This document shows, in pieces, positions 1-51,852 of a stretch of DNA of 51,852 nucleotides. The notes under the pieces were generated by a model. It searched no databases. It had not been told where the DNA came from and saw nothing but the letters and a program-made list of their open reading frames with translations. Within the stretch, counting starts at the first letter, position 1. Each line of letters opens with the position of its first letter. Source of the DNA: Candidatus Uhrbacteria bacterium CG_4_9_14_3_um_filter_50_9 (GTDB lineage Bacteria; Patescibacteriota; Patescibacteriia; UBA9934; GWF2-40-263); NCBI GenBank assembly GCA_002791295.1, contig PFWU01000001.1, positions 1-51,852 of the forward strand, written 5' to 3'. A program made the position numbers and the translations under genes.

Positions 1-681
1 GTAATTGAACTTATTGTGTCGAATCGGGCCAAGAAGTGCCAGGTGAACCTCAGCCATCAGATACTTGACTGCGATCTTCATTCTTCCATCCCGATCCATT
101 CGACGAATGGAGACGGGAATTCTCGTCTCCTTGAGAATACCGAATTGACCAATCTTGTTAAAACGTCGTGCGTAGTCATGGTCCTCACAAAATGTCACCC
201 CTTCATCAAACCCATTGATTTGATTATGGAGATCCCGACGGACAAGCATGCAGAAACCTGGTGCATGGGGAAAGAGAGATCCCCAAGCTCTCACATAGGT
301 ATTGTACGCCTTGTGCATGAAGTGATCGACAAACGCATCTGAAAGAGGAAAGACATCGCAGGTTGCCAAACCTAAATTGCGTTCAAGCATCTCTCCAACA
401 GCCCGTTCTAAAAATTGAGGATCACGCAACTCAACATCGGCATCAAGAAACAATAACAGGTCTGTGGAGGCAGCTTCGGCGCCCCTATTTCTTCCTACAG
501 CGACAGCTCCTCCTTCCACCACACGTGCTTCAAATGCTTCGGCGATTTCACGTGTTCTATCTGTTGAACCAGCATCGGCTACGATCACCTCCCGTGGCTG
601 CAGTGTTTGATTCTGAATAGACTGTAACAAGACTGGAAGAAAGTCTTCTTCATTTTTTGTCGGAATAACAACCGTTAACAT
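1..681 (-). CDS. Glycosyltransferase family 2 (first 227 codons; ORF runs off the left window edge)
   Basis: Own reverse-strand translation from ATG 681: MLTVVIPTKNEEDFLPVLLQSIQNQTLQPREVIVADAGSTDRT...LLLFLDADVEL (GT-A/GT2 signatures VVIPTxNE, DxGSTD, DxD). Open to position 1, so absent from the ORF track. The + ORFs 16-342 and 363-620 are antisense shadows. Confidence 0.75.
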   Translation of the reverse strand, partial: MLTVVIPTKNEEDFLPVLLQSIQNQTLQPREVIVADAGSTDRTREIAEAFEARVVEGGAVAVGRNRGAEAASTDLLLFLDADVELRDPQFLERAVGEMLERNLGLATCDVFPLSDAFVDHFMHKAYNTYVRAWGSLFPHAPGFCMLVRRDLHNQINGFDEGVTFCEDHDYARRFNKIGQFGILKETRIPVSIRRMDRDGRMKIAVKYLMAEVHLALLGPIRHNKFNY

Positions 682-689
682 ACCCCCTC

Positions 690-718
690 AGTTTACCGTT
701 TCTCTCGCCCTTGAGCAA
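690..718 (-). promoter_or_regulatory. Backbone promoter TTGCTC-17-TAAACT, 8 nt before the GT2 ATG (681)
   Basis: rc of 713-718 and of 690-695. No SD in the 8-nt gap. Confidence 0.5.
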
Positions 719-727
719 CCGCCTCCC

Positions 728-756
728 TTGAATGTTTCCCTCTTTTCAGCTAGTCT
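728..756 (+). promoter_or_regulatory. Backbone promoter TTGAAT-17-TAGTCT, 9 nt before ATG 766
   Basis: TTGAAT 728-733, TAGTCT 751-756, gap tcgggcgtt. Confidence 0.55.
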
Positions 757-765
757 TCGGGCGTT

Positions 766-1890
766 ATGAAATCACTTTGTCCAAACAAAGAAATGTGTGG
801 CTCATGCGGTTGGTCACATATCCCCTACGAAAAACAATTACAGCAGAAACTCTCTGATATCAACGGATCTTTTGCGCTCAAGAAACTTGACTTGGTGTGT
901 GAGGAAATTGTGACCTCACCCAAAAAAGAGCACTACCGCAATCGAATGGATTTTGTGATTGATTTTGAGGGTCGTGTCGGCATGCGACAAAAAGGAAAAT
1001 GGTGGAAAGTCATTGACGATCACACTTGTTTTTTGGCCGATGAAGAAATCGAACGTCTCTTTCACCTTGTGCGAGACTGGACAAAAACATCTGGTCTGAC
1101 GTTTTTCGATCGCAAGGCACACACAGGTCTTCTGCGTTATGCGGTTATTCGTGTCACAAAAAAGGGTGAAAGCATGATTAACATCATCACCAGTGTTCCA
1201 GAAGATGTGAATGCTCTCAAAACAGCGCTCAAGGATCTTTTCGAACAGACAAACTGCACCACACTTATCTGGTCAGAGAACAGCACGGTCAGCGACGTCA
1301 GTTATGGGGATCGGTTAGAAACGATTACTGGGGATGGGGTCATTGAAGAAGCGATCGGGGGGCACCTGTATCGCATTAGTCCAAACGCCTTCTTTCAAAC
1401 AAACTCCTATGGAGCAGAAGAACTGTTAGCAACGGTGGAGGAATTTTGTGGAGATCTTTCTGACAAGCACCTCTTGGACCTCTACTGTGGCTCTGGCTTT
1501 TTCTCAATTGCCCTTGCAGCGTCCGCGCGAAAGACCACAGGGGTTGAGATGGTCCCTGAAGCGATTCAGGATGCAAAACTGAATGCTGAACTCAATCAAG
1601 TTACGGTCGATTTCCACGACGCAAAGACAGAGGAGTTCGACTGGAAATCTCTAGGCGCTGACGTGGTGATCTTAGACCCACCAAGAAGTGGTATGCATGA
1701 TAAGGCGCTTGCAGATGTCATTACCGCTTTACCACAAGAGATCGTCTATGTCTCTTGCAACTACAAAAATTTCGCTCGAGAGATGGTAGAATTAGTGAAG
1801 TACTATGACGTAGAAGCCATGCGGGCCGTTGACCTGTTCCCTCACACCCCGCATGTCGAGTTGGTTACTCATCTTGTAAAGCGCATATGA
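766..1890 (+). CDS. SAM-dependent RNA (uracil-5)-methyltransferase, RlmC/RlmD-TrmA family
   Basis: N-terminal Cys cluster CPNKEMCGSCGW, FFQTN, DLYCGSGFFS (SAM motif I), DPPRSG, VYVSCN. Confidence 0.85.
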   Translation: MKSLCPNKEMCGSCGWSHIPYEKQLQQKLSDINGSFALKKLDLVCEEIVTSPKKEHYRNRMDFVIDFEGRVGMRQKGKWWKVIDDHTCFLADEEIERLFHLVRDWTKTSGLTFFDRKAHTGLLRYAVIRVTKKGESMINIITSVPEDVNALKTALKDLFEQTNCTTLIWSENSTVSDVSYGDRLETITGDGVIEEAIGGHLYRISPNAFFQTNSYGAEELLATVEEFCGDLSDKHLLDLYCGSGFFSIALAASARKTTGVEMVPEAIQDAKLNAELNQVTVDFHDAKTEEFDWKSLGADVVILDPPRSGMHDKALADVITALPQEIVYVSCNYKNFAREMVELVKYYDVEAMRAVDLFPHTPHVELVTHLVKRI

Positions 1891-2735
1891 AATCAGGATT
1901 TGTTGTGATGATTGGTCGATCGAATGTGGGAAAATCCACGCTCATGAACACGATTATCGGTTCAAAGATCGCCATTACCACCCCCAAGCCACAAACAACT
2001 CGTATGCCCATCCAGGGTATTTTAAACCGTGACGGCGCACAGATTGTGTTTGTGGATACCCCTGGGGTTCTTAAAGGAGCCAAGGATACCCTTTCAAAAA
2101 AACTTTCTGAAGCCGTGAAAGCTTCTCTGCATGACGTAGACGTCATTGTCTATGTTGTCGACCCAACACGGGACATTGGGGATGAGGAAAAATCCGTCGC
2201 ACGCATGATCCGAGACCTGAAACAACCAAAGATCTTGGTCATTAACAAAATTGATCTTCCCCGAAAGCCATTTATCGACTTTTACCGAGACATGGGTGAG
2301 GACTTTGATGATGTGGTCGAGGTCTCAGCGCTCGAAGGAACACATGTTGGAGGGCTCATCGAGCACATCATTGAGCGCATGCCTGAGGGTGAAGCCTATT
2401 ACCCGATAGGACAACTCACCAACATGCCAAACAAATTTTGGCTTGCTGAACTTATTCGTGAAAAACTCTTTCTCCGCCTGCGACAAGAACTTCCCTACAC
2501 CATCCACGTGGAGGTGACGGAACTGGAACGTCGGAACAATGGCACGATCTACATTGCCGCAACAATCTTCACCACAGAAGAACGTTACAAACGGATGATC
2601 ATTGGCCAGGGAGGACGAGGAATCAAGGAAATCGGCCAATCCACCCGACGTGAGCTCGAGCTCGTCATGCAAACAAAGGTCTTTCTCGACATGACCGTAG
2701 ACGTAGACCCCCACTGGATGCAACGATTTGAATAA
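1887..2735 (+). CDS. era: GTPase Era
   Basis: GRSNVGKST (G1), DTPG, NKID, C-terminal KH-like region. ATGA overlap with the upstream gene. Confidence 0.92.
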   Translation: MKSGFVVMIGRSNVGKSTLMNTIIGSKIAITTPKPQTTRMPIQGILNRDGAQIVFVDTPGVLKGAKDTLSKKLSEAVKASLHDVDVIVYVVDPTRDIGDEEKSVARMIRDLKQPKILVINKIDLPRKPFIDFYRDMGEDFDDVVEVSALEGTHVGGLIEHIIERMPEGEAYYPIGQLTNMPNKFWLAELIREKLFLRLRQELPYTIHVEVTELERRNNGTIYIAATIFTTEERYKRMIIGQGGRGIKEIGQSTRRELELVMQTKVFLDMTVDVDPHWMQRFE

Positions 2736-2746
2736 GGAATAAGCTG

Positions 2747-2787
2747 AAAAAAGAGATCCCAATGGGGCTGTCCCAAGGGTCTCTTTT
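2747..2787 (+). terminator. era terminator
   Basis: AAAAGAGA(T)CCC ... GGGTCTCTTTT with inner GGG/CCC hairpin. Confidence 0.6.
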
Positions 2788-2790
2788 GCA

Positions 2791-2819
2791 TTGACACTAC
2801 GCGTTCAATCCTCTAGGAT
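2791..2819 (+). promoter_or_regulatory. Cassette 1 promoter TTGACA-17-TAGGAT
   Basis: TTGACA 2791-2796, 17-nt spacer, TAGGAT 2814-2819. Confidence 0.6.
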
Positions 2820-2848
2820 CAGGAGCTCGCAACCCTTTGGAGGAAGGC

Positions 2849-3421
2849 GTGAAACAACAGGAACTGTTCAGTGCTCTCGAATGCATCTGGTCCTTCGTCG
2901 ACGACAAAAACGGCAATGGATGGGGTGAAGACGAACAGAATGCCATCTCTGTCATTCGTGCACAGATGGAAGGACTACCTGATTCGTCCATTGAAGCCAA
3001 TTACGAACTTGAACTGAAGCGACCTGGCGACAAGATCACTGGACATGCTCCGAACATTGGCCAGGTTACGATCCGCGATCGAGACAAGATATTGAAGAAA
3101 CGTTCGGAAGGAGAAGCGCAGGGAAGTGTCTACGAGGCCATTGGTCATTGGCGTGTCAGCCGACATGAAATGACCGTTGTGCGTTTCAGGCACTTCTGGT
3201 CAGGTGGCACTTCACGTGGGAATAAACAGCCCATGGGGTTGTTTATCAAATTCTATTCGAATGAGTCCGAGTGGCCCATCACGCTCTACCGTGATGTCGC
3301 TCTGAGACTCCCTGGCTTTCGCGTAAGTACTCAGGTGCCCATCTGGACATCTGCCTCGTTTGCCTGGTACGAGCGCATCATGATCTGGCTCTGGAACCGG
3401 ACCAACATACACCAGTCATAA
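2849..3421 (+). CDS. GC-rich cassette 1: hypothetical protein (190 aa), no recognisable motif
   Basis: GTG 2849 lies 4 nt after GGAGGA 2839-2844 (ORF track starts at TTG 2837). Own promoter and terminator. GC-rich, with spurious antisense ORFs piled on it. Confidence 0.6.
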   Translation: MKQQELFSALECIWSFVDDKNGNGWGEDEQNAISVIRAQMEGLPDSSIEANYELELKRPGDKITGHAPNIGQVTIRDRDKILKKRSEGEAQGSVYEAIGHWRVSRHEMTVVRFRHFWSGGTSRGNKQPMGLFIKFYSNESEWPITLYRDVALRLPGFRVSTQVPIWTSASFAWYERIMIWLWNRTNIHQS

Positions 3422-3446
3422 AGCATCCATACGGGATGCTTTTCTC
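3422..3446 (+). terminator. Cassette 1 terminator
   Basis: AGCATCC-atacg-GGATGCT then TTTCTC, starting right after the stop codon. Confidence 0.65.
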
Positions 3447-3462
3447 ATTTCTACAGCCCAAC

Positions 3463-4443
3463 CTACTCGACTGATGTTTTGTGTATTTGAGTGACTTCGT
3501 AGCCAGAGAAGCCTTCTGCTAAATTTGTTGGGCTCAGCCCCTTAAGACTCCCCTCTGCAAGTGGTGTGAGTTTAATTTCTAGGATCAGCGGGTTGTCTCT
3601 ATTAGCGAGAATAGTGTAGGACGCAAAACTATTTTTTGCTTCGATGGTTTGTACCGTGGTGCGCACATCATCAACCATGAGTGTGTACTGACCAAAGTCA
3701 CCACTTGCTTCGATTTGTGTGAGGTCTTTCTCCTCCTCTAAAACTTCTTCTTCATCCGTGGGTTCTGTTTCATCCCCTCCCCCTGTCAGAGGAGCAATAA
3801 ATGCGTTTATGGCATCAAGGTAACCCTGTGCATCGTCAGAAACATTCTCGAGCGTTGACAATGATTCATCAAATAATCCAAGGCTCACATGTGTTTTCCT
3901 GGTGTTCACAAGCTCATCATACTGCTCAACGGAAAACCAAATGAGAGATGAATCTTCCACAATCCCCCCATCTCCCTCTGTCCACAGCTCAGGAATGGTC
4001 ACCACATGCGCATCTGCCAGTGACTCGGACTGAATCGATCCACGGATAACACGTTCTTCGTAACGAGGCTCAGGTGCCTCGGGAATTTCGACCCCAATGG
4101 GCGTCTCTGCATACTCAGCCTCGTACGCTTCTCGTGCGGCAATAGATTCCTCAGTCTCTACATCTGTCGTGATCGTCCACTCAAGACCAACCGAGACGTT
4201 TGGCATAAACGATGTCACGGAAAGCACGCGCTCATCCGCTTCCCCACCGAGCCAGTTCACCAATTGTCCTCCTACACCCAAGACCGTTGGCCTCAGAACA
4301 ATCTCATTGTAAACAGAAAGAGAAAGCGATGCGGCCGCTTCCTCTACCGATAACGTTGAGACCTCCACGGTTTGACAACCCACCCCAACGAGGAGTAACC
4401 CCGCTAAAAAAATGAGTAATGATTGGCTCAATCGTCTTGTCAT
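3463..4443 (-). CDS. Acidic secreted protein or lipoprotein, function unknown
   Basis: Start taken at MTRRLSQSLLIFLAGLLLVGVGCQ (signal peptide with a lipobox-like VGC). The ORF track extends to 4473. Confidence 0.6.
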   Translation of the reverse strand: MTRRLSQSLLIFLAGLLLVGVGCQTVEVSTLSVEEAAASLSLSVYNEIVLRPTVLGVGGQLVNWLGGEADERVLSVTSFMPNVSVGLEWTITTDVETEESIAAREAYEAEYAETPIGVEIPEAPEPRYEERVIRGSIQSESLADAHVVTIPELWTEGDGGIVEDSSLIWFSVEQYDELVNTRKTHVSLGLFDESLSTLENVSDDAQGYLDAINAFIAPLTGGGDETEPTDEEEVLEEEKDLTQIEASGDFGQYTLMVDDVRTTVQTIEAKNSFASYTILANRDNPLILEIKLTPLAEGSLKGLSPTNLAEGFSGYEVTQIHKTSVE

Positions 4444-4466
4444 AAATGTATTTAGAAAGACTGAGG

Positions 4467-4520
4467 AAAACAACTTTGAGTCGGCTCAGTGAGAAACGGT
4501 CGATCTCATAAGTTCGTTTG
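4467..4520 (-). repeat. Copy 1 of a ~55-nt conserved structured intergenic element
   Basis: Minus-sense CAAACGAACTTATGAGATCGACCGTTTCTCACTGAGCCGACTCAAAGTTGTTTT. About 44 of ~54 positions are identical to copy 2, and the differences fall in the predicted loops. Confidence 0.7.
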
Positions 4521-4545
4521 CCGAAGTTCTTTCGATCACCAGAGA

Positions 4546-4809
4546 CTATGAAAGTTTTTCTCCTGCTGCCCACTTCTGTAATGTTTCCTCTGATGTTGCG
4601 CCACAGATCCATTCACCGGACTCATCGTTGAGGAAAAATGGCACCCCTCCGCACTTTCCTCCATCAGCGGTCTCTAGCTGTTTTGCGTTCACGTCATTGT
4701 GCCAGGTTTCTAGTTTTTCAATCTTTTTTCCTTCCTCGATTATTTTATCCACAAGTGGCATCATGTCGTGACAATGTGGACACTCCTCACCGTAGTAAAA
4801 ATACAGCAT
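4546..4809 (-). CDS. Thioredoxin-fold small redox protein (glutaredoxin/NrdH-like)
   Basis: 87 aa with a CPHC active-site motif near the N-terminus (MLYFYYGEECPHCHDM). Confidence 0.7.
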   Translation of the reverse strand: MLYFYYGEECPHCHDMMPLVDKIIEEGKKIEKLETWHNDVNAKQLETADGGKCGGVPFFLNDESGEWICGATSEETLQKWAAGEKLS

Positions 4810-4815
4810 AACTTC

Positions 4816-4838
4816 ATTTTAAGAATCTCTGCTACAAT
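4816..4838. promoter_or_regulatory. Divergent -10 boxes: TAAAAT (minus, 6 nt before ATG 4809) and TGcTACAAT (plus, 6 nt before ATG 4845)
   Basis: rc of 4816-4821 = TAAAAT. TACAAT 4833-4838 is preceded by TGc (extended -10). No clear -35 elements. Confidence 0.45.
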
Positions 4839-4844
4839 TCTACC

Positions 4845-5426
4845 ATGTTTAAACTGCTTGGATCTATTCTTGTGGTCATCATTTTCAGCCTGCTCATTTG
4901 GCAACGTTTTGATGTTCCCCCTTCGCTTGAGGCTATGGTAACCGCCGTCGAGGGATCATCCACATACGAAATTGGGGATGACTTAAAGCGTGGAATCATT
5001 ATTTCAACACAAGAGGAATATCTACTCGTTCAACTTGGTGATGCGTATCAACTCGCTCTGGACAGAAGAACTCAAGTGGAACTCGAAGATCTCACACTCG
5101 GGGAACCAACCATCAGACTTCAGAAGGGTCGCATTCAGATCACCTCATCTGGATCTCCAATTTGGATCACGACCAATCAAAGCGAGAGTACCCTCGCAGG
5201 CGGCACAGCAACGCTTGTAAACTATGATTTTTTAGAAGAGGTCCATATCATTCCGCTTGAAGGCTCTATCCAAGTACACATCAAAAAAACAGGAGAATAC
5301 CTCAGTACCCCAGTGCCGATAGGAGTCCATGAGGGTTACGACGTTTCGTATGAGCGGATTGATCCAACACTCGACTCTGAATCCACTCGCCCGTTCTACG
5401 TATGGGTCGAACAGATGATCCAATAG
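4845..5426 (+). CDS. Membrane-anchored hypothetical protein
   Basis: N-terminal TM helix (LLGSILVVIIFSLLIW) followed by a beta-rich domain. Backbone composition. Confidence 0.55.
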   Translation: MFKLLGSILVVIIFSLLIWQRFDVPPSLEAMVTAVEGSSTYEIGDDLKRGIIISTQEEYLLVQLGDAYQLALDRRTQVELEDLTLGEPTIRLQKGRIQITSSGSPIWITTNQSESTLAGGTATLVNYDFLEEVHIIPLEGSIQVHIKKTGEYLSTPVPIGVHEGYDVSYERIDPTLDSESTRPFYVWVEQMIQ

Positions 5427-5429
5427 TCC

Positions 5430-5452
5430 ACACCCGCTCAGCGGGTGTTTTT
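5430..5452 (+). terminator. Terminator of gene 4845-5426
   Basis: ACACCCGC-tca-GCGGGTGT then TTTT. Confidence 0.65.
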
Positions 5453-5479
5453 GACGCTCATCGTTTCTTCTGTTAAGTT
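5451..5479 (+). promoter_or_regulatory. Cassette 2 promoter TTGACG-17-TAAGTT
   Basis: TTGACG 5451-5456 (shares Ts with the upstream terminator T-tract), TAAGTT 5474-5479. Confidence 0.6.
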
Positions 5480-5498
5480 CAACGTCTGGAGGTTCCTA

Positions 5499-6392
5499 GT
5501 GCACATTCACGTCACACCAAAGCTCGAGGACGCCATCGTCCTTCTCGAAGGCACGTCGTCGGACTGTCTGATCTCACTCGTCCCTGAGGACGAACTCATG
5601 CGCCGGGCCGCAAGGATCACCGCAGGTGCCTTCGACTTCGACGGCACCCTGACCACCGGCAGCCAATGGCGTGCCATCGATGATCTCATGCCAGAAGTGC
5701 TCAGAGAGCTGGGCAGTCAGAACCGTGACTGGTACTGGTCCCACTTGCACAAGATCGGTAACCTGCCCGCAAGCGTGCTGGATCCCGATTGGTTCCATTC
5801 GGATCTGCACGAAGGCAACCAGAAGGTTGCCGAAGGAGCCTGGATCGCCGAGACGATCTCGCTCTACCGGCAGGCCGGCCTGACCAGAAGGGACATCGAG
5901 GATGTCTGGTTGGCACTTCCACAGCGCGAAGGAGCCTGCGATCTCCTGGAGCTCGTCGATCCACGGGTCGTCATCAGCTTCGGTGTTGAGCAGGTCATCC
6001 TCTCCTGGCTCCAGAATCTGCAGGTCGTGGACACGGCCGTGGCAGCCTTGCGACTGAAGTTCAATGAGGAGGGTGTCGTCTCCGGCTGCCACATCAACCT
6101 CGTGGTCAGTGAGACCAAGCAATTCGCTGCCGATCGCTTTCGTCAGATCACTGGTGTAGCAGAGGACCAACTCCTCGTGGTCGGTGACTCGGTCGTGGAC
6201 GTGCACATGATGCACCCGAGAGGATTCAACATTCTCATCGTGCCGAGGGCAGAGGCAGACAAGAAACTTGCAGGCTTCCGCACCAACGGCATCGGGGTCA
6301 TGTGGGATCGCCTCACAGCCATCCTCGTCTCGGACAGTCTCCAGCCGCTCGTGGAACTCATCGAGCGTGCCCGAGCCACACACGCAACGTAA
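5499..6392 (+). CDS. GC-rich cassette 2: HAD-superfamily phosphatase-like protein
   Basis: GTG 5499 lies 6 nt after GGAGG 5488-5492. HAD motif I FDFDGTLT and motif IV-like VVGDSVVD. The ORF track starts upstream at 5445, inside the promoter. Confidence 0.7.
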   Translation: MHIHVTPKLEDAIVLLEGTSSDCLISLVPEDELMRRAARITAGAFDFDGTLTTGSQWRAIDDLMPEVLRELGSQNRDWYWSHLHKIGNLPASVLDPDWFHSDLHEGNQKVAEGAWIAETISLYRQAGLTRRDIEDVWLALPQREGACDLLELVDPRVVISFGVEQVILSWLQNLQVVDTAVAALRLKFNEEGVVSGCHINLVVSETKQFAADRFRQITGVAEDQLLVVGDSVVDVHMMHPRGFNILIVPRAEADKKLAGFRTNGIGVMWDRLTAILVSDSLQPLVELIERARATHAT

Positions 6393-6418
6393 AAACCCGC
6401 GAAACGCGCGGGTTTTCT
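6393..6418 (+). terminator. Cassette 2 terminator
   Basis: AAACCCGCG-aaacg-CGCGGGTTT then TCT. Confidence 0.7.
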
Positions 6419-6442
6419 GATTGTCCACACTTTGATTTGACT

Positions 6443-7525
6443 TTAGTCGATGATCCCTCCGCCGAGTACGTGGTCCTCATCATAGAAGACAATGGACTGT
6501 CCTGGTGTGATGGCTCGTTGAGGTTCTTTAAATGCGACCGAGACGACTCCGTTTTCAATCGATTCTATCGTGCATGTTTGTGACTTCTGGCGATAACGGA
6601 TGCGCGCCTCGCACGTGTGCGGAGCGGTCGGTTCACTAAACCAGTTGAGCTGACGTGCTGTGAGGCGATCGTTAAACAGGGCTGGGTGGTGATTACTCGC
6701 AACGACGAGTTCGTTTGTCTCAAGCCGTTTCTCTACGATATACCGAGGAGGGCCACCACCAACGGCCAGTCCATGACGTTGCCCAATGGTATAAAATGCA
6801 AGTCCCTCGTGCTCACCAATGACTTCCCCCTCAACCGTCACAATCGAGCCTGGGGTCTTCGGAAGTCGCTCCTGTAAAAACTTACGCATGTCCACTTCCC
6901 CAACGAAACAGATGCCTGTGCTGTCCTTCTTGTTGGCAACGTCTAATCCAAGCTCTGTGGCCTTGCTGCGCACGTCGGGCTTCTTCATTTCACCAATTGG
7001 AAATAATACGCGCGGAAGAACCTCGGGGGGCATGGCCCACAGAAAGTAACTCTGATCTTTGTTGTCATCAAGACCTGTGTAGAGCTGACCGTCCTCGACG
7101 CGAGCATAGTGTCCCGTTGCTACGAAATCACATTTGAGTCGATCGGCCTCACGCACAAACCGATCAAACTTGATGTACTTATTGCACATGATGTCCGGGT
7201 TCGGTGTCCGCCCTGCCTCTGACTCACGAAAGAGATACTCCACAACATCACGACGATAATCCTCTTCAAAATCAAACGTCACAAATGGAATCCCGAGCTT
7301 GGCAGCGACACGTGCGGCATCCCGTCGTTCTTCTTTCCATCCACATTCCTCAAACGCATCCCCAACGGTTTCTTCATCTGTCTTGCGTGGCCCACAGACA
7401 GATCCAGACCAATTTTTCATGAACGCCCCAATCACCTCATACCCTTGTTCAACCAAAAGAGCTGCGGACACAGATGAGTCCACCCCTCCAGACATTCCTA
7501 TTAAGACTTTGCCCTTGGTTTCCAT
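6443..7525 (-). CDS. mnmA: tRNA 2-thiouridine(34) synthase
   Basis: PP-loop GMSGGVDSS; full-length family-typical sequence. Confidence 0.92.
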   Translation of the reverse strand: METKGKVLIGMSGGVDSSVSAALLVEQGYEVIGAFMKNWSGSVCGPRKTDEETVGDAFEECGWKEERRDAARVAAKLGIPFVTFDFEEDYRRDVVEYLFRESEAGRTPNPDIMCNKYIKFDRFVREADRLKCDFVATGHYARVEDGQLYTGLDDNKDQSYFLWAMPPEVLPRVLFPIGEMKKPDVRSKATELGLDVANKKDSTGICFVGEVDMRKFLQERLPKTPGSIVTVEGEVIGEHEGLAFYTIGQRHGLAVGGGPPRYIVEKRLETNELVVASNHHPALFNDRLTARQLNWFSEPTAPHTCEARIRYRQKSQTCTIESIENGVVSVAFKEPQRAITPGQSIVFYDEDHVLGGGIID

Positions 7526-7534
7526 AAGGAGCAG

Positions 7535-7562
7535 AGTATAGCGGAATAAAGGTAAAAATCAA
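7535..7562 (-). promoter_or_regulatory. Backbone promoter TTGATT-16-TATACT, 9 nt before mnmA ATG 7525
   Basis: rc of 7557-7562 and of 7535-7540. Confidence 0.55.
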
Positions 7563-7565
7563 GGA

Positions 7566-7599
7566 AACAAAGAAACTGTCCTGAGACAGTTTCTTTGTT
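7566..7599 (-). terminator. Terminator of the HD-hydrolase operon
   Basis: 15-bp stem AACAAAGAAACTGTC / GACAGTTTCTTTGTT, loop ctga. Overlaps the stop codon. Confidence 0.65.
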
Positions 7600-8908
7600 A
7601 ATCTATAGACGCCTCTAATTTCTCGAATCGTTTTCGATCTTCAGCGTGCACAAAAAAATCGGTGAATCGAAGCTTCTCGTTGTACTTCTGGAGCAAGTCA
7701 GAATACTTTGAAATCGGCACGAGTTCGTAGCCTCCAATCACCTTCTTTCGCACAAAGATAATATTGTCCTTACGAGAAACACTGTTCAATCGAGTGAGCT
7801 CATTTGCGGCGGCATGCGTGAACCACTTGATCCCTGCTTCGTCACACATCCCCTTGAGTTCCTTCAGTGTCCGACGACCGTCCTGTGTGTCCTGTAATCG
7901 AAGCACCCGCCTGGCGGTAATCCGATTCATGAGATTGTGTGACCAGTAATTGCGTTTATCTTTAGCCGCCTCAAACATCATTTCGATAACCGCCCCGTCA
8001 CGAAGCTCAACATACGCATACGGGTCGGTTGGAATCTGAAGATCAATTTCCTTCTGAAGGACTGCTTGTTCAAGATGATGTGTGAACCCAGCCTTTGTTT
8101 TATGAAAATAAACCTGGTCAATCATGTGATACCTCGCAAGCAACAGATCCTCAAAAGCACGCACTCCGTTTTCTGAAATACCAAACACAAGCTTCCCTTC
8201 TTGCTCCTCAACATGCATCGACGAGATCAGCCAGTCGATGTCGTACTCTCCATAGACCACCCCGCAGAAGTAACTGTCTCGGAGGAGATAATCCATACGA
8301 TCACAATCCACCTCACCGGAAACAAGTCCTTTCAAGAGCGACCGAAGTCCTGGTGCGCGTTTTGAAACCGTTTCAAGCCAGGGGGAAGGATGAACAGAGG
8401 CATGGATGAGCGAAGAGACATCTTGGGCGAACTCGGGCGAGAACACACCTTCTTCAGATAATGTCTGAACTAAGAGCACGCTGTAGTCCTCATGAACAGC
8501 CTGACGCTTTTCTTTCTTTGACCACCAATCCCAGTTGAGCGGTAGCTCCTTGAGCCGAGGAAACACTGCCTCAGAGGCATGAGAAAAGGGTCCGTGACCA
8601 ACATCATGCAGAAGCCCTGCAATTCTCACGCGCTGTCGAAGTGCTTCGATTTCCTTTTTGGTCAGTTTTTGGGTCAAAAGTGTTGAGCTCGAAATCACTC
8701 GACCAAACAACCTACCGGCCACATGCATGGCCCCAATACAGTGGGCAAAGCGATTATGTACGGCTCCTGGGTAGACGTACGCTTGCAAAAACCCAAGTTG
8801 GCTAATAAACCTCAGCCGTTGAAAAAAAGGATGATCAATCACGCTTCGCTCAAACTCACTGAAGGCAATGCGCTTATGAATCGGATCTCTGAGTTCGTAG
8901 TCCACCAT
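7598..8908 (-). CDS. HD-domain phosphohydrolase, dNTP triphosphohydrolase-like (SAMHD1/EF1143 type)
   Basis: HNRFAHCIGAMHVA ... LLHDVGHGPFSH (HD motif). 436 aa. Confidence 0.8.
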   Translation of the reverse strand: MVDYELRDPIHKRIAFSEFERSVIDHPFFQRLRFISQLGFLQAYVYPGAVHNRFAHCIGAMHVAGRLFGRVISSSTLLTQKLTKKEIEALRQRVRIAGLLHDVGHGPFSHASEAVFPRLKELPLNWDWWSKKEKRQAVHEDYSVLLVQTLSEEGVFSPEFAQDVSSLIHASVHPSPWLETVSKRAPGLRSLLKGLVSGEVDCDRMDYLLRDSYFCGVVYGEYDIDWLISSMHVEEQEGKLVFGISENGVRAFEDLLLARYHMIDQVYFHKTKAGFTHHLEQAVLQKEIDLQIPTDPYAYVELRDGAVIEMMFEAAKDKRNYWSHNLMNRITARRVLRLQDTQDGRRTLKELKGMCDEAGIKWFTHAAANELTRLNSVSRKDNIIFVRKKVIGGYELVPISKYSDLLQKYNEKLRFTDFFVHAEDRKRFEKLEASID

Positions 8909-8919
8909 AGGGCCTCAGC

Positions 8920-9681
8920 TTATAACATCAAAATAAGGATGCCTAGGACGACTCGGAAAATCGCAAGCTCAGCAAAACTGTGTTTCTGTAAGAATGCGAG
9001 AAGCACTTTAATCGTGAGTAATGCTGTCGCAAAAGCTGTGACCGTCCCAACAAGCTGAGGCAAAAGATCAATGGAAGATGAACCCCCAAAGACCTGTAGT
9101 AATTTCAACAACCCCGCTGCGGCAATCGTTGGAATTCCAAGTAAGAAAGAAAACTTCGTTGCCGCTTCCCTTGTGAGCCCCCCCGCAAGTCCTGCGGTAA
9201 TCGTGATTCCTGATCTCGACGTTCCCGGAATGAGTGCCAACACTTGTGCCAACCCGATCCAGACGGCACGACGCAGCCCCACCTTCTCAACAGATGGCTC
9301 TTGCTCCTTTGCAAAACGATCAACAAGATACAGAACCGCCCCCCAAAGAACAAAAGACCACCCAACGACTTGAATGGAACGAATCTCAATCTGAAGCACC
9401 TCCTCCATCACAAAACCAGCTGCGAGAACGGGAATGGTTGCAAGGACGATCCACGCAAACAGACGTTTTGACGTTGATGGTTTAAGCACCTTCACGTCAG
9501 GCCACAGGGCAAAGACAACTGCGGCAAGGGTCGCAAGGTGCAGGAGGGCATCAAAGGTCAGATCCTGTACATCCCAACCAAAAAATTCGGGGATAAGAAT
9601 AAGAAACCCCGAACTTGAAATCGGCAAAAATTCCGTGATTCCTTGAACGAGCCCAAGGACAATGGCTTGTGTGAACGTCAT
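8920..9681 (-). CDS. uppP: Undecaprenyl-diphosphatase
   Basis: Polytopic BacA/UppP-type sequence (GITEFLPISSSG, PGTSRSG). Confidence 0.9.
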   Translation of the reverse strand: MTFTQAIVLGLVQGITEFLPISSSGFLILIPEFFGWDVQDLTFDALLHLATLAAVVFALWPDVKVLKPSTSKRLFAWIVLATIPVLAAGFVMEEVLQIEIRSIQVVGWSFVLWGAVLYLVDRFAKEQEPSVEKVGLRRAVWIGLAQVLALIPGTSRSGITITAGLAGGLTREAATKFSFLLGIPTIAAAGLLKLLQVFGGSSSIDLLPQLVGTVTAFATALLTIKVLLAFLQKHSFAELAIFRVVLGILILML

Positions 9682-9683
9682 GC

Positions 9684-11837
9684 TTAATCGAATTTAATAC
9701 TTTGCCCCTTCTTGAGCGTGCCTGTTGTCGGTGCTTCCTGAACTGGTGGAGGTGATTGAGCGGGGATCGGTTCCTGTTTTTGGGAGGTCATTGGTTTTTG
9801 AGCAGATTCTTCTTTTCTTGGTGGTCGAATCACAGGACGTGGATCCTTCCTCTCCTCTGACCTTGGTGCCTCTTGACGGTCACGAGGTGTCTGCTGTGCA
9901 CCTTCCCTCTTCTTCTTTCGGCGTTTCCGTTTTCGTTTAGATGGATCTTGTCCGTCTGACGTATTGAGGTTAGATGACGGTACTTCCTGCTTCTGGAACT
10001 CTCTTTTTTCCTTTTGATCAACTGAACGCACATCTCGTCGCTCGATTTTTTTCTGTTCAACAGGTTTTGATTTCACTTCGATCGGAGATGGTGCTTTTGG
10101 CAAAATCTTGTTCTCAACCTTGGGTTCACTTATACGGACAGGCTCTTCAACAGCATTAGGTTTTTCCTTCTCCGGTTCCTTCTCCGGTTCCTTCTCTTTT
10201 ACCTCCCCTTTCTTGGGATCCTCTTTTTTTAACGCACTTAAACTGATTGATGGTTCGTCTGGAAGTTGCTCTACAGACTCTCCCTCAGAGGGCTTTGGTG
10301 GGAGAGACTTTGTTTCCACCTTCTTTACTGGCGGTTTTCCACTGCTTTTTTTTCCGCTCTTGCGCTCTTCTCGAACAATCTTAATGCAGTCATCACAATA
10401 GATTGGGCGTGACCGATCAAGCTCCACAGGAAGAATCACCTGCGCCTCACATCGTGAACAATTATATTCATGTCGAGGTTTTCCACCCTGCTTTGCCGCC
10501 TGCTTCTTCACTTCCGCCTCCTTATACATTTCCTCCGTATCCATGTCTCCCATTCCACTCCACTCCAGAATTTTCTCTTCAATCACGGCACGTGGTTGTG
10601 CATAACGCTCACGAGAAATCTTGATCACTTTTTCTTCTGATCCCGTCACTTGCGCAATAGGCGGAAGCGTGGCTGCGGAGAACGGTTGTGAGGTCACACC
10701 GTCAATCAATAACTTAAGATAGATATTGAACTTAGGGAGATTGATAATGTCCTCCGGAAGGAATCGTGGAGCAAACTCTTGCTCCATAAAAATAGCATCA
10801 GGTGAACCCACCCGGAAGGAAATAATCGTACCAACGTTACCAAAGACTGCGTCCCGCACAGGCTCAGTGAGCTGAGCGATGTATTGGTGAGCCATGGTTA
10901 AACAGAGACGATACTTACGAGCCTCGGACAAAATGCCTGCGAATGATTCCACGGCAAAGTTTTGAAACTCGTCAACATAGAGATAGAAATCTTTTCGAGT
11001 CTCCTCTGCCATGTCCACACGCTCCATGGCGGCAAGCTGAATCTTTGTGATCAACAGACCACCCAAAAGACGTGAGTTATCTTCACCAATACGTCCCTTG
11101 GAGAGGTTAATGATGAAAATTTTCTCAGAGTCCATGATGCCACGCACGTCAATCGTCGACTTCACCTGTGCCACCACGTTACGGATGACGGCTGCAGAAA
11201 GGAACTGCCCAATTTTGTTTTGAATGGCGGCTGTCGCCTCTGTGGCATATTTCTCTGTCCAGCTTGCAAATTCTTTTACCCAAAACTGTTTCACCACCGG
11301 ATCCTTAACATTCCCCACCATGCGCTTACGAAACTCCGCATCAGACATCATGCGGTTAATTCCAAGCAGAGTCTGCCCAGGGTTGTCGAGCAAGGCCAAG
11401 ATGGTGTTGTTCAAAATGTATTCCATTCGAGCAGACCACATCCCTTCCCAAATCTTTGCAAACACGCCCATCATTCCTGAGGCAACAAGATGTTTATGGC
11501 GTTCACTCACGGCCTCAAGAATGTTAAACCCGACAGGGAAATCAAGATCAGCTGGGTTGAAATACACGACATCGTTTAGTCGCCAACTTGGGATGTAATT
11601 AATAAGTTTCTCTGCGGTATCTCCATGCGGATCCACGTAACAACACCCATGCCCTGCATAGATATCGGATAAAATAAAATTCTCCATCAGGGTGGTTTTA
11701 CCCATACCCGTCTTTCCGATGACGTAGACATGTCTTCTTCGATCATCTGTTTTGATCCCAAACTTCGTCATGGCATTTCGGAAGTTGGTCTTGGCGAAGT
11801 AGGACACTTCATTTTCATGGTCGTGGTTGTAACTCAT
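9684..11837 (-). CDS. TraD/VirD4-like P-loop ATPase (type IV coupling-protein-like) with a C-terminal zinc ribbon and low-complexity tail
   Basis: Walker A GKTGMGKTT, Walker B LYVDEFQNF, CxxC-x17-CxxC at aa 460-484, K/E/P-rich tail aa ~490-717. ATGA overlap with the upstream membrane-protein gene. Confidence 0.75.
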   Translation of the reverse strand: MSYNHDHENEVSYFAKTNFRNAMTKFGIKTDDRRRHVYVIGKTGMGKTTLMENFILSDIYAGHGCCYVDPHGDTAEKLINYIPSWRLNDVVYFNPADLDFPVGFNILEAVSERHKHLVASGMMGVFAKIWEGMWSARMEYILNNTILALLDNPGQTLLGINRMMSDAEFRKRMVGNVKDPVVKQFWVKEFASWTEKYATEATAAIQNKIGQFLSAAVIRNVVAQVKSTIDVRGIMDSEKIFIINLSKGRIGEDNSRLLGGLLITKIQLAAMERVDMAEETRKDFYLYVDEFQNFAVESFAGILSEARKYRLCLTMAHQYIAQLTEPVRDAVFGNVGTIISFRVGSPDAIFMEQEFAPRFLPEDIINLPKFNIYLKLLIDGVTSQPFSAATLPPIAQVTGSEEKVIKISRERYAQPRAVIEEKILEWSGMGDMDTEEMYKEAEVKKQAAKQGGKPRHEYNCSRCEAQVILPVELDRSRPIYCDDCIKIVREERKSGKKSSGKPPVKKVETKSLPPKPSEGESVEQLPDEPSISLSALKKEDPKKGEVKEKEPEKEPEKEKPNAVEEPVRISEPKVENKILPKAPSPIEVKSKPVEQKKIERRDVRSVDQKEKREFQKQEVPSSNLNTSDGQDPSKRKRKRRKKKREGAQQTPRDRQEAPRSEERKDPRPVIRPPRKEESAQKPMTSQKQEPIPAQSPPPVQEAPTTGTLKKGQSIKFD
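10368..10475 (-). other. CxxC-x17-CxxC zinc-ribbon segment inside the TraD-like ATPase
   Basis: HEYNCSRCEAQVILPVELDRSRPIYCDDCIKIV; residue count from start 11837. Confidence 0.6.
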
Positions 11838-13555
11838 ATCGGCAAATTCGGAGGAACTCCGCGAGGAGATTCCTGATCAGGTTCAGGTGCTTGTGTTGGA
11901 GCCGTTACCTGGGGCAATACTTCTGGTTCAAGATAGGGATCCGGTTCCTCAGACACTGGAGAGGATTCCGAGTCTCTGATTGTTTGTGTCTCCAATACCT
12001 CCCCCTCACGTTCTATTCCTGTTGGTGCAAGTGGATGCGGCATTGCCTCATAGAGAGGTTCCTCCAATTCGAGTCCTGTTGGGAGCCCTATTGGAGGTGG
12101 GCTTGTAGGCGCATCAGAAACAGCCATGGCCCCAGGAAGTCCGGCTGGGAAATCTCTATCCATCCTTCCAAGCGAAATAGGGTCATATCCCGGCAGCGTA
12201 TTTTCTAAATCGGTAATCGGAAGTCCAACAGGAGGTTCTGCTCTCTTCGCCTCTGCCTTGCGCACCAACGGTGCTTTGATTCCAATCGCTGGAAAATGCC
12301 ACAGCGTTGCGAGTTCCTCTGCATTCAACCACATCGGCGTGGCTCCAATGCCCCAGCTACGATTTTTATACCCCTTCATGAGTGTGCGTTGACGCTTCGT
12401 GTAGGACCAGCGCATCCAAAAGTAATCATCCTTTGGCACCTGTGGGAGATAGAGCGTGAACTTATTTGAGTTGAGGTGCGCATATTGATTCAAAATACCC
12501 TTCACCATTGCTGTGCGCTCAACCTTCACAAAGGCATTCTTTTTTGCAGAGTAAAGAATACGAATCTTTGCCCCAAACCCAACCTTTGACGATTTCAGAA
12601 GTACACGCTCAGCCTCCTCCTTCTCTGGAAGTGTGATCTTAAATGCTTTCCATTGATCCTCTTCTGCTGCCCCTCCCTCACCGAAAAGCAATCCACTTAA
12701 ATCAACACCGGCGAGTTCGGCTAACAACCCACTTGGCCATGAAAGTGCCGACTCTGCAGCGCTCGTAATCATACTCTTCTTCGCTGGAGGCGCACCTCCC
12801 CAGATTTCTTTCGCGCGTTTCACCCCTTCTTTCTGCCAATCATTACTGGAGGGTTGAATGAGGATTTGAATCCAGAAATGTTCCCCGGGTTTCATTTTTG
12901 CAAGTTGCTCAAGCGTATACCCAAGAGGATCCTTAATTTCCTGAGTCATCCGATCTTCAAAATCTATGTAGGTACGAATGGGGTGCATGAAATGGTTATC
13001 CAAAATCAGCTCTGCACCCCACATCTCATGTGTGTCGTTTGGGAATTCACTAGGAATCTCCTGTGCGTAGTCCTCCACCTCTGCAATTTCAGCCTCAGGA
13101 TAATGCGCATAAATTCCTGCTTCTACCACATCACGAAAACGCGTTTGTGTACGAATCAAAAATGAAATATACCCCTGTGTCGAAATGATTTCGAAAGAAA
13201 AAACAGGATGCAATTTTCCATAAATCCATTTTTCTTTCCAGGTAATAGTTGACTTAGCCGAGTAGAGTGTCGCGAAAAGGTTCTCGAGGGCTTTTGGTGT
13301 TTGCTCTGTAATCGCTGGAACATCAATCCCAAGAAGTACGAACTTGAGATGGCTTGAATACTCACCACGTTTATAATTCAACCAAACTTCAACCAATCCC
13401 CAAATAATAACCCAGATAATCGGGATCCAACCAAACCAAACCAAAATATCAAAAAGAATCGCATCGATAGGTTGCGAAAAATAAGAGGTCGCTCGTGAGG
13501 TCGCTTGCGTAGCCTCTCCGACGATCGGAATCGCAAGCAGAGAAAGCATAGACAT
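11834..13555 (-). CDS. Membrane protein, translationally coupled partner of the TraD-like ATPase
   Basis: N-terminal TM helices (ILFDILVWFGWIPIIWVIIWGLV), large soluble domain, Pro-rich C-terminus. Start taken at ATG 13555 (the ORF track uses TTG 13579). Confidence 0.6.
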   Translation of the reverse strand: MSMLSLLAIPIVGEATQATSRATSYFSQPIDAILFDILVWFGWIPIIWVIIWGLVEVWLNYKRGEYSSHLKFVLLGIDVPAITEQTPKALENLFATLYSAKSTITWKEKWIYGKLHPVFSFEIISTQGYISFLIRTQTRFRDVVEAGIYAHYPEAEIAEVEDYAQEIPSEFPNDTHEMWGAELILDNHFMHPIRTYIDFEDRMTQEIKDPLGYTLEQLAKMKPGEHFWIQILIQPSSNDWQKEGVKRAKEIWGGAPPAKKSMITSAAESALSWPSGLLAELAGVDLSGLLFGEGGAAEEDQWKAFKITLPEKEEAERVLLKSSKVGFGAKIRILYSAKKNAFVKVERTAMVKGILNQYAHLNSNKFTLYLPQVPKDDYFWMRWSYTKRQRTLMKGYKNRSWGIGATPMWLNAEELATLWHFPAIGIKAPLVRKAEAKRAEPPVGLPITDLENTLPGYDPISLGRMDRDFPAGLPGAMAVSDAPTSPPPIGLPTGLELEEPLYEAMPHPLAPTGIEREGEVLETQTIRDSESSPVSEEPDPYLEPEVLPQVTAPTQAPEPDQESPRGVPPNLPI

Positions 13556-13577
13556 GAATTTACAAAAAAAGTATACC

Positions 13578-13600
13578 AAAAAACTGGGTAAGAACCCAGT
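13578..13600 (-). terminator. secF terminator
   Basis: Minus sense ACTGGGT-tctt-ACCCAGT then TTTTTGG. Confidence 0.7.
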
Positions 13601-13610
13601 CTTCTGTGTA

Positions 13611-14492
13611 CTATTTTTTTAGTTTCTCCCACTGAACGAGAAGTGGGCTTGCAAGGAACAGAGAGGAGTAGGTTCCCACAGCTATTCCGATGATAAGTGC
13701 AAGGGCAAATGGCTTGGTGCTATCCCCTCCAAAGAGGAAGATGGCTACGAGGGCCAGAAGGGTTGTAATGGATGTGTTGAGTGAGCGCATGAAGGTCTGG
13801 TGAATACTCACCTCAATCGTCTCTTCGAAGGTATCACGAACACGATTCGCCAAGTTTTCACGTGTTCGATCAAAGACCACAACCGTGTCGTTGATCGAAT
13901 ATCCCAAAATGGTAAGAATCGCAGCCACAAACGCTGTTCCAATTTCCCAGCCAAAGAAGTGACCCAAAACTGCAAAGGCTCCAACCGTGATCAAGACGTC
14001 ATGGAACGCCGCAATGATAGTGAGGAGACCGTACTTCCAAGAAGCAACCGGTTCAGCAACTTTTCGAAAGGCCCAAGCGATATAGAGCGCAATGAGAAGA
14101 AGCGTGAGCGCAACACCCCAAAGCGCAGTGCGTCGAAGTTCGTCTCCAATAACAGGACCAATGGAGTCAAAGCGGAGTTCGTCGAGTTCTCCCACCGCTG
14201 TCTCAAGAGCACTCAGGAGCGCTTGGTGTTCCTCTTCACTTAAGTTCTGTGTGCGGATGAGCACCCCTTGATCTCCTGTCGTCTGAATACTTATGTCTGC
14301 AAACCCAGACGCTGAGGCAACGGATCTCACATCATCCACGGACACATCGTTTGTAAACTCCACTTCAAGCAGGCTTCCTCCTGTAAAGTCGATTCCTAGT
14401 TTGAGTCCAAGCGTCACAATGGCGATAACGCTTAGAGCAACAAGGGTGGCAGAAAGCCCGAACCACCAGTTTCGATTTTCAATAATCTTCAT
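13611..14492 (-). CDS. secF: Protein translocase subunit SecF
   Basis: Six-TM SecF-type sequence immediately downstream of secD. Confidence 0.9.
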   Translation of the reverse strand: MKIIENRNWWFGLSATLVALSVIAIVTLGLKLGIDFTGGSLLEVEFTNDVSVDDVRSVASASGFADISIQTTGDQGVLIRTQNLSEEEHQALLSALETAVGELDELRFDSIGPVIGDELRRTALWGVALTLLLIALYIAWAFRKVAEPVASWKYGLLTIIAAFHDVLITVGAFAVLGHFFGWEIGTAFVAAILTILGYSINDTVVVFDRTRENLANRVRDTFEETIEVSIHQTFMRSLNTSITTLLALVAIFLFGGDSTKPFALALIIGIAVGTYSSLFLASPLLVQWEKLKK

Positions 14493-14493
14493 A

Positions 14494-16548
14494 CTACTTA
14501 TTCTTCACACCAAAAAGTGCGTTCTTACGAATCTTCTTCCACTCGACCACAGATTTTAGATAGACACGTGTGACGGTAATGGCAGTAAACATACTGAGAA
14601 TCACACCGATAGAAAGTGTGAGCGCAAACCCACGGATGAAGCTTGAACTAAACCAGTACAACACTCCGGCTGCAATCAACGTTGTAAAGTTTCCATCTCG
14701 AATGGCCGACCATGCACGAGCAAACGCTTCATCAATGGCGGAGGCATAGTCACGTCCAGATTTCAGTTCTTCCTTCAAACGTTCAATAATCAGGACATTT
14801 GCATCTACGGCGATTCCAAGGGAAAGCACAAACCCTGCGATTCCCGCAAGAGTGATTGTGACACCAAAGACACGATAGGCGGCAAGGTTGAGGAAGGTAA
14901 ACATGAAGAGAGCAACAACCGCAATCGCACCAGGAAGCCGATACAGAAGCAACATGTAGAGGGCAACGAGCAAGAAGCCAAAGAGACCCGCACTTATTGA
15001 TTTTTCAAGAGAGATCGCTCCGAGTGTTGGACCAACCGTCTGTTGTGAGAGGAGGTTCACAGGAACAGGAAGTGCTCCAGCATTCAAACGTTGAGCGAGC
15101 AACTTTGCCTCTTCAAGCGTGAAGTCGCCTGTGATCACCGCATCCCCTCCATAAATTGCCGTTTGTACAACAGGTGTTGAAATCGCCTCACCATCGAGAA
15201 AGATCGCGATCGGCTCACCGATATGTTCTTCGGTCAACGCTGCAAACAAATCCCCACCTTCGTCGTTGAAGTTCAGTGTCACGTACGGTACCCCTGTGTT
15301 GTAATCAAACTCCACAACCGCACTCTCAAGATACTTTCCTGACAGTTCTGTATTCGTCCAAGGTGAACTTTCAGGCACGATGTCGTAAATCTCTGTGAAT
15401 GCCATGAGGACACGCTGGATGGTGTAGCTCGTTGTGGTGCGCTGATCTTCTTTGAGAATCAGATGATACCCAAATTCCGTTAGAATAGGTTGAGAAATCT
15501 CTCCGATCGCAAGCGCCGCTGCTGCGGTGTTGAAACCTGGCACATAGCTATCAATGGTTCCCCATCCAAGTGATCCACCCTGTGGTGCAGATGGGCCGGT
15601 TGAATATTGAGCAGCCATATCAGCAAAATTCTCTGCCGTGGCTTCTTCACGAATAGCGTTGATCTGAAGATTGGCTTCAATCTCTGGAATGGTGCTGTCA
15701 CACCCTGTCGTCCCTTCGTAACAAATTAAGATGTGACGGAGGAGCATCTCTTCTGACTCAGAGGAATCAAGATACTTAAAGATGCTGATACCATCTTCAT
15801 TTTCAATCAAGTTGTAGTTCACCTGCCCCTCATACATTCCACGATCCTTAATAAAAATCGCATACTCAGAGTAATACGAATCACCTGTGATGTTCTCGAT
15901 GATTCCGCCTGTAGAAGCGATGTTAGGATCAATACTGAACTCCTGCACTAAGGACTCAAAATCTTCTCCAGAGAGTGCACGATTCAACACAACGGTTGCA
16001 GCAGCACGCTCTGTGGCATTCGCTTCGTTTAACTGCGCCAACTCTTCTTCTGTTGGTTCACGTTGCAGTTCATCACCGGGCTCCTTGAACTCAAGGACGG
16101 GTGTTTCGCCAATCAAACTAATGGCTTCGTTTACATCCAAGACCCCAGCCAGCTCGATGATGATTCGATAGGTTCCACCTGTTGTTGTCGTTTGTACAAC
16201 TGGTTCAGAAACACCAAAAGCATTCACACGCCTCTCAATCACGTCACGGACCCCTTCAAGGGCTTCCACACGATCCTCATCCGAGATTTGGCTCATGTCA
16301 GCCTCATAGATAAGGTGTGTGCCTCCCTGCAAGTCGAGACCGAGATGAAACCCTTTCTCTTCGAGTGTTGGTGGTAGCCAGCCCGTTTTCGCCTCGACAA
16401 CAGCCGCCCCTTGGTTCCAAATCTTTGGGAAATCATAGACTCCCACGGACAAGGTGGCGACCAACATGACGACCGCGAGAACACGTGTTCCCCAGGGTCT
16501 GTGCGCCTTTATCTTCTGCTGTTTCTTTTTCACGTTCCAAGTCTGCAT
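14494..16548 (-). CDS. secD: Protein translocase subunit SecD with an embedded parvulin-type PPIase module
   Basis: Canonical SecD N-terminus, P1 base and TM bundle. Residues ~165-368 carry parvulin motifs (HILI, GGSLGW, FGYHLI). Confidence 0.9.
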   Translation of the reverse strand: MQTWNVKKKQQKIKAHRPWGTRVLAVVMLVATLSVGVYDFPKIWNQGAAVVEAKTGWLPPTLEEKGFHLGLDLQGGTHLIYEADMSQISDEDRVEALEGVRDVIERRVNAFGVSEPVVQTTTTGGTYRIIIELAGVLDVNEAISLIGETPVLEFKEPGDELQREPTEEELAQLNEANATERAAATVVLNRALSGEDFESLVQEFSIDPNIASTGGIIENITGDSYYSEYAIFIKDRGMYEGQVNYNLIENEDGISIFKYLDSSESEEMLLRHILICYEGTTGCDSTIPEIEANLQINAIREEATAENFADMAAQYSTGPSAPQGGSLGWGTIDSYVPGFNTAAAALAIGEISQPILTEFGYHLILKEDQRTTTSYTIQRVLMAFTEIYDIVPESSPWTNTELSGKYLESAVVEFDYNTGVPYVTLNFNDEGGDLFAALTEEHIGEPIAIFLDGEAISTPVVQTAIYGGDAVITGDFTLEEAKLLAQRLNAGALPVPVNLLSQQTVGPTLGAISLEKSISAGLFGFLLVALYMLLLYRLPGAIAVVALFMFTFLNLAAYRVFGVTITLAGIAGFVLSLGIAVDANVLIIERLKEELKSGRDYASAIDEAFARAWSAIRDGNFTTLIAAGVLYWFSSSFIRGFALTLSIGVILSMFTAITVTRVYLKSVVEWKKIRKNALFGVKNK
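15445..16056 (-). other. Parvulin (PpiC/PrsA/SurA-type) PPIase-like insertion in the SecD periplasmic head
   Basis: LLRHILICYEG...AENFADMAAQYSTGPSAPQGGSLGWGTIDSYVPGFNTAAAALAIGEISQPILTEFGYHLILKE matches the parvulin pattern HIL..(A)DF..LA...S....GG.LG.....VP.F......GE.S.P..T.FGYH.I. It is preceded by a degenerate second copy. Confidence 0.7.
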
Positions 16549-16622
16549 AACTAAACATCAGTAAATAGTTGAAAATCGGCCCTAGTGTAAGCAATTCCCC
16601 CCTTCCTCGCAAGTGGACAATC

Positions 16623-16651
16623 TTGACAGATCCCCGAGACAGATGTGAGAT
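16623..16651 (+). promoter_or_regulatory. Cassette 3 promoter TTGACA-17-TGAGAT
   Basis: TTGACA 16623-16628, TGAGAT 16646-16651. Confidence 0.55.
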
Positions 16652-16675
16652 GGGTTTCTTCCCGAAGGAGCACAG

Positions 16676-17962
16676 ATGACAACTTTTCTGGCAGATGCGT
16701 GGAGATACAACCTTTACGCTCCAGATCACGTCATGCAGCAGCTCCCAAGGGAGCTGACCGAACAACAGTCGATCTCCCCTCTGATCACCCTGTTGCATTC
16801 AGGAGGAGGTAAGGCTCTTGGCCTTGAATTCTGCGACAGGATCGCCTCCAAGAGCAGGCACATCTGCGTCCCTCCTTGGATGCACATCTCTGTGGCAGAT
16901 CAACGACACGGTGACACAGAGCGCATCAAAACGTGGTGTGCGCAGTATGGAAACAAGGTGAAGGTTCGGAGTTCAACCCTCAACGAAGATTGGCTGAGTG
17001 GTCAAAGCGGTGTACACGGTTCACGTACCGTCGAAACGCCTGACAAGATTCTCTCGCATGCGCGGGAAATCTCACGACGACGGTTCCCAGTTGTTGTGCA
17101 GCAATTCTCGGAAGGTATCGGGATCGTCGTAGACATTGTTTGGAGTCCCATCCTCAATCGTCACGTGATTCGCCTGTCCACGGGGAGATCGAGTAAGCAA
17201 CCCGACGGCACGACCTGGTTCACCTCCGCCACATGGGATCACGAGGGAAGACATGAGGTGTATGATCCAGAGACAGGACTTCCACTCCTTGATCCCTGTC
17301 ATGGCCAGCTGTTTGAAGGAAGTTGCATACAGCTTCCCCTTGGAGAACTGGCACAGGAACTCTGGGGAGCCGTCAACGCCTGTGGCATCCGCTTCGGGAT
17401 CCAGCTCGAGATCATTATCCACCCTGAGCTGCCAAATACCTGGTGGCTCGTGCAGGTTCGCCCCTCCCCTGATCGTGTTCGCCTGCACGGCCTCAACGTC
17501 AAAAGCCTCAATGAACCCCTCCTGACAACTCCGGCTGTCAGCTGTGCCTTCGCACATGTAGGTCTAGGCGTGTTGATTGATACGCGCAGACGAACCGAAC
17601 TTCTCATAGCGGGCACGGACGCTCCATCTACGTCCAACCCGCTCCTAAGCCAGCTGTTCCATACATCGTCTATCGCCGTCTGGGAACAAGACCCACATGA
17701 GGACTTCGGCCTGTGCCAGCTTGATACGGCCCATAAGCATGGGGCGCTGGTCCAAGTCACCAAACGCGTTATCACGGTCAGCACTTCACACGGTCGCATT
17801 AACTATCGACTTGAAGCGGAACAAGAGTCCTTGGTCACTCGTGCGGGAATCATTGCGGTCACAAATGAAGTGCACGACCTACTCGTAGCTGAACTTCGAC
17901 AGCGCACACGCAATATAGGGGCGATCTCCGACGGCATCGTTGGACAGGTTGCCTTTATCTAA
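16676..17962 (+). CDS. GC-rich cassette 3: PPDK_N / PEP-utilising-enzyme-type ATP-grasp protein with an unknown C-terminal half
   Basis: KVKVRSSTLNEDWLSGQSGVHGS resembles VRSSAxxEDxxxxSFAGQ; WWLVQVRP resembles the LQ(A/S)RP strand. AGGAG 16666-16670 precedes ATG 16676. Confidence 0.65.
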   Translation: MTTFLADAWRYNLYAPDHVMQQLPRELTEQQSISPLITLLHSGGGKALGLEFCDRIASKSRHICVPPWMHISVADQRHGDTERIKTWCAQYGNKVKVRSSTLNEDWLSGQSGVHGSRTVETPDKILSHAREISRRRFPVVVQQFSEGIGIVVDIVWSPILNRHVIRLSTGRSSKQPDGTTWFTSATWDHEGRHEVYDPETGLPLLDPCHGQLFEGSCIQLPLGELAQELWGAVNACGIRFGIQLEIIIHPELPNTWWLVQVRPSPDRVRLHGLNVKSLNEPLLTTPAVSCAFAHVGLGVLIDTRRRTELLIAGTDAPSTSNPLLSQLFHTSSIAVWEQDPHEDFGLCQLDTAHKHGALVQVTKRVITVSTSHGRINYRLEAEQESLVTRAGIIAVTNEVHDLLVAELRQRTRNIGAISDGIVGQVAFI

Positions 17963-17985
17963 ACCCCTTATGCAAGGGGTTTTCT
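17963..17985 (+). terminator. Cassette 3 terminator
   Basis: ACCCCTT-atgc-AAGGGGT then TTTCT. Confidence 0.7.
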
Positions 17986-17990
17986 GATAC

Positions 17991-18015
17991 AAAAACCCTG
18001 AATCATATCAGGGAT
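17991..18015 (-). terminator. DUF1294 gene terminator
   Basis: Minus sense CCCTGA-tatgat-TCAGGG then TTTTTG. Confidence 0.6.
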
Positions 18016-18393
18016 TTATAGAGACAGGACTGCGATGACATCTGTCTCAAACAGCCAAAGAAGAAGCGCTAATTGTAGAATCACCAACACCCCCACCACA
18101 AACTGAAACGATGACTTTCTGCTCTTGTGTCGAAACAGCCAGATGGAAACGAGCATTCCGATCGATCCTCCAAGAAACGTCATCAGGTAGAGTGAACGTT
18201 CAGAGAGCCGGCGAGCGCCATGCGACGCTTGAATCTTATCGATCAGCATGGCGATCATTGTTCCCACATTCACCCCAATCAGACCCAAGATAATCGGCTC
18301 AGCATCAAGAAGATACCAAGCTGCGAGAACAGCAAGAAGTGAGAGAATGATCCAAAGAATGAGGCTTTTTTTATCGACTGGTCTGAGCAACAT
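18016..18393 (-). CDS. DUF1294-family small membrane protein
   Basis: IDKIQASHGARRLSERSLYLMTFLGGSIGMLVSIWLFRHKSRKSSF matches the DUF1294 pattern (DK..A....R..E..L......GG..G.......RHK..K). Confidence 0.75.
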   Translation of the reverse strand: MLLRPVDKKSLILWIILSLLAVLAAWYLLDAEPIILGLIGVNVGTMIAMLIDKIQASHGARRLSERSLYLMTFLGGSIGMLVSIWLFRHKSRKSSFQFVVGVLVILQLALLLWLFETDVIAVLSL

Positions 18394-18402
18394 GTATATT
18401 CA

Positions 18403-18855
18403 CTAATCCTGATCGAACGTCGTCCTCACTAAGAGGTGCTTGATCTGACTTAAATCATCGATGAACGCCGAATGGAGTGGTTGTGGGAGATGATCGATAT
18501 CAAACCAACCAATCTCATCCATCTTGTCAGGTTCCCCTATGGATACCTGCTCCGGATCAACTTCCACAAGATGGAGATTCACGACCCAATGTGAACGACC
18601 GTCCGCATGCGGACGAATGAGGTTGCGTGTGCGCACATACGTCACAGACATCGGTTCCACGCCATACTCTTCCCTCACCTCTCGACGCACGCCCTCTTCA
18701 AATGTTTCCCCATGCTCAAGCGCCCCCGCCCCAGAATCCCAACACCCTTGTTCATCACGGCAGTTCACTGATCGCTTATGCAGTAGAATCCTCCCCTGCC
18801 CATCATGGCAAACAAAGCAACAGTTTACTCCAATGTAGTCAATCCCTTTTTTCAT
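18403..18855 (-). CDS. NUDIX hydrolase
   Basis: Nudix box GALEHGETFEEGVRREVREEYGV. Start taken at MKKGIDYIGV (ATG 18855), which avoids overlap with the secA 3' end. Confidence 0.8.
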   Translation of the reverse strand: MKKGIDYIGVNCCFVCHDGQGRILLHKRSVNCRDEQGCWDSGAGALEHGETFEEGVRREVREEYGVEPMSVTYVRTRNLIRPHADGRSHWVVNLHLVEVDPEQVSIGEPDKMDEIGWFDIDHLPQPLHSAFIDDLSQIKHLLVRTTFDQD

Positions 18856-18875
18856 AATCGTAGTTGGATCGGCTT

Positions 18876-21644
18876 CTATACCCCATGGCACTTCTTGTAC
18901 TTCTTTCCTGACCCACAGGGACACAATTCGTTGCGGCCGACTTTTTCTGTGGATGATGTTTGTGCTCCTCCTTGGCGTTGCTCTGATGCATTCCCCATGG
19001 TTTTTGCTGCTCCTCTGAGAGTAATGCCAGCGCGGTTCAAGAGCGACTGATTTAGTTCTTGTTGCACCTTCATGTCCACGGCGTGCTTGGCGTACTTGAA
19101 GAAGGTGTAAGTCACTTCGTGATTAATAGCTCCGAGAAGGGATTGGAACATGTTGAATCCTTCTCGTTTGTATTCAATGAGTGGATCACGTTGACCATAG
19201 CCCTGAAGCCCGATCCCTGTACGCAAAGCGCGCATGGCTTCTAAGTGATCGATCCAGAGCATGTCAATGGATCGAAGGATGACTCCCCGCTCGATGTTAT
19301 GGATATCCTTTGGATCTTCAAAAATTTCATCGAGTCGATCGTAGGCGACTCCAAGGAGCTCCATGATCTTTTCTATAATTTTTGTTTGACCTGCGGCCAC
19401 GTCTTCTTTGTTTCTTGCGGCTTCAAGACCGATGGTCATGAGGGAGGTCTTGTGTTCATCCTTGAGTGGGATAATCGTCGCAACCGTTTCAACGATTTCC
19501 TTAACATTCCAACCGTGATTCGTTGAGGTGTCATCCTTCGCTGGCCCCTCCTCGGGGGTGGCGTGAAACAAGACCACCTGCTCAACCTCGCTTTCCACAA
19601 TATCCAACACACGCTCACGCAACTTTTCTGGTTCCTTGTCAAATGTCTCAAGAACCTCTTTACGACGGGCGTAGATCACTTCACGGTGCTTGTTTAGGAC
19701 GTCATCATACTCAAGTAAGTGTTTGCGCGAATCAAAATGATGTCCCTCAACACGTGCCTGAGCTTTTTCAATAGACCCTGTAATCATTTTGTTCTCGATT
19801 GGCATCTCATCTGGAATGCCCAGCCGATCCATCATGCCCTTCGCACGGTCTGAACCAAAGATACGCATGAGGCCATCTTCCATGGAAAGGAGAAACTGCG
19901 TGGTACCCGGATCTCCTTGTCGACCAGAACGTCCACGGAGCTGGTTATCAATACGGCGGGAATCATGACGTTCCGTACCGATAACGAAGAGCCCACCGAG
20001 CTCAACCACACGCTGCTCATCTTCTTTTGATCCTGGATTTCCACCGAGCTTAATATCCACACCACGACCAGCCATGTTGGTTGCGACTGTCACAGCCCCC
20101 ACACGTCCGGCCTGTGCAATAATTTCGGCTTCACGTGCATGATTCTTTGCGTTCAACACCTCGTGCGGAATCCCTGCCTGTGTGAACAGCATGTGCACGA
20201 GCTCGTTCTTTTCAACAGAGGCTGTACCCACGAGCACAGGCTGTCCCTTTTCCTGGATATTTTTCACGTGTGTCACAAGAGCTGTGTACTTGCCTTTCTC
20301 GCTTTTAAAAATCTGATCAACAAGATCTGTTCGTGCAATAGGTTTGTTCGTTGGAATCTCCACCACTTCAAGATTATAAATCTTTGCAAACTCTTCTGCC
20401 TCTGTCGCTGCCGTTCCTGTCATACCAGACAACTTGCTGTACATGCGGAAAAGATTCTGGAATGTGATCGTTGCAAGTGTCTGACTCTCTCGTTTAATTT
20501 CAACACCCTCCTTTGCCTCAATCGCTTGGTGTATTCCTTCTGAAAAACGTCGGCCTGGCATCAGGCGGCCGGTAAATTCATCCACAATCATGACTTCCCC
20601 ATCCTTGACCACATAGTGCACATCACGCTGGTAGTTCGCTTTGGCTCGAAGCGCTGTGTCTGCATAGCGCTGATACGCCCCCTGTTCCACCGCATAAAGA
20701 TTTTCGATCTGAAGCGCTCGCTCAATCGCCTCGATCCCTTCATCCGTGAGTGTAGACGCACGCATCTTCTCATCGACGTTGAAGTGGACGTGTTCCTTCA
20801 GCGTTGAAATGATCTGAGCAAATCGCACATACAGATCGTTGGACTTCTCTGCGGGTGCGGAAATAATCAGTGGTGTGCGTGCCTCGTCAATCAAAATGGA
20901 ATCGATTTCGTCGATGATCGCAAAGTTCAGCTCACGCATGACCGTACGATCAAGCGTTGGAGCCATGTTGTCACGCAGGTAGTCAAACCCGAATTGGTTG
21001 TTGGTTCCGTAGGTAATATCTGCCTCGTACGCCTCCTGACGTGAACACGGACGTAAAAAATCTTCTTTGATTTCAAACGACCCGGTCATGTCTCGTTCTT
21101 GATCGGCCACTTCCTCCGCTAGGGTCTGTTCACCCAACTTGTAGGCGGGGTCATAGAGAAAACTTTCTTGTTGCTGAATACAGGAGACACTCATGCCAAG
21201 AAAGTGAAAGATCTGCCCCATCCACACACAGTCACGACGGGCTAGATAATCGTTCACCGTCACCAAATGACATCCCTTTCCTGTAAGCGCGTTCGTATAC
21301 AGCGCAAGCGTGGAAGTAAGTGTCTTCCCCTCACCCGTACGCATCTCAGCAATCTGCCCTCGATGCAGGGCGAATCCACCAATGAGCTGCACATCATAAT
21401 GTCGCTGACCCATGGTGCGCTTCGCCACCTCACGCACAACAGCAAATGCCTCGTGCATAAAATCATCGATCGTCTCTCCATGATCAAGACGCTCTTTGAA
21501 TTCGTCTGTTTTTGCCTTGAGCTTCTCATCACTCAGCGCTTGAATCTCTGTTTCAAACGCATTTACGCGCGCAACATCCTTTCCAAGCTCAGCAAGCATT
21601 TTCTTATTCGGATCGCCAAAAAGCACTTTTAAAACTTTACTCAT
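18876..21644 (-). CDS. secA: Preprotein translocase ATPase SecA
   Basis: Full SecA sequence including the C-terminal zinc motif CPCGSGKKYKKCHG. Start at MSKVLKVLFG (ATG 21644), supported by TTGCCA-17-GATAAT 9 nt upstream. The ORF track extends to 21707. Confidence 0.95.
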   Translation of the reverse strand: MSKVLKVLFGDPNKKMLAELGKDVARVNAFETEIQALSDEKLKAKTDEFKERLDHGETIDDFMHEAFAVVREVAKRTMGQRHYDVQLIGGFALHRGQIAEMRTGEGKTLTSTLALYTNALTGKGCHLVTVNDYLARRDCVWMGQIFHFLGMSVSCIQQQESFLYDPAYKLGEQTLAEEVADQERDMTGSFEIKEDFLRPCSRQEAYEADITYGTNNQFGFDYLRDNMAPTLDRTVMRELNFAIIDEIDSILIDEARTPLIISAPAEKSNDLYVRFAQIISTLKEHVHFNVDEKMRASTLTDEGIEAIERALQIENLYAVEQGAYQRYADTALRAKANYQRDVHYVVKDGEVMIVDEFTGRLMPGRRFSEGIHQAIEAKEGVEIKRESQTLATITFQNLFRMYSKLSGMTGTAATEAEEFAKIYNLEVVEIPTNKPIARTDLVDQIFKSEKGKYTALVTHVKNIQEKGQPVLVGTASVEKNELVHMLFTQAGIPHEVLNAKNHAREAEIIAQAGRVGAVTVATNMAGRGVDIKLGGNPGSKEDEQRVVELGGLFVIGTERHDSRRIDNQLRGRSGRQGDPGTTQFLLSMEDGLMRIFGSDRAKGMMDRLGIPDEMPIENKMITGSIEKAQARVEGHHFDSRKHLLEYDDVLNKHREVIYARRKEVLETFDKEPEKLRERVLDIVESEVEQVVLFHATPEEGPAKDDTSTNHGWNVKEIVETVATIIPLKDEHKTSLMTIGLEAARNKEDVAAGQTKIIEKIMELLGVAYDRLDEIFEDPKDIHNIERGVILRSIDMLWIDHLEAMRALRTGIGLQGYGQRDPLIEYKREGFNMFQSLLGAINHEVTYTFFKYAKHAVDMKVQQELNQSLLNRAGITLRGAAKTMGNASEQRQGGAQTSSTEKVGRNELCPCGSGKKYKKCHGV

Positions 21645-21653
21645 ACGGCCGTG

Positions 21654-21682
21654 ATTATCGCTTTTTTCAGCACAAATGGCAA
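21654..21682 (-). promoter_or_regulatory. Backbone promoter TTGCCA-17-GATAAT, 9 nt before secA ATG 21644
   Basis: rc of 21677-21682 and of 21654-21659. Confidence 0.55.
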
Positions 21683-21691
21683 GGGAAAGGG

Positions 21692-21720
21692 ATGACAAAA
21701 CAGTCATTCTGAGCTATTCT
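21692..21720 (+). promoter_or_regulatory. Tentative cassette 4 promoter ATGACA-17-TATTCT
   Basis: ATGACA 21692-21697, TATTCT 21715-21720. Weakest of the set; about 75-nt leader to ATG 21799. Confidence 0.3.
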
Positions 21721-21798
21721 CAGACGTTTCATGCTGAGAGGAACGTGCCATAGGGGTACGTTTATTCTTGCATGAGAGTCACTTCCAAGGAGAGGTCT

Positions 21799-22539
21799 AT
21801 GACTTCAATCGCATGGCTCGTTGCTGGTGGCCTTCTCACCGGCGCCATGTACTTCACCGCTTCCAAAGCCAGCTCTGGCAAGAATACGTGGAGTGACCGG
21901 GACGTCGTGAGTTTTGTGCCTTTGGTCCTGATCTGGATCATCAGTACAATCTGGCACGGAATCTCAACGCACTCCTGGGCTATGCTCTTCGCCCAGATCC
22001 TCACGTTGCTCGGGACGCTCGTGGTCCTCACAACGGTTTCGAAAGGGGTCCTGGAAAAGCTGTACTGCCATCTTCAGGGACTGAAGTACAGCGACCAGGC
22101 TGTGCTCAAGCAGTACAAGGACATCAACCGACTGCTCCCCAGGCACAACCCCACCCGGGCACAAGTCCACAAGGTGGTTACCGTCACCCTTCCGGATCTT
22201 GAACAGCGAATCAAGCTCGTAGACGGCCGAATCGACCGCATCAGCAAGATCATCCAATCAACTGCCCCCGGAATTCACGCAGATCGTCAGTTGCGCGCAC
22301 GCGGGTCACTGAGAGGGATCAGAGCGGAACTCCAAAACCGGCTGATGGAGTGCCTGGGCTTCCTAGGTACGGTGGAGGCACTGCTCCTGTCTGCGGTCGA
22401 TGGCGACCTGCCCGACGTTTCCGAAGACTTCGAACGTCTGATGCAGTCCATGGAGGCTGATCGGGCCCAGAAGCAGGAAGCACTGCAGGAGGTCTCGAGT
22501 CTCGACAGGACGCAACTGCGTGCCGCAGAGCACGCCTAA
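21799..22539 (+). CDS. GC-rich cassette 4: 3-TM membrane protein with a helical/coiled-coil cytoplasmic domain
   Basis: ATG 21799 lies 3 nt after AAGGAGAGG 21787-21795. Hydrophobic segments IAWLVAGGLLTGAMYF, FVPLVLIWIISTIW and MLFAQILTLLGTLVVLT, then heptad-like helices. Confidence 0.55.
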   Translation: MTSIAWLVAGGLLTGAMYFTASKASSGKNTWSDRDVVSFVPLVLIWIISTIWHGISTHSWAMLFAQILTLLGTLVVLTTVSKGVLEKLYCHLQGLKYSDQAVLKQYKDINRLLPRHNPTRAQVHKVVTVTLPDLEQRIKLVDGRIDRISKIIQSTAPGIHADRQLRARGSLRGIRAELQNRLMECLGFLGTVEALLLSAVDGDLPDVSEDFERLMQSMEADRAQKQEALQEVSSLDRTQLRAAEHA

Positions 22540-22566
22540 CCAGCCACAACGCAGGCTGGAAACACG

Positions 22567-22600
22567 AACGCACGACTCGAGAGGTCGTGCGTTTCAAATT
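22567..22600 (+). terminator. Cassette 4 terminator (shared gap with convergent hpf)
   Basis: AACGCACGAC-tcgagag-GTCGTGCGTT then TCAAATTC. A smaller hairpin CCAGCC/GGCTGG lies at 22540-22559. Confidence 0.6.
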
Positions 22601-22948
22601 CTATTCCTTCCCAGGCCGCACCCCTCGCTGGGTACGATCCTTGAGTTTGTTCTTATAATCTTTGAGCTGGCGCCGTACTTGGTCTCGTGCCTGACCGATG
22701 GCGTGGTAGAGATTTTCTTCTTCTACAACCGCACGCAGGTCGTTCCCAGGAACGGTAATCTGAAACTCTGCGCGAAAGTAAGGGCCCTTGGCATGATGTT
22801 TGGTTGACTTTCCTACCTCAACACGCAATTCAGACGCCGGATCAAAATCTTTTGTAAGTTTACCGAGCGCAACGGACTTGGATTCAATACGTGACTTAAT
22901 AGCATCCGTGAGAGCCATGTTTGTTCCCTTGATTGAGACAATGCGCAT
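22601..22948 (-). CDS. hpf: Ribosome hibernation/translation-inhibition factor (RaiA/HPF, S30AE family)
   Basis: 115 aa. Family-typical N-terminus MRIVSIKGTNMALTDAIKSRIESK and basic C-terminal part. Confidence 0.85.
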   Translation of the reverse strand: MRIVSIKGTNMALTDAIKSRIESKSVALGKLTKDFDPASELRVEVGKSTKHHAKGPYFRAEFQITVPGNDLRAVVEEENLYHAIGQARDQVRRQLKDYKNKLKDRTQRGVRPGKE

Positions 22949-22964
22949 AGTCGTTTTATTACTT

Positions 22965-23927
22965 CTAGAAGCCTACGAGCTTAACTTCCTCCTCTAACAG
23001 AATACCATATTCATCTCGAGCGCGGGTCTTAACAAATGCGATCAGTTGAACCACATGATCGGCGGTTGCCTCACCGGGATTCACCAAGAAATTTCCATGC
23101 ACCTCACTGATCTTCGCACCACCAATTTGTTTTCCTTTTAGGTCGAGCTGGTCGATGAGCCAGCCGGCGGATAACCGCCGGCTCTTGCTCATCTCTAGAG
23201 GTAAATCGACTTTTTCACTGATTCGTTGCAGTTCCTCATCGTCTTTGATGTCATAGTTTTTAAACATGCAGCCGGCGGAACCCGCATCAAAAGGCTGTGA
23301 ACGCTTACGCTCCATGAGGTAGTGATCGAGCTGTGATTTGAGCTCATCGGCTTCGGTTTCCTGAAGCTCAAACGTCGCCGCAAGGACGATATCGTCCGAG
23401 TGTTTAATGGCAGACTCTCGATAGGCAAACCCAAGTTCTTCATTCGTCAGCTCTACAATCTTCCCTCCACGCAACACTTCCACCTGCACCAGATTGTCTT
23501 TTACTTCACCCCCATGACACCCAGCATTTCCCCGCACCGCCCCTCCGATGGTGCCAGGTAATGAGATTGCCCACTCCAACCCCTTAAGACCACGGTTAGC
23601 CGTCGCACGAGCAAGGGCAGATGAAAGAACCCCGGCTTCTGCACGAACACGGTTTCCCTGAATCTCATACGATCGCATCCCGATTTTGATCATGAGGCCG
23701 TCATAGCCCTGATCGCTCACGAGCATGTTTGATCCCCCACCAAAGACAAAGAAGCCCACGCCTGCATCTCTCGCTGCCGTGATCGCATGCTGAAGCTCTT
23801 CAATAGTTCGCACCTCCACAAACCACGTTGCGGGTCCACCAATGCGAAAATTTGTGTGTTTCGCCATTGGTTCCTGTTCCTTAAATCTGCTTCCAAATAT
23901 TTCTTGCAATTGTTCAGTCAAACTCAT
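22965..23927 (-). CDS. murB: UDP-N-acetylenolpyruvoylglucosamine reductase
   Basis: FRIGGPA, GGGSNMLV, GGAKISEVHGNFLVN. Confidence 0.9.
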   Translation of the reverse strand: MSLTEQLQEIFGSRFKEQEPMAKHTNFRIGGPATWFVEVRTIEELQHAITAARDAGVGFFVFGGGSNMLVSDQGYDGLMIKIGMRSYEIQGNRVRAEAGVLSSALARATANRGLKGLEWAISLPGTIGGAVRGNAGCHGGEVKDNLVQVEVLRGGKIVELTNEELGFAYRESAIKHSDDIVLAATFELQETEADELKSQLDHYLMERKRSQPFDAGSAGCMFKNYDIKDDEELQRISEKVDLPLEMSKSRRLSAGWLIDQLDLKGKQIGGAKISEVHGNFLVNPGEATADHVVQLIAFVKTRARDEYGILLEEEVKLVGF

Positions 23928-25297
23928 ACCTGTAATTTCCTTGCTAATACATCAATGTCCCCGGCTCCCATGATAATCAGCACATCCTGGGCTTTTATTA
24001 AATCCCTGAGTAACGCCTCAGCGGCATCGTGATCCTCCGCAAACTGGACATCCTTTGCTGGATCTCGCTTTTTGATTTCTTGCACAAGATCTCTTGAGCT
24101 GATGTCATGCTCTTCATTACGCCCTGCGACGTCATAAATTTCTGAAATAACTAAGTGATCAGCCAGTCTGAGTGTCTCGACTAAGTCATTGAACAACTTT
24201 TTTGTACGATCGTGTTGGTGTGGCTCGTAGCAGAGGACAATTCTCCGGCCAGGAAAAAATTCTCTTGCCGCTTCAAGCGTTCCTTTAATGCCAGATGGAT
24301 GATGGCCGTAGTCACTGATGAGATCAGCCCCTTGCCACACCCCAAGACGCTCGAACCGACGCCAAATTCCCGTAAACTCTTTCAGTGTGCGACGACAGGT
24401 CTCAAAGGGCACACCAAGCTCCATCGCAGCGGCAATAGCTGCAAGCGCATTCATGACGTTGAACGCCCCTGGCACCTGGAGCTCGAGTGGCCCAAGTCGC
24501 ACGTCTCCATCTTCTTCTCGGTAGACGTCCACCTTTTGTGCGCCTTGTGACGTTTCACGGTCACGCACCTCGTAATCTGTGCGCACATCCATGCCATAGG
24601 CCACAGCACGAGCAAACTTAATCGGACGGGTACCAGCATCATTGGCATTGTAAACGGCGAGTCCCTTTCCTTGTAGCTTGTTCACGAATTGCTGAAATGT
24701 TTCCTGAATGTGTTCAAGGTTCCGGTAATAATCCAGATGATCTTCCTCAATGTTTGTGAGGACAATCATCTCCGGATCAAAGTGCATCATGTTTGCTCGA
24801 TACTCACAGCCCTCAACAACAAAGAACCTTCCCTTCCCAATCCGAATATTCCCATCCGGAAACCCAGGAACCATGGAGCCAACCAAAACGGTGGGGTCAT
24901 AACCAGCCTCGACAAGAATTCGACCCAGCATGGCGGTGGTTGTACTCTTTCCGTTTGTTCCAGTGACTACAATAGTTGAAAACGATTTTGAAATCTCACC
25001 CAGAAACTCGAAGTTTGTCAGGATGCGAATTCCGCGCTGCACAGCGGCGACGCGTTCGCTATTGGTCTCAAGAATCGCAGGTGTACAGATAACCAAGTCA
25101 CACGTCTCAGGGACTTGATCTGCAGCGTGTCCAGAGACAACTGTGATTCCTCGACGCTCTAAATCATGCGTAATATCGCTCCTGTGTACATCAGACCCCG
25201 TCACAGTGACCCCTTCAGCATGTAGCCATTTTGCAAGAGCCGACATACCAATTCCACCAATACCTATCATGTGTACGTGTTTTGTTTTCTCAAACAT
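23924..25297 (-). CDS. murC: UDP-N-acetylmuramate--L-alanine ligase
   Basis: GIGGIGMSALA, GTNGKSTTT. 4-nt overlap with murB. Confidence 0.92.
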   Translation of the reverse strand: MFEKTKHVHMIGIGGIGMSALAKWLHAEGVTVTGSDVHRSDITHDLERRGITVVSGHAADQVPETCDLVICTPAILETNSERVAAVQRGIRILTNFEFLGEISKSFSTIVVTGTNGKSTTTAMLGRILVEAGYDPTVLVGSMVPGFPDGNIRIGKGRFFVVEGCEYRANMMHFDPEMIVLTNIEEDHLDYYRNLEHIQETFQQFVNKLQGKGLAVYNANDAGTRPIKFARAVAYGMDVRTDYEVRDRETSQGAQKVDVYREEDGDVRLGPLELQVPGAFNVMNALAAIAAAMELGVPFETCRRTLKEFTGIWRRFERLGVWQGADLISDYGHHPSGIKGTLEAAREFFPGRRIVLCYEPHQHDRTKKLFNDLVETLRLADHLVISEIYDVAGRNEEHDISSRDLVQEIKKRDPAKDVQFAEDHDAAEALLRDLIKAQDVLIIMGAGDIDVLARKLQV

Positions 25298-25306
25298 AGT
25301 GCCTTA

Positions 25307-25335
25307 AGAGTACCCGTAGCTCGCCCTGTATTCAA
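25307..25335 (-). promoter_or_regulatory. Backbone promoter TTGAAT-17-TACTCT, 9 nt before murC ATG 25297
   Basis: rc of 25330-25335 and of 25307-25312. Confidence 0.55.
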
Positions 25336-25340
25336 GCAAT

Positions 25341-25366
25341 CGAAAAACGCTGGGGTTCCAGCGTTT
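25341..25366 (-). terminator. Cassette 5 terminator
   Basis: Minus sense AAACGCTGG-aacc-CCAGCGTTT then TTCG, immediately upstream of the murC promoter. Confidence 0.7.
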
Positions 25367-25373
25367 GCGTTCG

Positions 25374-26618
25374 TCAGAATCGTTCGGTCCAGTCGACCCA
25401 GCACATCACGTGCGAGCCGTGGATCGCATTGTAGGCCACAGACCCGTCGGGAGTCCTGTGAAGGTTCCATGCGTGAGGAACCCAATCGTGAGGTCGCTGA
25501 CCGACAAAGGGCGTATCAAACTGCCCGTTGTACAAGATGATGGCGTCAATCGACCCCTGTGACCCCACGAGGAGATCACGGACGTGCTCACCTCTTGGAA
25601 TAACCCTGTGTGAGTTTGGGGTGAGCACCACCTCTTGACCGTCTTCCTCGTGGATGACGGCTGCAAAGGTCTGACCGTTATCGGACCAGTACAGGCCACC
25701 CTGCTCCATGGTGAAGCTCCCCTCGTACACCAGCTCCATGTTCAAGTAGAGCTGACGCTGCCAACCGGTGCGCCTACGCACACGTGAGAGGAAGGCGATC
25801 GAGTTCCCTCGAGGACCACTCCAGGCCATCTCGATGAGACCCTCGACCTCTGTTTCACTGTTCCCGATGAGTGATCCGAACTCACGCAGGAACGAATGTT
25901 CCTGACCACGGACGGCGAGGAAGAGTCGGTCACCCCACACAAGGAGCTGGACAGGAACCTCACCCGCGCCACACGGCGCATTGGTGAACGATTCCATCTG
26001 ACCGTGAGTGAAACGGTAGGTGTAGAGGAACGGATGATCTGGGTACTGCTCGAGGATGAGCACGGACCCGTCATGAGTGACCGTCACTTTGGCGCTTGCC
26101 TCCAAGGGAAGCAGGCCTTGTTCGGTTACGAGAAGTTGTTTGAGGTCCTGCTGACCCACGAGCACCATTCGGTCGCCACTCGGAGACATCGCTGTGAGGC
26201 GGTCGAGGTTGACGAGCTTGAATGTCTGGTAAGGACTCAGGTGCCAAACACCTGCCTGTCGATCCCCTTTCACGCGCCCATAGACGAGCACGGAGTCCTG
26301 GCGGACTCGGAGGATCTGTGGATGGAACACATTGCCGCACAGGTCCGTAGACTCGAACGGAGGGCCCAGCTCACCGAGGTCTGTGTGGTGTGCGAGGATC
26401 AATCCGTGAGCGTCTGGCTGGAGGATTACGGCCTCCAAGCCACGACGGCTGACCGTGAGTTGACTGCTGCTGATCAAGCTGGTCACCTGATCGGTGTCCA
26501 ACGATTCTGGCATTGGCAGCACAAAGTGTGCCTCTCCCCGCATGAACGGCTGATCTATCCTGATCGGCGCGTAGCGGGACCCGGTAGCAAGGTACCGGGA
26601 AGGTACCACCGGATACAT
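25374..26618 (-). CDS. GC-rich cassette 5: repeat-rich all-beta protein (possibly TolB/PD40-like propeller), function unknown
   Basis: Recurrent strand-turn motifs (SPSGDRMVLVG, HDGSVLILEQ, WGDRLFLAVRG, PRGNSIAFLS, DNGQTFAAVIH, TPDGSVAYNAI). AGGAG lies 7 nt before ATG 26618. Confidence 0.6.
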   Translation of the reverse strand: MYPVVPSRYLATGSRYAPIRIDQPFMRGEAHFVLPMPESLDTDQVTSLISSSQLTVSRRGLEAVILQPDAHGLILAHHTDLGELGPPFESTDLCGNVFHPQILRVRQDSVLVYGRVKGDRQAGVWHLSPYQTFKLVNLDRLTAMSPSGDRMVLVGQQDLKQLLVTEQGLLPLEASAKVTVTHDGSVLILEQYPDHPFLYTYRFTHGQMESFTNAPCGAGEVPVQLLVWGDRLFLAVRGQEHSFLREFGSLIGNSETEVEGLIEMAWSGPRGNSIAFLSRVRRRTGWQRQLYLNMELVYEGSFTMEQGGLYWSDNGQTFAAVIHEEDGQEVVLTPNSHRVIPRGEHVRDLLVGSQGSIDAIILYNGQFDTPFVGQRPHDWVPHAWNLHRTPDGSVAYNAIHGSHVMCWVDWTERF

Positions 26619-26679
26619 GGTGACTCTCCTTGGTTAGCAAGCGGAACGCAACCTGTGGATGCAGGCAGGCGGTCATCTC

Positions 26680-26708
26680 AACCTAGTGCTATTTCCGCTT
26701 ATTGTCAA
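26680..26708 (-). promoter_or_regulatory. Cassette 5 promoter TTGACA-17-TAGGTT
   Basis: rc of 26703-26708 = TTGACA; rc of 26680-26685 = TAGGTT; 17-nt spacer. Confidence 0.6.
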
Positions 26709-26844
26709 CCTATAAGCGTGGACGTAAACTGTTTGTATTATGGGAGGAGACTTCAATCCTCACACGCAAAAACACCCTATGTTGTGATACACCTAAAAGC
26801 AGAAGAATTTACCTTATAAATATGCTTTTAGTTATCACAATCCT

Positions 26845-28083
26845 ATGTTGAATCAATTTGACCCAGAGATCGCCGATGCCCTGAATCGTGAAGTAAAGCG
26901 CCAGCAGGAAGGGCTTGAGATGATCCCGAGCGAAAACTTTGTTTCCGAAGCGGTGCTTGAGGCCCTTGGTTCCATCGCAACTAATAAATACTCTGAAGGA
27001 TACCCGGGTAAACGCTACTATGGTGGGTGTCATGAAATTGATGTTCTTGAAACGCTTGCCATTGATCGTGCAAAAGAACTCTTTGGGGCCGAGCACGTAA
27101 ACGTCCAGCCACTCTCTGGCGCTCCTGCGAACCTCGCTGCTTATGTTGCGTTGCTTGAACCTGGAGATACGGTGCTCGGCATGGACCTCTCGCACGGCGG
27201 ACATCTCACACATGGTCACCCTGTCACCCACCCTGCACAGGTGTGGAACTTCGTCCGTTATAAAACTACCCCAGAAGGATTCATTGATTATACGGACATT
27301 GAAGCAAAGGCTCGTGAACATAAACCAAAACTTATTCTCGTTGGCTATTCTGCTTACTCTCGCGAAATCGATTACGAACGCATCAAAAAAATTGCCGACG
27401 AGGTAGGGGCCCTCACCATGGCTGACATGGCACATATCGCTGGACTCATTGCAGCCGGTGAGATGAATAACCCCGTTCCCATCTTTGACGTCGTCACAAC
27501 CACGACCCACAAGACCCTCCGTGGTCCACGAGGCGGAATGATCCTTTGCAAAAAGAAGTTCAAGAAAGCCATTGATCGAGCCGTCTTCCCTGGCTTGCAA
27601 GGTGGTCCACATGAAAACAATATTGCGGCGAAAGCCGTTGCCTTTAAGGAGGCCTTGCAGCCGGAGTTCAAAGATTACGCCAAGCAAATTAAAAAGAATG
27701 CTAAGGTTCTTGAAGAAGAATTTCGTAAGCGTGAATACCGATTGCTGTTTGGAGGAACCGATAACCATCTCCTGCTTGTAGACGTGACCCCTAAGGGAAT
27801 TGGTGGTCAGCAGGCAGAAACTGCCCTCGACAAGGCCGGCATCACCGTAAATAAGAATGCGATTCCAGATGATGAACGATCCTATGTTGATCCATCAGGA
27901 ATTCGCTTCGGTACCCCAGCCATCACCACCCGAGGCATGAAGGAAGATGAAATGCGGCGCATCGCTGACTGGATGGATCGAGCGATGATGAACTGGGGGG
28001 ATGATGAGGCGTTAGAAAAAATTCGAGAGGAGGTCAAAACCCTCACAGCACAATTCCCTCTTTATCCAGGATTAATCTATTAG
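26845..28083 (+). CDS. glyA: Serine hydroxymethyltransferase
   Basis: SHGGHLTHG, TTTTHKTLRGPRGG (PLP lysine region). Confidence 0.95.
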   Translation: MLNQFDPEIADALNREVKRQQEGLEMIPSENFVSEAVLEALGSIATNKYSEGYPGKRYYGGCHEIDVLETLAIDRAKELFGAEHVNVQPLSGAPANLAAYVALLEPGDTVLGMDLSHGGHLTHGHPVTHPAQVWNFVRYKTTPEGFIDYTDIEAKAREHKPKLILVGYSAYSREIDYERIKKIADEVGALTMADMAHIAGLIAAGEMNNPVPIFDVVTTTTHKTLRGPRGGMILCKKKFKKAIDRAVFPGLQGGPHENNIAAKAVAFKEALQPEFKDYAKQIKKNAKVLEEEFRKREYRLLFGGTDNHLLLVDVTPKGIGGQQAETALDKAGITVNKNAIPDDERSYVDPSGIRFGTPAITTRGMKEDEMRRIADWMDRAMMNWGDDEALEKIREEVKTLTAQFPLYPGLIY

Positions 28084-28110
28084 AAAAGACGAACTCAAGT
28101 TCGTCTTCGT
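28084..28110. terminator. Bidirectional terminator between glyA and rdgB
   Basis: AAGACGAAC-tcaa-GTTCGTCTT, 9-bp stem filling the whole gap. Confidence 0.6.
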
Positions 28111-28710
28111 CTAGATCATTTGTTCAAGAAACGCTTTGAGCTGCGTGAATGCGCGTCCGCGATGGCTCAAGGTGTTTTTTTGTTCGCTCGTCATCTCGCC
28201 AAAGGTTTGTTCGTATCCATTTGGCTGAAAGATCTCGTCGTAGGGCATGCCTTTGTGGTGGGTCCCACGACGGGTCATGGTAATTGTGCCTGGCACCATT
28301 CCCTCGAACGTGTGGATTTCTCCGGCGGGTGAGACTAAAGCAGCAACGGAATGGAACGAGGCCTGCCGTTCCCCTTCTCGCACAGCATGCAGTTGTTTGA
28401 GCGTGTACTCGATCAGATCCTCGTCGAGAGTTTCTGGTCCTGCCCAGCGAGCCGTCTGAACACCCGGGCGTCCACCGAGGGCGTTAATGCACACACCAGA
28501 GTCATCAGCCACGGCCCACTCCCCCGTGCGCTGAGCAACGAAGGCAGCCTTCTTGATTGCATTCCCTTCGAAGGTGTCCTGATCCTCTTCGACATCCTCA
28601 TAGACACCTGCTTCCTTGGCACTCATGACTTCAATACCGAGACTTGAAAGCATCTCGGCGATCTCACGAAGCTTTCCTGGATTGTGTGTAGCGAAAATGA
28701 GTTTTTTCAT
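28111..28710 (-). CDS. rdgB: dITP/XTP pyrophosphatase (Ham1/RdgB)
   Basis: MKKLIFATHNPGKLREI, SHRGRAF. Start taken at ATG 28710; the ORF-track extension to 28857 runs through the cassette-6 promoter and start. Confidence 0.88.
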   Translation of the reverse strand: MKKLIFATHNPGKLREIAEMLSSLGIEVMSAKEAGVYEDVEEDQDTFEGNAIKKAAFVAQRTGEWAVADDSGVCINALGGRPGVQTARWAGPETLDEDLIEYTLKQLHAVREGERQASFHSVAALVSPAGEIHTFEGMVPGTITMTRRGTHHKGMPYDEIFQPNGYEQTFGEMTSEQKNTLSHRGRAFTQLKAFLEQMI

Positions 28711-28726
28711 AATTGTGCTCTTGGCC

Positions 28727-28755
28727 CGGACAAAAAGACTATCATGCGTTAGATT
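28727..28755 (+). promoter_or_regulatory. Cassette 6 promoter CGGACA-17-TAGATT
   Basis: CGGACA 28727-28732 (4/6 match to TTGACA), TAGATT 28750-28755. Confidence 0.45.
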
Positions 28756-28787
28756 ATGACGCCAACCACAAACAGAGAGGAGGTGGC

Positions 28788-29804
28788 ATGAACCCGCAAG
28801 AAGACACACGTCGAGAGGCATCCAGGAAGCTGATCGAGGCGATCGGCATCGAGGCATTCCTCGAGATGTTCGGACCCCTCATCGGTCGGACCATGAAGGA
28901 CTGCGCCGAGCGCGTGATCGCTTCGTTCCCCAAGTACCAGGACAGCAACGAATTCGAGATCAAGCGCATCAGGGACAACGGAAGCCCCGACTGGGTGGGC
29001 AAGGCCGACAAGCGGGCACAGCAGGTCTACGAGAAGCTGATCCGTGAGGACTGGGTCCACACCTTCGGCTTCGGCATGATCGGTGAGGAGGACGACCTCA
29101 GAATCCCCTGTGTTATCCCCGGCCACGATGTCTACTTCACCTGCGACCCGTACGACGGAACCGGTGCGATGAAGCGTGGCCAGTCACACGGCGTGGGAAC
29201 CATGGTCGCACTCGTGTGCGACGGGAAGGTTGTTGCAGCGCTCGTTGGCGACACCAACAGCCAGGAGCTCTACTACTTCCGGCCTGGCTCAGACAAGACC
29301 CACCGGATCAAGCTGCGTTCGCAGACATCGAATGAGCTCGTCATCGACGATCAGCTCCCCCTGGCCGAGCAGGTCTTACTGCTCAGGTCCATGCCCTTCG
29401 AGCTCAGCCGTGTCATCCAGGCCATGGTCGTCGATCAGGGCAAGGAGCTCTTCAAGAAGGCCGTCGCAACCAACGGTTCGATCGGCGTCTCCATGGCTCA
29501 GCTCTGGAAGGGCGAGGTCGGCGGCGCAGTCATGGCACTCGGGAACTCGACCCCCTGGGACACGAGCCCGGTCATCGGCCTGAGTCTGAGACTCGGCTTC
29601 GACTTCTACTACGTGCAGAGTCCGACCAAGTATTCCTTCCACCATGCACAACAAGGTGAACCCATGGGGAGGCTGGTCCGCTACAGTCCAGTTCCACCCA
29701 AGGAGACGGTGAACGAACCTCACGAGATCTTCGTGGTCCACTCTTCAAGACGCGAGGAGCTGGTCGCCTGGGGCGAGCGGCGCAACATCCGCGTCACCAT
29801 CTAG
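28788..29804 (+). CDS. GC-rich cassette 6: inositol-monophosphatase/FBPase/CysQ-fold phosphatase-like protein
   Basis: MIGEEDD (metal-binding EE), CDPYDGTGAM (DPxDGT motif), PWDTSPVIG (WD motif). AGGAGG 28778-28783 lies 4 nt before ATG 28788. Confidence 0.65.
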   Translation: MNPQEDTRREASRKLIEAIGIEAFLEMFGPLIGRTMKDCAERVIASFPKYQDSNEFEIKRIRDNGSPDWVGKADKRAQQVYEKLIREDWVHTFGFGMIGEEDDLRIPCVIPGHDVYFTCDPYDGTGAMKRGQSHGVGTMVALVCDGKVVAALVGDTNSQELYYFRPGSDKTHRIKLRSQTSNELVIDDQLPLAEQVLLLRSMPFELSRVIQAMVVDQGKELFKKAVATNGSIGVSMAQLWKGEVGGAVMALGNSTPWDTSPVIGLSLRLGFDFYYVQSPTKYSFHHAQQGEPMGRLVRYSPVPPKETVNEPHEIFVVHSSRREELVAWGERRNIRVTI

Positions 29805-29827
29805 CCGAGCAACGTCGCTCGGTTTTC
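29805..29827 (+). terminator. Cassette 6 terminator
   Basis: CCGAGC-aacgtc-GCTCGG then TTTTC. It abuts the stop codon of the convergent gene at 29828. Confidence 0.65.
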
Positions 29828-30889
29828 TTATTCAAATTGACTCATCTCTACGAGGTGCGGAATCACATAGTTCACAAAATGATTTCCATTTTCCACAACG
29901 GGCACTGTCTCTTCGTTGTAGACCGTGTTCCAATCTCCTGCGTTTACACGGAACCAGGTGACAAATGAATTGCGGACGGACTCGAGCATTTCAACCGTGT
30001 GCCCATACGTGGGTTGGATATGGTCTTTCTCTTGCTGAATACGCCAATAGTACCCAAGCCCATCAACCCCTTTCATAAACTCAGCGGCTTCACGCTCTGC
30101 CCAGTATGTGTCATCTGCACAATCATGGTCGGCGGGACTCACCTCTTCCCTATCCTCACCCATTACACGTCCTAACTTACAACCAATCGTCGTAAAAAAT
30201 CGACTTGAGGGCCCCTCCCAATCTGAGAGGAATTTAATACCGAGCTCTGGATAACGAGCAACAACACCTGCGGCACCTGTGACTCCATACGAAAAACTTG
30301 CTAGGCCAATATTGTATGGATTCACAACTGTGAACTTTTTTGCCGCTTGAACAATGGCAGCAATACCATCTTGATCAGCAAAACCATAGAAATCCTGTTC
30401 ACCCTCACTTTCACCAACACCGAGTGTTTGAAAGGCAACAACGACAAACCCTTCTGCTGCGAGCCATTCCATCTCGTTTACGTCATCTTTCGGAGCGACG
30501 GTAAATCCAGATCCATCACCAATGCCACCTGAGAGCAGGACAACCATGGGCAGAGAGCTGTACCCATCAGGAATGGCATACCAAACCTTTTGAACATGAA
30601 ACGTGTTCGGATTTACGATCTCAGCCTCATAGGTCTGAATGGTCGTGCCACGGACATCAGTTGTTCTAAAGGATTCTCCTGACGTGATCTCTGCATCCAG
30701 AATACGATTCCACACTGCATCTTCATTCCCCACAGTCTCTTCGTCTAATTCCACAAAAGGATCATCCAGTCCTTGTACTTCACGTAACAACTCCTCAATG
30801 TAAACCTGTTCTGTTTTGGAATAATTCCACGCCCTCAAACCACCAAAGGCCAGAGCTGTGAGGACGACAAAAAGTACGGCACGTTTCAT
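29828..30889 (-). CDS. Secreted protein, possibly an alpha/beta-hydrolase
   Basis: Signal peptide MKRAVLFVVLTALAFGG (start taken at ATG 30889). GLASFSYGVTG could be a nucleophile elbow variant. Functional call is weak. Confidence 0.5.
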   Translation of the reverse strand: MKRAVLFVVLTALAFGGLRAWNYSKTEQVYIEELLREVQGLDDPFVELDEETVGNEDAVWNRILDAEITSGESFRTTDVRGTTIQTYEAEIVNPNTFHVQKVWYAIPDGYSSLPMVVLLSGGIGDGSGFTVAPKDDVNEMEWLAAEGFVVVAFQTLGVGESEGEQDFYGFADQDGIAAIVQAAKKFTVVNPYNIGLASFSYGVTGAAGVVARYPELGIKFLSDWEGPSSRFFTTIGCKLGRVMGEDREEVSPADHDCADDTYWAEREAAEFMKGVDGLGYYWRIQQEKDHIQPTYGHTVEMLESVRNSFVTWFRVNAGDWNTVYNEETVPVVENGNHFVNYVIPHLVEMSQFE

Positions 30890-30907
30890 TGTATCTTGAT
30901 TCATAAA

Positions 30908-30936
30908 TTGAATGCTTTGTAGCCACATGATAACAT
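30908..30936 (+). promoter_or_regulatory. Promoter TTGAAT-17-TAACAT aimed at the 5' arm of the folD-upstream palindrome
   Basis: TTGAAT 30908-30913, TAACAT 30931-30936. The predicted start (~30943) coincides with the first paired bases (30940-30943). Confidence 0.5.
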
Positions 30937-30939
30937 AGT

Positions 30940-31100
30940 GGGGCTATCCCAAAACTCCGACATGAGCATCTTGCACAGCACAGCCGGCTGCAGCTTGGTA
31001 AAAAAACAGAGAAATAGCGCTGCTATTCCTCTATTTTTTCACCGGCGCTTCGCTCGACTGTGCTGGCAATCTGCATCATGCGGAGTTGTGGGACAGCCCC
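30940..31100. ncRNA. ~160-nt long imperfect palindrome / candidate structured RNA (6S-like closing stem, bubble, apical stem), strand unresolved
   Basis: 30940-30959 pairs with 31081-31100 (18 bp plus 2 mismatches). 30961-30983 pairs with 31058-31080 (20 bp with bulges). Unpaired 13/14-nt bubble (30984-30996 / 31044-31057). Apical stem 30997-31018 / 31022-31043. Confidence 0.5.
30997..31044. terminator. Central bidirectional terminator-like hairpin of the folD-upstream palindrome
   Basis: A7-stem-loop-stem-T6. The 11-bp core AGAGAAATAGC/GCTATTCCTCT has an A-C mismatch in the + sense that becomes a G-U pair in the - sense, where it is followed by GTTTTTTT. Confidence 0.55.
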
Positions 31101-31115
31101 TAGCGCCGCTTTTTT

Positions 31116-31955
31116 ATGGCAAAAATTCTCGATGGAAAATTACTAGCTCTCACGATTCGCGGTAAGATTCGCGATCGTGTCAGCACCCTCCCTTCAGAGC
31201 CAGGCCTGGCGGTGTTGTTGGTTGGAAATGACCCGGCATCCCACACCTACGTTGACTTGAAAAAAGTTGCGTGCGAAGAAGCGGGCATTCATTTTGAATT
31301 GTTTCTTTATGATGCGAGCGTGGGTGAACAAGAGTTGATTGATAAAATCCATGAGCTCAATCTACGAACAAACATCCATGGAATTCTCGTACAGCTTCCC
31401 CTCCCCACTCAGGACGCACATGTCATCATTCCTGAAATCGATCCATTAAAAGATGTGGATGGTTTCCACGCTGAAAATCTCAAGCGGCTGCGTGAAGGAA
31501 AACCTTGCATTGCCTCTGCAGTTGCGCTCGGGGTCATGAAGCTTATTCGTGCAGCTGTCGGTGACGGACCTCTCCCACCCACGGCCACGATTGTGTCTTC
31601 ACCTTTTTTTGCCGTCCCACTCGAAACACTCCTGAGAGAACAACGGGTGGAAGTCACAGTGACTCAGGCTGAAGACCCTGAGCTGGTGGACAAAACAAAA
31701 AAAGCGGACATCTTAGTTGTTGCAGAAGGGATCCCCAACCTCATCCGTGCCACACATGTGAAACCTGGCGCTATCGTTATCGATGTTGGAACGACCAAGG
31801 TGAACGAGGTATTAAAGGGTGATGTGGATTTTGATGCTGTCGAACCCATCGCAAGCGCTATCACTCCTGTCCCAGGGGGTGTCGGGCCTATGACCGTCGC
31901 CATGCTGCTTGTGAATATTCTCAAAGCCTACCAACTTCAGAATATTGACACATAA
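31116..31955 (+). CDS. folD: Bifunctional methylenetetrahydrofolate dehydrogenase/cyclohydrolase
   Basis: Family-typical full-length sequence (ILDGK, VGNDPAS..YV..K, GILVQLPLP, PVPGGVGPMT). Confidence 0.93.
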   Translation: MAKILDGKLLALTIRGKIRDRVSTLPSEPGLAVLLVGNDPASHTYVDLKKVACEEAGIHFELFLYDASVGEQELIDKIHELNLRTNIHGILVQLPLPTQDAHVIIPEIDPLKDVDGFHAENLKRLREGKPCIASAVALGVMKLIRAAVGDGPLPPTATIVSSPFFAVPLETLLREQRVEVTVTQAEDPELVDKTKKADILVVAEGIPNLIRATHVKPGAIVIDVGTTKVNEVLKGDVDFDAVEPIASAITPVPGGVGPMTVAMLLVNILKAYQLQNIDT

Positions 31956-31973
31956 GCCTGTTTCGTGTAGATT
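31945..31973 (+). promoter_or_regulatory. Cassette 7 promoter TTGACA-17-TAGATT
   Basis: TTGACA 31945-31950 lies inside the last codons of folD (stop 31953-31955). TAGATT 31968-31973. Confidence 0.55.
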
Positions 31974-32026
31974 CATGCGTTCGTGAGGTAAACCTCGCGT
32001 ACGTCTCATCTACACGGAGGCGAGCA

Positions 32027-32344
32027 ATGATCGCACTGCAGAAGGAGGGCTTCAAGGCCCGTGTGTTCGTCACCACCGACGAAAGGGCGGTGGGAGTCGT
32101 CCTGTACGAGGACGACAAAAGCGTGGGTGGCCTCCGCATCGAGACCACCGACAGCGAATCGGCGCTCCGCCAGGTCGAGCACTGGCTTTCCAACTACGAG
32201 TTGGAACTCGAGGATGAGCTGGAGACGGCTGTCTTGGATGAGCTCGAGACGCTCGAGCGAGTCCGCACCGAGGGCGCTGATGCGGTCGGCTGGCTCGGGA
32301 GCCAGAGCGACCGACGACTGCCCGCGAGCAGCCTCATCGCCTGA
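32027..32344 (+). CDS. GC-rich cassette 7: small acidic protein (105 aa), unknown
   Basis: GGAGG 32016-32020 lies 6 nt before ATG 32027. D/E-rich helix NYELELEDELETAVLDELETLERV. Own hairpin terminator. Confidence 0.5.
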   Translation: MIALQKEGFKARVFVTTDERAVGVVLYEDDKSVGGLRIETTDSESALRQVEHWLSNYELELEDELETAVLDELETLERVRTEGADAVGWLGSQSDRRLPASSLIA

Positions 32345-32364
32345 CCGGCCAACATCTCTCAACG

Positions 32365-32397
32365 GCCCGTGGACACTGATCCACGGGCTTTCAATTT
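32365..32397 (+). terminator. Cassette 7 terminator
   Basis: GCCCGTGGA-cactga-TCCACGGGC then TTTCAATTT. Confidence 0.65.
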
Positions 32398-32425
32398 GAA
32401 AACCACTGGTGATTTACCAGTGGTT
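32392..32425 (-). terminator. Cassette 8 terminator
   Basis: Minus sense AACCACTGG-taaatca-CCAGTGGTT then TTCAAATT. The TAA stop sits in the loop. Confidence 0.65.
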
Positions 32426-33310
32426 GCGCGGGTGACCTGGGCTTCTTTCGTAGAACGGAAGTACCTGATCGAGTCCCGTCATCACCTCAGCGTAGGGTGT
32501 GCGGGTGCGAAGGTAGTTGACCTCGTAGGCGGGCGTGTATTCGTTGACCATCAGCCCCACCTGTCCACCAAGTGCAAGCGGAAGCGCCAGGTCGAGCTCG
32601 AAGATATCGCCAACGACTGTCACCTGGGCCCACGTGATGCCATGCTGATTCCTCAACTTGTTGAGGACCTCAAAGTAGTGGGGGCGCCTGAGCTGCACTG
32701 GTCTGTTGAGACCTGGGATGCGAAGTTCGAACGGTTCCACATCCAATCCACCAGGCAGGTACTTCTTCGCACGCCCATGAACACGAGGCAGCCACCAGTT
32801 GATGAAGGCGGCTCCATAGAGGGTGTCGCATTCGTCTGCCAACATCATCCCCATGCGACGGATCTTCTCCTGGACCGGCTCCGTGTGCGAGTTGGTGACG
32901 ATGTAGCAGTCGAGCTCCTGACGCATAATTGCGACCAAGAGATCCTTGGCTCCGTTCGCGAAATGCATCGTTGTGCGCTGATAGTTCTGACTGTAGAGCG
33001 TCCCTGTCAGAAGCTCCCTGCGTGCGTCAGGATCTTGGTAGATGCCCGCTTCATCGAAGATCATCTCCGCAATCGGCTTGATCCGGAGGTAGGGGTCGAC
33101 TGTGGCAGGAGCCATGATGACTCCATCGACCTTCCATCCGTGCGATCCAGGATCTGCGGCGATCAAAGCTGCGATCTGCTCAGCACGCTGCTGGACGCGA
33201 TCAAGCGTCCATCCTGTGAGTCGGGCGATGTCCTGAAGGAATCCCACCGTAAACGGTGTACCCTCCTGTTCCACATCCGTCAGCGTTCCGTCGAAATCTA
33301 GCACGAGCAT
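32414..33310 (-). CDS. GC-rich cassette 8: HAD-superfamily phosphatase-like protein
   Basis: Start MLVLDFDGTLTD (HAD motif I) at ATG 33310, preceded by AGGAGAGG. Also IVTNS (motif II) and VVGDIFELD (motif IV). The ORF track extends to 33340. Confidence 0.7.
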   Translation of the reverse strand: MLVLDFDGTLTDVEQEGTPFTVGFLQDIARLTGWTLDRVQQRAEQIAALIAADPGSHGWKVDGVIMAPATVDPYLRIKPIAEMIFDEAGIYQDPDARRELLTGTLYSQNYQRTTMHFANGAKDLLVAIMRQELDCYIVTNSHTEPVQEKIRRMGMMLADECDTLYGAAFINWWLPRVHGRAKKYLPGGLDVEPFELRIPGLNRPVQLRRPHYFEVLNKLRNQHGITWAQVTVVGDIFELDLALPLALGGQVGLMVNEYTPAYEVNYLRTRTPYAEVMTGLDQVLPFYERSPGHPRNHW

Positions 33311-33341
33311 GACCTCTCCTCTTTTAGATAGAGCGACCACA

Positions 33342-33370
33342 AATATAATGGGGCCAGCCTACTCTGTCAA
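33342..33370 (-). promoter_or_regulatory. Cassette 8 promoter TTGACA-17-TATATT
   Basis: rc of 33365-33370 = TTGACA; rc of 33342-33347 = TATATT. Confidence 0.6.
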
Positions 33371-33380
33371 TTGAGCAATC

Positions 33381-33410
33381 ATAAAAACAGAGGCTGACCC
33401 TCTGTTTTTT
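33381..33410 (-). terminator. Terminator of membrane-protein gene 33411-33857
   Basis: Minus sense AAAAAACAGAGG-gtcag-CCTCTGTTTTT. Confidence 0.7.
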
Positions 33411-33857
33411 CTATCGTCCTTTTGGTCCATTTTCGATTACATCCTGGATCTTGTCTTGAGGCGTTGGTGGCAACGTCCCTGGCATCTGTGCGGCTACTCC
33501 TGCCACCAAGACAGCGACCACGTTAATCCAGTTGGAGACAAGCACTTCAAGATTTAAAATGATCTCCCAAGAGTATCCGTAAACAGGTTCCACAAGAAGG
33601 ACCTCTAATAGAAATGTCAAGAAGATCCAACCAAATGCAGTGACAAAACGTGCGGACCAGTCGTTGCGTGCTTTTCGGAAATAGAGAAAGCCAACAAATA
33701 AAAACCAAAGTGGGGTGAAGATGTTGCTGACAATATAGGTATACGGATTGCCTGTCAGTTCATAATACGTGAAGAGTAACACGGACACGGGGTACCAAAT
33801 CACAAATAGAAGAAGGAAGTAGAGCCACCAGCGTTTTGAAAGAAGCATGGTCTTCAT
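33411..33857 (-). CDS. Small 4-TM membrane protein, unknown
   Basis: 148 aa, four hydrophobic segments, backbone composition, followed by a strong terminator. Confidence 0.55.
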   Translation of the reverse strand: MKTMLLSKRWWLYFLLLFVIWYPVSVLLFTYYELTGNPYTYIVSNIFTPLWFLFVGFLYFRKARNDWSARFVTAFGWIFLTFLLEVLLVEPVYGYSWEIILNLEVLVSNWINVVAVLVAGVAAQMPGTLPPTPQDKIQDVIENGPKGR

Positions 33858-33863
33858 ATGAAC

Positions 33864-35015
33864 TTAGTTTAACAAGAGAGGTACTACTTCGACCAGCACC
33901 CCACCGGCAAACAATGTGATCAGTGCCCACGTAAGTGGTGCGGGAAAATTAACGCAATGGTGTTTCACACAGACAGGCGAACGACGCATCTTCCAGTAGG
34001 TCAGCGCAATCAAGATCCCCAACGTCCCTCCGAACACAGAACCGATAAAACCAACAAGCTCGATAAACTCACGGACACCGACAAGAAACAACACGAGAGG
34101 GACTCCAACGGTCACCATCCAAGCGGTTTTGTGTGGAAGTTTAAAATCGAAACGAAGGGTATTGAGCATTTCAATTCCGAGCACCATAAAAATTGAAATG
34201 ATGGTTATGGAACCAAGCAGCGTTGCGATCACGCCGAATGAACTTCCGAAGGCAGGAATGAGGCCATCAAATGCTGTTTGTGTTGTCTCACTTCCAGTCA
34301 CCCCAACAACCGCAAGTGCAAAAAGTCCATAAAGAAGCAGAATGATGGACATGCCAATCACAACCGCTCGACCCAAATCTTTCTTTCGCTCCCCTCCTAA
34401 CACATCTGCCATTTCAGGAACGATCCCTATACCCGCAAGGGAAAAGAGGATCACACCATAAGGAAGAAGATAATCTGGCTTGAGCACAGCAGCGTAATGC
34501 GCCACATCAATCGAAGGAAGACTCAAGGCGATGATAAAGATAAACAGGAAGAGCAGTACCAGCACGACAATCACTTCGAGCTTGGCAGCGAACTGTAATC
34601 CTCGGTAAATCAGGTAGGACGCAATGGCCCAAATGACAATGGGATAGATGAGCTCCTGGCCTCCGAACACGGGACTGAGCAAAAGATGTAAAAAACGTCC
34701 GCCGACAATCAAGTAGGCAAGCATGGCTCCCCAGATGCCAGCTGACAACGCCACGATGGTGACCCAACGCATATGTCTTCCGAGATAACGTGCGGTGAGA
34801 CCCACCAGGCGAGATTTTCCTGGTGTTTGTATCGCCACTTCGGCGAACATGAGCTGAAGTAAGGTGAGTAGGCCACCGATCACCAAGAGCCACACAAGTC
34901 CAATGGCTGTTCCGCTCTGTGAAAACGCATACGGCAATCCAAAAACACCCACGCCTACAATGGCGCCAATCATCATACCCACGGCACGTAACAGCTTCAC
35001 ATTCGGATGTTTCAT
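33864..35015 (-). CDS. Amino-acid permease (aromatic/SdaC-type, ~11 TM)
   Basis: MKHPNVKLLRAVGMMIGAIVGVGVFGLPYAF N-terminal signature. GGAGGA lies 4 nt before ATG 35015 (the ORF track extends to 35066). Confidence 0.75.
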   Translation of the reverse strand: MKHPNVKLLRAVGMMIGAIVGVGVFGLPYAFSQSGTAIGLVWLLVIGGLLTLLQLMFAEVAIQTPGKSRLVGLTARYLGRHMRWVTIVALSAGIWGAMLAYLIVGGRFLHLLLSPVFGGQELIYPIVIWAIASYLIYRGLQFAAKLEVIVVLVLLFLFIFIIALSLPSIDVAHYAAVLKPDYLLPYGVILFSLAGIGIVPEMADVLGGERKKDLGRAVVIGMSIILLLYGLFALAVVGVTGSETTQTAFDGLIPAFGSSFGVIATLLGSITIISIFMVLGIEMLNTLRFDFKLPHKTAWMVTVGVPLVLFLVGVREFIELVGFIGSVFGGTLGILIALTYWKMRRSPVCVKHHCVNFPAPLTWALITLFAGGVLVEVVPLLLN

Positions 35016-35057
35016 GAATCCTCCACTCATTCTCCCCAAGTATAACACATGGAACGC

Positions 35058-35085
35058 TTGATCCATGGGGGCAGAGTGTTAAGAT
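35058..35085 (+). promoter_or_regulatory. Backbone promoter TTGATC-16-TAAGAT, 10 nt before dnaB ATG 35096
   Basis: TTGATC 35058-35063, TAAGAT 35080-35085. Confidence 0.5.
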
Positions 35086-35095
35086 GCCGAAGCTT

Positions 35096-36562
35096 ATGAA
35101 TGAACTTCAGAAGATTCCTCCGCAAAATTTGGAGGCTGAGCAATCCCTGCTTGGGTGCCTTTTGATCGACAAGGAATCCATGATTAAAATTGCGGACCGC
35201 ATTCGACCAGAGGACTTTTATCGAGAATCTCATCATAAAATTTTCGAGGTCATGCTCGACCTCTATGAACGTCATGATCCGATTGACATTCTTTCACTGG
35301 GAAATCGACTGGAGGAAAAAAACTGGCTCCAACTTGCGGGCGGTCGCGCCTATCTTGTAGAACTTTCAAACATGATTCCAACAAGTGCGCACGTCACGCA
35401 CTATGCGGATATCGTGCAAAAGAAAGCAACGCTCCGACGGCTTCTTGAAGCTGCCGCAACCATTACCCGCATGGGGTATGAAGAAGAGGATGAAATAGAT
35501 GCAACGCTCGATCATGCAGAACGTGCGCTCTTCCAAGTCTCAGAAAAATTTAACAAGAACACCTTCATCTCCATCCGCAGTGTCTTGCACGATGCCTTTG
35601 ATCGCATTGACGAGCTCCACAAAAACCGAGGGCAGCTCCGTGGGGTGCCGACCGGATTCAAGGAACTCGATGAACTTACCGCCGGGCTGCAAAAATCTGA
35701 TTTGATCATCCTGGCCGCACGTCCTTCTGTAGGTAAAACATCGTTAGCTCTCGATATCGCCCGTACCATTGGGACTCAAACAAAACTACCTGTGGGATTT
35801 TTCTCGCTGGAAATGAGCAAGGAACAGCTTGTGGATCGCATGATCTGTGCACAGGCAGACGTCGACTTGTGGAAGCTCCGCACAGGACGCCTCTCAGACC
35901 GGGACGACGACTTCCCTCGCATTGGACAGGCACTCGGTGAGCTCTCAGAAGCACCCATCTTTATTGATGACTCAGCTTCGCTCAACATCATGCAACTGCG
36001 CACGAAGGCTAGGCGACTCAAGACCGAACATGGGCTTGGCCTCATTATGGTTGACTATCTTCAGCTCATGGAAGGACGCTCTAGTAAAGGTTCTGATAAC
36101 CGTGTTCAAGAAGTCTCTGAAATTTCTCGTGGGCTCAAGCAGATTGCGAAGGAGCTCGAAGTGCCGGTTCTTGCTCTTGCACAGCTCTCTCGTGCGGTTG
36201 AACAAGTCAAGCCAGCCATCCCACGCCTCTCACACCTGCGCGATTCTGGATCCATTGAGCAAGACGCTGATATTGTGATGTTCATCTATCGCAAAGCCGC
36301 TGACCGCAATTACCGACCAGAAGATGTTGCCCCCGAAGAAGCGAATATCGCCGAAATTCATATTGCCAAACACCGTAACGGACCCACCGGCATGGTGCGT
36401 CTCCACTTTGAGAAGAATCGTGCATCGTTTAGGAACTTGGATCGATCATTCGCCCAGCACGCCCCACCGCCCGTGGCCTCACAAGACAGCACCGGCTTTG
36501 CCCCTCTCGCACGAGCGCAGCAAGCACCGCCACCGATTGACCCGAACCCAAGCCAGCATTGA
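35096..36562 (+). CDS. dnaB: Replicative DNA helicase
   Basis: PPQNLEAEQSLLGCLL, Walker A ARPSVGKTSLAL. Start at ATG 35096, 10 nt after TAAGAT (ORF track 35084). Confidence 0.93.
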   Translation: MNELQKIPPQNLEAEQSLLGCLLIDKESMIKIADRIRPEDFYRESHHKIFEVMLDLYERHDPIDILSLGNRLEEKNWLQLAGGRAYLVELSNMIPTSAHVTHYADIVQKKATLRRLLEAAATITRMGYEEEDEIDATLDHAERALFQVSEKFNKNTFISIRSVLHDAFDRIDELHKNRGQLRGVPTGFKELDELTAGLQKSDLIILAARPSVGKTSLALDIARTIGTQTKLPVGFFSLEMSKEQLVDRMICAQADVDLWKLRTGRLSDRDDDFPRIGQALGELSEAPIFIDDSASLNIMQLRTKARRLKTEHGLGLIMVDYLQLMEGRSSKGSDNRVQEVSEISRGLKQIAKELEVPVLALAQLSRAVEQVKPAIPRLSHLRDSGSIEQDADIVMFIYRKAADRNYRPEDVAPEEANIAEIHIAKHRNGPTGMVRLHFEKNRASFRNLDRSFAQHAPPPVASQDSTGFAPLARAQQAPPPIDPNPSQH

Positions 36563-36587
36563 GCCCCCACCACTCGTGGGGTATCAT
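36559..36587 (+). promoter_or_regulatory. Promoter TTGAGC-17-TATCAT aimed at the dnaB-ybaB hairpin
   Basis: TTGAGC 36559-36564 overlaps the dnaB stop. TATCAT 36582-36587. The hairpin starts at 36591. Confidence 0.45.
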
Positions 36588-36590
36588 AAC

Positions 36591-36719
36591 GGGACTGTTC
36601 CTGAATGCGCGATCTTGGCTTTCACGGGCACCCAGTCATCGCTTCAACGTCCATTTGAGGACGTTTTCAGCGATCGACAGCCCGTTCAAGCCAATCTCAT
36701 CGCATTCAGAAACAGTCCC
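36591..36719 (+). ncRNA. ~130-nt long imperfect hairpin between dnaB and ybaB (structured leader or small RNA candidate)
   Basis: Pairing blocks: 36591-36599/36711-36719, 36601-36609/36701-36709, 36615-36621/36688-36694, 36625-36629/36680-36684, 36638-36643/36669-36674. Apical AACGTCC-ATTTGA-GGACGTT (36646-36665) is followed by TTC. Confidence 0.45.
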
Positions 36720-36742
36720 ATAACGACACATAACAAAAAACT

Positions 36743-37045
36743 ATGTTCAACAAACTCAAAAACATCAAAGACCTCAAGAAACAAGGAAAGTTCATGCAGA
36801 CTGAGCTTGCAACTGTGGTACATGAAGGTTCGGCTGCTTGGGGAAAGGTAAAGATCATTGTGAATGGAAACAAAGAAATGATCGACGTGAAGATCGACCC
36901 ATCCATGCTAGAGGATGCTGACAAACTGGCTGATGCGGTCAAAGAAGCATTCAAGGACGCCACGGGCATGAAGTTTCAGATGAAGCTTGCAAAGAAGATG
37001 CAGGACATGGGAGGCATGGATATGTTGAAAAATTTTGGAGGGTAA
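36743..37045 (+). CDS. ybaB: Nucleoid-associated protein YbaB/EbfC
   Basis: 100 aa, family-typical (KQGKFMQTELA...GKVKIIVNGNKEMIDVKIDPS). Confidence 0.88.
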   Translation: MFNKLKNIKDLKKQGKFMQTELATVVHEGSAAWGKVKIIVNGNKEMIDVKIDPSMLEDADKLADAVKEAFKDATGMKFQMKLAKKMQDMGGMDMLKNFGG

Positions 37046-37067
37046 CCCTGTTGGCGAACCGATCGTT

Positions 37068-37122
37068 CAAACGAACTTGTGAGATCACCTGGATTCTCAC
37101 TGAGTCGACTCAACGTTGTTTG
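37068..37122 (+). repeat. Copy 2 of the ~55-nt conserved structured intergenic element
   Basis: CAAACGAACTTGTGAGATCACCTGGATTCTCACTGAGTCGACTCAACGTTGTTTG. The outer stem is extendable to 37064-37072 / 37118-37126 (CGTTCAAAC/GTTTGAACG). Confidence 0.7.
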
Positions 37123-37145
37123 AACGCTCGTTCCCAGTACGACAC

Positions 37146-37748
37146 ATGCGTCGTTTTCCAGAACCAATTTCGAATCTTGTCGCGACCTTTGCGCGACTGC
37201 CAGGCGTGGGGCCCAAAACGGCCCTGCGCTATGTTTATTATCTTTTGAAACAACCAAAGGCAGACCTCGACGTCATGGCACGTGCGCTCGTTCAACTTGG
37301 TGAACGCATCCGAGTGTGCTCTGTATGTTTCACCTACACCGAACAAGAGGTGTGTGATATCTGCCAGGATCCAAAACGCAACCGTGCGCAAATTTGTGTT
37401 GTCGAAGAGTCCCGCGACATTTCAACCATTGAATCAACAAACGTCTACACCGGTCTTTACCACGTCCTCGGCGGCAACTTGAACCCCATAGAGGGCATGA
37501 TCCCAGACACCATCCGCATCCGCGAGCTCAAAGAAAAACTAGAACTCGACCCAACCATCACAGAAATAATCCTAGCCCTCTCCCCCACCTCCCACGGGGA
37601 AGCAACCATGCTCTACCTCTCCAAACACATCCAGCCCCTTGGACGCTCGCTTACACGCCTAGCACGAGGGTTACCCGTGGGGGCAACATTGGAATTTGCC
37701 GACGAGGTAACCTTGGGAGATGCGATGAAGGGAAGGAAACGGGTGTGA
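37146..37748 (+). CDS. recR: Recombination protein RecR
   Basis: LPGVGPKTALRYVYYLL (HhH), Cys4 zinc finger CSVCFTYTEQEVCDIC, Toprim region. Start at ATG 37146. Confidence 0.92.
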   Translation: MRRFPEPISNLVATFARLPGVGPKTALRYVYYLLKQPKADLDVMARALVQLGERIRVCSVCFTYTEQEVCDICQDPKRNRAQICVVEESRDISTIESTNVYTGLYHVLGGNLNPIEGMIPDTIRIRELKEKLELDPTITEIILALSPTSHGEATMLYLSKHIQPLGRSLTRLARGLPVGATLEFADEVTLGDAMKGRKRV

Positions 37749-37775
37749 GGGGGATCGTCTAGTTTGAAACTCTCT

Positions 37776-38402
37776 ATGGTTGACGACATTCCAAAAAGCT
37801 TAGCTGACCTCTCAGATCGCAAACTTAGAACAAAACTTCTAGAAAAGGAGCATGTTTTTCCGCTTACTTATTTTGTTCAAAAGATACGAAATGAGCGAGA
37901 GCTGGAGAGAGAGGTGCCTGATTTTGATCCGCTTGATGGCGGAATTCATGCTGAGTGCTTGTTTTTACTTGAGGCGCCTGGTCCTAAAGCAGTACAAAGT
38001 GGTTTTGTTTCCAGGAATAATCCTGATGAAACCGCAAAGAATTTTTTTAATTTCAATCAAGAAGTAGATATTCCTCGTCAAAAGACAATTATCTGGAATG
38101 TTGTTCCGTGGTACATTGGTAGTGAGAAAAAGATTCGAGCCGCACAGCAAAAAGATATCCAACAAGGCTTAGCCTATACGCACCAACTCATCGCTCTTTT
38201 ACCACAACTAAAAAACATCGTTCTGTTTGGTAAAAAAGCACAAGCTATCAAAAATGAACTTTCAGAGCATTATAAAGGCTTGGTCATTATAACCTCTCCG
38301 CATCCAAGCCCAATGTTTGTAAATCGCAAGAAGCAAAATAAAGAAAGTATTATTTCGGCATTAAAAAGAGCAAAAATTGAGCTGGGATTAGGTCGTGAAT
38401 AG
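37776..38402 (+). CDS. Uracil-DNA glycosylase superfamily protein
   Basis: LLEAPGP (motif A-like) and SPHPSPMFVN (motif B HPSxxN-like). AT-richer than its neighbours. Confidence 0.7.
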   Translation: MVDDIPKSLADLSDRKLRTKLLEKEHVFPLTYFVQKIRNERELEREVPDFDPLDGGIHAECLFLLEAPGPKAVQSGFVSRNNPDETAKNFFNFNQEVDIPRQKTIIWNVVPWYIGSEKKIRAAQQKDIQQGLAYTHQLIALLPQLKNIVLFGKKAQAIKNELSEHYKGLVIITSPHPSPMFVNRKKQNKESIISALKRAKIELGLGRE

Positions 38403-38448
38403 TACATTTGCATGGATGAGAGTCAGCCCCCCATAACTCACCTAGCCT

Positions 38449-39111
38449 ATGAATCGTGTGAATCAAGAAGATGTGATTCAAAAAACTGTTGCTTTTGTAA
38501 AGGAAGTTTTATCTGAGGCTGAAGGTGGTCATGACTGGTGGCATATCTATCGTGTTTGGAACTTGTCGAAGCATATTGCACAAACAGAAGATGTAGATCT
38601 ACTTGTCGTTGAACTTGGGGCATTGCTTCATGACATCGCAGATTCTAAATTTCACAAGGGGGATGAGGAAATCGGTCCTCGCAAGGCTAGAACATTTTTG
38701 AGTTCGTTGAGTGTTGATGAAGAGATGATTGTGCATGTTGAAAATATTGTCTCAAATATTTCTTTCAAAGGCGGGAAGCACGCTCAAGAATTTAAATCTC
38801 GTGAATTAGATGTTGTACAAGATGCAGATAGATTGGACGCCATGGGGGCAATTGGGATCGCGAGGACATTTAACTATGGAGGTCATAAGGGAAGGGAAAT
38901 TTATAATCCTGAGATTGAGCCAAATCTCAACATGACCAAAGAAGAGTACAAAAAAAGCAGCGCCCCAACGCTCAATCATTTCTATGAAAAACTTCTGATC
39001 CTTAAAGATAGGATGAATACGAACACTGGGAAATCTATGGCTCAACAGAGGCATCAATTCATGGAACAGTTTCTCGATGAATTCTATAAAGAATGGAATG
39101 GAGAATTATAG
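38449..39111 (+). CDS. HD-domain phosphohydrolase
   Basis: GGHDWWHIYRVW ... LGALLHDIADSKF ... VQDADRLDAMGAIG. Confidence 0.8.
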   Translation: MNRVNQEDVIQKTVAFVKEVLSEAEGGHDWWHIYRVWNLSKHIAQTEDVDLLVVELGALLHDIADSKFHKGDEEIGPRKARTFLSSLSVDEEMIVHVENIVSNISFKGGKHAQEFKSRELDVVQDADRLDAMGAIGIARTFNYGGHKGREIYNPEIEPNLNMTKEEYKKSSAPTLNHFYEKLLILKDRMNTNTGKSMAQQRHQFMEQFLDEFYKEWNGEL

Positions 39112-39204
39112 CGAGAAGTAAATTAACTTCTCCCTTCGTTCCACCCATATCGCCATCACAACATCGTATACCCAGACACATTACATAGACGAAACCCATC
39201 CCCT

Positions 39205-39489
39205 ATGCCAACCATTGAAGAGTTGCAATTCGAGATCGAGAAAATTAAAGAGCGGAATCGGCGGGTTGAGGGGGATAAGGGTTGGGAGGTGAGTTGGACG
39301 AGGAAAGTTGTGGTGTCCGTGCTCACCTATGTTGTCATTGTGGTTTTTTTCTATTTTGCTCAATTACCAAAACCCTTTGTGAACGCCATTGTTCCCGCTG
39401 TGGCCTTCGTCTTATCCACACTCACGGTTCCCCTTTTTAAAACTTGGTGGCTCAAAAAACAGTCGCACCAATCACCTGACAGAACCTAA
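39205..39489 (+). CDS. Small membrane protein with an N-terminal coiled coil, unknown
   Basis: 94 aa. EELQFEIEKIKERNRR followed by two TM segments. Own terminator. Confidence 0.5.
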   Translation: MPTIEELQFEIEKIKERNRRVEGDKGWEVSWTRKVVVSVLTYVVIVVFFYFAQLPKPFVNAIVPAVAFVLSTLTVPLFKTWWLKKQSHQSPDRT

Positions 39490-39502
39490 AACGATATACC
39501 CC

Positions 39503-39531
39503 TTTTTGAGAAACTTGTCTCAAAATATTTC
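39503..39531 (+). terminator. Terminator of gene 39205-39489
   Basis: TTTTGAGA-aacttg-TCTCAAAA then TATTTCT. Confidence 0.55.
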
Positions 39532-39544
39532 TGGACCCCCACGC

Positions 39545-39586
39545 TAATAAAAAACAAGCCTTCCTATTGGAAAAGCTTGTTTTTAA
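39545..39586 (-). terminator. ABC exporter terminator
   Basis: AAAAACAAGC ... GCTTGTTTTT long stem with inner CTTCC/GGAA pairing. Confidence 0.65.
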
Positions 39587-39590
39587 ACCG

Positions 39591-41372
39591 CTACTTGATG
39601 AATCCACCAGCTTGGATCTCCCAGAGCTTTTTGTAGATGTTGTCTTTCTTTTTCAGCAGCTGCTTGTGTGTGCCGCTGTCTGTGACCTTCCCGTCTTCGA
39701 TGACGATGATGCGGTCCATCTTCATGATGGTTGAGAGGCGGTGAGCGATGACGATGGTGGTTTTATCTTTCATCAACTCCTCAAGCGCTTCCTGGATGAG
39801 CGCTTCGGACTCTGAGTCTAGGCTCGACGTTGCCTCGTCGAGCACGAGAATTGGTGCGTTCTTAAGGATTGCTCGTGCGATGGCTACGCGTTGGCGTTCA
39901 CCACCGGAGAGCTTCACGCCGCGTTCACCCACAAACGTCTCATATCCCTCTTGCAGGCCTTCAATAAACTCATGCGCATGTGCTCTCTTTGCTGCCTCAA
40001 TCACTTCCTCATCCGTTGCACCCCGTCGACCATAGCGGATGTTATCCATGATAGTTCGATGAAACAGAATCGGTTCTTGAGGCACAAGAGCAATATTCTC
40101 ACGCAAGGAGTCTTGCGTCACCTTAGCAATATTCTGATTCCCCACAAGGATCTTTCCACGTTCCACATCGAAGAATCGAAACAGGAGTTTTGTGATTGTG
40201 GATTTTCCGGCTCCAGACGGACCGACGAGGGCAATCTTTTCCTTTGGCTTAATGACCAAGTTCATGTCTTTCAAGATCCGTCGTGTCTTGTTAAAGCTGA
40301 AGTAGACGTTTTGGAACTCGATGCGACCGGTTTGAACTTGAAGTTCTTTTGCATTGCGCACGTCCTTGACCTCGTGCGGGGTGTTTAGGATCTCGATCAT
40401 TTCGTCGGCATTTGCCAAGGCCTCGTAGAGCTTGCGAATCGCTCGGCCCACGTTCCATAACACCATAAAGAGTCCCATCAAATAAGTTTGAATCAGGACA
40501 AAGTCTCCCACCGTGAGGACCCCCTCATACCACAGACCAATGGCGTAATACATGATCACAAACTCAATGAGCGTCATCAGGAGGGCCTGAACGGCCTCCA
40601 TAGCCTCACCAATATTCCAGGTAAACGTGTGCATCCGACGCAGCCGTTCGGTCACGTTCTTGAACAGTCCTGACTCAAACGCATGTCCCGTAAACAATTT
40701 GACCGTCACAGCGTTTGTGAGTGAGTCCGCCAATACGCCGGTAGTTTCGGAATCTAACTCCGCACGACTGAAATCATACTTCGTCTTCCACGTGGCAAAC
40801 AGGACATTGATCACAATATAGAGCACCACCCAACCGAGCAGAATCAGAGCAAGCATAGAACTCCTTGTCCACAATACGATCAAATTACCGACCACGATAA
40901 CAAACAGAGGAATAATGTTAAACACCATCTGGTCAACCAACGCTTCAAAAGAATCTGCGAGTCGATTGACGCGACGCACCAACGACCCGGAAAAACTATT
41001 GGAGAAAAACCGGTAGGAGTGGTGATGCAGATAACTAAATGCTGTCTGTCGCAAGTCAGCCATCACACGAGGTTGAAACCAGTTTGAAAACAGTGCAAAC
41101 AATCGCCAGGCAATCCAATTAAAGAGATGAAGAATCAACACGATCAGAATCGTTCCTCTCAGGAGTGCTGGAAGTTCTTCTGAGACGGCGGGAATCTCCC
41201 CTGAAAGCAGATCAAAAAACCGTTTATAAAACAGCGGTGCAACGACATCCAAGGATTTTGCTGCCACCACAAGAGCCAAAATAATACAGACGACCCAAAG
41301 GTATGGGCGCATGTGCTTCCAGTACACTTGGAGAATCTCCTTTGTGTGAATATGGTGTGTTGTTCTTCTCAT
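39591..41372 (-). CDS. ABC exporter, fused permease-ATPase (MsbA-like)
   Basis: Six-TM N-domain, Walker A GPSGAGKST, signature LSGGERQR, Walker B ILVLDEATS. Confidence 0.9.
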   Translation of the reverse strand: MRRTTHHIHTKEILQVYWKHMRPYLWVVCIILALVVAAKSLDVVAPLFYKRFFDLLSGEIPAVSEELPALLRGTILIVLILHLFNWIAWRLFALFSNWFQPRVMADLRQTAFSYLHHHSYRFFSNSFSGSLVRRVNRLADSFEALVDQMVFNIIPLFVIVVGNLIVLWTRSSMLALILLGWVVLYIVINVLFATWKTKYDFSRAELDSETTGVLADSLTNAVTVKLFTGHAFESGLFKNVTERLRRMHTFTWNIGEAMEAVQALLMTLIEFVIMYYAIGLWYEGVLTVGDFVLIQTYLMGLFMVLWNVGRAIRKLYEALANADEMIEILNTPHEVKDVRNAKELQVQTGRIEFQNVYFSFNKTRRILKDMNLVIKPKEKIALVGPSGAGKSTITKLLFRFFDVERGKILVGNQNIAKVTQDSLRENIALVPQEPILFHRTIMDNIRYGRRGATDEEVIEAAKRAHAHEFIEGLQEGYETFVGERGVKLSGGERQRVAIARAILKNAPILVLDEATSSLDSESEALIQEALEELMKDKTTIVIAHRLSTIMKMDRIIVIEDGKVTDSGTHKQLLKKKDNIYKKLWEIQAGGFIK

Positions 41373-41400
41373 AAAAAAATCGCCTAGGCGGCGATTTTTT
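41373..41400 (-). terminator. rplU terminator abutting the ABC exporter start codon
   Basis: Minus sense AAAAAATCGCC-gccta-GGCGATTTTTTT followed directly by ATG 41372. The rplU TAG stop sits in the loop. Confidence 0.65.
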
Positions 41401-41704
41401 CAATCTTGAGCGTGGTGAACGGTTGCCGGTGCCCGACGTTTCGTCGGTAGCGGGACTTAGGCTTGTACTTGATAATCGGTACCTTCTTAGCCCTTCCCTG
41501 CTCGAGCACTTTGGCCGTCACTTTTGCGCCGCCAACGGTTGGTGTTCCAACCTGTATATTAGATCCATCTTCGTTAGAAACGAGAAGGACGTCAAAATCA
41601 ATCGTTGCCCCCTCTTCGAGAATAAGTTTCTCAACCTTAAGTTCCTGTCCTTCACGGACGAGGTACTGCTTTCCCCCTGACTGGATGACAGCAAGTGTTG
41701 CCAT
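41384..41704 (-). CDS. rplU: 50S ribosomal protein L21
   Basis: [20 protein letters not shown]... family-typical, 106 aa. Confidence 0.92.
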
Positions 41705-41774
41705 AATCGGATATCTGCGGCTCCTCAGCGAATGCCAGTGTGCCAGCGATTTATAGAGTTAATACGCGGGGAGA

Positions 41775-42251
41775 TTACTCCTCCACAAACTCTATGTCAA
41801 GGAAATCACCCACAATCAACTCATTTTCTTCAACAAAACCAGCATTCACTTCTAAAACCATGTTAATTGGGATTTCAGGGGAATAGTAGGTCTGTGCTGG
41901 ATCCTCAGGAATGGCATTCTTACTGAAACCCACAATTTCATCATCCACAAGCCAGATAATATCGATTGAAAAATTCATGTCTGGCATCCAATAGTTCGGA
42001 ACCTCAAGCTGATCATGCACAAACAACATTCCTTCAAACGGCTTCAACGCTTCTCGACCAGAAAGACCACGGGTGCGTTCGGGTGTTGAATCAGCGACGT
42101 CTGCATAGACCACCGACCCATTTGGAAGGGTCACGAGTGCTTCGTATTCAACCTGGAGCGTTTCAACCGGCTCAAGTGTTTGTGCATACACATAGATGGC
42201 TACACCGACAGCCATGAGCATGACTGGAATGAGTCTGTACCGCATCTTCAT
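41775..42251 (-). CDS. DUF192 (COG1430) protein
   Basis: RTRGLSGREALKPFEGMLFV ... MNFSIDIIWL ... MVLEVNAGF. Start at ATG 42251, ATGA overlap with the upstream gene. Confidence 0.75.
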   Translation of the reverse strand: MKMRYRLIPVMLMAVGVAIYVYAQTLEPVETLQVEYEALVTLPNGSVVYADVADSTPERTRGLSGREALKPFEGMLFVHDQLEVPNYWMPDMNFSIDIIWLVDDEIVGFSKNAIPEDPAQTYYSPEIPINMVLEVNAGFVEENELIVGDFLDIEFVEE

Positions 42252-43282
42252 ACCCGTTTCTCTTTTTGCGAAAAGAAAAAGGCAGCGATCAGCATGATAA
42301 GGCACAGGACGACAAGTGCCACGAGCTTCTCACGACTTTGAAAGAAGAGCGCGGTCACACCGAATGCGCTCGCCACCATGACATACACAAGCACGACTTG
42401 TTTTTGCCCGAGTCCGAGATCGTAGAGGCGGTGATGTAAATGCTTGCGGTCACCGACAAAAATCTGTTTGAGTCCACCAGCACGAAAACGTCGCACCACC
42501 ACCCACACGGCATCTAAAAGTGGAATGCCGAGCACTAACAATGCAGTCGCAAGCTTTCCACCAGAAATCACAGCTAGGACACCGAGTAGAAAACCCACAA
42601 AGGTACTTCCCCCTTCTCCCAAAAAAATTGTCGCTGGATGAAAGTTCCAAAACAAAAAACCAACAATCGCACCAATCACCACAGCAGAGAGGAGTGCCAC
42701 GTCAGGCTGATAGTAGGCGGCTGTGAGAGAAAGAAGCATCACCATGAGCGCTCCCACACCTGTGACTGATGAGGCAAGTCCGTCCAAGCCATCCAAAAAC
42801 TTTGTGGTGTACATGACCACCATAAGCCAGACAAACACCAGCAGGTCTGACTGCCATGAGGTCAGGTAAATCACACCACCAAACGGGTTTGAGAGCTTTT
42901 CAACTTCGATCCCAAAGAAAATAACCGTCATGGCTGCCAAAAATGGTGAAACGATAGACAGACTTGGCGGAAGTTCATAGCGGTCATCAAAATACCCCCC
43001 AAGCATCAGGATCATCCCCCCGAGAATCACACCCGCATAATGAAAGCGTGAAATCGCTCCACCTGTCAGTGCATCTGAGGTAAACAGAATCAAAATAACT
43101 ACCACTGCGAAAGCAGCAAAAATTGCCAGTCCCCCGAGTCGCGCCGTTGGTTTATCGTGTAGGTTCCTGGCTTTCGTTGGTTTATCAACGGCCCCACGCT
43201 TCAGAGCAAGCTGCTTTACAAAGACCGTCAGAACAAACGAAACAGCGAATGCGAGCAGTCCCCAGCTTATAAGTGTCGTCAT
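42248..43282 (-). CDS. MraY/WecA-family polyprenyl-phosphate N-acetylhexosamine-1-phosphate transferase (GT4)
   Basis: DDRYELP, KFLDGLDGLA, NFHPATIFLGEGGS. Polytopic. Confidence 0.85.
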   Translation of the reverse strand: MTTLISWGLLAFAVSFVLTVFVKQLALKRGAVDKPTKARNLHDKPTARLGGLAIFAAFAVVVILILFTSDALTGGAISRFHYAGVILGGMILMLGGYFDDRYELPPSLSIVSPFLAAMTVIFFGIEVEKLSNPFGGVIYLTSWQSDLLVFVWLMVVMYTTKFLDGLDGLASSVTGVGALMVMLLSLTAAYYQPDVALLSAVVIGAIVGFLFWNFHPATIFLGEGGSTFVGFLLGVLAVISGGKLATALLVLGIPLLDAVWVVVRRFRAGGLKQIFVGDRKHLHHRLYDLGLGQKQVVLVYVMVASAFGVTALFFQSREKLVALVVLCLIMLIAAFFFSQKEKRV

Positions 43283-45897
43283 AATTCTTTTCCTTTCTCA
43301 ATCTCAATCGTCCCTGAAGCCTTGAGTACAATGGTATCACGCCGTTTCACTTTTCCTGCAAGGAGGGCGTTTGCGATGGCGTTATCTACTTCTTCTTGCA
43401 CCACACGACGCAGTGGTCTCGCACCAAATTTAGGATCATACCCCTTCACAGAGAGCTCCTTAACGGCATCTGGCTCTGCGCGGAAAAAGATCCCCTTTGG
43501 TTCAAGACGTTTGGCAACCTGCCCAATCATGAGGCCTGCGATCTGGAAGACCTCATCTTGCGTGAGCGGTTTGAAGACGATCACCCCATCAAACCTGTTT
43601 AAGAATTCAGGACGATAAGTCCCCTTAAGCTCTTCCTCAATGAGATGTGTCTTCACGCTATCCAAATCCTCTCCACGCCCCACGGCATCTTGAATATATT
43701 GTGTTCCAGCGTTCGAGGTTGAGACGATAATCGTATTTTTAAAATCAATCGTGCGGCCAGCAGCGTCTGTGAGCCGACCATCATCAAACACTTGGAGGAA
43801 AATATTCAAAATCTCTGGGTGGGCTTTCTCAAGCTCATCGAGTAGCACAATCGCAAATGGTTGCTTGCGTACCGCCTCTGTGAGGAGACCCCCTTGGTTC
43901 GATCCTGGAACTCCAATCAACCGATGAATACTATCCTGCGATTGATACTCAGACATATCAAGACGAATCATCGCATCTTCATTCCCGAAATACGTTTGTG
44001 CGACCGTCTTAGCTAATTCCGTCTTTCCCACCCCTGTTGGCCCTAAGAAAAGAAAGGTCGCGAGCGGACGATCTTGTGAGCTGAGCTCTGCACGCGCACG
44101 ACGCAGGGCGGACGCCACCGCCTTCACAGCTTCATCCTGACCAATGACCCGTCCGTGCATGCGCTCTTCCAGATTCAACAGGGTGTCTTTTTCTTCACTC
44201 GCCACACTGGTCGCCTTTACTCCTGTTTTTTCTGTCACAATTTGAGCGACATCCTCACCAAGAACGAGTGCATCTTCTCCACGTAGCTTGGACACCATGA
44301 GTGCCGCCTCACGAGCGATCGTGATCGCTTTCTTTGGCAAGTACTCCTCGTGCATGTACCTGTCTGAAAGCTGAACAGCCTTTTCAACCGCCTCATAGCT
44401 AAACACAACCTTCTGATTGTACTCGATCTCACCAATCTTTGACTGAAGCATGTGGATGGCACTCGTTTCGTCTGGCTCGTTGATATCAACTTTTTGGAAT
44501 ACACGTCCAAGCACCGACCGTTCAATCGATCCCACATACGCACGTGGTGTAGCTGTAGCGATCGCAAACGTTCCCCCTCGGGAAAGGAAATCAACAAAGG
44601 TTGCGGCCAAATCTGCCGTGGCATCGTTTCCAGAAGAAAGACCTGTCATTTGCTCAAGATCTGTGACGGCGAGAATGATATTGCGTGATTTGGAGACTTC
44701 GTAAAACAAACGCATCATGCGCTCCTGTGCCATAGACGGATCCACACCCGAAATCAAATGTGGAACCGAGAGTCGCACAAGGCGCTTGTCCTCTAAAATC
44801 TTCGGCACACGTTCCTCTACCATGAGCTGAGCAATCCCAGCGAGAATCGTCTGCTTTCCAACCCCCTCTGAACCCACAAGAACGGCACTTTGTCGTCCTC
44901 CCTCGATCACACGAAACACCTCCTCAATTTCACGTTCACGACCCACAAGAATCGGCAGCTGTCCGTACACGCCGGCGGTTGTGAGGTCTTCAGAAAACTG
45001 ATCAAGGATGGGTGTCGCCACAGAGGTCATTGAACGATTCATCGGGCCAGTTGGTTTGAATGCTGCCGCCTTTTTGAACGCCTGATAACGTATGCGCATG
45101 CGGTCATTGATGCGAATCCATTCAATCATGTTGTGAAACTGCTGTGCGCTCACCCCGCTATCCAAAAACAACTCTTGCAAAAATTCTTCCACATCAAACG
45201 AGGCAACAAATAACTCATACGATGGAACTTCCTGAAGTCCCTGCTTCACGCTCTCCAAAAAAGCCGTAAGCAAAACACGTTCCGTCTCTTCCGAGAGGAC
45301 CGTTGGTTTTCCAAGCTGACGACCTTGAAGATATCGTGCAACAGGATCCTTAATTTTTTCAAAGGTGAGTCCAAGACGACCAAAGACGATAGAAGCGTCA
45401 TTGCTCTCAAGGGCTCCGATAAAAAGATGCAGTGGCGATACAGACGCATGTCCAAAGGTGGTTGCGAGTTTGAACCCACGTTCAAGCGCTGCACGTGCCT
45501 CATCACTAAACACATCTGCGAGATTCTGAGCCTCACCTGTGAGCGAGGTGACAGCGGGGATTTCTTCCCCTTGCTCAAGAACAGGCATCGTTGCACGACG
45601 TTCTCCCAACTGCTGCTGGTGGGCAAACAAAACGCATCCTGCAAGAAGGGTAAGATAGAGGAACCAAACCCGCCAGGATGTTTCGAAAAGCACCCGTGGA
45701 TTGAGAATGTCTGTTGGGTCTGTGAAGAGAAAAAGTGCGAGTGAAGTGATAAGTCCTATAATAAGCACAGAAAAAAGAAAGCCGCCGACAATCTGTATCG
45801 ACTTATTTTTTGCTGCGTGTTGCGTAACAGAATACTCGTCTAGCGGTTCCAGCCAAGCGTAGGTTTGCTCTTTAATGGTGAGTCCAAGGAGTGCCAT
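43279..45897 (-). CDS. ClpA/ClpC-type double-AAA+ unfoldase with an N-terminal membrane anchor
   Basis: Two N-terminal TM helices, Clp_N repeats, D1 Walker A GSEGVGKQT with Walker B replaced by ILAVTDLE, D2 GPTGVGKTELAK / LLDELEKAH. No long M-domain. Confidence 0.85.
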   Translation of the reverse strand: MALLGLTIKEQTYAWLEPLDEYSVTQHAAKNKSIQIVGGFLFSVLIIGLITSLALFLFTDPTDILNPRVLFETSWRVWFLYLTLLAGCVLFAHQQQLGERRATMPVLEQGEEIPAVTSLTGEAQNLADVFSDEARAALERGFKLATTFGHASVSPLHLFIGALESNDASIVFGRLGLTFEKIKDPVARYLQGRQLGKPTVLSEETERVLLTAFLESVKQGLQEVPSYELFVASFDVEEFLQELFLDSGVSAQQFHNMIEWIRINDRMRIRYQAFKKAAAFKPTGPMNRSMTSVATPILDQFSEDLTTAGVYGQLPILVGREREIEEVFRVIEGGRQSAVLVGSEGVGKQTILAGIAQLMVEERVPKILEDKRLVRLSVPHLISGVDPSMAQERMMRLFYEVSKSRNIILAVTDLEQMTGLSSGNDATADLAATFVDFLSRGGTFAIATATPRAYVGSIERSVLGRVFQKVDINEPDETSAIHMLQSKIGEIEYNQKVVFSYEAVEKAVQLSDRYMHEEYLPKKAITIAREAALMVSKLRGEDALVLGEDVAQIVTEKTGVKATSVASEEKDTLLNLEERMHGRVIGQDEAVKAVASALRRARAELSSQDRPLATFLFLGPTGVGKTELAKTVAQTYFGNEDAMIRLDMSEYQSQDSIHRLIGVPGSNQGGLLTEAVRKQPFAIVLLDELEKAHPEILNIFLQVFDDGRLTDAAGRTIDFKNTIIVSTSNAGTQYIQDAVGRGEDLDSVKTHLIEEELKGTYRPEFLNRFDGVIVFKPLTQDEVFQIAGLMIGQVAKRLEPKGIFFRAEPDAVKELSVKGYDPKFGARPLRRVVQEEVDNAIANALLAGKVKRRDTIVLKASGTIEIEKGKEL

Positions 45898-45903
45898 AGC
45901 AAG

Positions 45904-46281
45904 CTAAAACAAGAGCGCCAAAAGATTTATGATCACTCCGAGGAGAGACAGAGGCAACACAACCACATAGATCACAAATCCAATCCAAGAGAGGAGACTC
46001 AGGGTCACTACCCCGATGCCACGCACAATAATCATGACAAACCGCACACCAAAACTTATTGCGCGTCCGGTCAACGATGTTTCCCCGTACATGGGGACAA
46101 AAAGATTTTTCACCCAAATACCCAATCCAAAAAGATCCGAAGACCATTTCATGGAATATAGAGTGAAGAGAAAAACACGCTTGAGCCCGTTGGTGTACCA
46201 CCAAACCGGAAGCAGGACGAGCTCCCTCAAACCATCTTTAAACGCATAACGTACTATGAGCGATGCCGAAGCCTTTTGCAT
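45904..46281 (-). CDS. Small membrane protein, unknown (upstream of the Clp-like gene)
   Basis: 125 aa, C-terminal TM helices, backbone composition. Confidence 0.5.
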   Translation of the reverse strand: MQKASASLIVRYAFKDGLRELVLLPVWWYTNGLKRVFLFTLYSMKWSSDLFGLGIWVKNLFVPMYGETSLTGRAISFGVRFVMIIVRGIGVVTLSLLSWIGFVIYVVVLPLSLLGVIINLLALLF

Positions 46282-46296
46282 AACGTTCTTAGTTTA

Positions 46297-46321
46297 TCAC
46301 AAAACCGCGTTGTCACGCGGT
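46297..46321 (-). terminator. Cassette 9 distal terminator
   Basis: Minus sense ACCGCGT-gaca-ACGCGGT then TTTGTG. Confidence 0.6.
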
Positions 46322-46329
46322 CACTTTTG

Positions 46330-46387
46330 CACAAATGAAACACCCGCCGACTGCGAGAGCGGGGGTGCTCATCGCCGTCCGGCGGGT
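46330..46387 (-). terminator. Cassette 9 proximal hairpin
   Basis: 46342-46351 pairs with 46377-46387 (10 bp, one bulge) around a 25-nt loop. Followed in minus sense by GTTTCATTTG. Confidence 0.45.
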
Positions 46388-46392
46388 TCGTG

Positions 46393-46599
46393 TTACAAAC
46401 AACATCCTGGGGAGTTCCAGGTGCTGCCGCAACCTGGGCACCCCTTGGACTCGGGCAGCCGCTCCTCCCTTCTCCGATGGACCGTCGTCCCATCAGAGAG
46501 GGTCTGCCAGGTTTCGGTCACCTTGTACGACCGCGCACCGCCCTCATATTTGTACCAGACGCTCGTACTCGCCGTCTGGACATCATTTCCGTCCGGCAT
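46393..46599 (-). CDS. GC-rich cassette 9: 68-aa protein with a Cys-rich C-terminus (GCPGCGSTWNSPGCCL)
   Basis: AGGAGG (rc of 46605-46610) lies 5 nt before ATG 46599. MPDGNDVQTASTSVWYKYEGGARSYKVTETWQTLSDGTTVHRRREERLPESKGCPGCGSTWNSPGCCL. The ORF track extends it to 46710, through the promoter. Confidence 0.5.
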   Translation of the reverse strand: MPDGNDVQTASTSVWYKYEGGARSYKVTETWQTLSDGTTVHRRREERLPESKGCPGCGSTWNSPGCCL

Positions 46600-46622
46600 C
46601 ACTGCCTCCTTTAGTGAGGACA

Positions 46623-46652
46623 AATTTAAACACTTTTTTTCAAAATTGTCAA
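46623..46652 (-). promoter_or_regulatory. Cassette 9 promoter TTGACA-17/18-TTAAAT/TAAATT
   Basis: rc of 46647-46652 = TTGACA. The -10 is read as TTAAAT (17-nt spacer) or TAAATT (18-nt spacer). Confidence 0.55.
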
Positions 46653-46690
46653 CCCTGTTACTTCCCCGTGTTACTCGCCGACGTTTTAAA

Positions 46691-46727
46691 TAAAGCAAAA
46701 ACAGGTCCATTTTTAAACCTGTTTTTT
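46691..46727 (-). terminator. tgt terminator
   Basis: Minus sense AAAAACAGGT-10 nt loop-ACCTGTTTTT. The 5' arm overlaps the last tgt codons. Confidence 0.6.
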
Positions 46728-47831
46728 GATTGATTCTCGCAGCTCTTTCATGAGCCTGAGATAAAATTTCAAGTTATGCATGGTTGAGAGTCGCAGGGCT
46801 AGAATTTCATTCACTGAAAAAAGATGTCTCAGATATGCCCTGGAATAACTCTGACACAACTCACAGTCACAGTAGCTGTCAACCGGTTTCTGCTCAAGTT
46901 TATGCGTCTCATTGGTTGCGATGTATCTGTTATAAAACATCCCGTCAGGATTCATGCCGCAATACTTCTTCCACTCAACCTCTGATGGATCCTGGTTCCA
47001 CACAAAGAGAGTCCCGTGTCGTGCGTTGCGTGTCGGAAGCACGCAGTCAAACAGATCAACCCCCATGTGCACATACGTCACGATTTCCTCCGGCATACCG
47101 CCACCCATGAAGTAGCGTGGCTTGTCCTCTGGCAAGATCTTGCAAATCGCCTCAACAATTCGATACGCATCCTCACGCTTCTCCCCCACCGAGAGCCCAC
47201 CGATTGCATACCCATCAAATCCAATCTCCATAAGCCCACGAGCTGATCGCTCACGCAGATCTTCATGTGTGCCTCCTTGAACAATTCCAAAAAGTTTCTG
47301 ATTCGGATTCACAGATGCCTTGCACCGCTGTGCCCAACGGAGAGATCGCTCCATGGCTTCTTCGTATCGTTCGCGAGTTGAATCGCCGGCGGCCACGTCA
47401 TCAAACTGCATCACGATGTCCGCACCAATGGCCGCCTGCATTTCCATAGACTTCTCTGGTGTGAGTTCAATCCGTGCTCCGTCGATGTGCGATTGAAACG
47501 TCACGCCTTCCTCTGTGGTCTTATTCATTTTTGAAAGACTAAACACCTGGTAGCCGCCACTGTCCGTTAAGATTGGCCCCTTCCAGTTCATAAGCTTATG
47601 AAGTCCACCAAGGGTTTTCATGTCATCAAGCCCTGGGCGCAAGAGCAGGTGGTAGGTATTCGACAACAGTATTTGTGCACCGAGTGCCTTCATATCCACA
47701 CTCGACAAGGTCTTGACCGCACCCTTGGTCGCAATCGGCATGAACAACGGCGTTTGGATATCACCATGAGGAAGTGCGATCGTCCCCTGACGTGCGTTTT
47801 CTTTGATTGAATGTGGGGTGAAGATTGACAT
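46713..47831 (-). CDS. tgt: Queuine tRNA-ribosyltransferase
   Basis: LTDSGGYQVF, GGLSVGE, zinc site CDCELCQSYSRAYLRHL. Confidence 0.93.
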   Translation of the reverse strand: MSIFTPHSIKENARQGTIALPHGDIQTPLFMPIATKGAVKTLSSVDMKALGAQILLSNTYHLLLRPGLDDMKTLGGLHKLMNWKGPILTDSGGYQVFSLSKMNKTTEEGVTFQSHIDGARIELTPEKSMEMQAAIGADIVMQFDDVAAGDSTRERYEEAMERSLRWAQRCKASVNPNQKLFGIVQGGTHEDLRERSARGLMEIGFDGYAIGGLSVGEKREDAYRIVEAICKILPEDKPRYFMGGGMPEEIVTYVHMGVDLFDCVLPTRNARHGTLFVWNQDPSEVEWKKYCGMNPDGMFYNRYIATNETHKLEQKPVDSYCDCELCQSYSRAYLRHLFSVNEILALRLSTMHNLKFYLRLMKELRESIKKQV

Positions 47832-47853
47832 GAGTGGTTTAATTTGCTAGCTT
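47825..47853 (+). promoter_or_regulatory. Cassette 10 promoter TTGACA-17-TAGCTT
   Basis: TTGACA 47825-47830 overlaps the tgt start codon on the other strand. TAGCTT 47848-47853. Confidence 0.55.
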
Positions 47854-47871
47854 CACTCTTCTGGAGGAAGC

Positions 47872-48171
47872 ATGTTGAAACTGCATCTGCCCAACCGGCA
47901 GGAGATCGTCGATGTGGTCCTGCAAGAAGGCGACATCGTAGGGCTGGAGAATCCCCGGCAGCATGTCTGGCTACTTACGCTCCATGGTTCGCGCAGGGAG
48001 ACCATCACGCACTTCCTGTTCGAGGGAGGGGATGACAAGATGTTGCTCCGCTCTCGCACCCACGCACAGGCCGTCGTAGAGATCGAGGGGATCATCGGGC
48101 CCGAGTTCAGGCTCGGTGAGCCGAGGATCAATCCGAATGGACCCTGGTACTACCCAATCATCCGTCGTTAA
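47872..48171 (+). CDS. GC-rich cassette 10: hypothetical protein (99 aa)
   Basis: GGAGG 47863-47867 lies 4 nt before ATG 47872. Own promoter and terminator. No recognisable motif. Confidence 0.5.
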   Translation: MLKLHLPNRQEIVDVVLQEGDIVGLENPRQHVWLLTLHGSRRETITHFLFEGGDDKMLLRSRTHAQAVVEIEGIIGPEFRLGEPRINPNGPWYYPIIRR

Positions 48172-48196
48172 CAGCGCTACGCCGCGCTGTTTTCTT
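48171..48196 (+). terminator. Cassette 10 terminator
   Basis: ACAGCGC-tacgcc-GCGCTGT then TTTCTT. It abuts the dnaJ stop codon at 48195. Confidence 0.65.
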
Positions 48197-49244
48197 ATTC
48201 CCTCAGATCCAATTCTTCAATGAGTTTCTTTTGCTCACGAGACAATTTCTTCGGCACGACAACCTCCACATGGACATAATGATCGCCTCGTCCTCCACCG
48301 GCCATCACGCCTTTTCCCTTCAGACGGAAACGAGCGCCAGACTGGGTGCCTGATGGAATCTTGAGCTCCACGGGTCCATCCACTGTCTCGACATCAATCG
48401 TGTCACCAAGTGCGGCCTGTGTGAACCCAATCGATATTTGTGAATGGAGGTGCACGCCATCTCGTTCAAACCGTGGATCACGACGGACATGCAGGCGGAC
48501 ATACAGGTCACCGGGCTGACCATTTTTGATCGCCTCACCTTTTCCACGAACACGCAGTGTGGATCCATCTTCAACACCCGCTGGAATTTGAATCTCCATC
48601 GTCTGTTTCTTTTTATCTGTCCCTGATCCACGGCAGGTTGAACACGGCTCCTTTGGCACCTCTCCAGACCCTTGGCACGTCTGACAGGTCACTTGAGTTT
48701 GCATGTTGCCCAAAATAGTTCGTTGCATGCGCACCTCCACACCACTCCCCTTACAGGTGCCGCACGTCTCAACGCCCTGTCCGGGCTCAGCGCCGTTACC
48801 ACTGCAACGCTCACAGGCGTCTGTTTTTGAAAGGGTGATTTCCTTCGTCGCACCAAAGACGGCGTCTGTGAACTCAAGCTCGATGTCGACTTGAATATCG
48901 TTTCCACGCCTCACGCGCTGACGACGCTGTCCACCGCCAAACAAGTCACCAAAGATATCACCGAAGTCACCTGCGGCAGAAAAATCAAACCCACCAAAAC
49001 CTTGGCCAAATCCAGCTCCGCCTGTACCTCCCTCAAAAGCTGCTGAACCAAACTGATCGTACTTCGCACGTTTTTCAGGATCGCCAAGCACTTGGTAAGC
49101 CGAGTTGGCTTCCTTAAATTTCTCTTCATCCCCCGACGCTTTATCTGGATGATAGGCATGGGCCTTCTTGCGGAACGCCTTCTTAATCTCGTCCTGTGAT
49201 GCCCCGCGATCGACCTCTAAAATTTCGTAGTAATTTTTTGCCAT
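48195..49244 (-). CDS. dnaJ: Chaperone DnaJ
   Basis: J-domain with HPD, G/F region, four CxxCxGxG repeats. Confidence 0.95.
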   Translation of the reverse strand: MAKNYYEILEVDRGASQDEIKKAFRKKAHAYHPDKASGDEEKFKEANSAYQVLGDPEKRAKYDQFGSAAFEGGTGGAGFGQGFGGFDFSAAGDFGDIFGDLFGGGQRRQRVRRGNDIQVDIELEFTDAVFGATKEITLSKTDACERCSGNGAEPGQGVETCGTCKGSGVEVRMQRTILGNMQTQVTCQTCQGSGEVPKEPCSTCRGSGTDKKKQTMEIQIPAGVEDGSTLRVRGKGEAIKNGQPGDLYVRLHVRRDPRFERDGVHLHSQISIGFTQAALGDTIDVETVDGPVELKIPSGTQSGARFRLKGKGVMAGGGRGDHYVHVEVVVPKKLSREQKKLIEELDLRE

Positions 49245-49248
49245 GTAG

Positions 49249-49719
49249 TTAAGTCACATCTACCACAAGTGGTTTCTCAGCTCTAAAATAATCATGATAA
49301 CTCATCCGAATGGAATGTGTGAGAGAACCAGCATTAAAGAACACGTCTTTCTCTTCTTCAAACTTTTTGTCGATCATGGTGCGCAGGCCAATCACCGAAC
49401 CAAACGGTGGCACCGAGCCTGGAATACATTTTGTCACGTCGATCACTTCTTGATACTCCGCAAAGCTCCAGCGCTCTCCAAGCACATCCTTCACCTTTTT
49501 CTGATCGAGCTTCAGATCATCGGGCAATACGAACAGATAAAAATCTTCAGACTTCTTCCCCTTCACCACAATCGCTTTCGCCCCCTCATGATGGGGAGCG
49601 CTGTCAGGATCAAACCCCACCGCCGCCTCTGAAGCATGCGGTTCATTGGGATGTTCCTTCGTAATGAAATCGACCTGCTCCTCCAGGAGCTTTTGCTTGA
49701 TCTGTTCAAAGACGGTCAT
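49249..49719 (-). CDS. YbaK/EbsC-type aminoacyl-tRNA deacylase domain protein
   Basis: KAIVVKGKK...FVLPDDLKLDQKKV...PGSVPPFG...VFFNAGS. Start at ATG 49719. Confidence 0.8.
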   Translation of the reverse strand: MTVFEQIKQKLLEEQVDFITKEHPNEPHASEAAVGFDPDSAPHHEGAKAIVVKGKKSEDFYLFVLPDDLKLDQKKVKDVLGERWSFAEYQEVIDVTKCIPGSVPPFGSVIGLRTMIDKKFEEEKDVFFNAGSLTHSIRMSYHDYFRAEKPLVVDVT

Positions 49720-49735
49720 AAAATAATCGAAATGA

Positions 49736-50149
49736 TTAGATCTCCTTCCTTTCAAACCCCTTTCTCAACATCTCAGCGGTGCAGGGCCAGATGTAGTTGT
49801 AGTCGTTGATCTCCTCTTGAGTGATCCACTTGTACTGCAGATGTTCAAAGCTTAGCTGAATATCTGCGTGATCACTCGTAATCCGATACGCCACCGCACA
49901 ATACGGCACCTTCCGCTCACCTGCGTACCAAGGATACGTCATCAGGTGCTCCCCTTTTTCAAACACATCCATTCCAATCTCTTCCTTGAGCTCCCGAGCA
50001 AACGCCACCTCCGCCTCTTCCTGCTCATCAATCCGCCCACCCGGAATCACATACAACCCAGGCTTAGAGGCATCCTCAAGAATCAGAACCTTCCCATCCT
50101 TCACCCAAACACCAACCTGAGAAATCATGAATTTTTCGTAGTTAGGCAT
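49736..50149 (-). CDS. NUDIX hydrolase
   Basis: Nudix box GGRIDEQEEAEVAFARELKEEIGMD. Confidence 0.8.
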   Translation of the reverse strand: MPNYEKFMISQVGVWVKDGKVLILEDASKPGLYVIPGGRIDEQEEAEVAFARELKEEIGMDVFEKGEHLMTYPWYAGERKVPYCAVAYRITSDHADIQLSFEHLQYKWITQEEINDYNYIWPCTAEMLRKGFERKEI

Positions 50150-50151
50150 AG

Positions 50152-50180
50152 TTGTTTCTGCTTCACTTGTTTGATATATT
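50152..50180 (+). promoter_or_regulatory. Backbone promoter TTGTTT-17-TATATT, 9 nt before ATG 50190
   Basis: TTGTTT 50152-50157, TATATT 50175-50180. Confidence 0.5.
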
Positions 50181-50189
50181 TAGATCAAT

Positions 50190-50420
50190 ATGAGCGCCGA
50201 AGATAAAATCATCGAAAAACTCATTGAGCTGGGCGAGGACATTAAGGATGTAAAAGTAGAATTGGCGTCAAAGCCATCACGGGAAGAGGTGATGTCCTCA
50301 CTCGATGCCCAAGGAGTCATCCTCCAACGCCTCGACCAAGAACGACTATTTACCTTGGAAAGAATCAAGCGTATTGAAGCGGATGTCGATCAGATGAAGG
50401 TGATGCTAGACATTGCTTAG
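50190..50420 (+). CDS. Small coiled-coil protein (76 aa), unknown
   Basis: Heptad-rich sequence. TTGTTT-17-TATATT lies 9 nt upstream of the ATG. Hairpin terminator downstream. Confidence 0.5.
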   Translation: MSAEDKIIEKLIELGEDIKDVKVELASKPSREEVMSSLDAQGVILQRLDQERLFTLERIKRIEADVDQMKVMLDIA

Positions 50421-50424
50421 ATCT

Positions 50425-50449
50425 AAACAGGCTTAAGAGCCTGTTTTTT
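50425..50449 (+). terminator. Terminator between the small + gene and dnaK
   Basis: AAACAGGCT-taag-AGCCTGTTT then TTTG. Confidence 0.65.
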
Positions 50450-50474
50450 GATTTGGAAAAGGAAAGAAGAGAGA

Positions 50475-51852
50475 CTACTCCCCCTTCTTTTCCCCTTCAC
50501 CCTTCTCCGTAAACTCCGCGTCGATCGGTTCATCTTTCTTTTCCTCACCACCCTCACCACCAGCCTCGCCACCTGCTGCCTGTTCCTGCTGGTAGAGCTT
50601 GGCACCGACCTTCTGTGCTGCATCGGTCAGCTCGTCTGCTGCCTTCTTGATGGCTTCGTGGTCGTCGCCGTCTTTCACGGCCTTAAGCGCTTCGATCTTT
50701 GCTTCTACTTCTTTGCGATCGTCGTCGGTGATTTTTTCGCCAGCATCCTTAAGCATGCTCTCAGCCGTATGGATCATGGTGTTTGCCATGTTCTGGTGCT
50801 CGACCATTTCTTTTCGTTTCTTGTCGCTTTCTGCGTGCTCTTCTGCTTCTTTTTTCATGCGATCGACTTCTTCGTCTGAGAGTCCGGTTGAGCCTTGGAT
50901 GGTGATGTTCTGGCTTTTTCCTGTTCCCTTTTCGGTTGCCGATACGTTCAAGATTCCGTTTGCGTCGATATCAAACTTCACTTCCACCTGTGGAACACCG
51001 CGAGGGGCTGGGGGGATGCCTGAGAGGATGAAGCGGCCGAGGGTTTTGTTGCCATCTGCCATTTCGCGCTCACCTTGCAGGACATGGATCTCCACGGTGT
51101 TTTGGTTGTCAGCTGCGGTGGAGAAGGTTTGGCTCTTCGATGCTGGAATGGTGGTGTTTCGTTCAATGAGTGCGGTCATCACCCCACCGAGGGTTTCGAT
51201 TCCGAGTGAGAGTGGCGTGACGTCGAGGAGGAGCACATCCTTCACATCCCCTTGGAGCACACCTGCTTGAACGGCCGCTCCCATCGCAACGACTTCATCT
51301 GGGTTCACACTCACGTTTGGCTTCTTACCAAAGAATTCTTCTACGGTCTTCTGTACGAGTGGCATGCGGGTCATTCCACCCACCATGACGATTTCTTCAA
51401 TATCTTTTTTCTCAAATCCAGAATCCTTAAGCGCTGCCTTCAATGGTTCCAAGGTACGCTTCACGAGGTCGCTGCAGAGTTCGTCGAGCTTTGCACGGGT
51501 CATGCTGAGCACAAGGTGCTTTGGTCCGTTTGAGTCCGAGGTGATAAACGGTTGGTTGATCTCTGTCTGTGGAGCGGTTGAAAGCTCAATCTTTGCGCGC
51601 TCTGCTGCATCCTTGACACGCTGAAGTGCGAGACTGTCGTTTGAAAGATCAATCCCTTCCTGCTTTTTAAACTCTTCCAAAATCCAATCGATGATCACGC
51701 GATCAAAATCATCTCCTCCAAGGTGGGTGTCACCATTGGTGGACTTTACTTCCACCGTGTCCTCTGAAACTTCAAGGACAGACACATCAAAGGTTCCACC
51801 ACCCAAGTCGTAGACGACAATCTGTTGACCGGCCTTCTTATCGAATCCGTAG
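50475..51852 (-). CDS. dnaK: Chaperone DnaK (C-terminal ~460 codons; N-terminus beyond the right window edge)
   Basis: The reverse translation at the window edge reads ...[15 protein letters not shown], then the substrate-binding domain and an acidic/G-rich tail. Confidence 0.95.

Follow-up and report, generated by a model that had tools for sequence, protein, structure and literature searches.

The window analysed here, a stretch of 51,852 nucleotides, raises the question of why ten GC-rich monocistronic genes are scattered among its backbone genes, and whether they were inserted there or belong to the lineage. An earlier note had described them as autonomous promoter-gene-terminator units of foreign composition. 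Formal testing bears out the deviant composition: GC is 0.583 ± 0.033 in the ten ORFs and 0.481 ± 0.029 in the 43 backbone ORFs (Mann-Whitney p = 2.1e-6), and the corresponding GC3 values are 0.712 ± 0.080 and 0.498 ± 0.056 (p = 1.7e-6). GC3 is 0.69–0.83 in eight of the ten ORFs; the shift is mild, about 1.5 SD over the backbone, in 2849–3421 (GC3 0.576) and 16676–17962 (GC3 0.583). The hand counts of the note (72/120 G+C for the ORF starting at 5499 and 48/120 for that at 766) were exact on recount. The GC shift ends at the CDS boundaries: intergenic GC is 0.48 beside the ten units and 0.455 elsewhere, and no GC gradient was seen in the neighbouring genes. The antisense and out-of-frame ORFs stacked on the units follow from composition alone, since a synonymous-shuffle simulation reproduces them. 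Codon positions 1 and 2 are also shifted, Lys being halved and Arg raised, and the pooled dinucleotide δ* of the ten ORFs is 110, as compared with 28 ± 8 for random backbone subsets; these two features resemble the signature of foreign DNA or of a mutational process. The codon fractions of the units correlate with those of unit orthologues elsewhere at r = 0.94, and with their own backbone at r = 0.51.

Each unit, as read from its sequence features, is monocistronic and has a predicted sigma-70-type promoter with a consensus −35 element (weaker or absent in 28788 and 21799), a strong Shine-Dalgarno (SD) sequence and a putative intrinsic terminator. Unit 1 (2791..3452, + strand) carries CDS 2849–3421, encoding 190 aa with no known domain, behind TTGACA-17-TAGGAT (2791–2819) and the SD GGAGG, and ends in a hairpin followed by TTTTCTC. 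Unit 2 (5451..6420, +; CDS 5499–6392, GC3 0.742) encodes a HAD-IB-like phosphatase, with TTGACG-17-TAAGTT (5451–5479), GGAGGT and a hairpin followed by TTTTCTG. The same tail follows the hairpin of unit 3 (16623..17989, +; CDS 16676–17962), where TTGACA-17-TGAGAT and AAGGAG precede a 428-aa protein of an uncharacterised family with about 92 clusters. Unit 4 (21750..22600, +; CDS 21799–22539, GC3 0.713) encodes a membrane/coiled-coil-like protein of 246 aa; it has no convincing promoter, the SD AAGGAG, and two hairpins followed by TTTC. Unit 5 (25338..26708, −; CDS 26618–25374, GC3 0.692) encodes a beta-rich protein of 414 aa with no known domain and combines TTGACA-17-TAGGTT (26708–26680), a 62-nt leader, AAGGAG, and a hairpin followed by TTTTTCG. 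Unit 6 (28727..29833, +; CDS 28788–29804, GC3 0.817), encoding an IMPase-fold phosphatase of a CPR-restricted family, has CGGACA-17-TAGATT, AGGAGG, and a hairpin followed by TTTTCTTA; the convergent gene 29828–30928 has its stop codon within this T-tail.

Unit 7 (31945..32399, +; CDS 32027–32344, 105 aa, GC3 0.830) starts with TTGACA-17-TAGATT (31945–31973), which overlaps the 3′ end of folD, and has GGAGG and a hairpin followed by CTTTCAATTT. It is convergent with unit 8 (32395..33370, −; CDS 33310–32414, GC3 0.689), which encodes a HAD hydrolase and has TTGACA-17-TATATT (33370–33342), AGGAG, and a short stem over the stop codon followed by TTTTC. Unit 9 (46332..46652, −; CDS 46599–46393, GC3 0.725) encodes 68 aa with a Cys-rich C-terminus, its signals being TTGACA-18-TAAATT (46652–46623), AAGGAGG and a long-loop hairpin followed by GTTTCATTT. 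Finally, unit 10 (47825..48197, +; CDS 47872–48171, 99 aa, GC3 0.750) has TTGACA-17-TAGCTT (47825–47853), whose −35 element overlaps the opposite-strand gene tgt at its start, the SD GGAGG, and a hairpin followed by TTTTCTTA, the tail of which holds the dnaJ stop codon. The promoters and terminators of the units are thus interlocked with the ends of adjacent genes. The recognisable products are probably small-molecule phosphatases, two of the HAD type and one of the IMPase fold, assignments that were weakly confirmed. Two other labels in the note, a PPDK_N ATP-grasp for 16676 and a propeller-like protein for 25374, were not confirmed, and neither protein matched any entry of Pfam, NCBIfam or PDB.

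The autonomous architecture is supported by the distribution of the signals. The pattern TTGACR-N16-18-TANNNT occurs at eight sites on both strands of the window, where 1.76 ± 1.30 are expected (eight or more in 0 of 100 shuffles). Seven of these sites lie 17–62 nt upstream of unit starts and the remaining one lies upstream of rplU, so that a consensus −35 promoter site is found in only one of the 43 backbone genes. With 16676 (TTGACA-17-TGAGAT) included, TTGACR is present in eight of the ten units, as had been described. The shared promoter class agrees with the suggestion that the units form one regulon, but no further common motif was found upstream of them. An SD core of at least 5 nt lies 4–7 nt ahead of the start in all ten units. 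Their duplex energy with an assumed anti-SD sequence averages −9.7 kcal/mol (all ten at −7 or below), against −1.9 for the backbone, −3.85 for the backbone with the best candidate start and −2.8 for the internal control (p = 1.6e-5). The backbone leaders are AT-rich and without SD, and the ribosomal-protein genes are at the background SD level like the other backbone genes. The dichotomy between units and backbone is seen again in relatives; among 16 related loci, the genes with both SD and promoter (n = 16) have a mean ΔGC3 of +0.165 and those with neither signal (n = 201) of −0.008. A part of the Parcubacteria has been reported to lack the 16S anti-SD (PMC9297842). A hairpin of −8 kcal/mol or below with a T-tail ends nine of the ten units and nine of the 43 backbone genes; the terminator proposed for 32414 proved to be a short stem overlapping the stop codon.

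The information on the same intergenic slots in other Candidatus Uhrbacteria genomes provides a clue to the origin of the units. The synteny comparison covered units 1–8, and syntenic orthologues in the same slot were found for seven of the ten. For unit 2 (MnmA/HAD/FecR-like), these occur in L095 and L108 (49% and 48% identity, respectively), and L094, L096, L097 and L099 have an empty slot. Unit 3 has one in L014 (47%; GC3 0.642 against about 0.445 for the backbone), and the sole relative of unit 4 comes from the sister organism L092, as a SecA/x/HPF orthologue (43% by BLASTP, 42–47% in other alignments; GC3 0.581 against 0.42–0.53 in the flanks), the slot being empty in L014, L009, L089, L090 and L013. 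Unit 5 (MurC/x/SHMT) is represented in L014, L013, L011/L090, L177, L009 and L012; its five-taxon gene tree has the topology of the neighbouring MurC tree, an agreement with a chance of 1 in 15. The orthologues of unit 6, in L091 (62%), L089 (52%) and L090 (46%), all exceed their flanks in GC3, and its promoter is visibly orthologous among them. The orthologue of unit 7 in L014 (32% identity) has TTGACG-17-TAGGTT and GC3 0.79 against 0.445, and a homologue in L089 is non-syntenic. Those of unit 8 (DnaB-permease-small ORF-HAD) have GC3 0.545 against 0.35–0.45 in L093 and 0.882 against 0.60–0.69 in L177, and fall within a clade of 10 in a family of 677. No orthologue of unit 1 was found, and its Era/336-aa slot is empty in L094, L096, L097 and L108. 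The distribution of the families among relatives is patchy.

The syntenic orthologues retain the TTGACA promoter, the SD and the terminator, and in 22 of 23 comparisons they have a higher GC3 than the local backbone (difference +0.06 to +0.35), including those in the 55–56% GC genomes L108 and L177. Thus, the genes are present at the corresponding sites of the sister genomes, which the note had associated with ordinary lineage genes of backbone-like composition; since the composition is unit-like, they are lineage genes, yet compositionally not ordinary. At conserved residues, four-fold-site identity is 0.27–0.37, as compared with 0.25–0.34 expected at saturation, so that these sites are saturated or nearly so; GC4 is nevertheless 0.55–0.87 in both members of each orthologue pair, except for the L095 orthologue of 5499 (0.46). 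The deviation shows no trend with age: the widest family, the IMPase-like one, is the most deviant (GC3 0.82), and the orphan 2849 is the least (0.58). In a sister-species comparison, synonymous-site identity is 0.27–0.35 for the units and 0.44–0.45 for the flanking MurB/Ham1, i.e., the units are more diverged; allele replacement would also yield this difference.

An origin by engineering, or as a chimera from assembly or binning, had been considered equally serious, and the textbook-like parts (TTGACA-17-TAnnnT, AGGAGG, hairpin and T-tail) would suit it. The window sequence and its junctions, however, recur at 99.93–100% identity in at least five metagenome assemblies that were made independently, in different projects and with different assemblers (ENA ERZ17912254 and ERZ22277115; JGI 3300003830/3300007985/3300007986; Logan SRR5487654; one NCBI MAG), and other species hold divergent orthologues with the same architecture. 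This origin is refuted for practical purposes. The host is an uncultured groundwater-type Candidatus Uhrbacteria (CPR/Patescibacteria), and the nearest SecA sequences are from Ca. Uhrbacteria (67–74%). It is also very improbable that the units are highly expressed native genes whose GC3 comes from translational selection for optimal C-ending codons. Their strong promoters and SDs, the heavy preference of NNC to NNT (TTC 0.82, ATC 0.83, TAC 0.83), a partial correlation of the codon shifts with DnaK (r = 0.38) and the promoter pattern shared by rplU alone among the backbone genes would fit, but their codon usage is unlike that of ribosomal-protein genes and DnaK. The genes for S4, S11, S13 and rpoA in the same genome have GC3 0.35–0.41, the opposite direction; DnaK is codon-biased (Nc 40.3 against 59.6 expected), yet its GC3 is 0.57 and it prefers GCA, CCA, GAA and GGT. 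Moreover, the Nc of the units is no further under the GC3-only expectation than that of the backbone, and their amino-acid composition is shifted too.

Two readings invoke import. In the natural form of the cassette idea of the note, the units come from a mobile, GC-rich gene pool that Uhrbacteria repeatedly exchange, and are replaced at fixed intergenic slots. The filled and empty slots, the occupation of the same slots in L105 by GC-rich ORFs that are unrelated but have TTGACA promoters, the codon "dialect" common to different genomes (r = 0.94), and the synonymous and protein divergence of the units beyond that of their flanks all speak for it. As the note had reported, however, the units showed no sign of an integrase, transposase, tRNA or flanking repeat (no tRNA gene or Rfam family was found in the window), nor was there any phage or defence signal, nor any relative in PHROG or viral contigs. 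Among 5.8 billion proteins, nothing closer than 62% was found outside the same strain. The agreement of the 25374 and MurC trees, the flanking genes without a GC3 gradient and the interlocked gene ends also stand against exchange, which we regard as improbable; the recently inserted, moron-like reading falls with the same-slot orthologues that keep their signals. A less remote, though still rather unlikely, account is that complete expression units were acquired long ago from GC-rich bacteria that use SDs and were then inherited vertically, GC-richness, the Arg/Lys shift, SD and promoter being donor traits, partly ameliorated or kept through mutual dependence. A common origin is the simplest account of "mainstream-bacterial" signals together with GC-richness. 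Nearly all source-named members of the 32414 HAD family (677 members) are from GC-rich phyla, with 46–54% identity, and the closest match, P0039, is on a contig of 69% GC to which its composition is native. The unit codon fractions correlate with this contig (r = 0.90), and δ* (110, null 28) points the same way. The 25374 orthologues in L013 and L090 are near backbone composition, as expected from late amelioration, and by a rough decay estimate GC3 could still be in excess by +0.1 to +0.2 once about 0.5–1 substitution per site has accumulated. Against this, the families of the IMPase-like protein, 25374, 16676 and 21799 have few members (34 proteins in the first), and none of them was seen to have a GC-rich "home" genome; their source-named matches (those of 16676 carry no taxonomy) are CPR or unclassified bins, except for the Myxococcota bin of P0028 in the IMPase-like family. 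Even the Uhrbacteria with the highest GC among those sampled have orthologues that exceed the backbone, the deviation does not fall with apparent age, GC4 is high in both lineages despite saturation, and the units prefer CTC to CTG as the native backbone does.

The explanation we favour, at roughly even confidence, is that the ten units are native accessory genes, specific to the lineage and passed on vertically, which form a conserved class with its own expression regime. Their GC-rich coding composition would then be no remnant of recent import; a force confined to the coding regions of the units would keep it at an equilibrium specific to the class, and this force may be selection on GC content, selection on mRNA stability, or mutation or repair with a bias towards GC. 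Because the closest non-CPR relatives of the 32414 HAD are in GC-rich bacteria, at least this unit may have entered by ancient transfer. The predicted mRNA folding per 120 nt is −39 kcal/mol for the GC-rich messages and −29 kcal/mol for the others; the excess structure after dinucleotide-preserving synonymous shuffling (z −1.37 against −0.48) is not significant (p = 0.067). The new point is the strong SD in all ten units as opposed to the background-level SD of the backbone. Normal initiation in this lineage would rely on unstructured, AT-rich leaders, and SD and GC-richness may co-occur in the units because GC-rich, more strongly folded messages would depend on SD-led initiation.

Within the window, a bacterial chromosome stretch of 48% GC that carries housekeeping genes, ten GC-rich single-gene units (hereafter cassettes, named by coordinate: 2849, 5499, 16676, 21799, 25374, 28788, 32027, 32414, 46393 and 47872) were compared with the 43 other ORFs, referred to as the backbone. 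The first part of the backbone encodes a TrmA-like methyltransferase, Era, MnmA, an HD hydrolase, UppP/BacA, a TrwB-like ATPase with a DUF8128 protein, SecDF, SecA and HPF; the middle encodes MurB, MurC, SHMT, a Ham1-like NTPase, FolD, an amino-acid permease, DnaB, YbaB and RecR; and the rest encodes an ABC exporter, L21, a GT4 transferase, ClpB, TGT, DnaJ and DnaK. The GC content at third codon positions (GC3) was 0.712 ± 0.080 in the cassettes (n = 10) and 0.498 ± 0.056 in the backbone (n = 43; p = 1.7e-6). Eight cassettes lie at 0.69–0.83, and the values of the two others, 2849 (0.576) and 16676 (0.583), are mildly raised. The shift extends to codon positions 1 and 2 and ends sharply at the CDS boundaries; the lysine fraction falls from 0.058 in the backbone to 0.030 in the cassettes, and the arginine fraction rises from 0.054 to 0.072. 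The dinucleotide delta* of the cassettes was 110 as compared with 28 ± 8, mainly because of a drop in AA/TT from 1.18 to 0.85. Atypical base composition and codon usage, which serve as a mark of genomic islands or recent transfer, are therefore present in the cassettes. The hand counts of G+C in the earlier note were exact on recount, and the long antisense ORFs that it had seen stacked over the cassettes are predicted by this composition.

The expression signals divide the genes in the same manner. The promoter pattern TTGACR-N16-18-TANNNT occurs at 8 sites in the window, as compared with 1.8 expected; seven of these sites are located directly upstream of cassettes, and the eighth upstream of rplU. 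A strong hairpin followed by a T-tail was found for 9 of the 10 cassettes and 9 of the 43 backbone genes. The cassettes had been described as autonomous promoter–gene–terminator units, and this holds for most but not every one of them, the promoter being present in eight or nine of the ten and the terminator in nine or ten. No shared upstream motif beyond the −35 element and the Shine-Dalgarno (SD) sequence was found among the cassettes. An SD core of at least 5 nt, placed 4–7 nt before the start, is carried by all ten, and the mean computed anti-SD duplex energy was −9.7 kcal/mol for the cassettes and −1.9 kcal/mol for the backbone. The backbone value was −3.85 even with the best of all candidate starts and did not improve on the internal control positions, which were at −2.8 (p = 1.6e-5). 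This dichotomy in SD use is a point absent from the earlier note: L21 (rplU), SecA, SHMT, FolD and DnaJ in the window, and S4, S11, S13 and rpoA on the same contig just upstream of it (locus L174, 1–9235), have AT-rich leaders without an SD. About six backbone genes, including the permease at 33864, dnaB, the ABC exporter and the uracil-DNA glycosylase gene, are possible exceptions. Thus, whether the genes are sorted by composition, promoter, SD or terminator, the same two sets emerge, and the cassettes appear to be an SD-led minority, with strong SDs at canonical spacing, in an SD-poor lineage whose bulk genes are without SD pairing.

An engineered or chimeric origin of the window had been considered as seriously as a biological one. 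However, the same DNA with all of the cassette junctions recurs, 99.93–100% identical, in assemblies from ENA, JGI and Logan and in an NCBI MAG, identical junctions being found in at least five independent assemblies, and the window proteins were found on up to 12 contigs. The sequence is neither an engineered construct nor an assembly artefact. Strain SNPs (6 in 22.8 kb, 2 of them inside cassettes) were too few to inform. Seemingly variable slots in locus L007, where the gene calls differ, were rejected as such: its DNA aligns as identical to the window, so that only the gene callers disagree. The ERZ22277115 annotation (L007 and L174), whose DNA is that of the window, mis-calls three GC-rich genes: an antisense ORF of 284 aa replaces the HAD gene 5499–6392, ORFs of 89 and 125 aa replace the IMPase-like gene 28788–29804, and the 428-aa gene 16676–17962 is called as 360 aa. 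A practical consequence is that gene callers mis-call cassette genes, leaving antisense or split ORFs in the annotation of one assembly.

The organism belongs to Candidatus Uhrbacteria (CPR/Patescibacteria), and its nearest genomes are 67–74% identical in SecA, as found in a SecA-anchored scan that took one genome per species. Syntenic orthologues of 7 of the 10 cassettes were found in other Uhrbacteria, in a comparison that covered the eight cassettes from 2849 to 32414: 5499 in loci L095 and L108; 16676 and 32027 in L014; 21799 in L092; 25374 in L014, L013, L011/L090, L177, L009 and L012; 28788 in L089, L090 and L091; and 32414 in L093 and L177. For 2849 no orthologue was found, and its slot is empty in four relatives. 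The slots of 2849, 5499 and 21799 are empty in some relatives and filled in others, a pattern that could reflect either gain or loss. The orthologues retain TTGACA-type promoters, SDs and terminators, and the promoter of the IMPase-like unit 28788 is visibly one sequence in three genomes. In this promoter (28727–28755), the spacer between the −35 and −10 elements, AAAAGACTATCA, is nearly invariant in the window, L091 and L089, among which synonymous sites are saturated; the spacer may be an operator or a transcription-factor site.

Outside the strain, no homologue of a cassette product exceeded 62% identity among 5.8 billion proteins, the best matches being at 43–62%. The IMPase-like family comprises 34 proteins, whose named members are from CPR or unclassified bins except for one Myxococcota bin, and the family of 21799 comprises three. 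The tree topology of 25374 is the same as that of its neighbour MurC across five genomes. The synteny, the distance of the best outside matches and this tree do not support a reading of the units as foreign and recently inserted; judged by these comparisons, the cassettes are not recent insertions. PHROG, defence-system, viral-contig (two scans), tRNA and Rfam signals were not found for the cassettes or the window, a single weak PADLOC match (32027, E = 8e-4) being disregarded; nor did Pfam scans of all window genes detect integrase or transposase domains. Integron gene cassettes carry an attC site, lie near an integron integrase and usually have no promoter; the window holds no integrase domain, and the units carry their own promoters.

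The GC shift was also traced in the relatives. The GC3 of the orthologues was above that of the local backbone in 22 of 23 comparisons, by +0.06 to +0.35, and this excess holds for a backbone of 43% GC as well as for genomes at 55–56% GC, the orthologues spanning genomes of 43–57% GC. Between orthologues, the four-fold sites of conserved residues have reached saturation or come close to it, yet their GC remains high on both sides of every pair but one, the exception being the L095 orthologue of 5499. The codon fractions of the window cassettes correlate with those of cassette orthologues elsewhere at r = 0.94 and with those of their own backbone at r = 0.51. Among 16 related loci, the mean GC3 offset was +0.165 for genes that have an SD as well as the promoter pattern (n = 16) and −0.008 for those that have neither (n = 201). 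An SD was found in 10 of 14 high-GC3 genes and 60 of 224 others in the relatives (p = 0.001), and the promoter in 6 of 14 and 9 of 224, respectively (p = 5e-5). By these sequence comparisons, the GC shift is conserved as a trait of the cassette class. Two unrelated GC-rich ORFs of a more distant relative (L105, 9507–9914 and 13199–13549), which occupy the slots beside mnmA and era, encode a 135-aa CheY-like receiver and a product of 116 aa; each has TTGACA-17-TAnnnT and an SD, and their GC3 is 0.78 and 0.70 as compared with 0.43 in the backbone. Another ORF of 286 aa (L009, 7682–8542; GC 0.667, GC3 0.89), in an Uhrbacteria contig of 51% GC, has no homologue in the window and may be a further GC-shifted member of the class or a real foreign gene.

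What maintains the shift can be considered from several sides. Translational selection on highly expressed genes does not explain it: the GC3 of the ribosomal-protein genes and rpoA is only 0.35–0.41, and the Nc (codon-bias measure) of the cassettes is no further below the GC3-only expectation than that of the backbone. The only strongly codon-biased gene is dnaK (50475–51806, cut by the window end; Nc 40.3 vs. 59.6 expected), yet it prefers GCA, CCA, GAA and GGT, unlike the cassettes; ACC, AAC and CGC are also among its preferred codons. Its bias indicates that translational selection does exist in this small genome, without raising GC3. The cassette messages are predicted to be more stable in absolute terms (−39 vs. 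−29 kcal/mol per 120 nt). An excess of mRNA structure seen with a simple codon shuffle (z = −2.3) largely disappeared with a dinucleotide-preserving shuffle (z = −1.37 vs. −0.48, p = 0.067), a result that does not support selection for specific mRNA structure. As inferred from GC skew, 7 of the 10 cassettes and 13 of the 43 backbone genes are on the lagging strand (p = 0.03), but GC3 shows no difference between the strands, and strand bias does not account for the shift.

Candidates for the force behind the shift are selection on GC or on mRNA stability, a GC-biased mutation or repair process that acts locally, and composition left over from a donor. Ancient transfer is a serious partial rival to native descent, above all for the HAD hydrolase at 32414, the only cassette in a large family; this family is found mainly in GC-rich phyla, and a clade of ten within it is made up by the Uhrbacteria sequences. 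Across the cassettes, greater apparent age does not go with a smaller deviation, which is largest in the widely distributed IMPase-like unit and smallest in the orphan 2849. Allele replacement of the cassettes likewise stays a live rival, since they show excess synonymous divergence in the sister comparison.

The earlier note likened the cassettes to phage morons. As with morons, they are monocistronic units equipped with a promoter and an intrinsic terminator of their own; they fit between conserved genes and leave these intact, their base composition is deviant, and related genomes may have or lack them. The likeness thus stands for the autonomous unit but not for a phage or prophage location: the backbone is CPR chromosomal housekeeping DNA (SecA, SecDF, MurB/C, SHMT, FolD, DnaB, RecR, ClpB, TGT, DnaJ/K), none of the ten cassettes has a PHROG match or viral-contig relatives, seven are syntenic across species, one gene tree has the topology of its neighbour's, and the compositional offset survives where synonymous divergence is saturated. 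Codon bias and base composition are reportedly poor indicators of horizontal transfer. The compositionally atypical native genes of E. coli ('class III') resemble the cassettes in being a minority with deviant codon usage and GC, many of them old residents. However, the cassettes are GC-richer, not AT-richer, than the core, are tied one-to-one to distinct transcription and translation signals, and show an offset that recurs in the orthologues of several genomes with different backbone GC. Selection on GC or GC-biased gene conversion is said to act in bacteria and would share with the cassettes a lasting synonymous GC excess against the rest of the genome and a fast sequence turnover. The effects described for it span whole genomes or regions and come to a few percent, whereas the cassette offset is +0.1 to +0.35 in GC3 and is limited, with sharp edges, to single coding regions. 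SD-poor initiation is known in some bacterial lineages, e.g., Bacteroidota, and the window backbone is similar in having AT-rich leaders and anti-SD pairing at background, ribosomal-protein genes included. What differs here is a conserved, GC-rich, terminator-insulated minority with very strong SDs at canonical spacing and consensus −35 promoters. We know of no report of such a minority in an SD-poor lineage, and a literature search found no prior description of this combination. A part of Parcubacteria has been reported to be without the anti-SD motif (PMC9297842).

Three of the cassette products can be assigned: 5499 is predicted to encode a HAD-IB-like phosphatase, 32414 a HAD hydrolase, and 28788 an enzyme with the IMPase fold whose family is restricted to CPR. 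No domain was detectable in the other seven. The PPDK_N label given earlier to 16676 and the propeller label were left unconfirmed, with no Pfam match at E ≤ 5 and no PDB match: PDB sequence and profile searches returned nothing for 16676, 25374 and 32414, nor did Pfam with 32 members of the 16676 family. The motifs GGGKAxGL and VRSSxxxEDW of 16676 presumably resemble PPDK_N. AlphaFold models built from the single sequences of 16676 and 25374 could not be used (pLDDT 32 and 39). Further GC-rich units in relatives encode a CheY-like receiver and a NUDIX protein, and the 16676 slot in L013 holds a HAD-like gene at backbone composition. Taken with the known cassette products, these genes make a common theme of phosphoryl transfer or nucleotide housekeeping possible. 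The 68-aa product of 46393–46599, which ends in CPGCGSTWNSPGCCL and for which searches gave no homologue, could be a mini-protein that binds metal or is modified.

Three other loci merit description. A low-GC block (37764–39489; GC 0.39, GC3 0.32–0.37) separates recR from the ABC exporter; it holds genes for a uracil-DNA glycosylase and an HD-domain protein, along with an ORF of 94 aa that is at backbone composition. In this slot, recR abuts the exporter in L090, and L177 holds an unrelated FGase gene; in contrast to the cassettes, the block has the look of a true insertion of AT-rich DNA at a variable slot. The SHMT of L177 (10565–11848), with collinear neighbours, is 57% identical to that of the window, as compared with 77–82% in other relatives; this housekeeping gene has probably undergone xenologous replacement. 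At 9684–13579, the TrwB/VirD4-like coupling ATPase gene (717 aa) overlaps that of the DUF8128 protein (581 aa) by 4 nt. This pair is kept in L013, L014, L094, L097, L105 and L108, the ATPase being tandem-duplicated in L105, and no other type IV secretion genes were found near it.

We consider it an evenly balanced proposition that the cassettes are native, vertically inherited accessory genes and constitute a class marked by an expression regime and a compositional equilibrium of its own. GC-rich, more structured messages would need SD-led initiation in a lineage that otherwise uses unstructured AT-rich leaders; initiation on such leaders is reportedly established. More tentatively, and with the balance against it, one genome of Candidatus Uhrbacteria, perhaps of wider Parcubacteria, may contain two expression regimes: housekeeping genes that are SD-independent, AT3-leaning and mostly operonic, and a conserved accessory minority that is SD-led, has consensus −35 elements, is terminator-insulated and is actively held GC-rich. 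If this is true, the SD-led class could be translated conditionally, e.g., only when the anti-SD is accessible, and the genome would offer a natural experiment on GC maintenance at single-gene resolution. Since both classes occur in the same cell, under a single replication and repair system, and the orthologues span genomes of 43–57% GC, selection, biased gene conversion and local mutation bias could be separated as causes of GC content, and the polymorphism data for this purpose already exist in public metagenomes. For parametric transfer detection, the cassettes are a clean counter-example, being foreign-looking by every compositional test and mostly old syntenic residents. Promoter type, SD use, terminator insulation and coding GC are coupled in a CPR lineage whose bulk genes are SD-less, and this coupling bears on how translation is started by the reduced CPR ribosomes.

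Follow-up and report, generated by a model that had tools for sequence, protein, structure and literature searches.

A probable type II MITE in the folD spacer of a Candidatus Uhrbacteria genome and its conserved, strand-biased hairpin core

What is the long palindrome that lies in front of folD in Candidatus Uhrbacteria bacterium CG_4_9_14_3_um_filter_50_9? The window (the whole 51,852-nucleotide stretch of contig PFWU01000001.1 that was analysed) places it between folD and a divergent gene. A first-pass annotation, made from the letters of the sequence, took it for a locus-specific RNA: a plus-sense RNA with the layout of 6S RNA and a central bidirectional terminator or, alternatively, a minus-strand small RNA antisense to the folD leader, or two convergent small-RNA units sharing a terminator. 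The features that bear on the question are the following.

29828..30889, minus strand: divergent flanking gene of 353 amino acids, outside the element; N-terminus resembling a signal peptide, weak match to alpha/beta-hydrolases
30936..30939: possible left target-site duplication, TAGT, or TAGTG counting G30940 (from the sequence)
30940..31100, minus strand (the better-folding, motif-defined "strong" strand): probable hairpin MITE copy, subfamily A, 161 bp (covariance model)
30940..30959: left terminal inverted repeat, plus-strand sequence GGGGCTATCCCAAAACTCCG, pairing with 31081-31100
30983..30996, minus strand: conserved internal loops, 3' side, AAGCUGCAGCCGGC; family consensus cGcAGcCg (columns 108-116)
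30997..31043, minus strand: apical hairpin with A-run, AAUAGC-AGC-GCUAUU tip and U-run; contains the family's conserved G.U pair
31044..31058, minus strand: conserved asymmetric internal loops, 5' side, GUCGAGCGAAGCGCC; family consensus cgagCGAg (columns 45-52)
31081..31100: right terminal inverted repeat, plus-strand sequence CGGAGTTGTGGGACAGCCCC (repeat finder)
31101..31104: possible right target-site duplication, TAGC, or TAGCG (from the sequence)
31116..31955, plus strand: folD, flanking gene outside the element; Pfam THF_DHG_CYH (E 8e-33) and THF_DHG_CYH_C (E 2.5e-42)

The hairpin in the folD spacer

The palindrome takes up most of the 226-bp spacer between the minus-strand gene start at 30889 and the folD start at 31116; with the element and one repeat copy removed, the spacer is 61 bp. 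It holds no transposase gene, and the open reading frames spanning its 161 bp are all spurious. The 353-amino acid product of the divergent gene matches Peptidase_S15 at E 7e-4, under the Pfam cut-off.

That 30940-31100 forms one long imperfect hairpin, as first annotated, stands. A repeat finder recovers the terminal arms (20 nt, 90% complementary), inner arms at 30976-30986/31055-31065 and apical arms at 30997-31018/31022-31043 (22 nt, 86% complementary). As RNA, the minus strand of 30930-31115 folds at -114.9 kcal/mol, a z-score of -13.1; the plus strand reaches -90.9 kcal/mol, a z-score of -9.0, and 0 of 200 shuffles equal these values. Equally sound is the observation that the transition mismatches are A-C in the plus sense and G.U in the minus sense: the minus-strand helices of this copy hold 5 G.U and 0 A.C. 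The open central bubble of 13/14 nt, on the other hand, disappears: the fold gives 5 base pairs there, with a 1-nt bulge, a 2x3 loop and a 3x2 loop. In a 62-copy alignment of the family the columns of 31044..31058 coincide with that supposed bubble, and pairs within the region covary (helix 3; pairs 51-122 and 52-121).

The signals that would make this hairpin a transcription unit fare less well. The promoter proposed at its upstream edge is there as sequence (TTGAAT at 30908-30913, a 17-nt spacer, TAACAT at 30931-30936), but it matches only 8/12 consensus positions, and pattern scans of 30700-31300 called neither promoters nor terminators, this site included. A U-run after the apex had been ascribed to the minus sense only; the plus strand has T6 as well, next to the T7 of the minus strand. 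An intrinsic terminator would combine a conserved G+C-rich hairpin with a U-tract; that combination is not found here, and the stem is A/U-rich.

An A-run, a hairpin and a T-run at the apex, in an element with a promoter-like site on one side and the folD ATG on the other, do bring to mind a cis-regulatory leader or a bidirectional terminator for folD and/or the divergent gene, and a terminator-like 3'UTR model weakly resembles the window copy (28.5 bits; gathering score 48.4). The terminator scan is nevertheless negative; a T-run of at least 5 follows the apex in only 26/59 copies of the family on the strong strand and 24/59 on the weak strand, that is, in ~40% on either; many copies lie between genes read in the same direction, where termination would have polar effects; the subfamily A end motif (below) is not found in most genomes of the order; and the element is missing from the seven folD upstream regions of relatives that were examined (from 13 loci retrieved). 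Such a role is highly improbable, and the central bidirectional terminator falls with it. The absence from relatives is also what the first-pass annotation had itself named as counting against an RNA gene tied to this locus.

Rfam leads to the same place. Scans of the whole window at gathering score, of the region at E <= 10 and of six diverse copies at E <= 0.1 returned sub-threshold matches to generic hairpins only; no family was matched. The resemblance to 6S RNA extends to overall size (~160-175 nt) and a rod-like shape and goes no further: there is no 6S model match at E <= 10, the central bubble is not open, the genome contains nine of these hairpins, from three subfamilies, and target duplications and insertion-sequence (IS) ends mark the family as mobile. 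A 6S RNA, or a 6S-like RNA-polymerase-binding RNA, is scarcely tenable on this evidence, which disposes of the plus-sense reading. The antisense small RNA and the convergent pair do not hold as stated either: no Rfam family matches, the bubble is paired, and the element is multi-copy, mobile and missing upstream of folD in the relatives examined. The consequence for annotation is the removal of a false candidate 6S/sRNA gene.

Copies, duplicated targets and insertion-sequence ends

What the first-pass annotation overlooked is that the palindrome is repeated. The source assembly (1.07 Mb, 55 contigs) holds nine copies in three subfamilies. BLAST within the assembly finds two other full copies, C45:11194-11354 and C38:9667-9827, at ~96% identity to the window copy, and the homology ends sharply, exactly at the palindrome borders; five more copies match over the central 60-80 nt only. 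These eight, each 160-161 nt long, sort into three subfamilies by their outer arms, and a covariance model built from them detected the ninth; it scores 30940-31100 at 168.8 bits on the minus strand (E 1e-39) and 73.4 bits on the plus strand. Applied more widely, the covariance model finds copies in 14/73 genomes of the taxonomic family and in 29/162 genomes and 17/55 genera of the order, with 1-7 copies per carrying genome and a length that is nearly always 159-162 nt. The distribution is patchy: the sister genome of the same genus (G001) has 0 copies.

Sites are not shared, and no orientation is preferred. Across genomes, both flanks are in common in just one pair of copies; all other sites are non-orthologous. 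Relative to neighbouring genes, copies are arranged as <E< (21), >E> (16), <E> (9) and >E< (9), and by coding bases 33 loci stand against 29. Copies on one contig, 4-10 kb apart, can have opposite orientations (G155:C19, G095:C4), and many are found inside co-directional gene pairs or tight operon junctions, either way round. The exceptional pair, L134 (G156:C18:111257) and L157 (G158:C2:67072), comes from two species of one genus; copies of different subfamilies occupy one and the same intergenic region, homologous on either side, and could be independent hits or a replacement.

The direct signature of transposition is found at the level of the family. With the boundary taken from the model, a perfect 5/5 duplication is present in 7 of the 59 copies that have flanks, and allowing +/-1 nt adds 4 more; among about 1,000 offset controls there are 0. 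In genome G155, each of the 7 near-identical copies sits between perfect 5-bp repeats, and the repeated sequences are varied (CCAAG, CTTAT, CATAG, CATAG, CTATA, CTACA and TTGTC). The window copy itself has TAGT/TAGC (3/4 matching) or TAGTG/TAGCG (4/5), and the other two subfamily A copies have no target duplication; the evidence at this locus is weak taken alone, that for the family is strong. Subfamilies with AGACC ends seem to generate 3-bp duplications instead of 5-bp ones. An orthologous empty site was found neither by DNA search of the genus, where the sister genome is too divergent, nor at the folD loci of 14 relatives, whose upstream neighbourhood is non-syntenic; contigs from public metagenomes break at the repeat and yielded no joint that skips the element. 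The public DNA runs that contain the region are groundwater and aquifer metagenomes; in runs X1, X2, X5 and X13, the assembler contigs (compared over window 30500-31500) stop at the element borders. One public contig links the left flank of this locus to a C38-type variant and the right flank of C38, reflecting either an assembly artefact at the repeat or recombination between copies.

The ends of the element, whose motif persists from one subfamily to another, tie it to insertion sequences. One end motif, GGGNCTGTTCCCRAAT, occurs in 33/162 genomes, while its reversed control finds almost no matches. On contig C11 of genome G071, GGGNCTGTTCCCRAAT ends bound a 1,262-bp IS with a CAGAA duplication at its flanks; its 333-amino acid reading frame matches DUF772 (E 2.5e-16) and DDE_Tnp_1 (E 1.7e-9), both over the Pfam cut-offs. 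Because its NCBIfam scores fall below the curated cut-offs (IS1182, 135 bits against 270; IS5_4, 106 bits against 140), the assignment is left between IS5 and IS1182. The ends of subfamily A, the type of the window copy, are G[A/G]GGCTGTCCCAAAACTC and differ from GGGNCTGTTCCCRAAT. They cap another IS: the motif occurs at contig ends (G011, G019, G072, G089 and G155), and on G019:C2 the subfamily A end is followed, ~60 nt further in, by a DDE_Tnp_1_6 reading frame, the C-terminus of a transposase (E 7.6e-18). Ends of the same type are known from the IS5 family, in ISNme1 (GAGACCTTTGCAAAA) and ISPg4 (GAGACTGTTGCA), and type II MITEs that have only their ends in common with the parent IS have been described (PMC4596501).

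Genome G155, the one with a recent burst of copies, belongs to another taxonomic family than G071; it has a transposase fragment at a contig start and IS ends at six contig ends. Over the 70 residues available, the transposases of G071:C11:27160-28158 and G155:C5:1-210 (L174, L175) are 99% identical as protein. Sequence comparison of this kind suggests that the IS spread by recent horizontal transfer between the two families.

A second MITE family in the genome of the window, 128-129 bp long, is bounded by the same ends (GGGACTGTTCCC.AAT) and has perfect 5-bp duplications; its members form a single long hairpin with G.A-containing loops. The window contains one of them at 36591-36719, a 129-bp copy with GGGACTGTTC..GAAT ends whose target duplication, ATAAC, is perfect; the family has at least 7 copies in the genome and a core unrelated to that of the 161-bp element. 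Two odd elements of the same genome, C38:11640-11720 and C39:9583-9635, are hybrid and miniature forms: one has a subfamily A end on a 128-type core; the second, ~50 nt long, contains little beyond two ends back to back. From their sequences, end types and cores appear to recombine.

Multiple copies, sharp borders, 5-bp duplications, IS-matching ends, non-orthologous sites, either orientation and patchy distribution together lead to one identification: the palindrome is very probably a non-autonomous type II MITE of 160-161 bp that bears the ends of IS5/IS1182-type insertion sequences found in Candidatus Uhrbacteria. Acting in trans, a DDE transposase would have cut and pasted it into a 61-bp spacer between the hydrolase-like gene and folD, with the weak promoter-like site directly upstream of the insertion point and the folD ATG 15 nt beyond it. 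The leader of any folD mRNA starting upstream would then include this hairpin, in its weaker plus sense. The seemingly structured 226-bp spacer becomes, on this identification, a 61-bp spacer plus an insertion. In the genome of the window, tblastn found no transposase homologue of either type, and no long pair of ends marks an autonomous element; since the matching transposase is missing, the nine copies are probably stranded. They would be immobile relics, with a subfamily A trio still ~96% alike and a window duplication that has decayed, and their mobility in this genome probably belongs to the past. As a MITE the element is of an ordinary kind, although the family was not found in the literature searched, which gave no account of any MITEs or hairpin repeats from Patescibacteria either. 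Streamlined ~1-Mb genomes of this group are thereby seen to harbour IS5-type elements that are active, along with several MITE families sharing ends.

The conserved core and its strand

Mobility accounts for where the element is found, and not for all of what it is. A MAFFT alignment of 36 non-redundant representative copies served for the analysis of covariation. In the consensus structure 90.7% of the cells are paired, against 37-46% in slid controls; double compensatory changes are found in 49 of the 50 pairs, and the covariation score is 0.70 against 0.11-0.17 in controls. The arms are more variable than the centre. Beyond the ends, the most conserved columns of the 62-copy alignment are two asymmetric internal loops, A/T runs, a G.A-containing loop and an AAUAGC-AGA-GCUAUU tip; a tandem G.A motif is conserved across the order, and the pair 78-95 is G.U in 23 of the 36 representatives.

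The hairpin also has a polarity. With copies oriented by their asymmetric loop motifs and the count confined to the helices of copies outside the training set, the motif-defined strand has 236 G.U against 62 A.C. G.U exceeds A.C in 52 of 54 independent copies, and the motif-defined strand is the better-folding one in 57 of 59, by a mean of 16 kcal/mol. The minus sense, for which the first-pass annotation had read the mismatches as G.U, is indeed the strand that counts when folded. Given the balanced gene orientation and the opposite orientations on the same contig, neither read-through transcription nor replication direction explains this bias. A lock to one replication strand was considered and rejected: coding orientation is balanced, coding strands are positively skewed and same-contig copies are opposed. 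The flanks of the strong strand do show negative GC skew at 46/61 loci, despite balanced coding orientation; this was given no weight, since coding strands have positive skew themselves.

A conserved core, a strand-specific G.U bias and arms that vary more than the centre are not predicted by a plain MITE. Selection on the lineage of the element seems to have favoured folding of one of its two strands in single-stranded form, whether as RNA or as DNA. Since copies are not kept at fixed loci, that selection most likely acted on propagation of the element rather than on service to folD. Conserved core, G.U bias and complete covariation exceed what a plain MITE needs, and they make the selection of hairpin MITEs as folded single strands a testable matter; core and strand polarity are the only parts of this story that deserve further work.

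Much of the same evidence could be read as the mark of dispersed genes whose minus-sense ("strong") transcripts are small RNAs, for example regulators or protein-binding RNAs, with the IS-like ends incidental or only a vehicle. The preponderance of G.U on one strand, the better folding of that strand, the conserved G.U pair with several asymmetric loops and the covariation of the whole stem all speak for it. Against it, neither inspection of the consensus nor a scan reveals a conserved internal promoter, and copies lie at non-orthologous sites, in either orientation within tight operon junctions and in one case inside the 3' end of a gene. The spread is accounted for by target duplications and IS-type ends, which leaves small-RNA genes improbable.

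A strand-specific fold would also be explained if an HUH-type enzyme mobilised the hairpin in the form of single-stranded DNA, as happens with REPIN/RAYT or IS200/IS605; the asymmetry of the hairpin and its maintenance by compensatory change are consistent with such a mode. It is a very improbable one: HUH elements use a fixed short target and leave no target duplication, whereas varied 5-bp duplications are present here (which also sets the element apart from REPIN/RAYT), the ends match those of DDE-type IS, and the opposed same-contig copies of G155:C19 and G095:C4 speak against a replication-strand lock.

The MITE identification can be retained and extended. It is possible, if rather unlikely, that the ~130-nt core between the IS5-type ends is a strand-specific structured RNA or single-stranded DNA module that binds a host or transposase-associated protein. 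Its marks could be the GAGCGAG / GCGCAGCC loop pair, the tandem G.A and the conserved G.U beside the AAUAGC-AGA-GCUAUU tip, and it could have been kept through the radiation of the order, its stems rebuilt by compensatory change, while being joined to different IS end types. If such a module exists, the fold-back form might present both ends as a single duplex IS end, and the hairpin would either be needed for mobilisation or confer a benefit that lets the elements persist in 1-Mb genomes.

Comparison with known repeats, and some unusual copies

The closest described counterparts are type II MITEs with IS5-family ends, ATR of Neisseria meningitidis (parent ISNme1) and MITEPgRS/BrickBuilt of Porphyromonas gingivalis (PMC4596501). 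Like these, the Uhrbacteria element is short and gene-less, has IS5-type terminal inverted repeats around a core unrelated to the interior of the parent IS, and is present in multiple intergenic copies with short target duplications; the subfamily C end, GAGACCTCTGCAAAAG, matches that of ISNme1 at 14/15 positions. Unlike these, it holds a fixed length of 159-162 bp over an order-wide radiation, the whole of it is one hairpin kept by compensatory changes, with conserved central loops and a strand-specific G.U bias, its duplications are mostly 5 bp, and its host is a ~1-Mb Patescibacteria genome. The 128-129-bp family of the same genome shares ends, 5-bp duplications and the single-hairpin form, and differs in core and length.

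Correia elements (CREE/NEMIS) of Neisseria and ERIC/IRU of enterobacteria are imperfect intergenic palindromes of ~100-160 bp that lie in both orientations relative to genes and fold, in transcripts that include them, into long RNA hairpins. Processing of the RNA is documented for both; Correia elements duplicate TA, and ERIC is not known to have a parent IS. The Uhrbacteria element resembles them in being an intergenic imperfect palindrome in that size range, present in both gene orientations; it has no sequence similarity to either, and its ends and duplications differ from those of Correia elements.

Three copies are noteworthy for their site or their make-up. The C38:9667-9827 copy (L097) sits in the 3' end of a gene for a 428-amino acid Y-family (DinB-like) polymerase, whose reading frame now extends ~60 nt into the element to a stop codon inside it. 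At G158:C1:380204-380365 (L131 1501-1662), the copy abuts or slightly overlaps a tmRNA gene match (L131 1614-1984; 42.7 bits, E 3e-14, slightly below gathering score). Finally, G157:C48:1977-2189 (L140 1501-1713) is a variant of 213 bp: its ends and outer arms are normal, and other sequence stands in place of the conserved centre.
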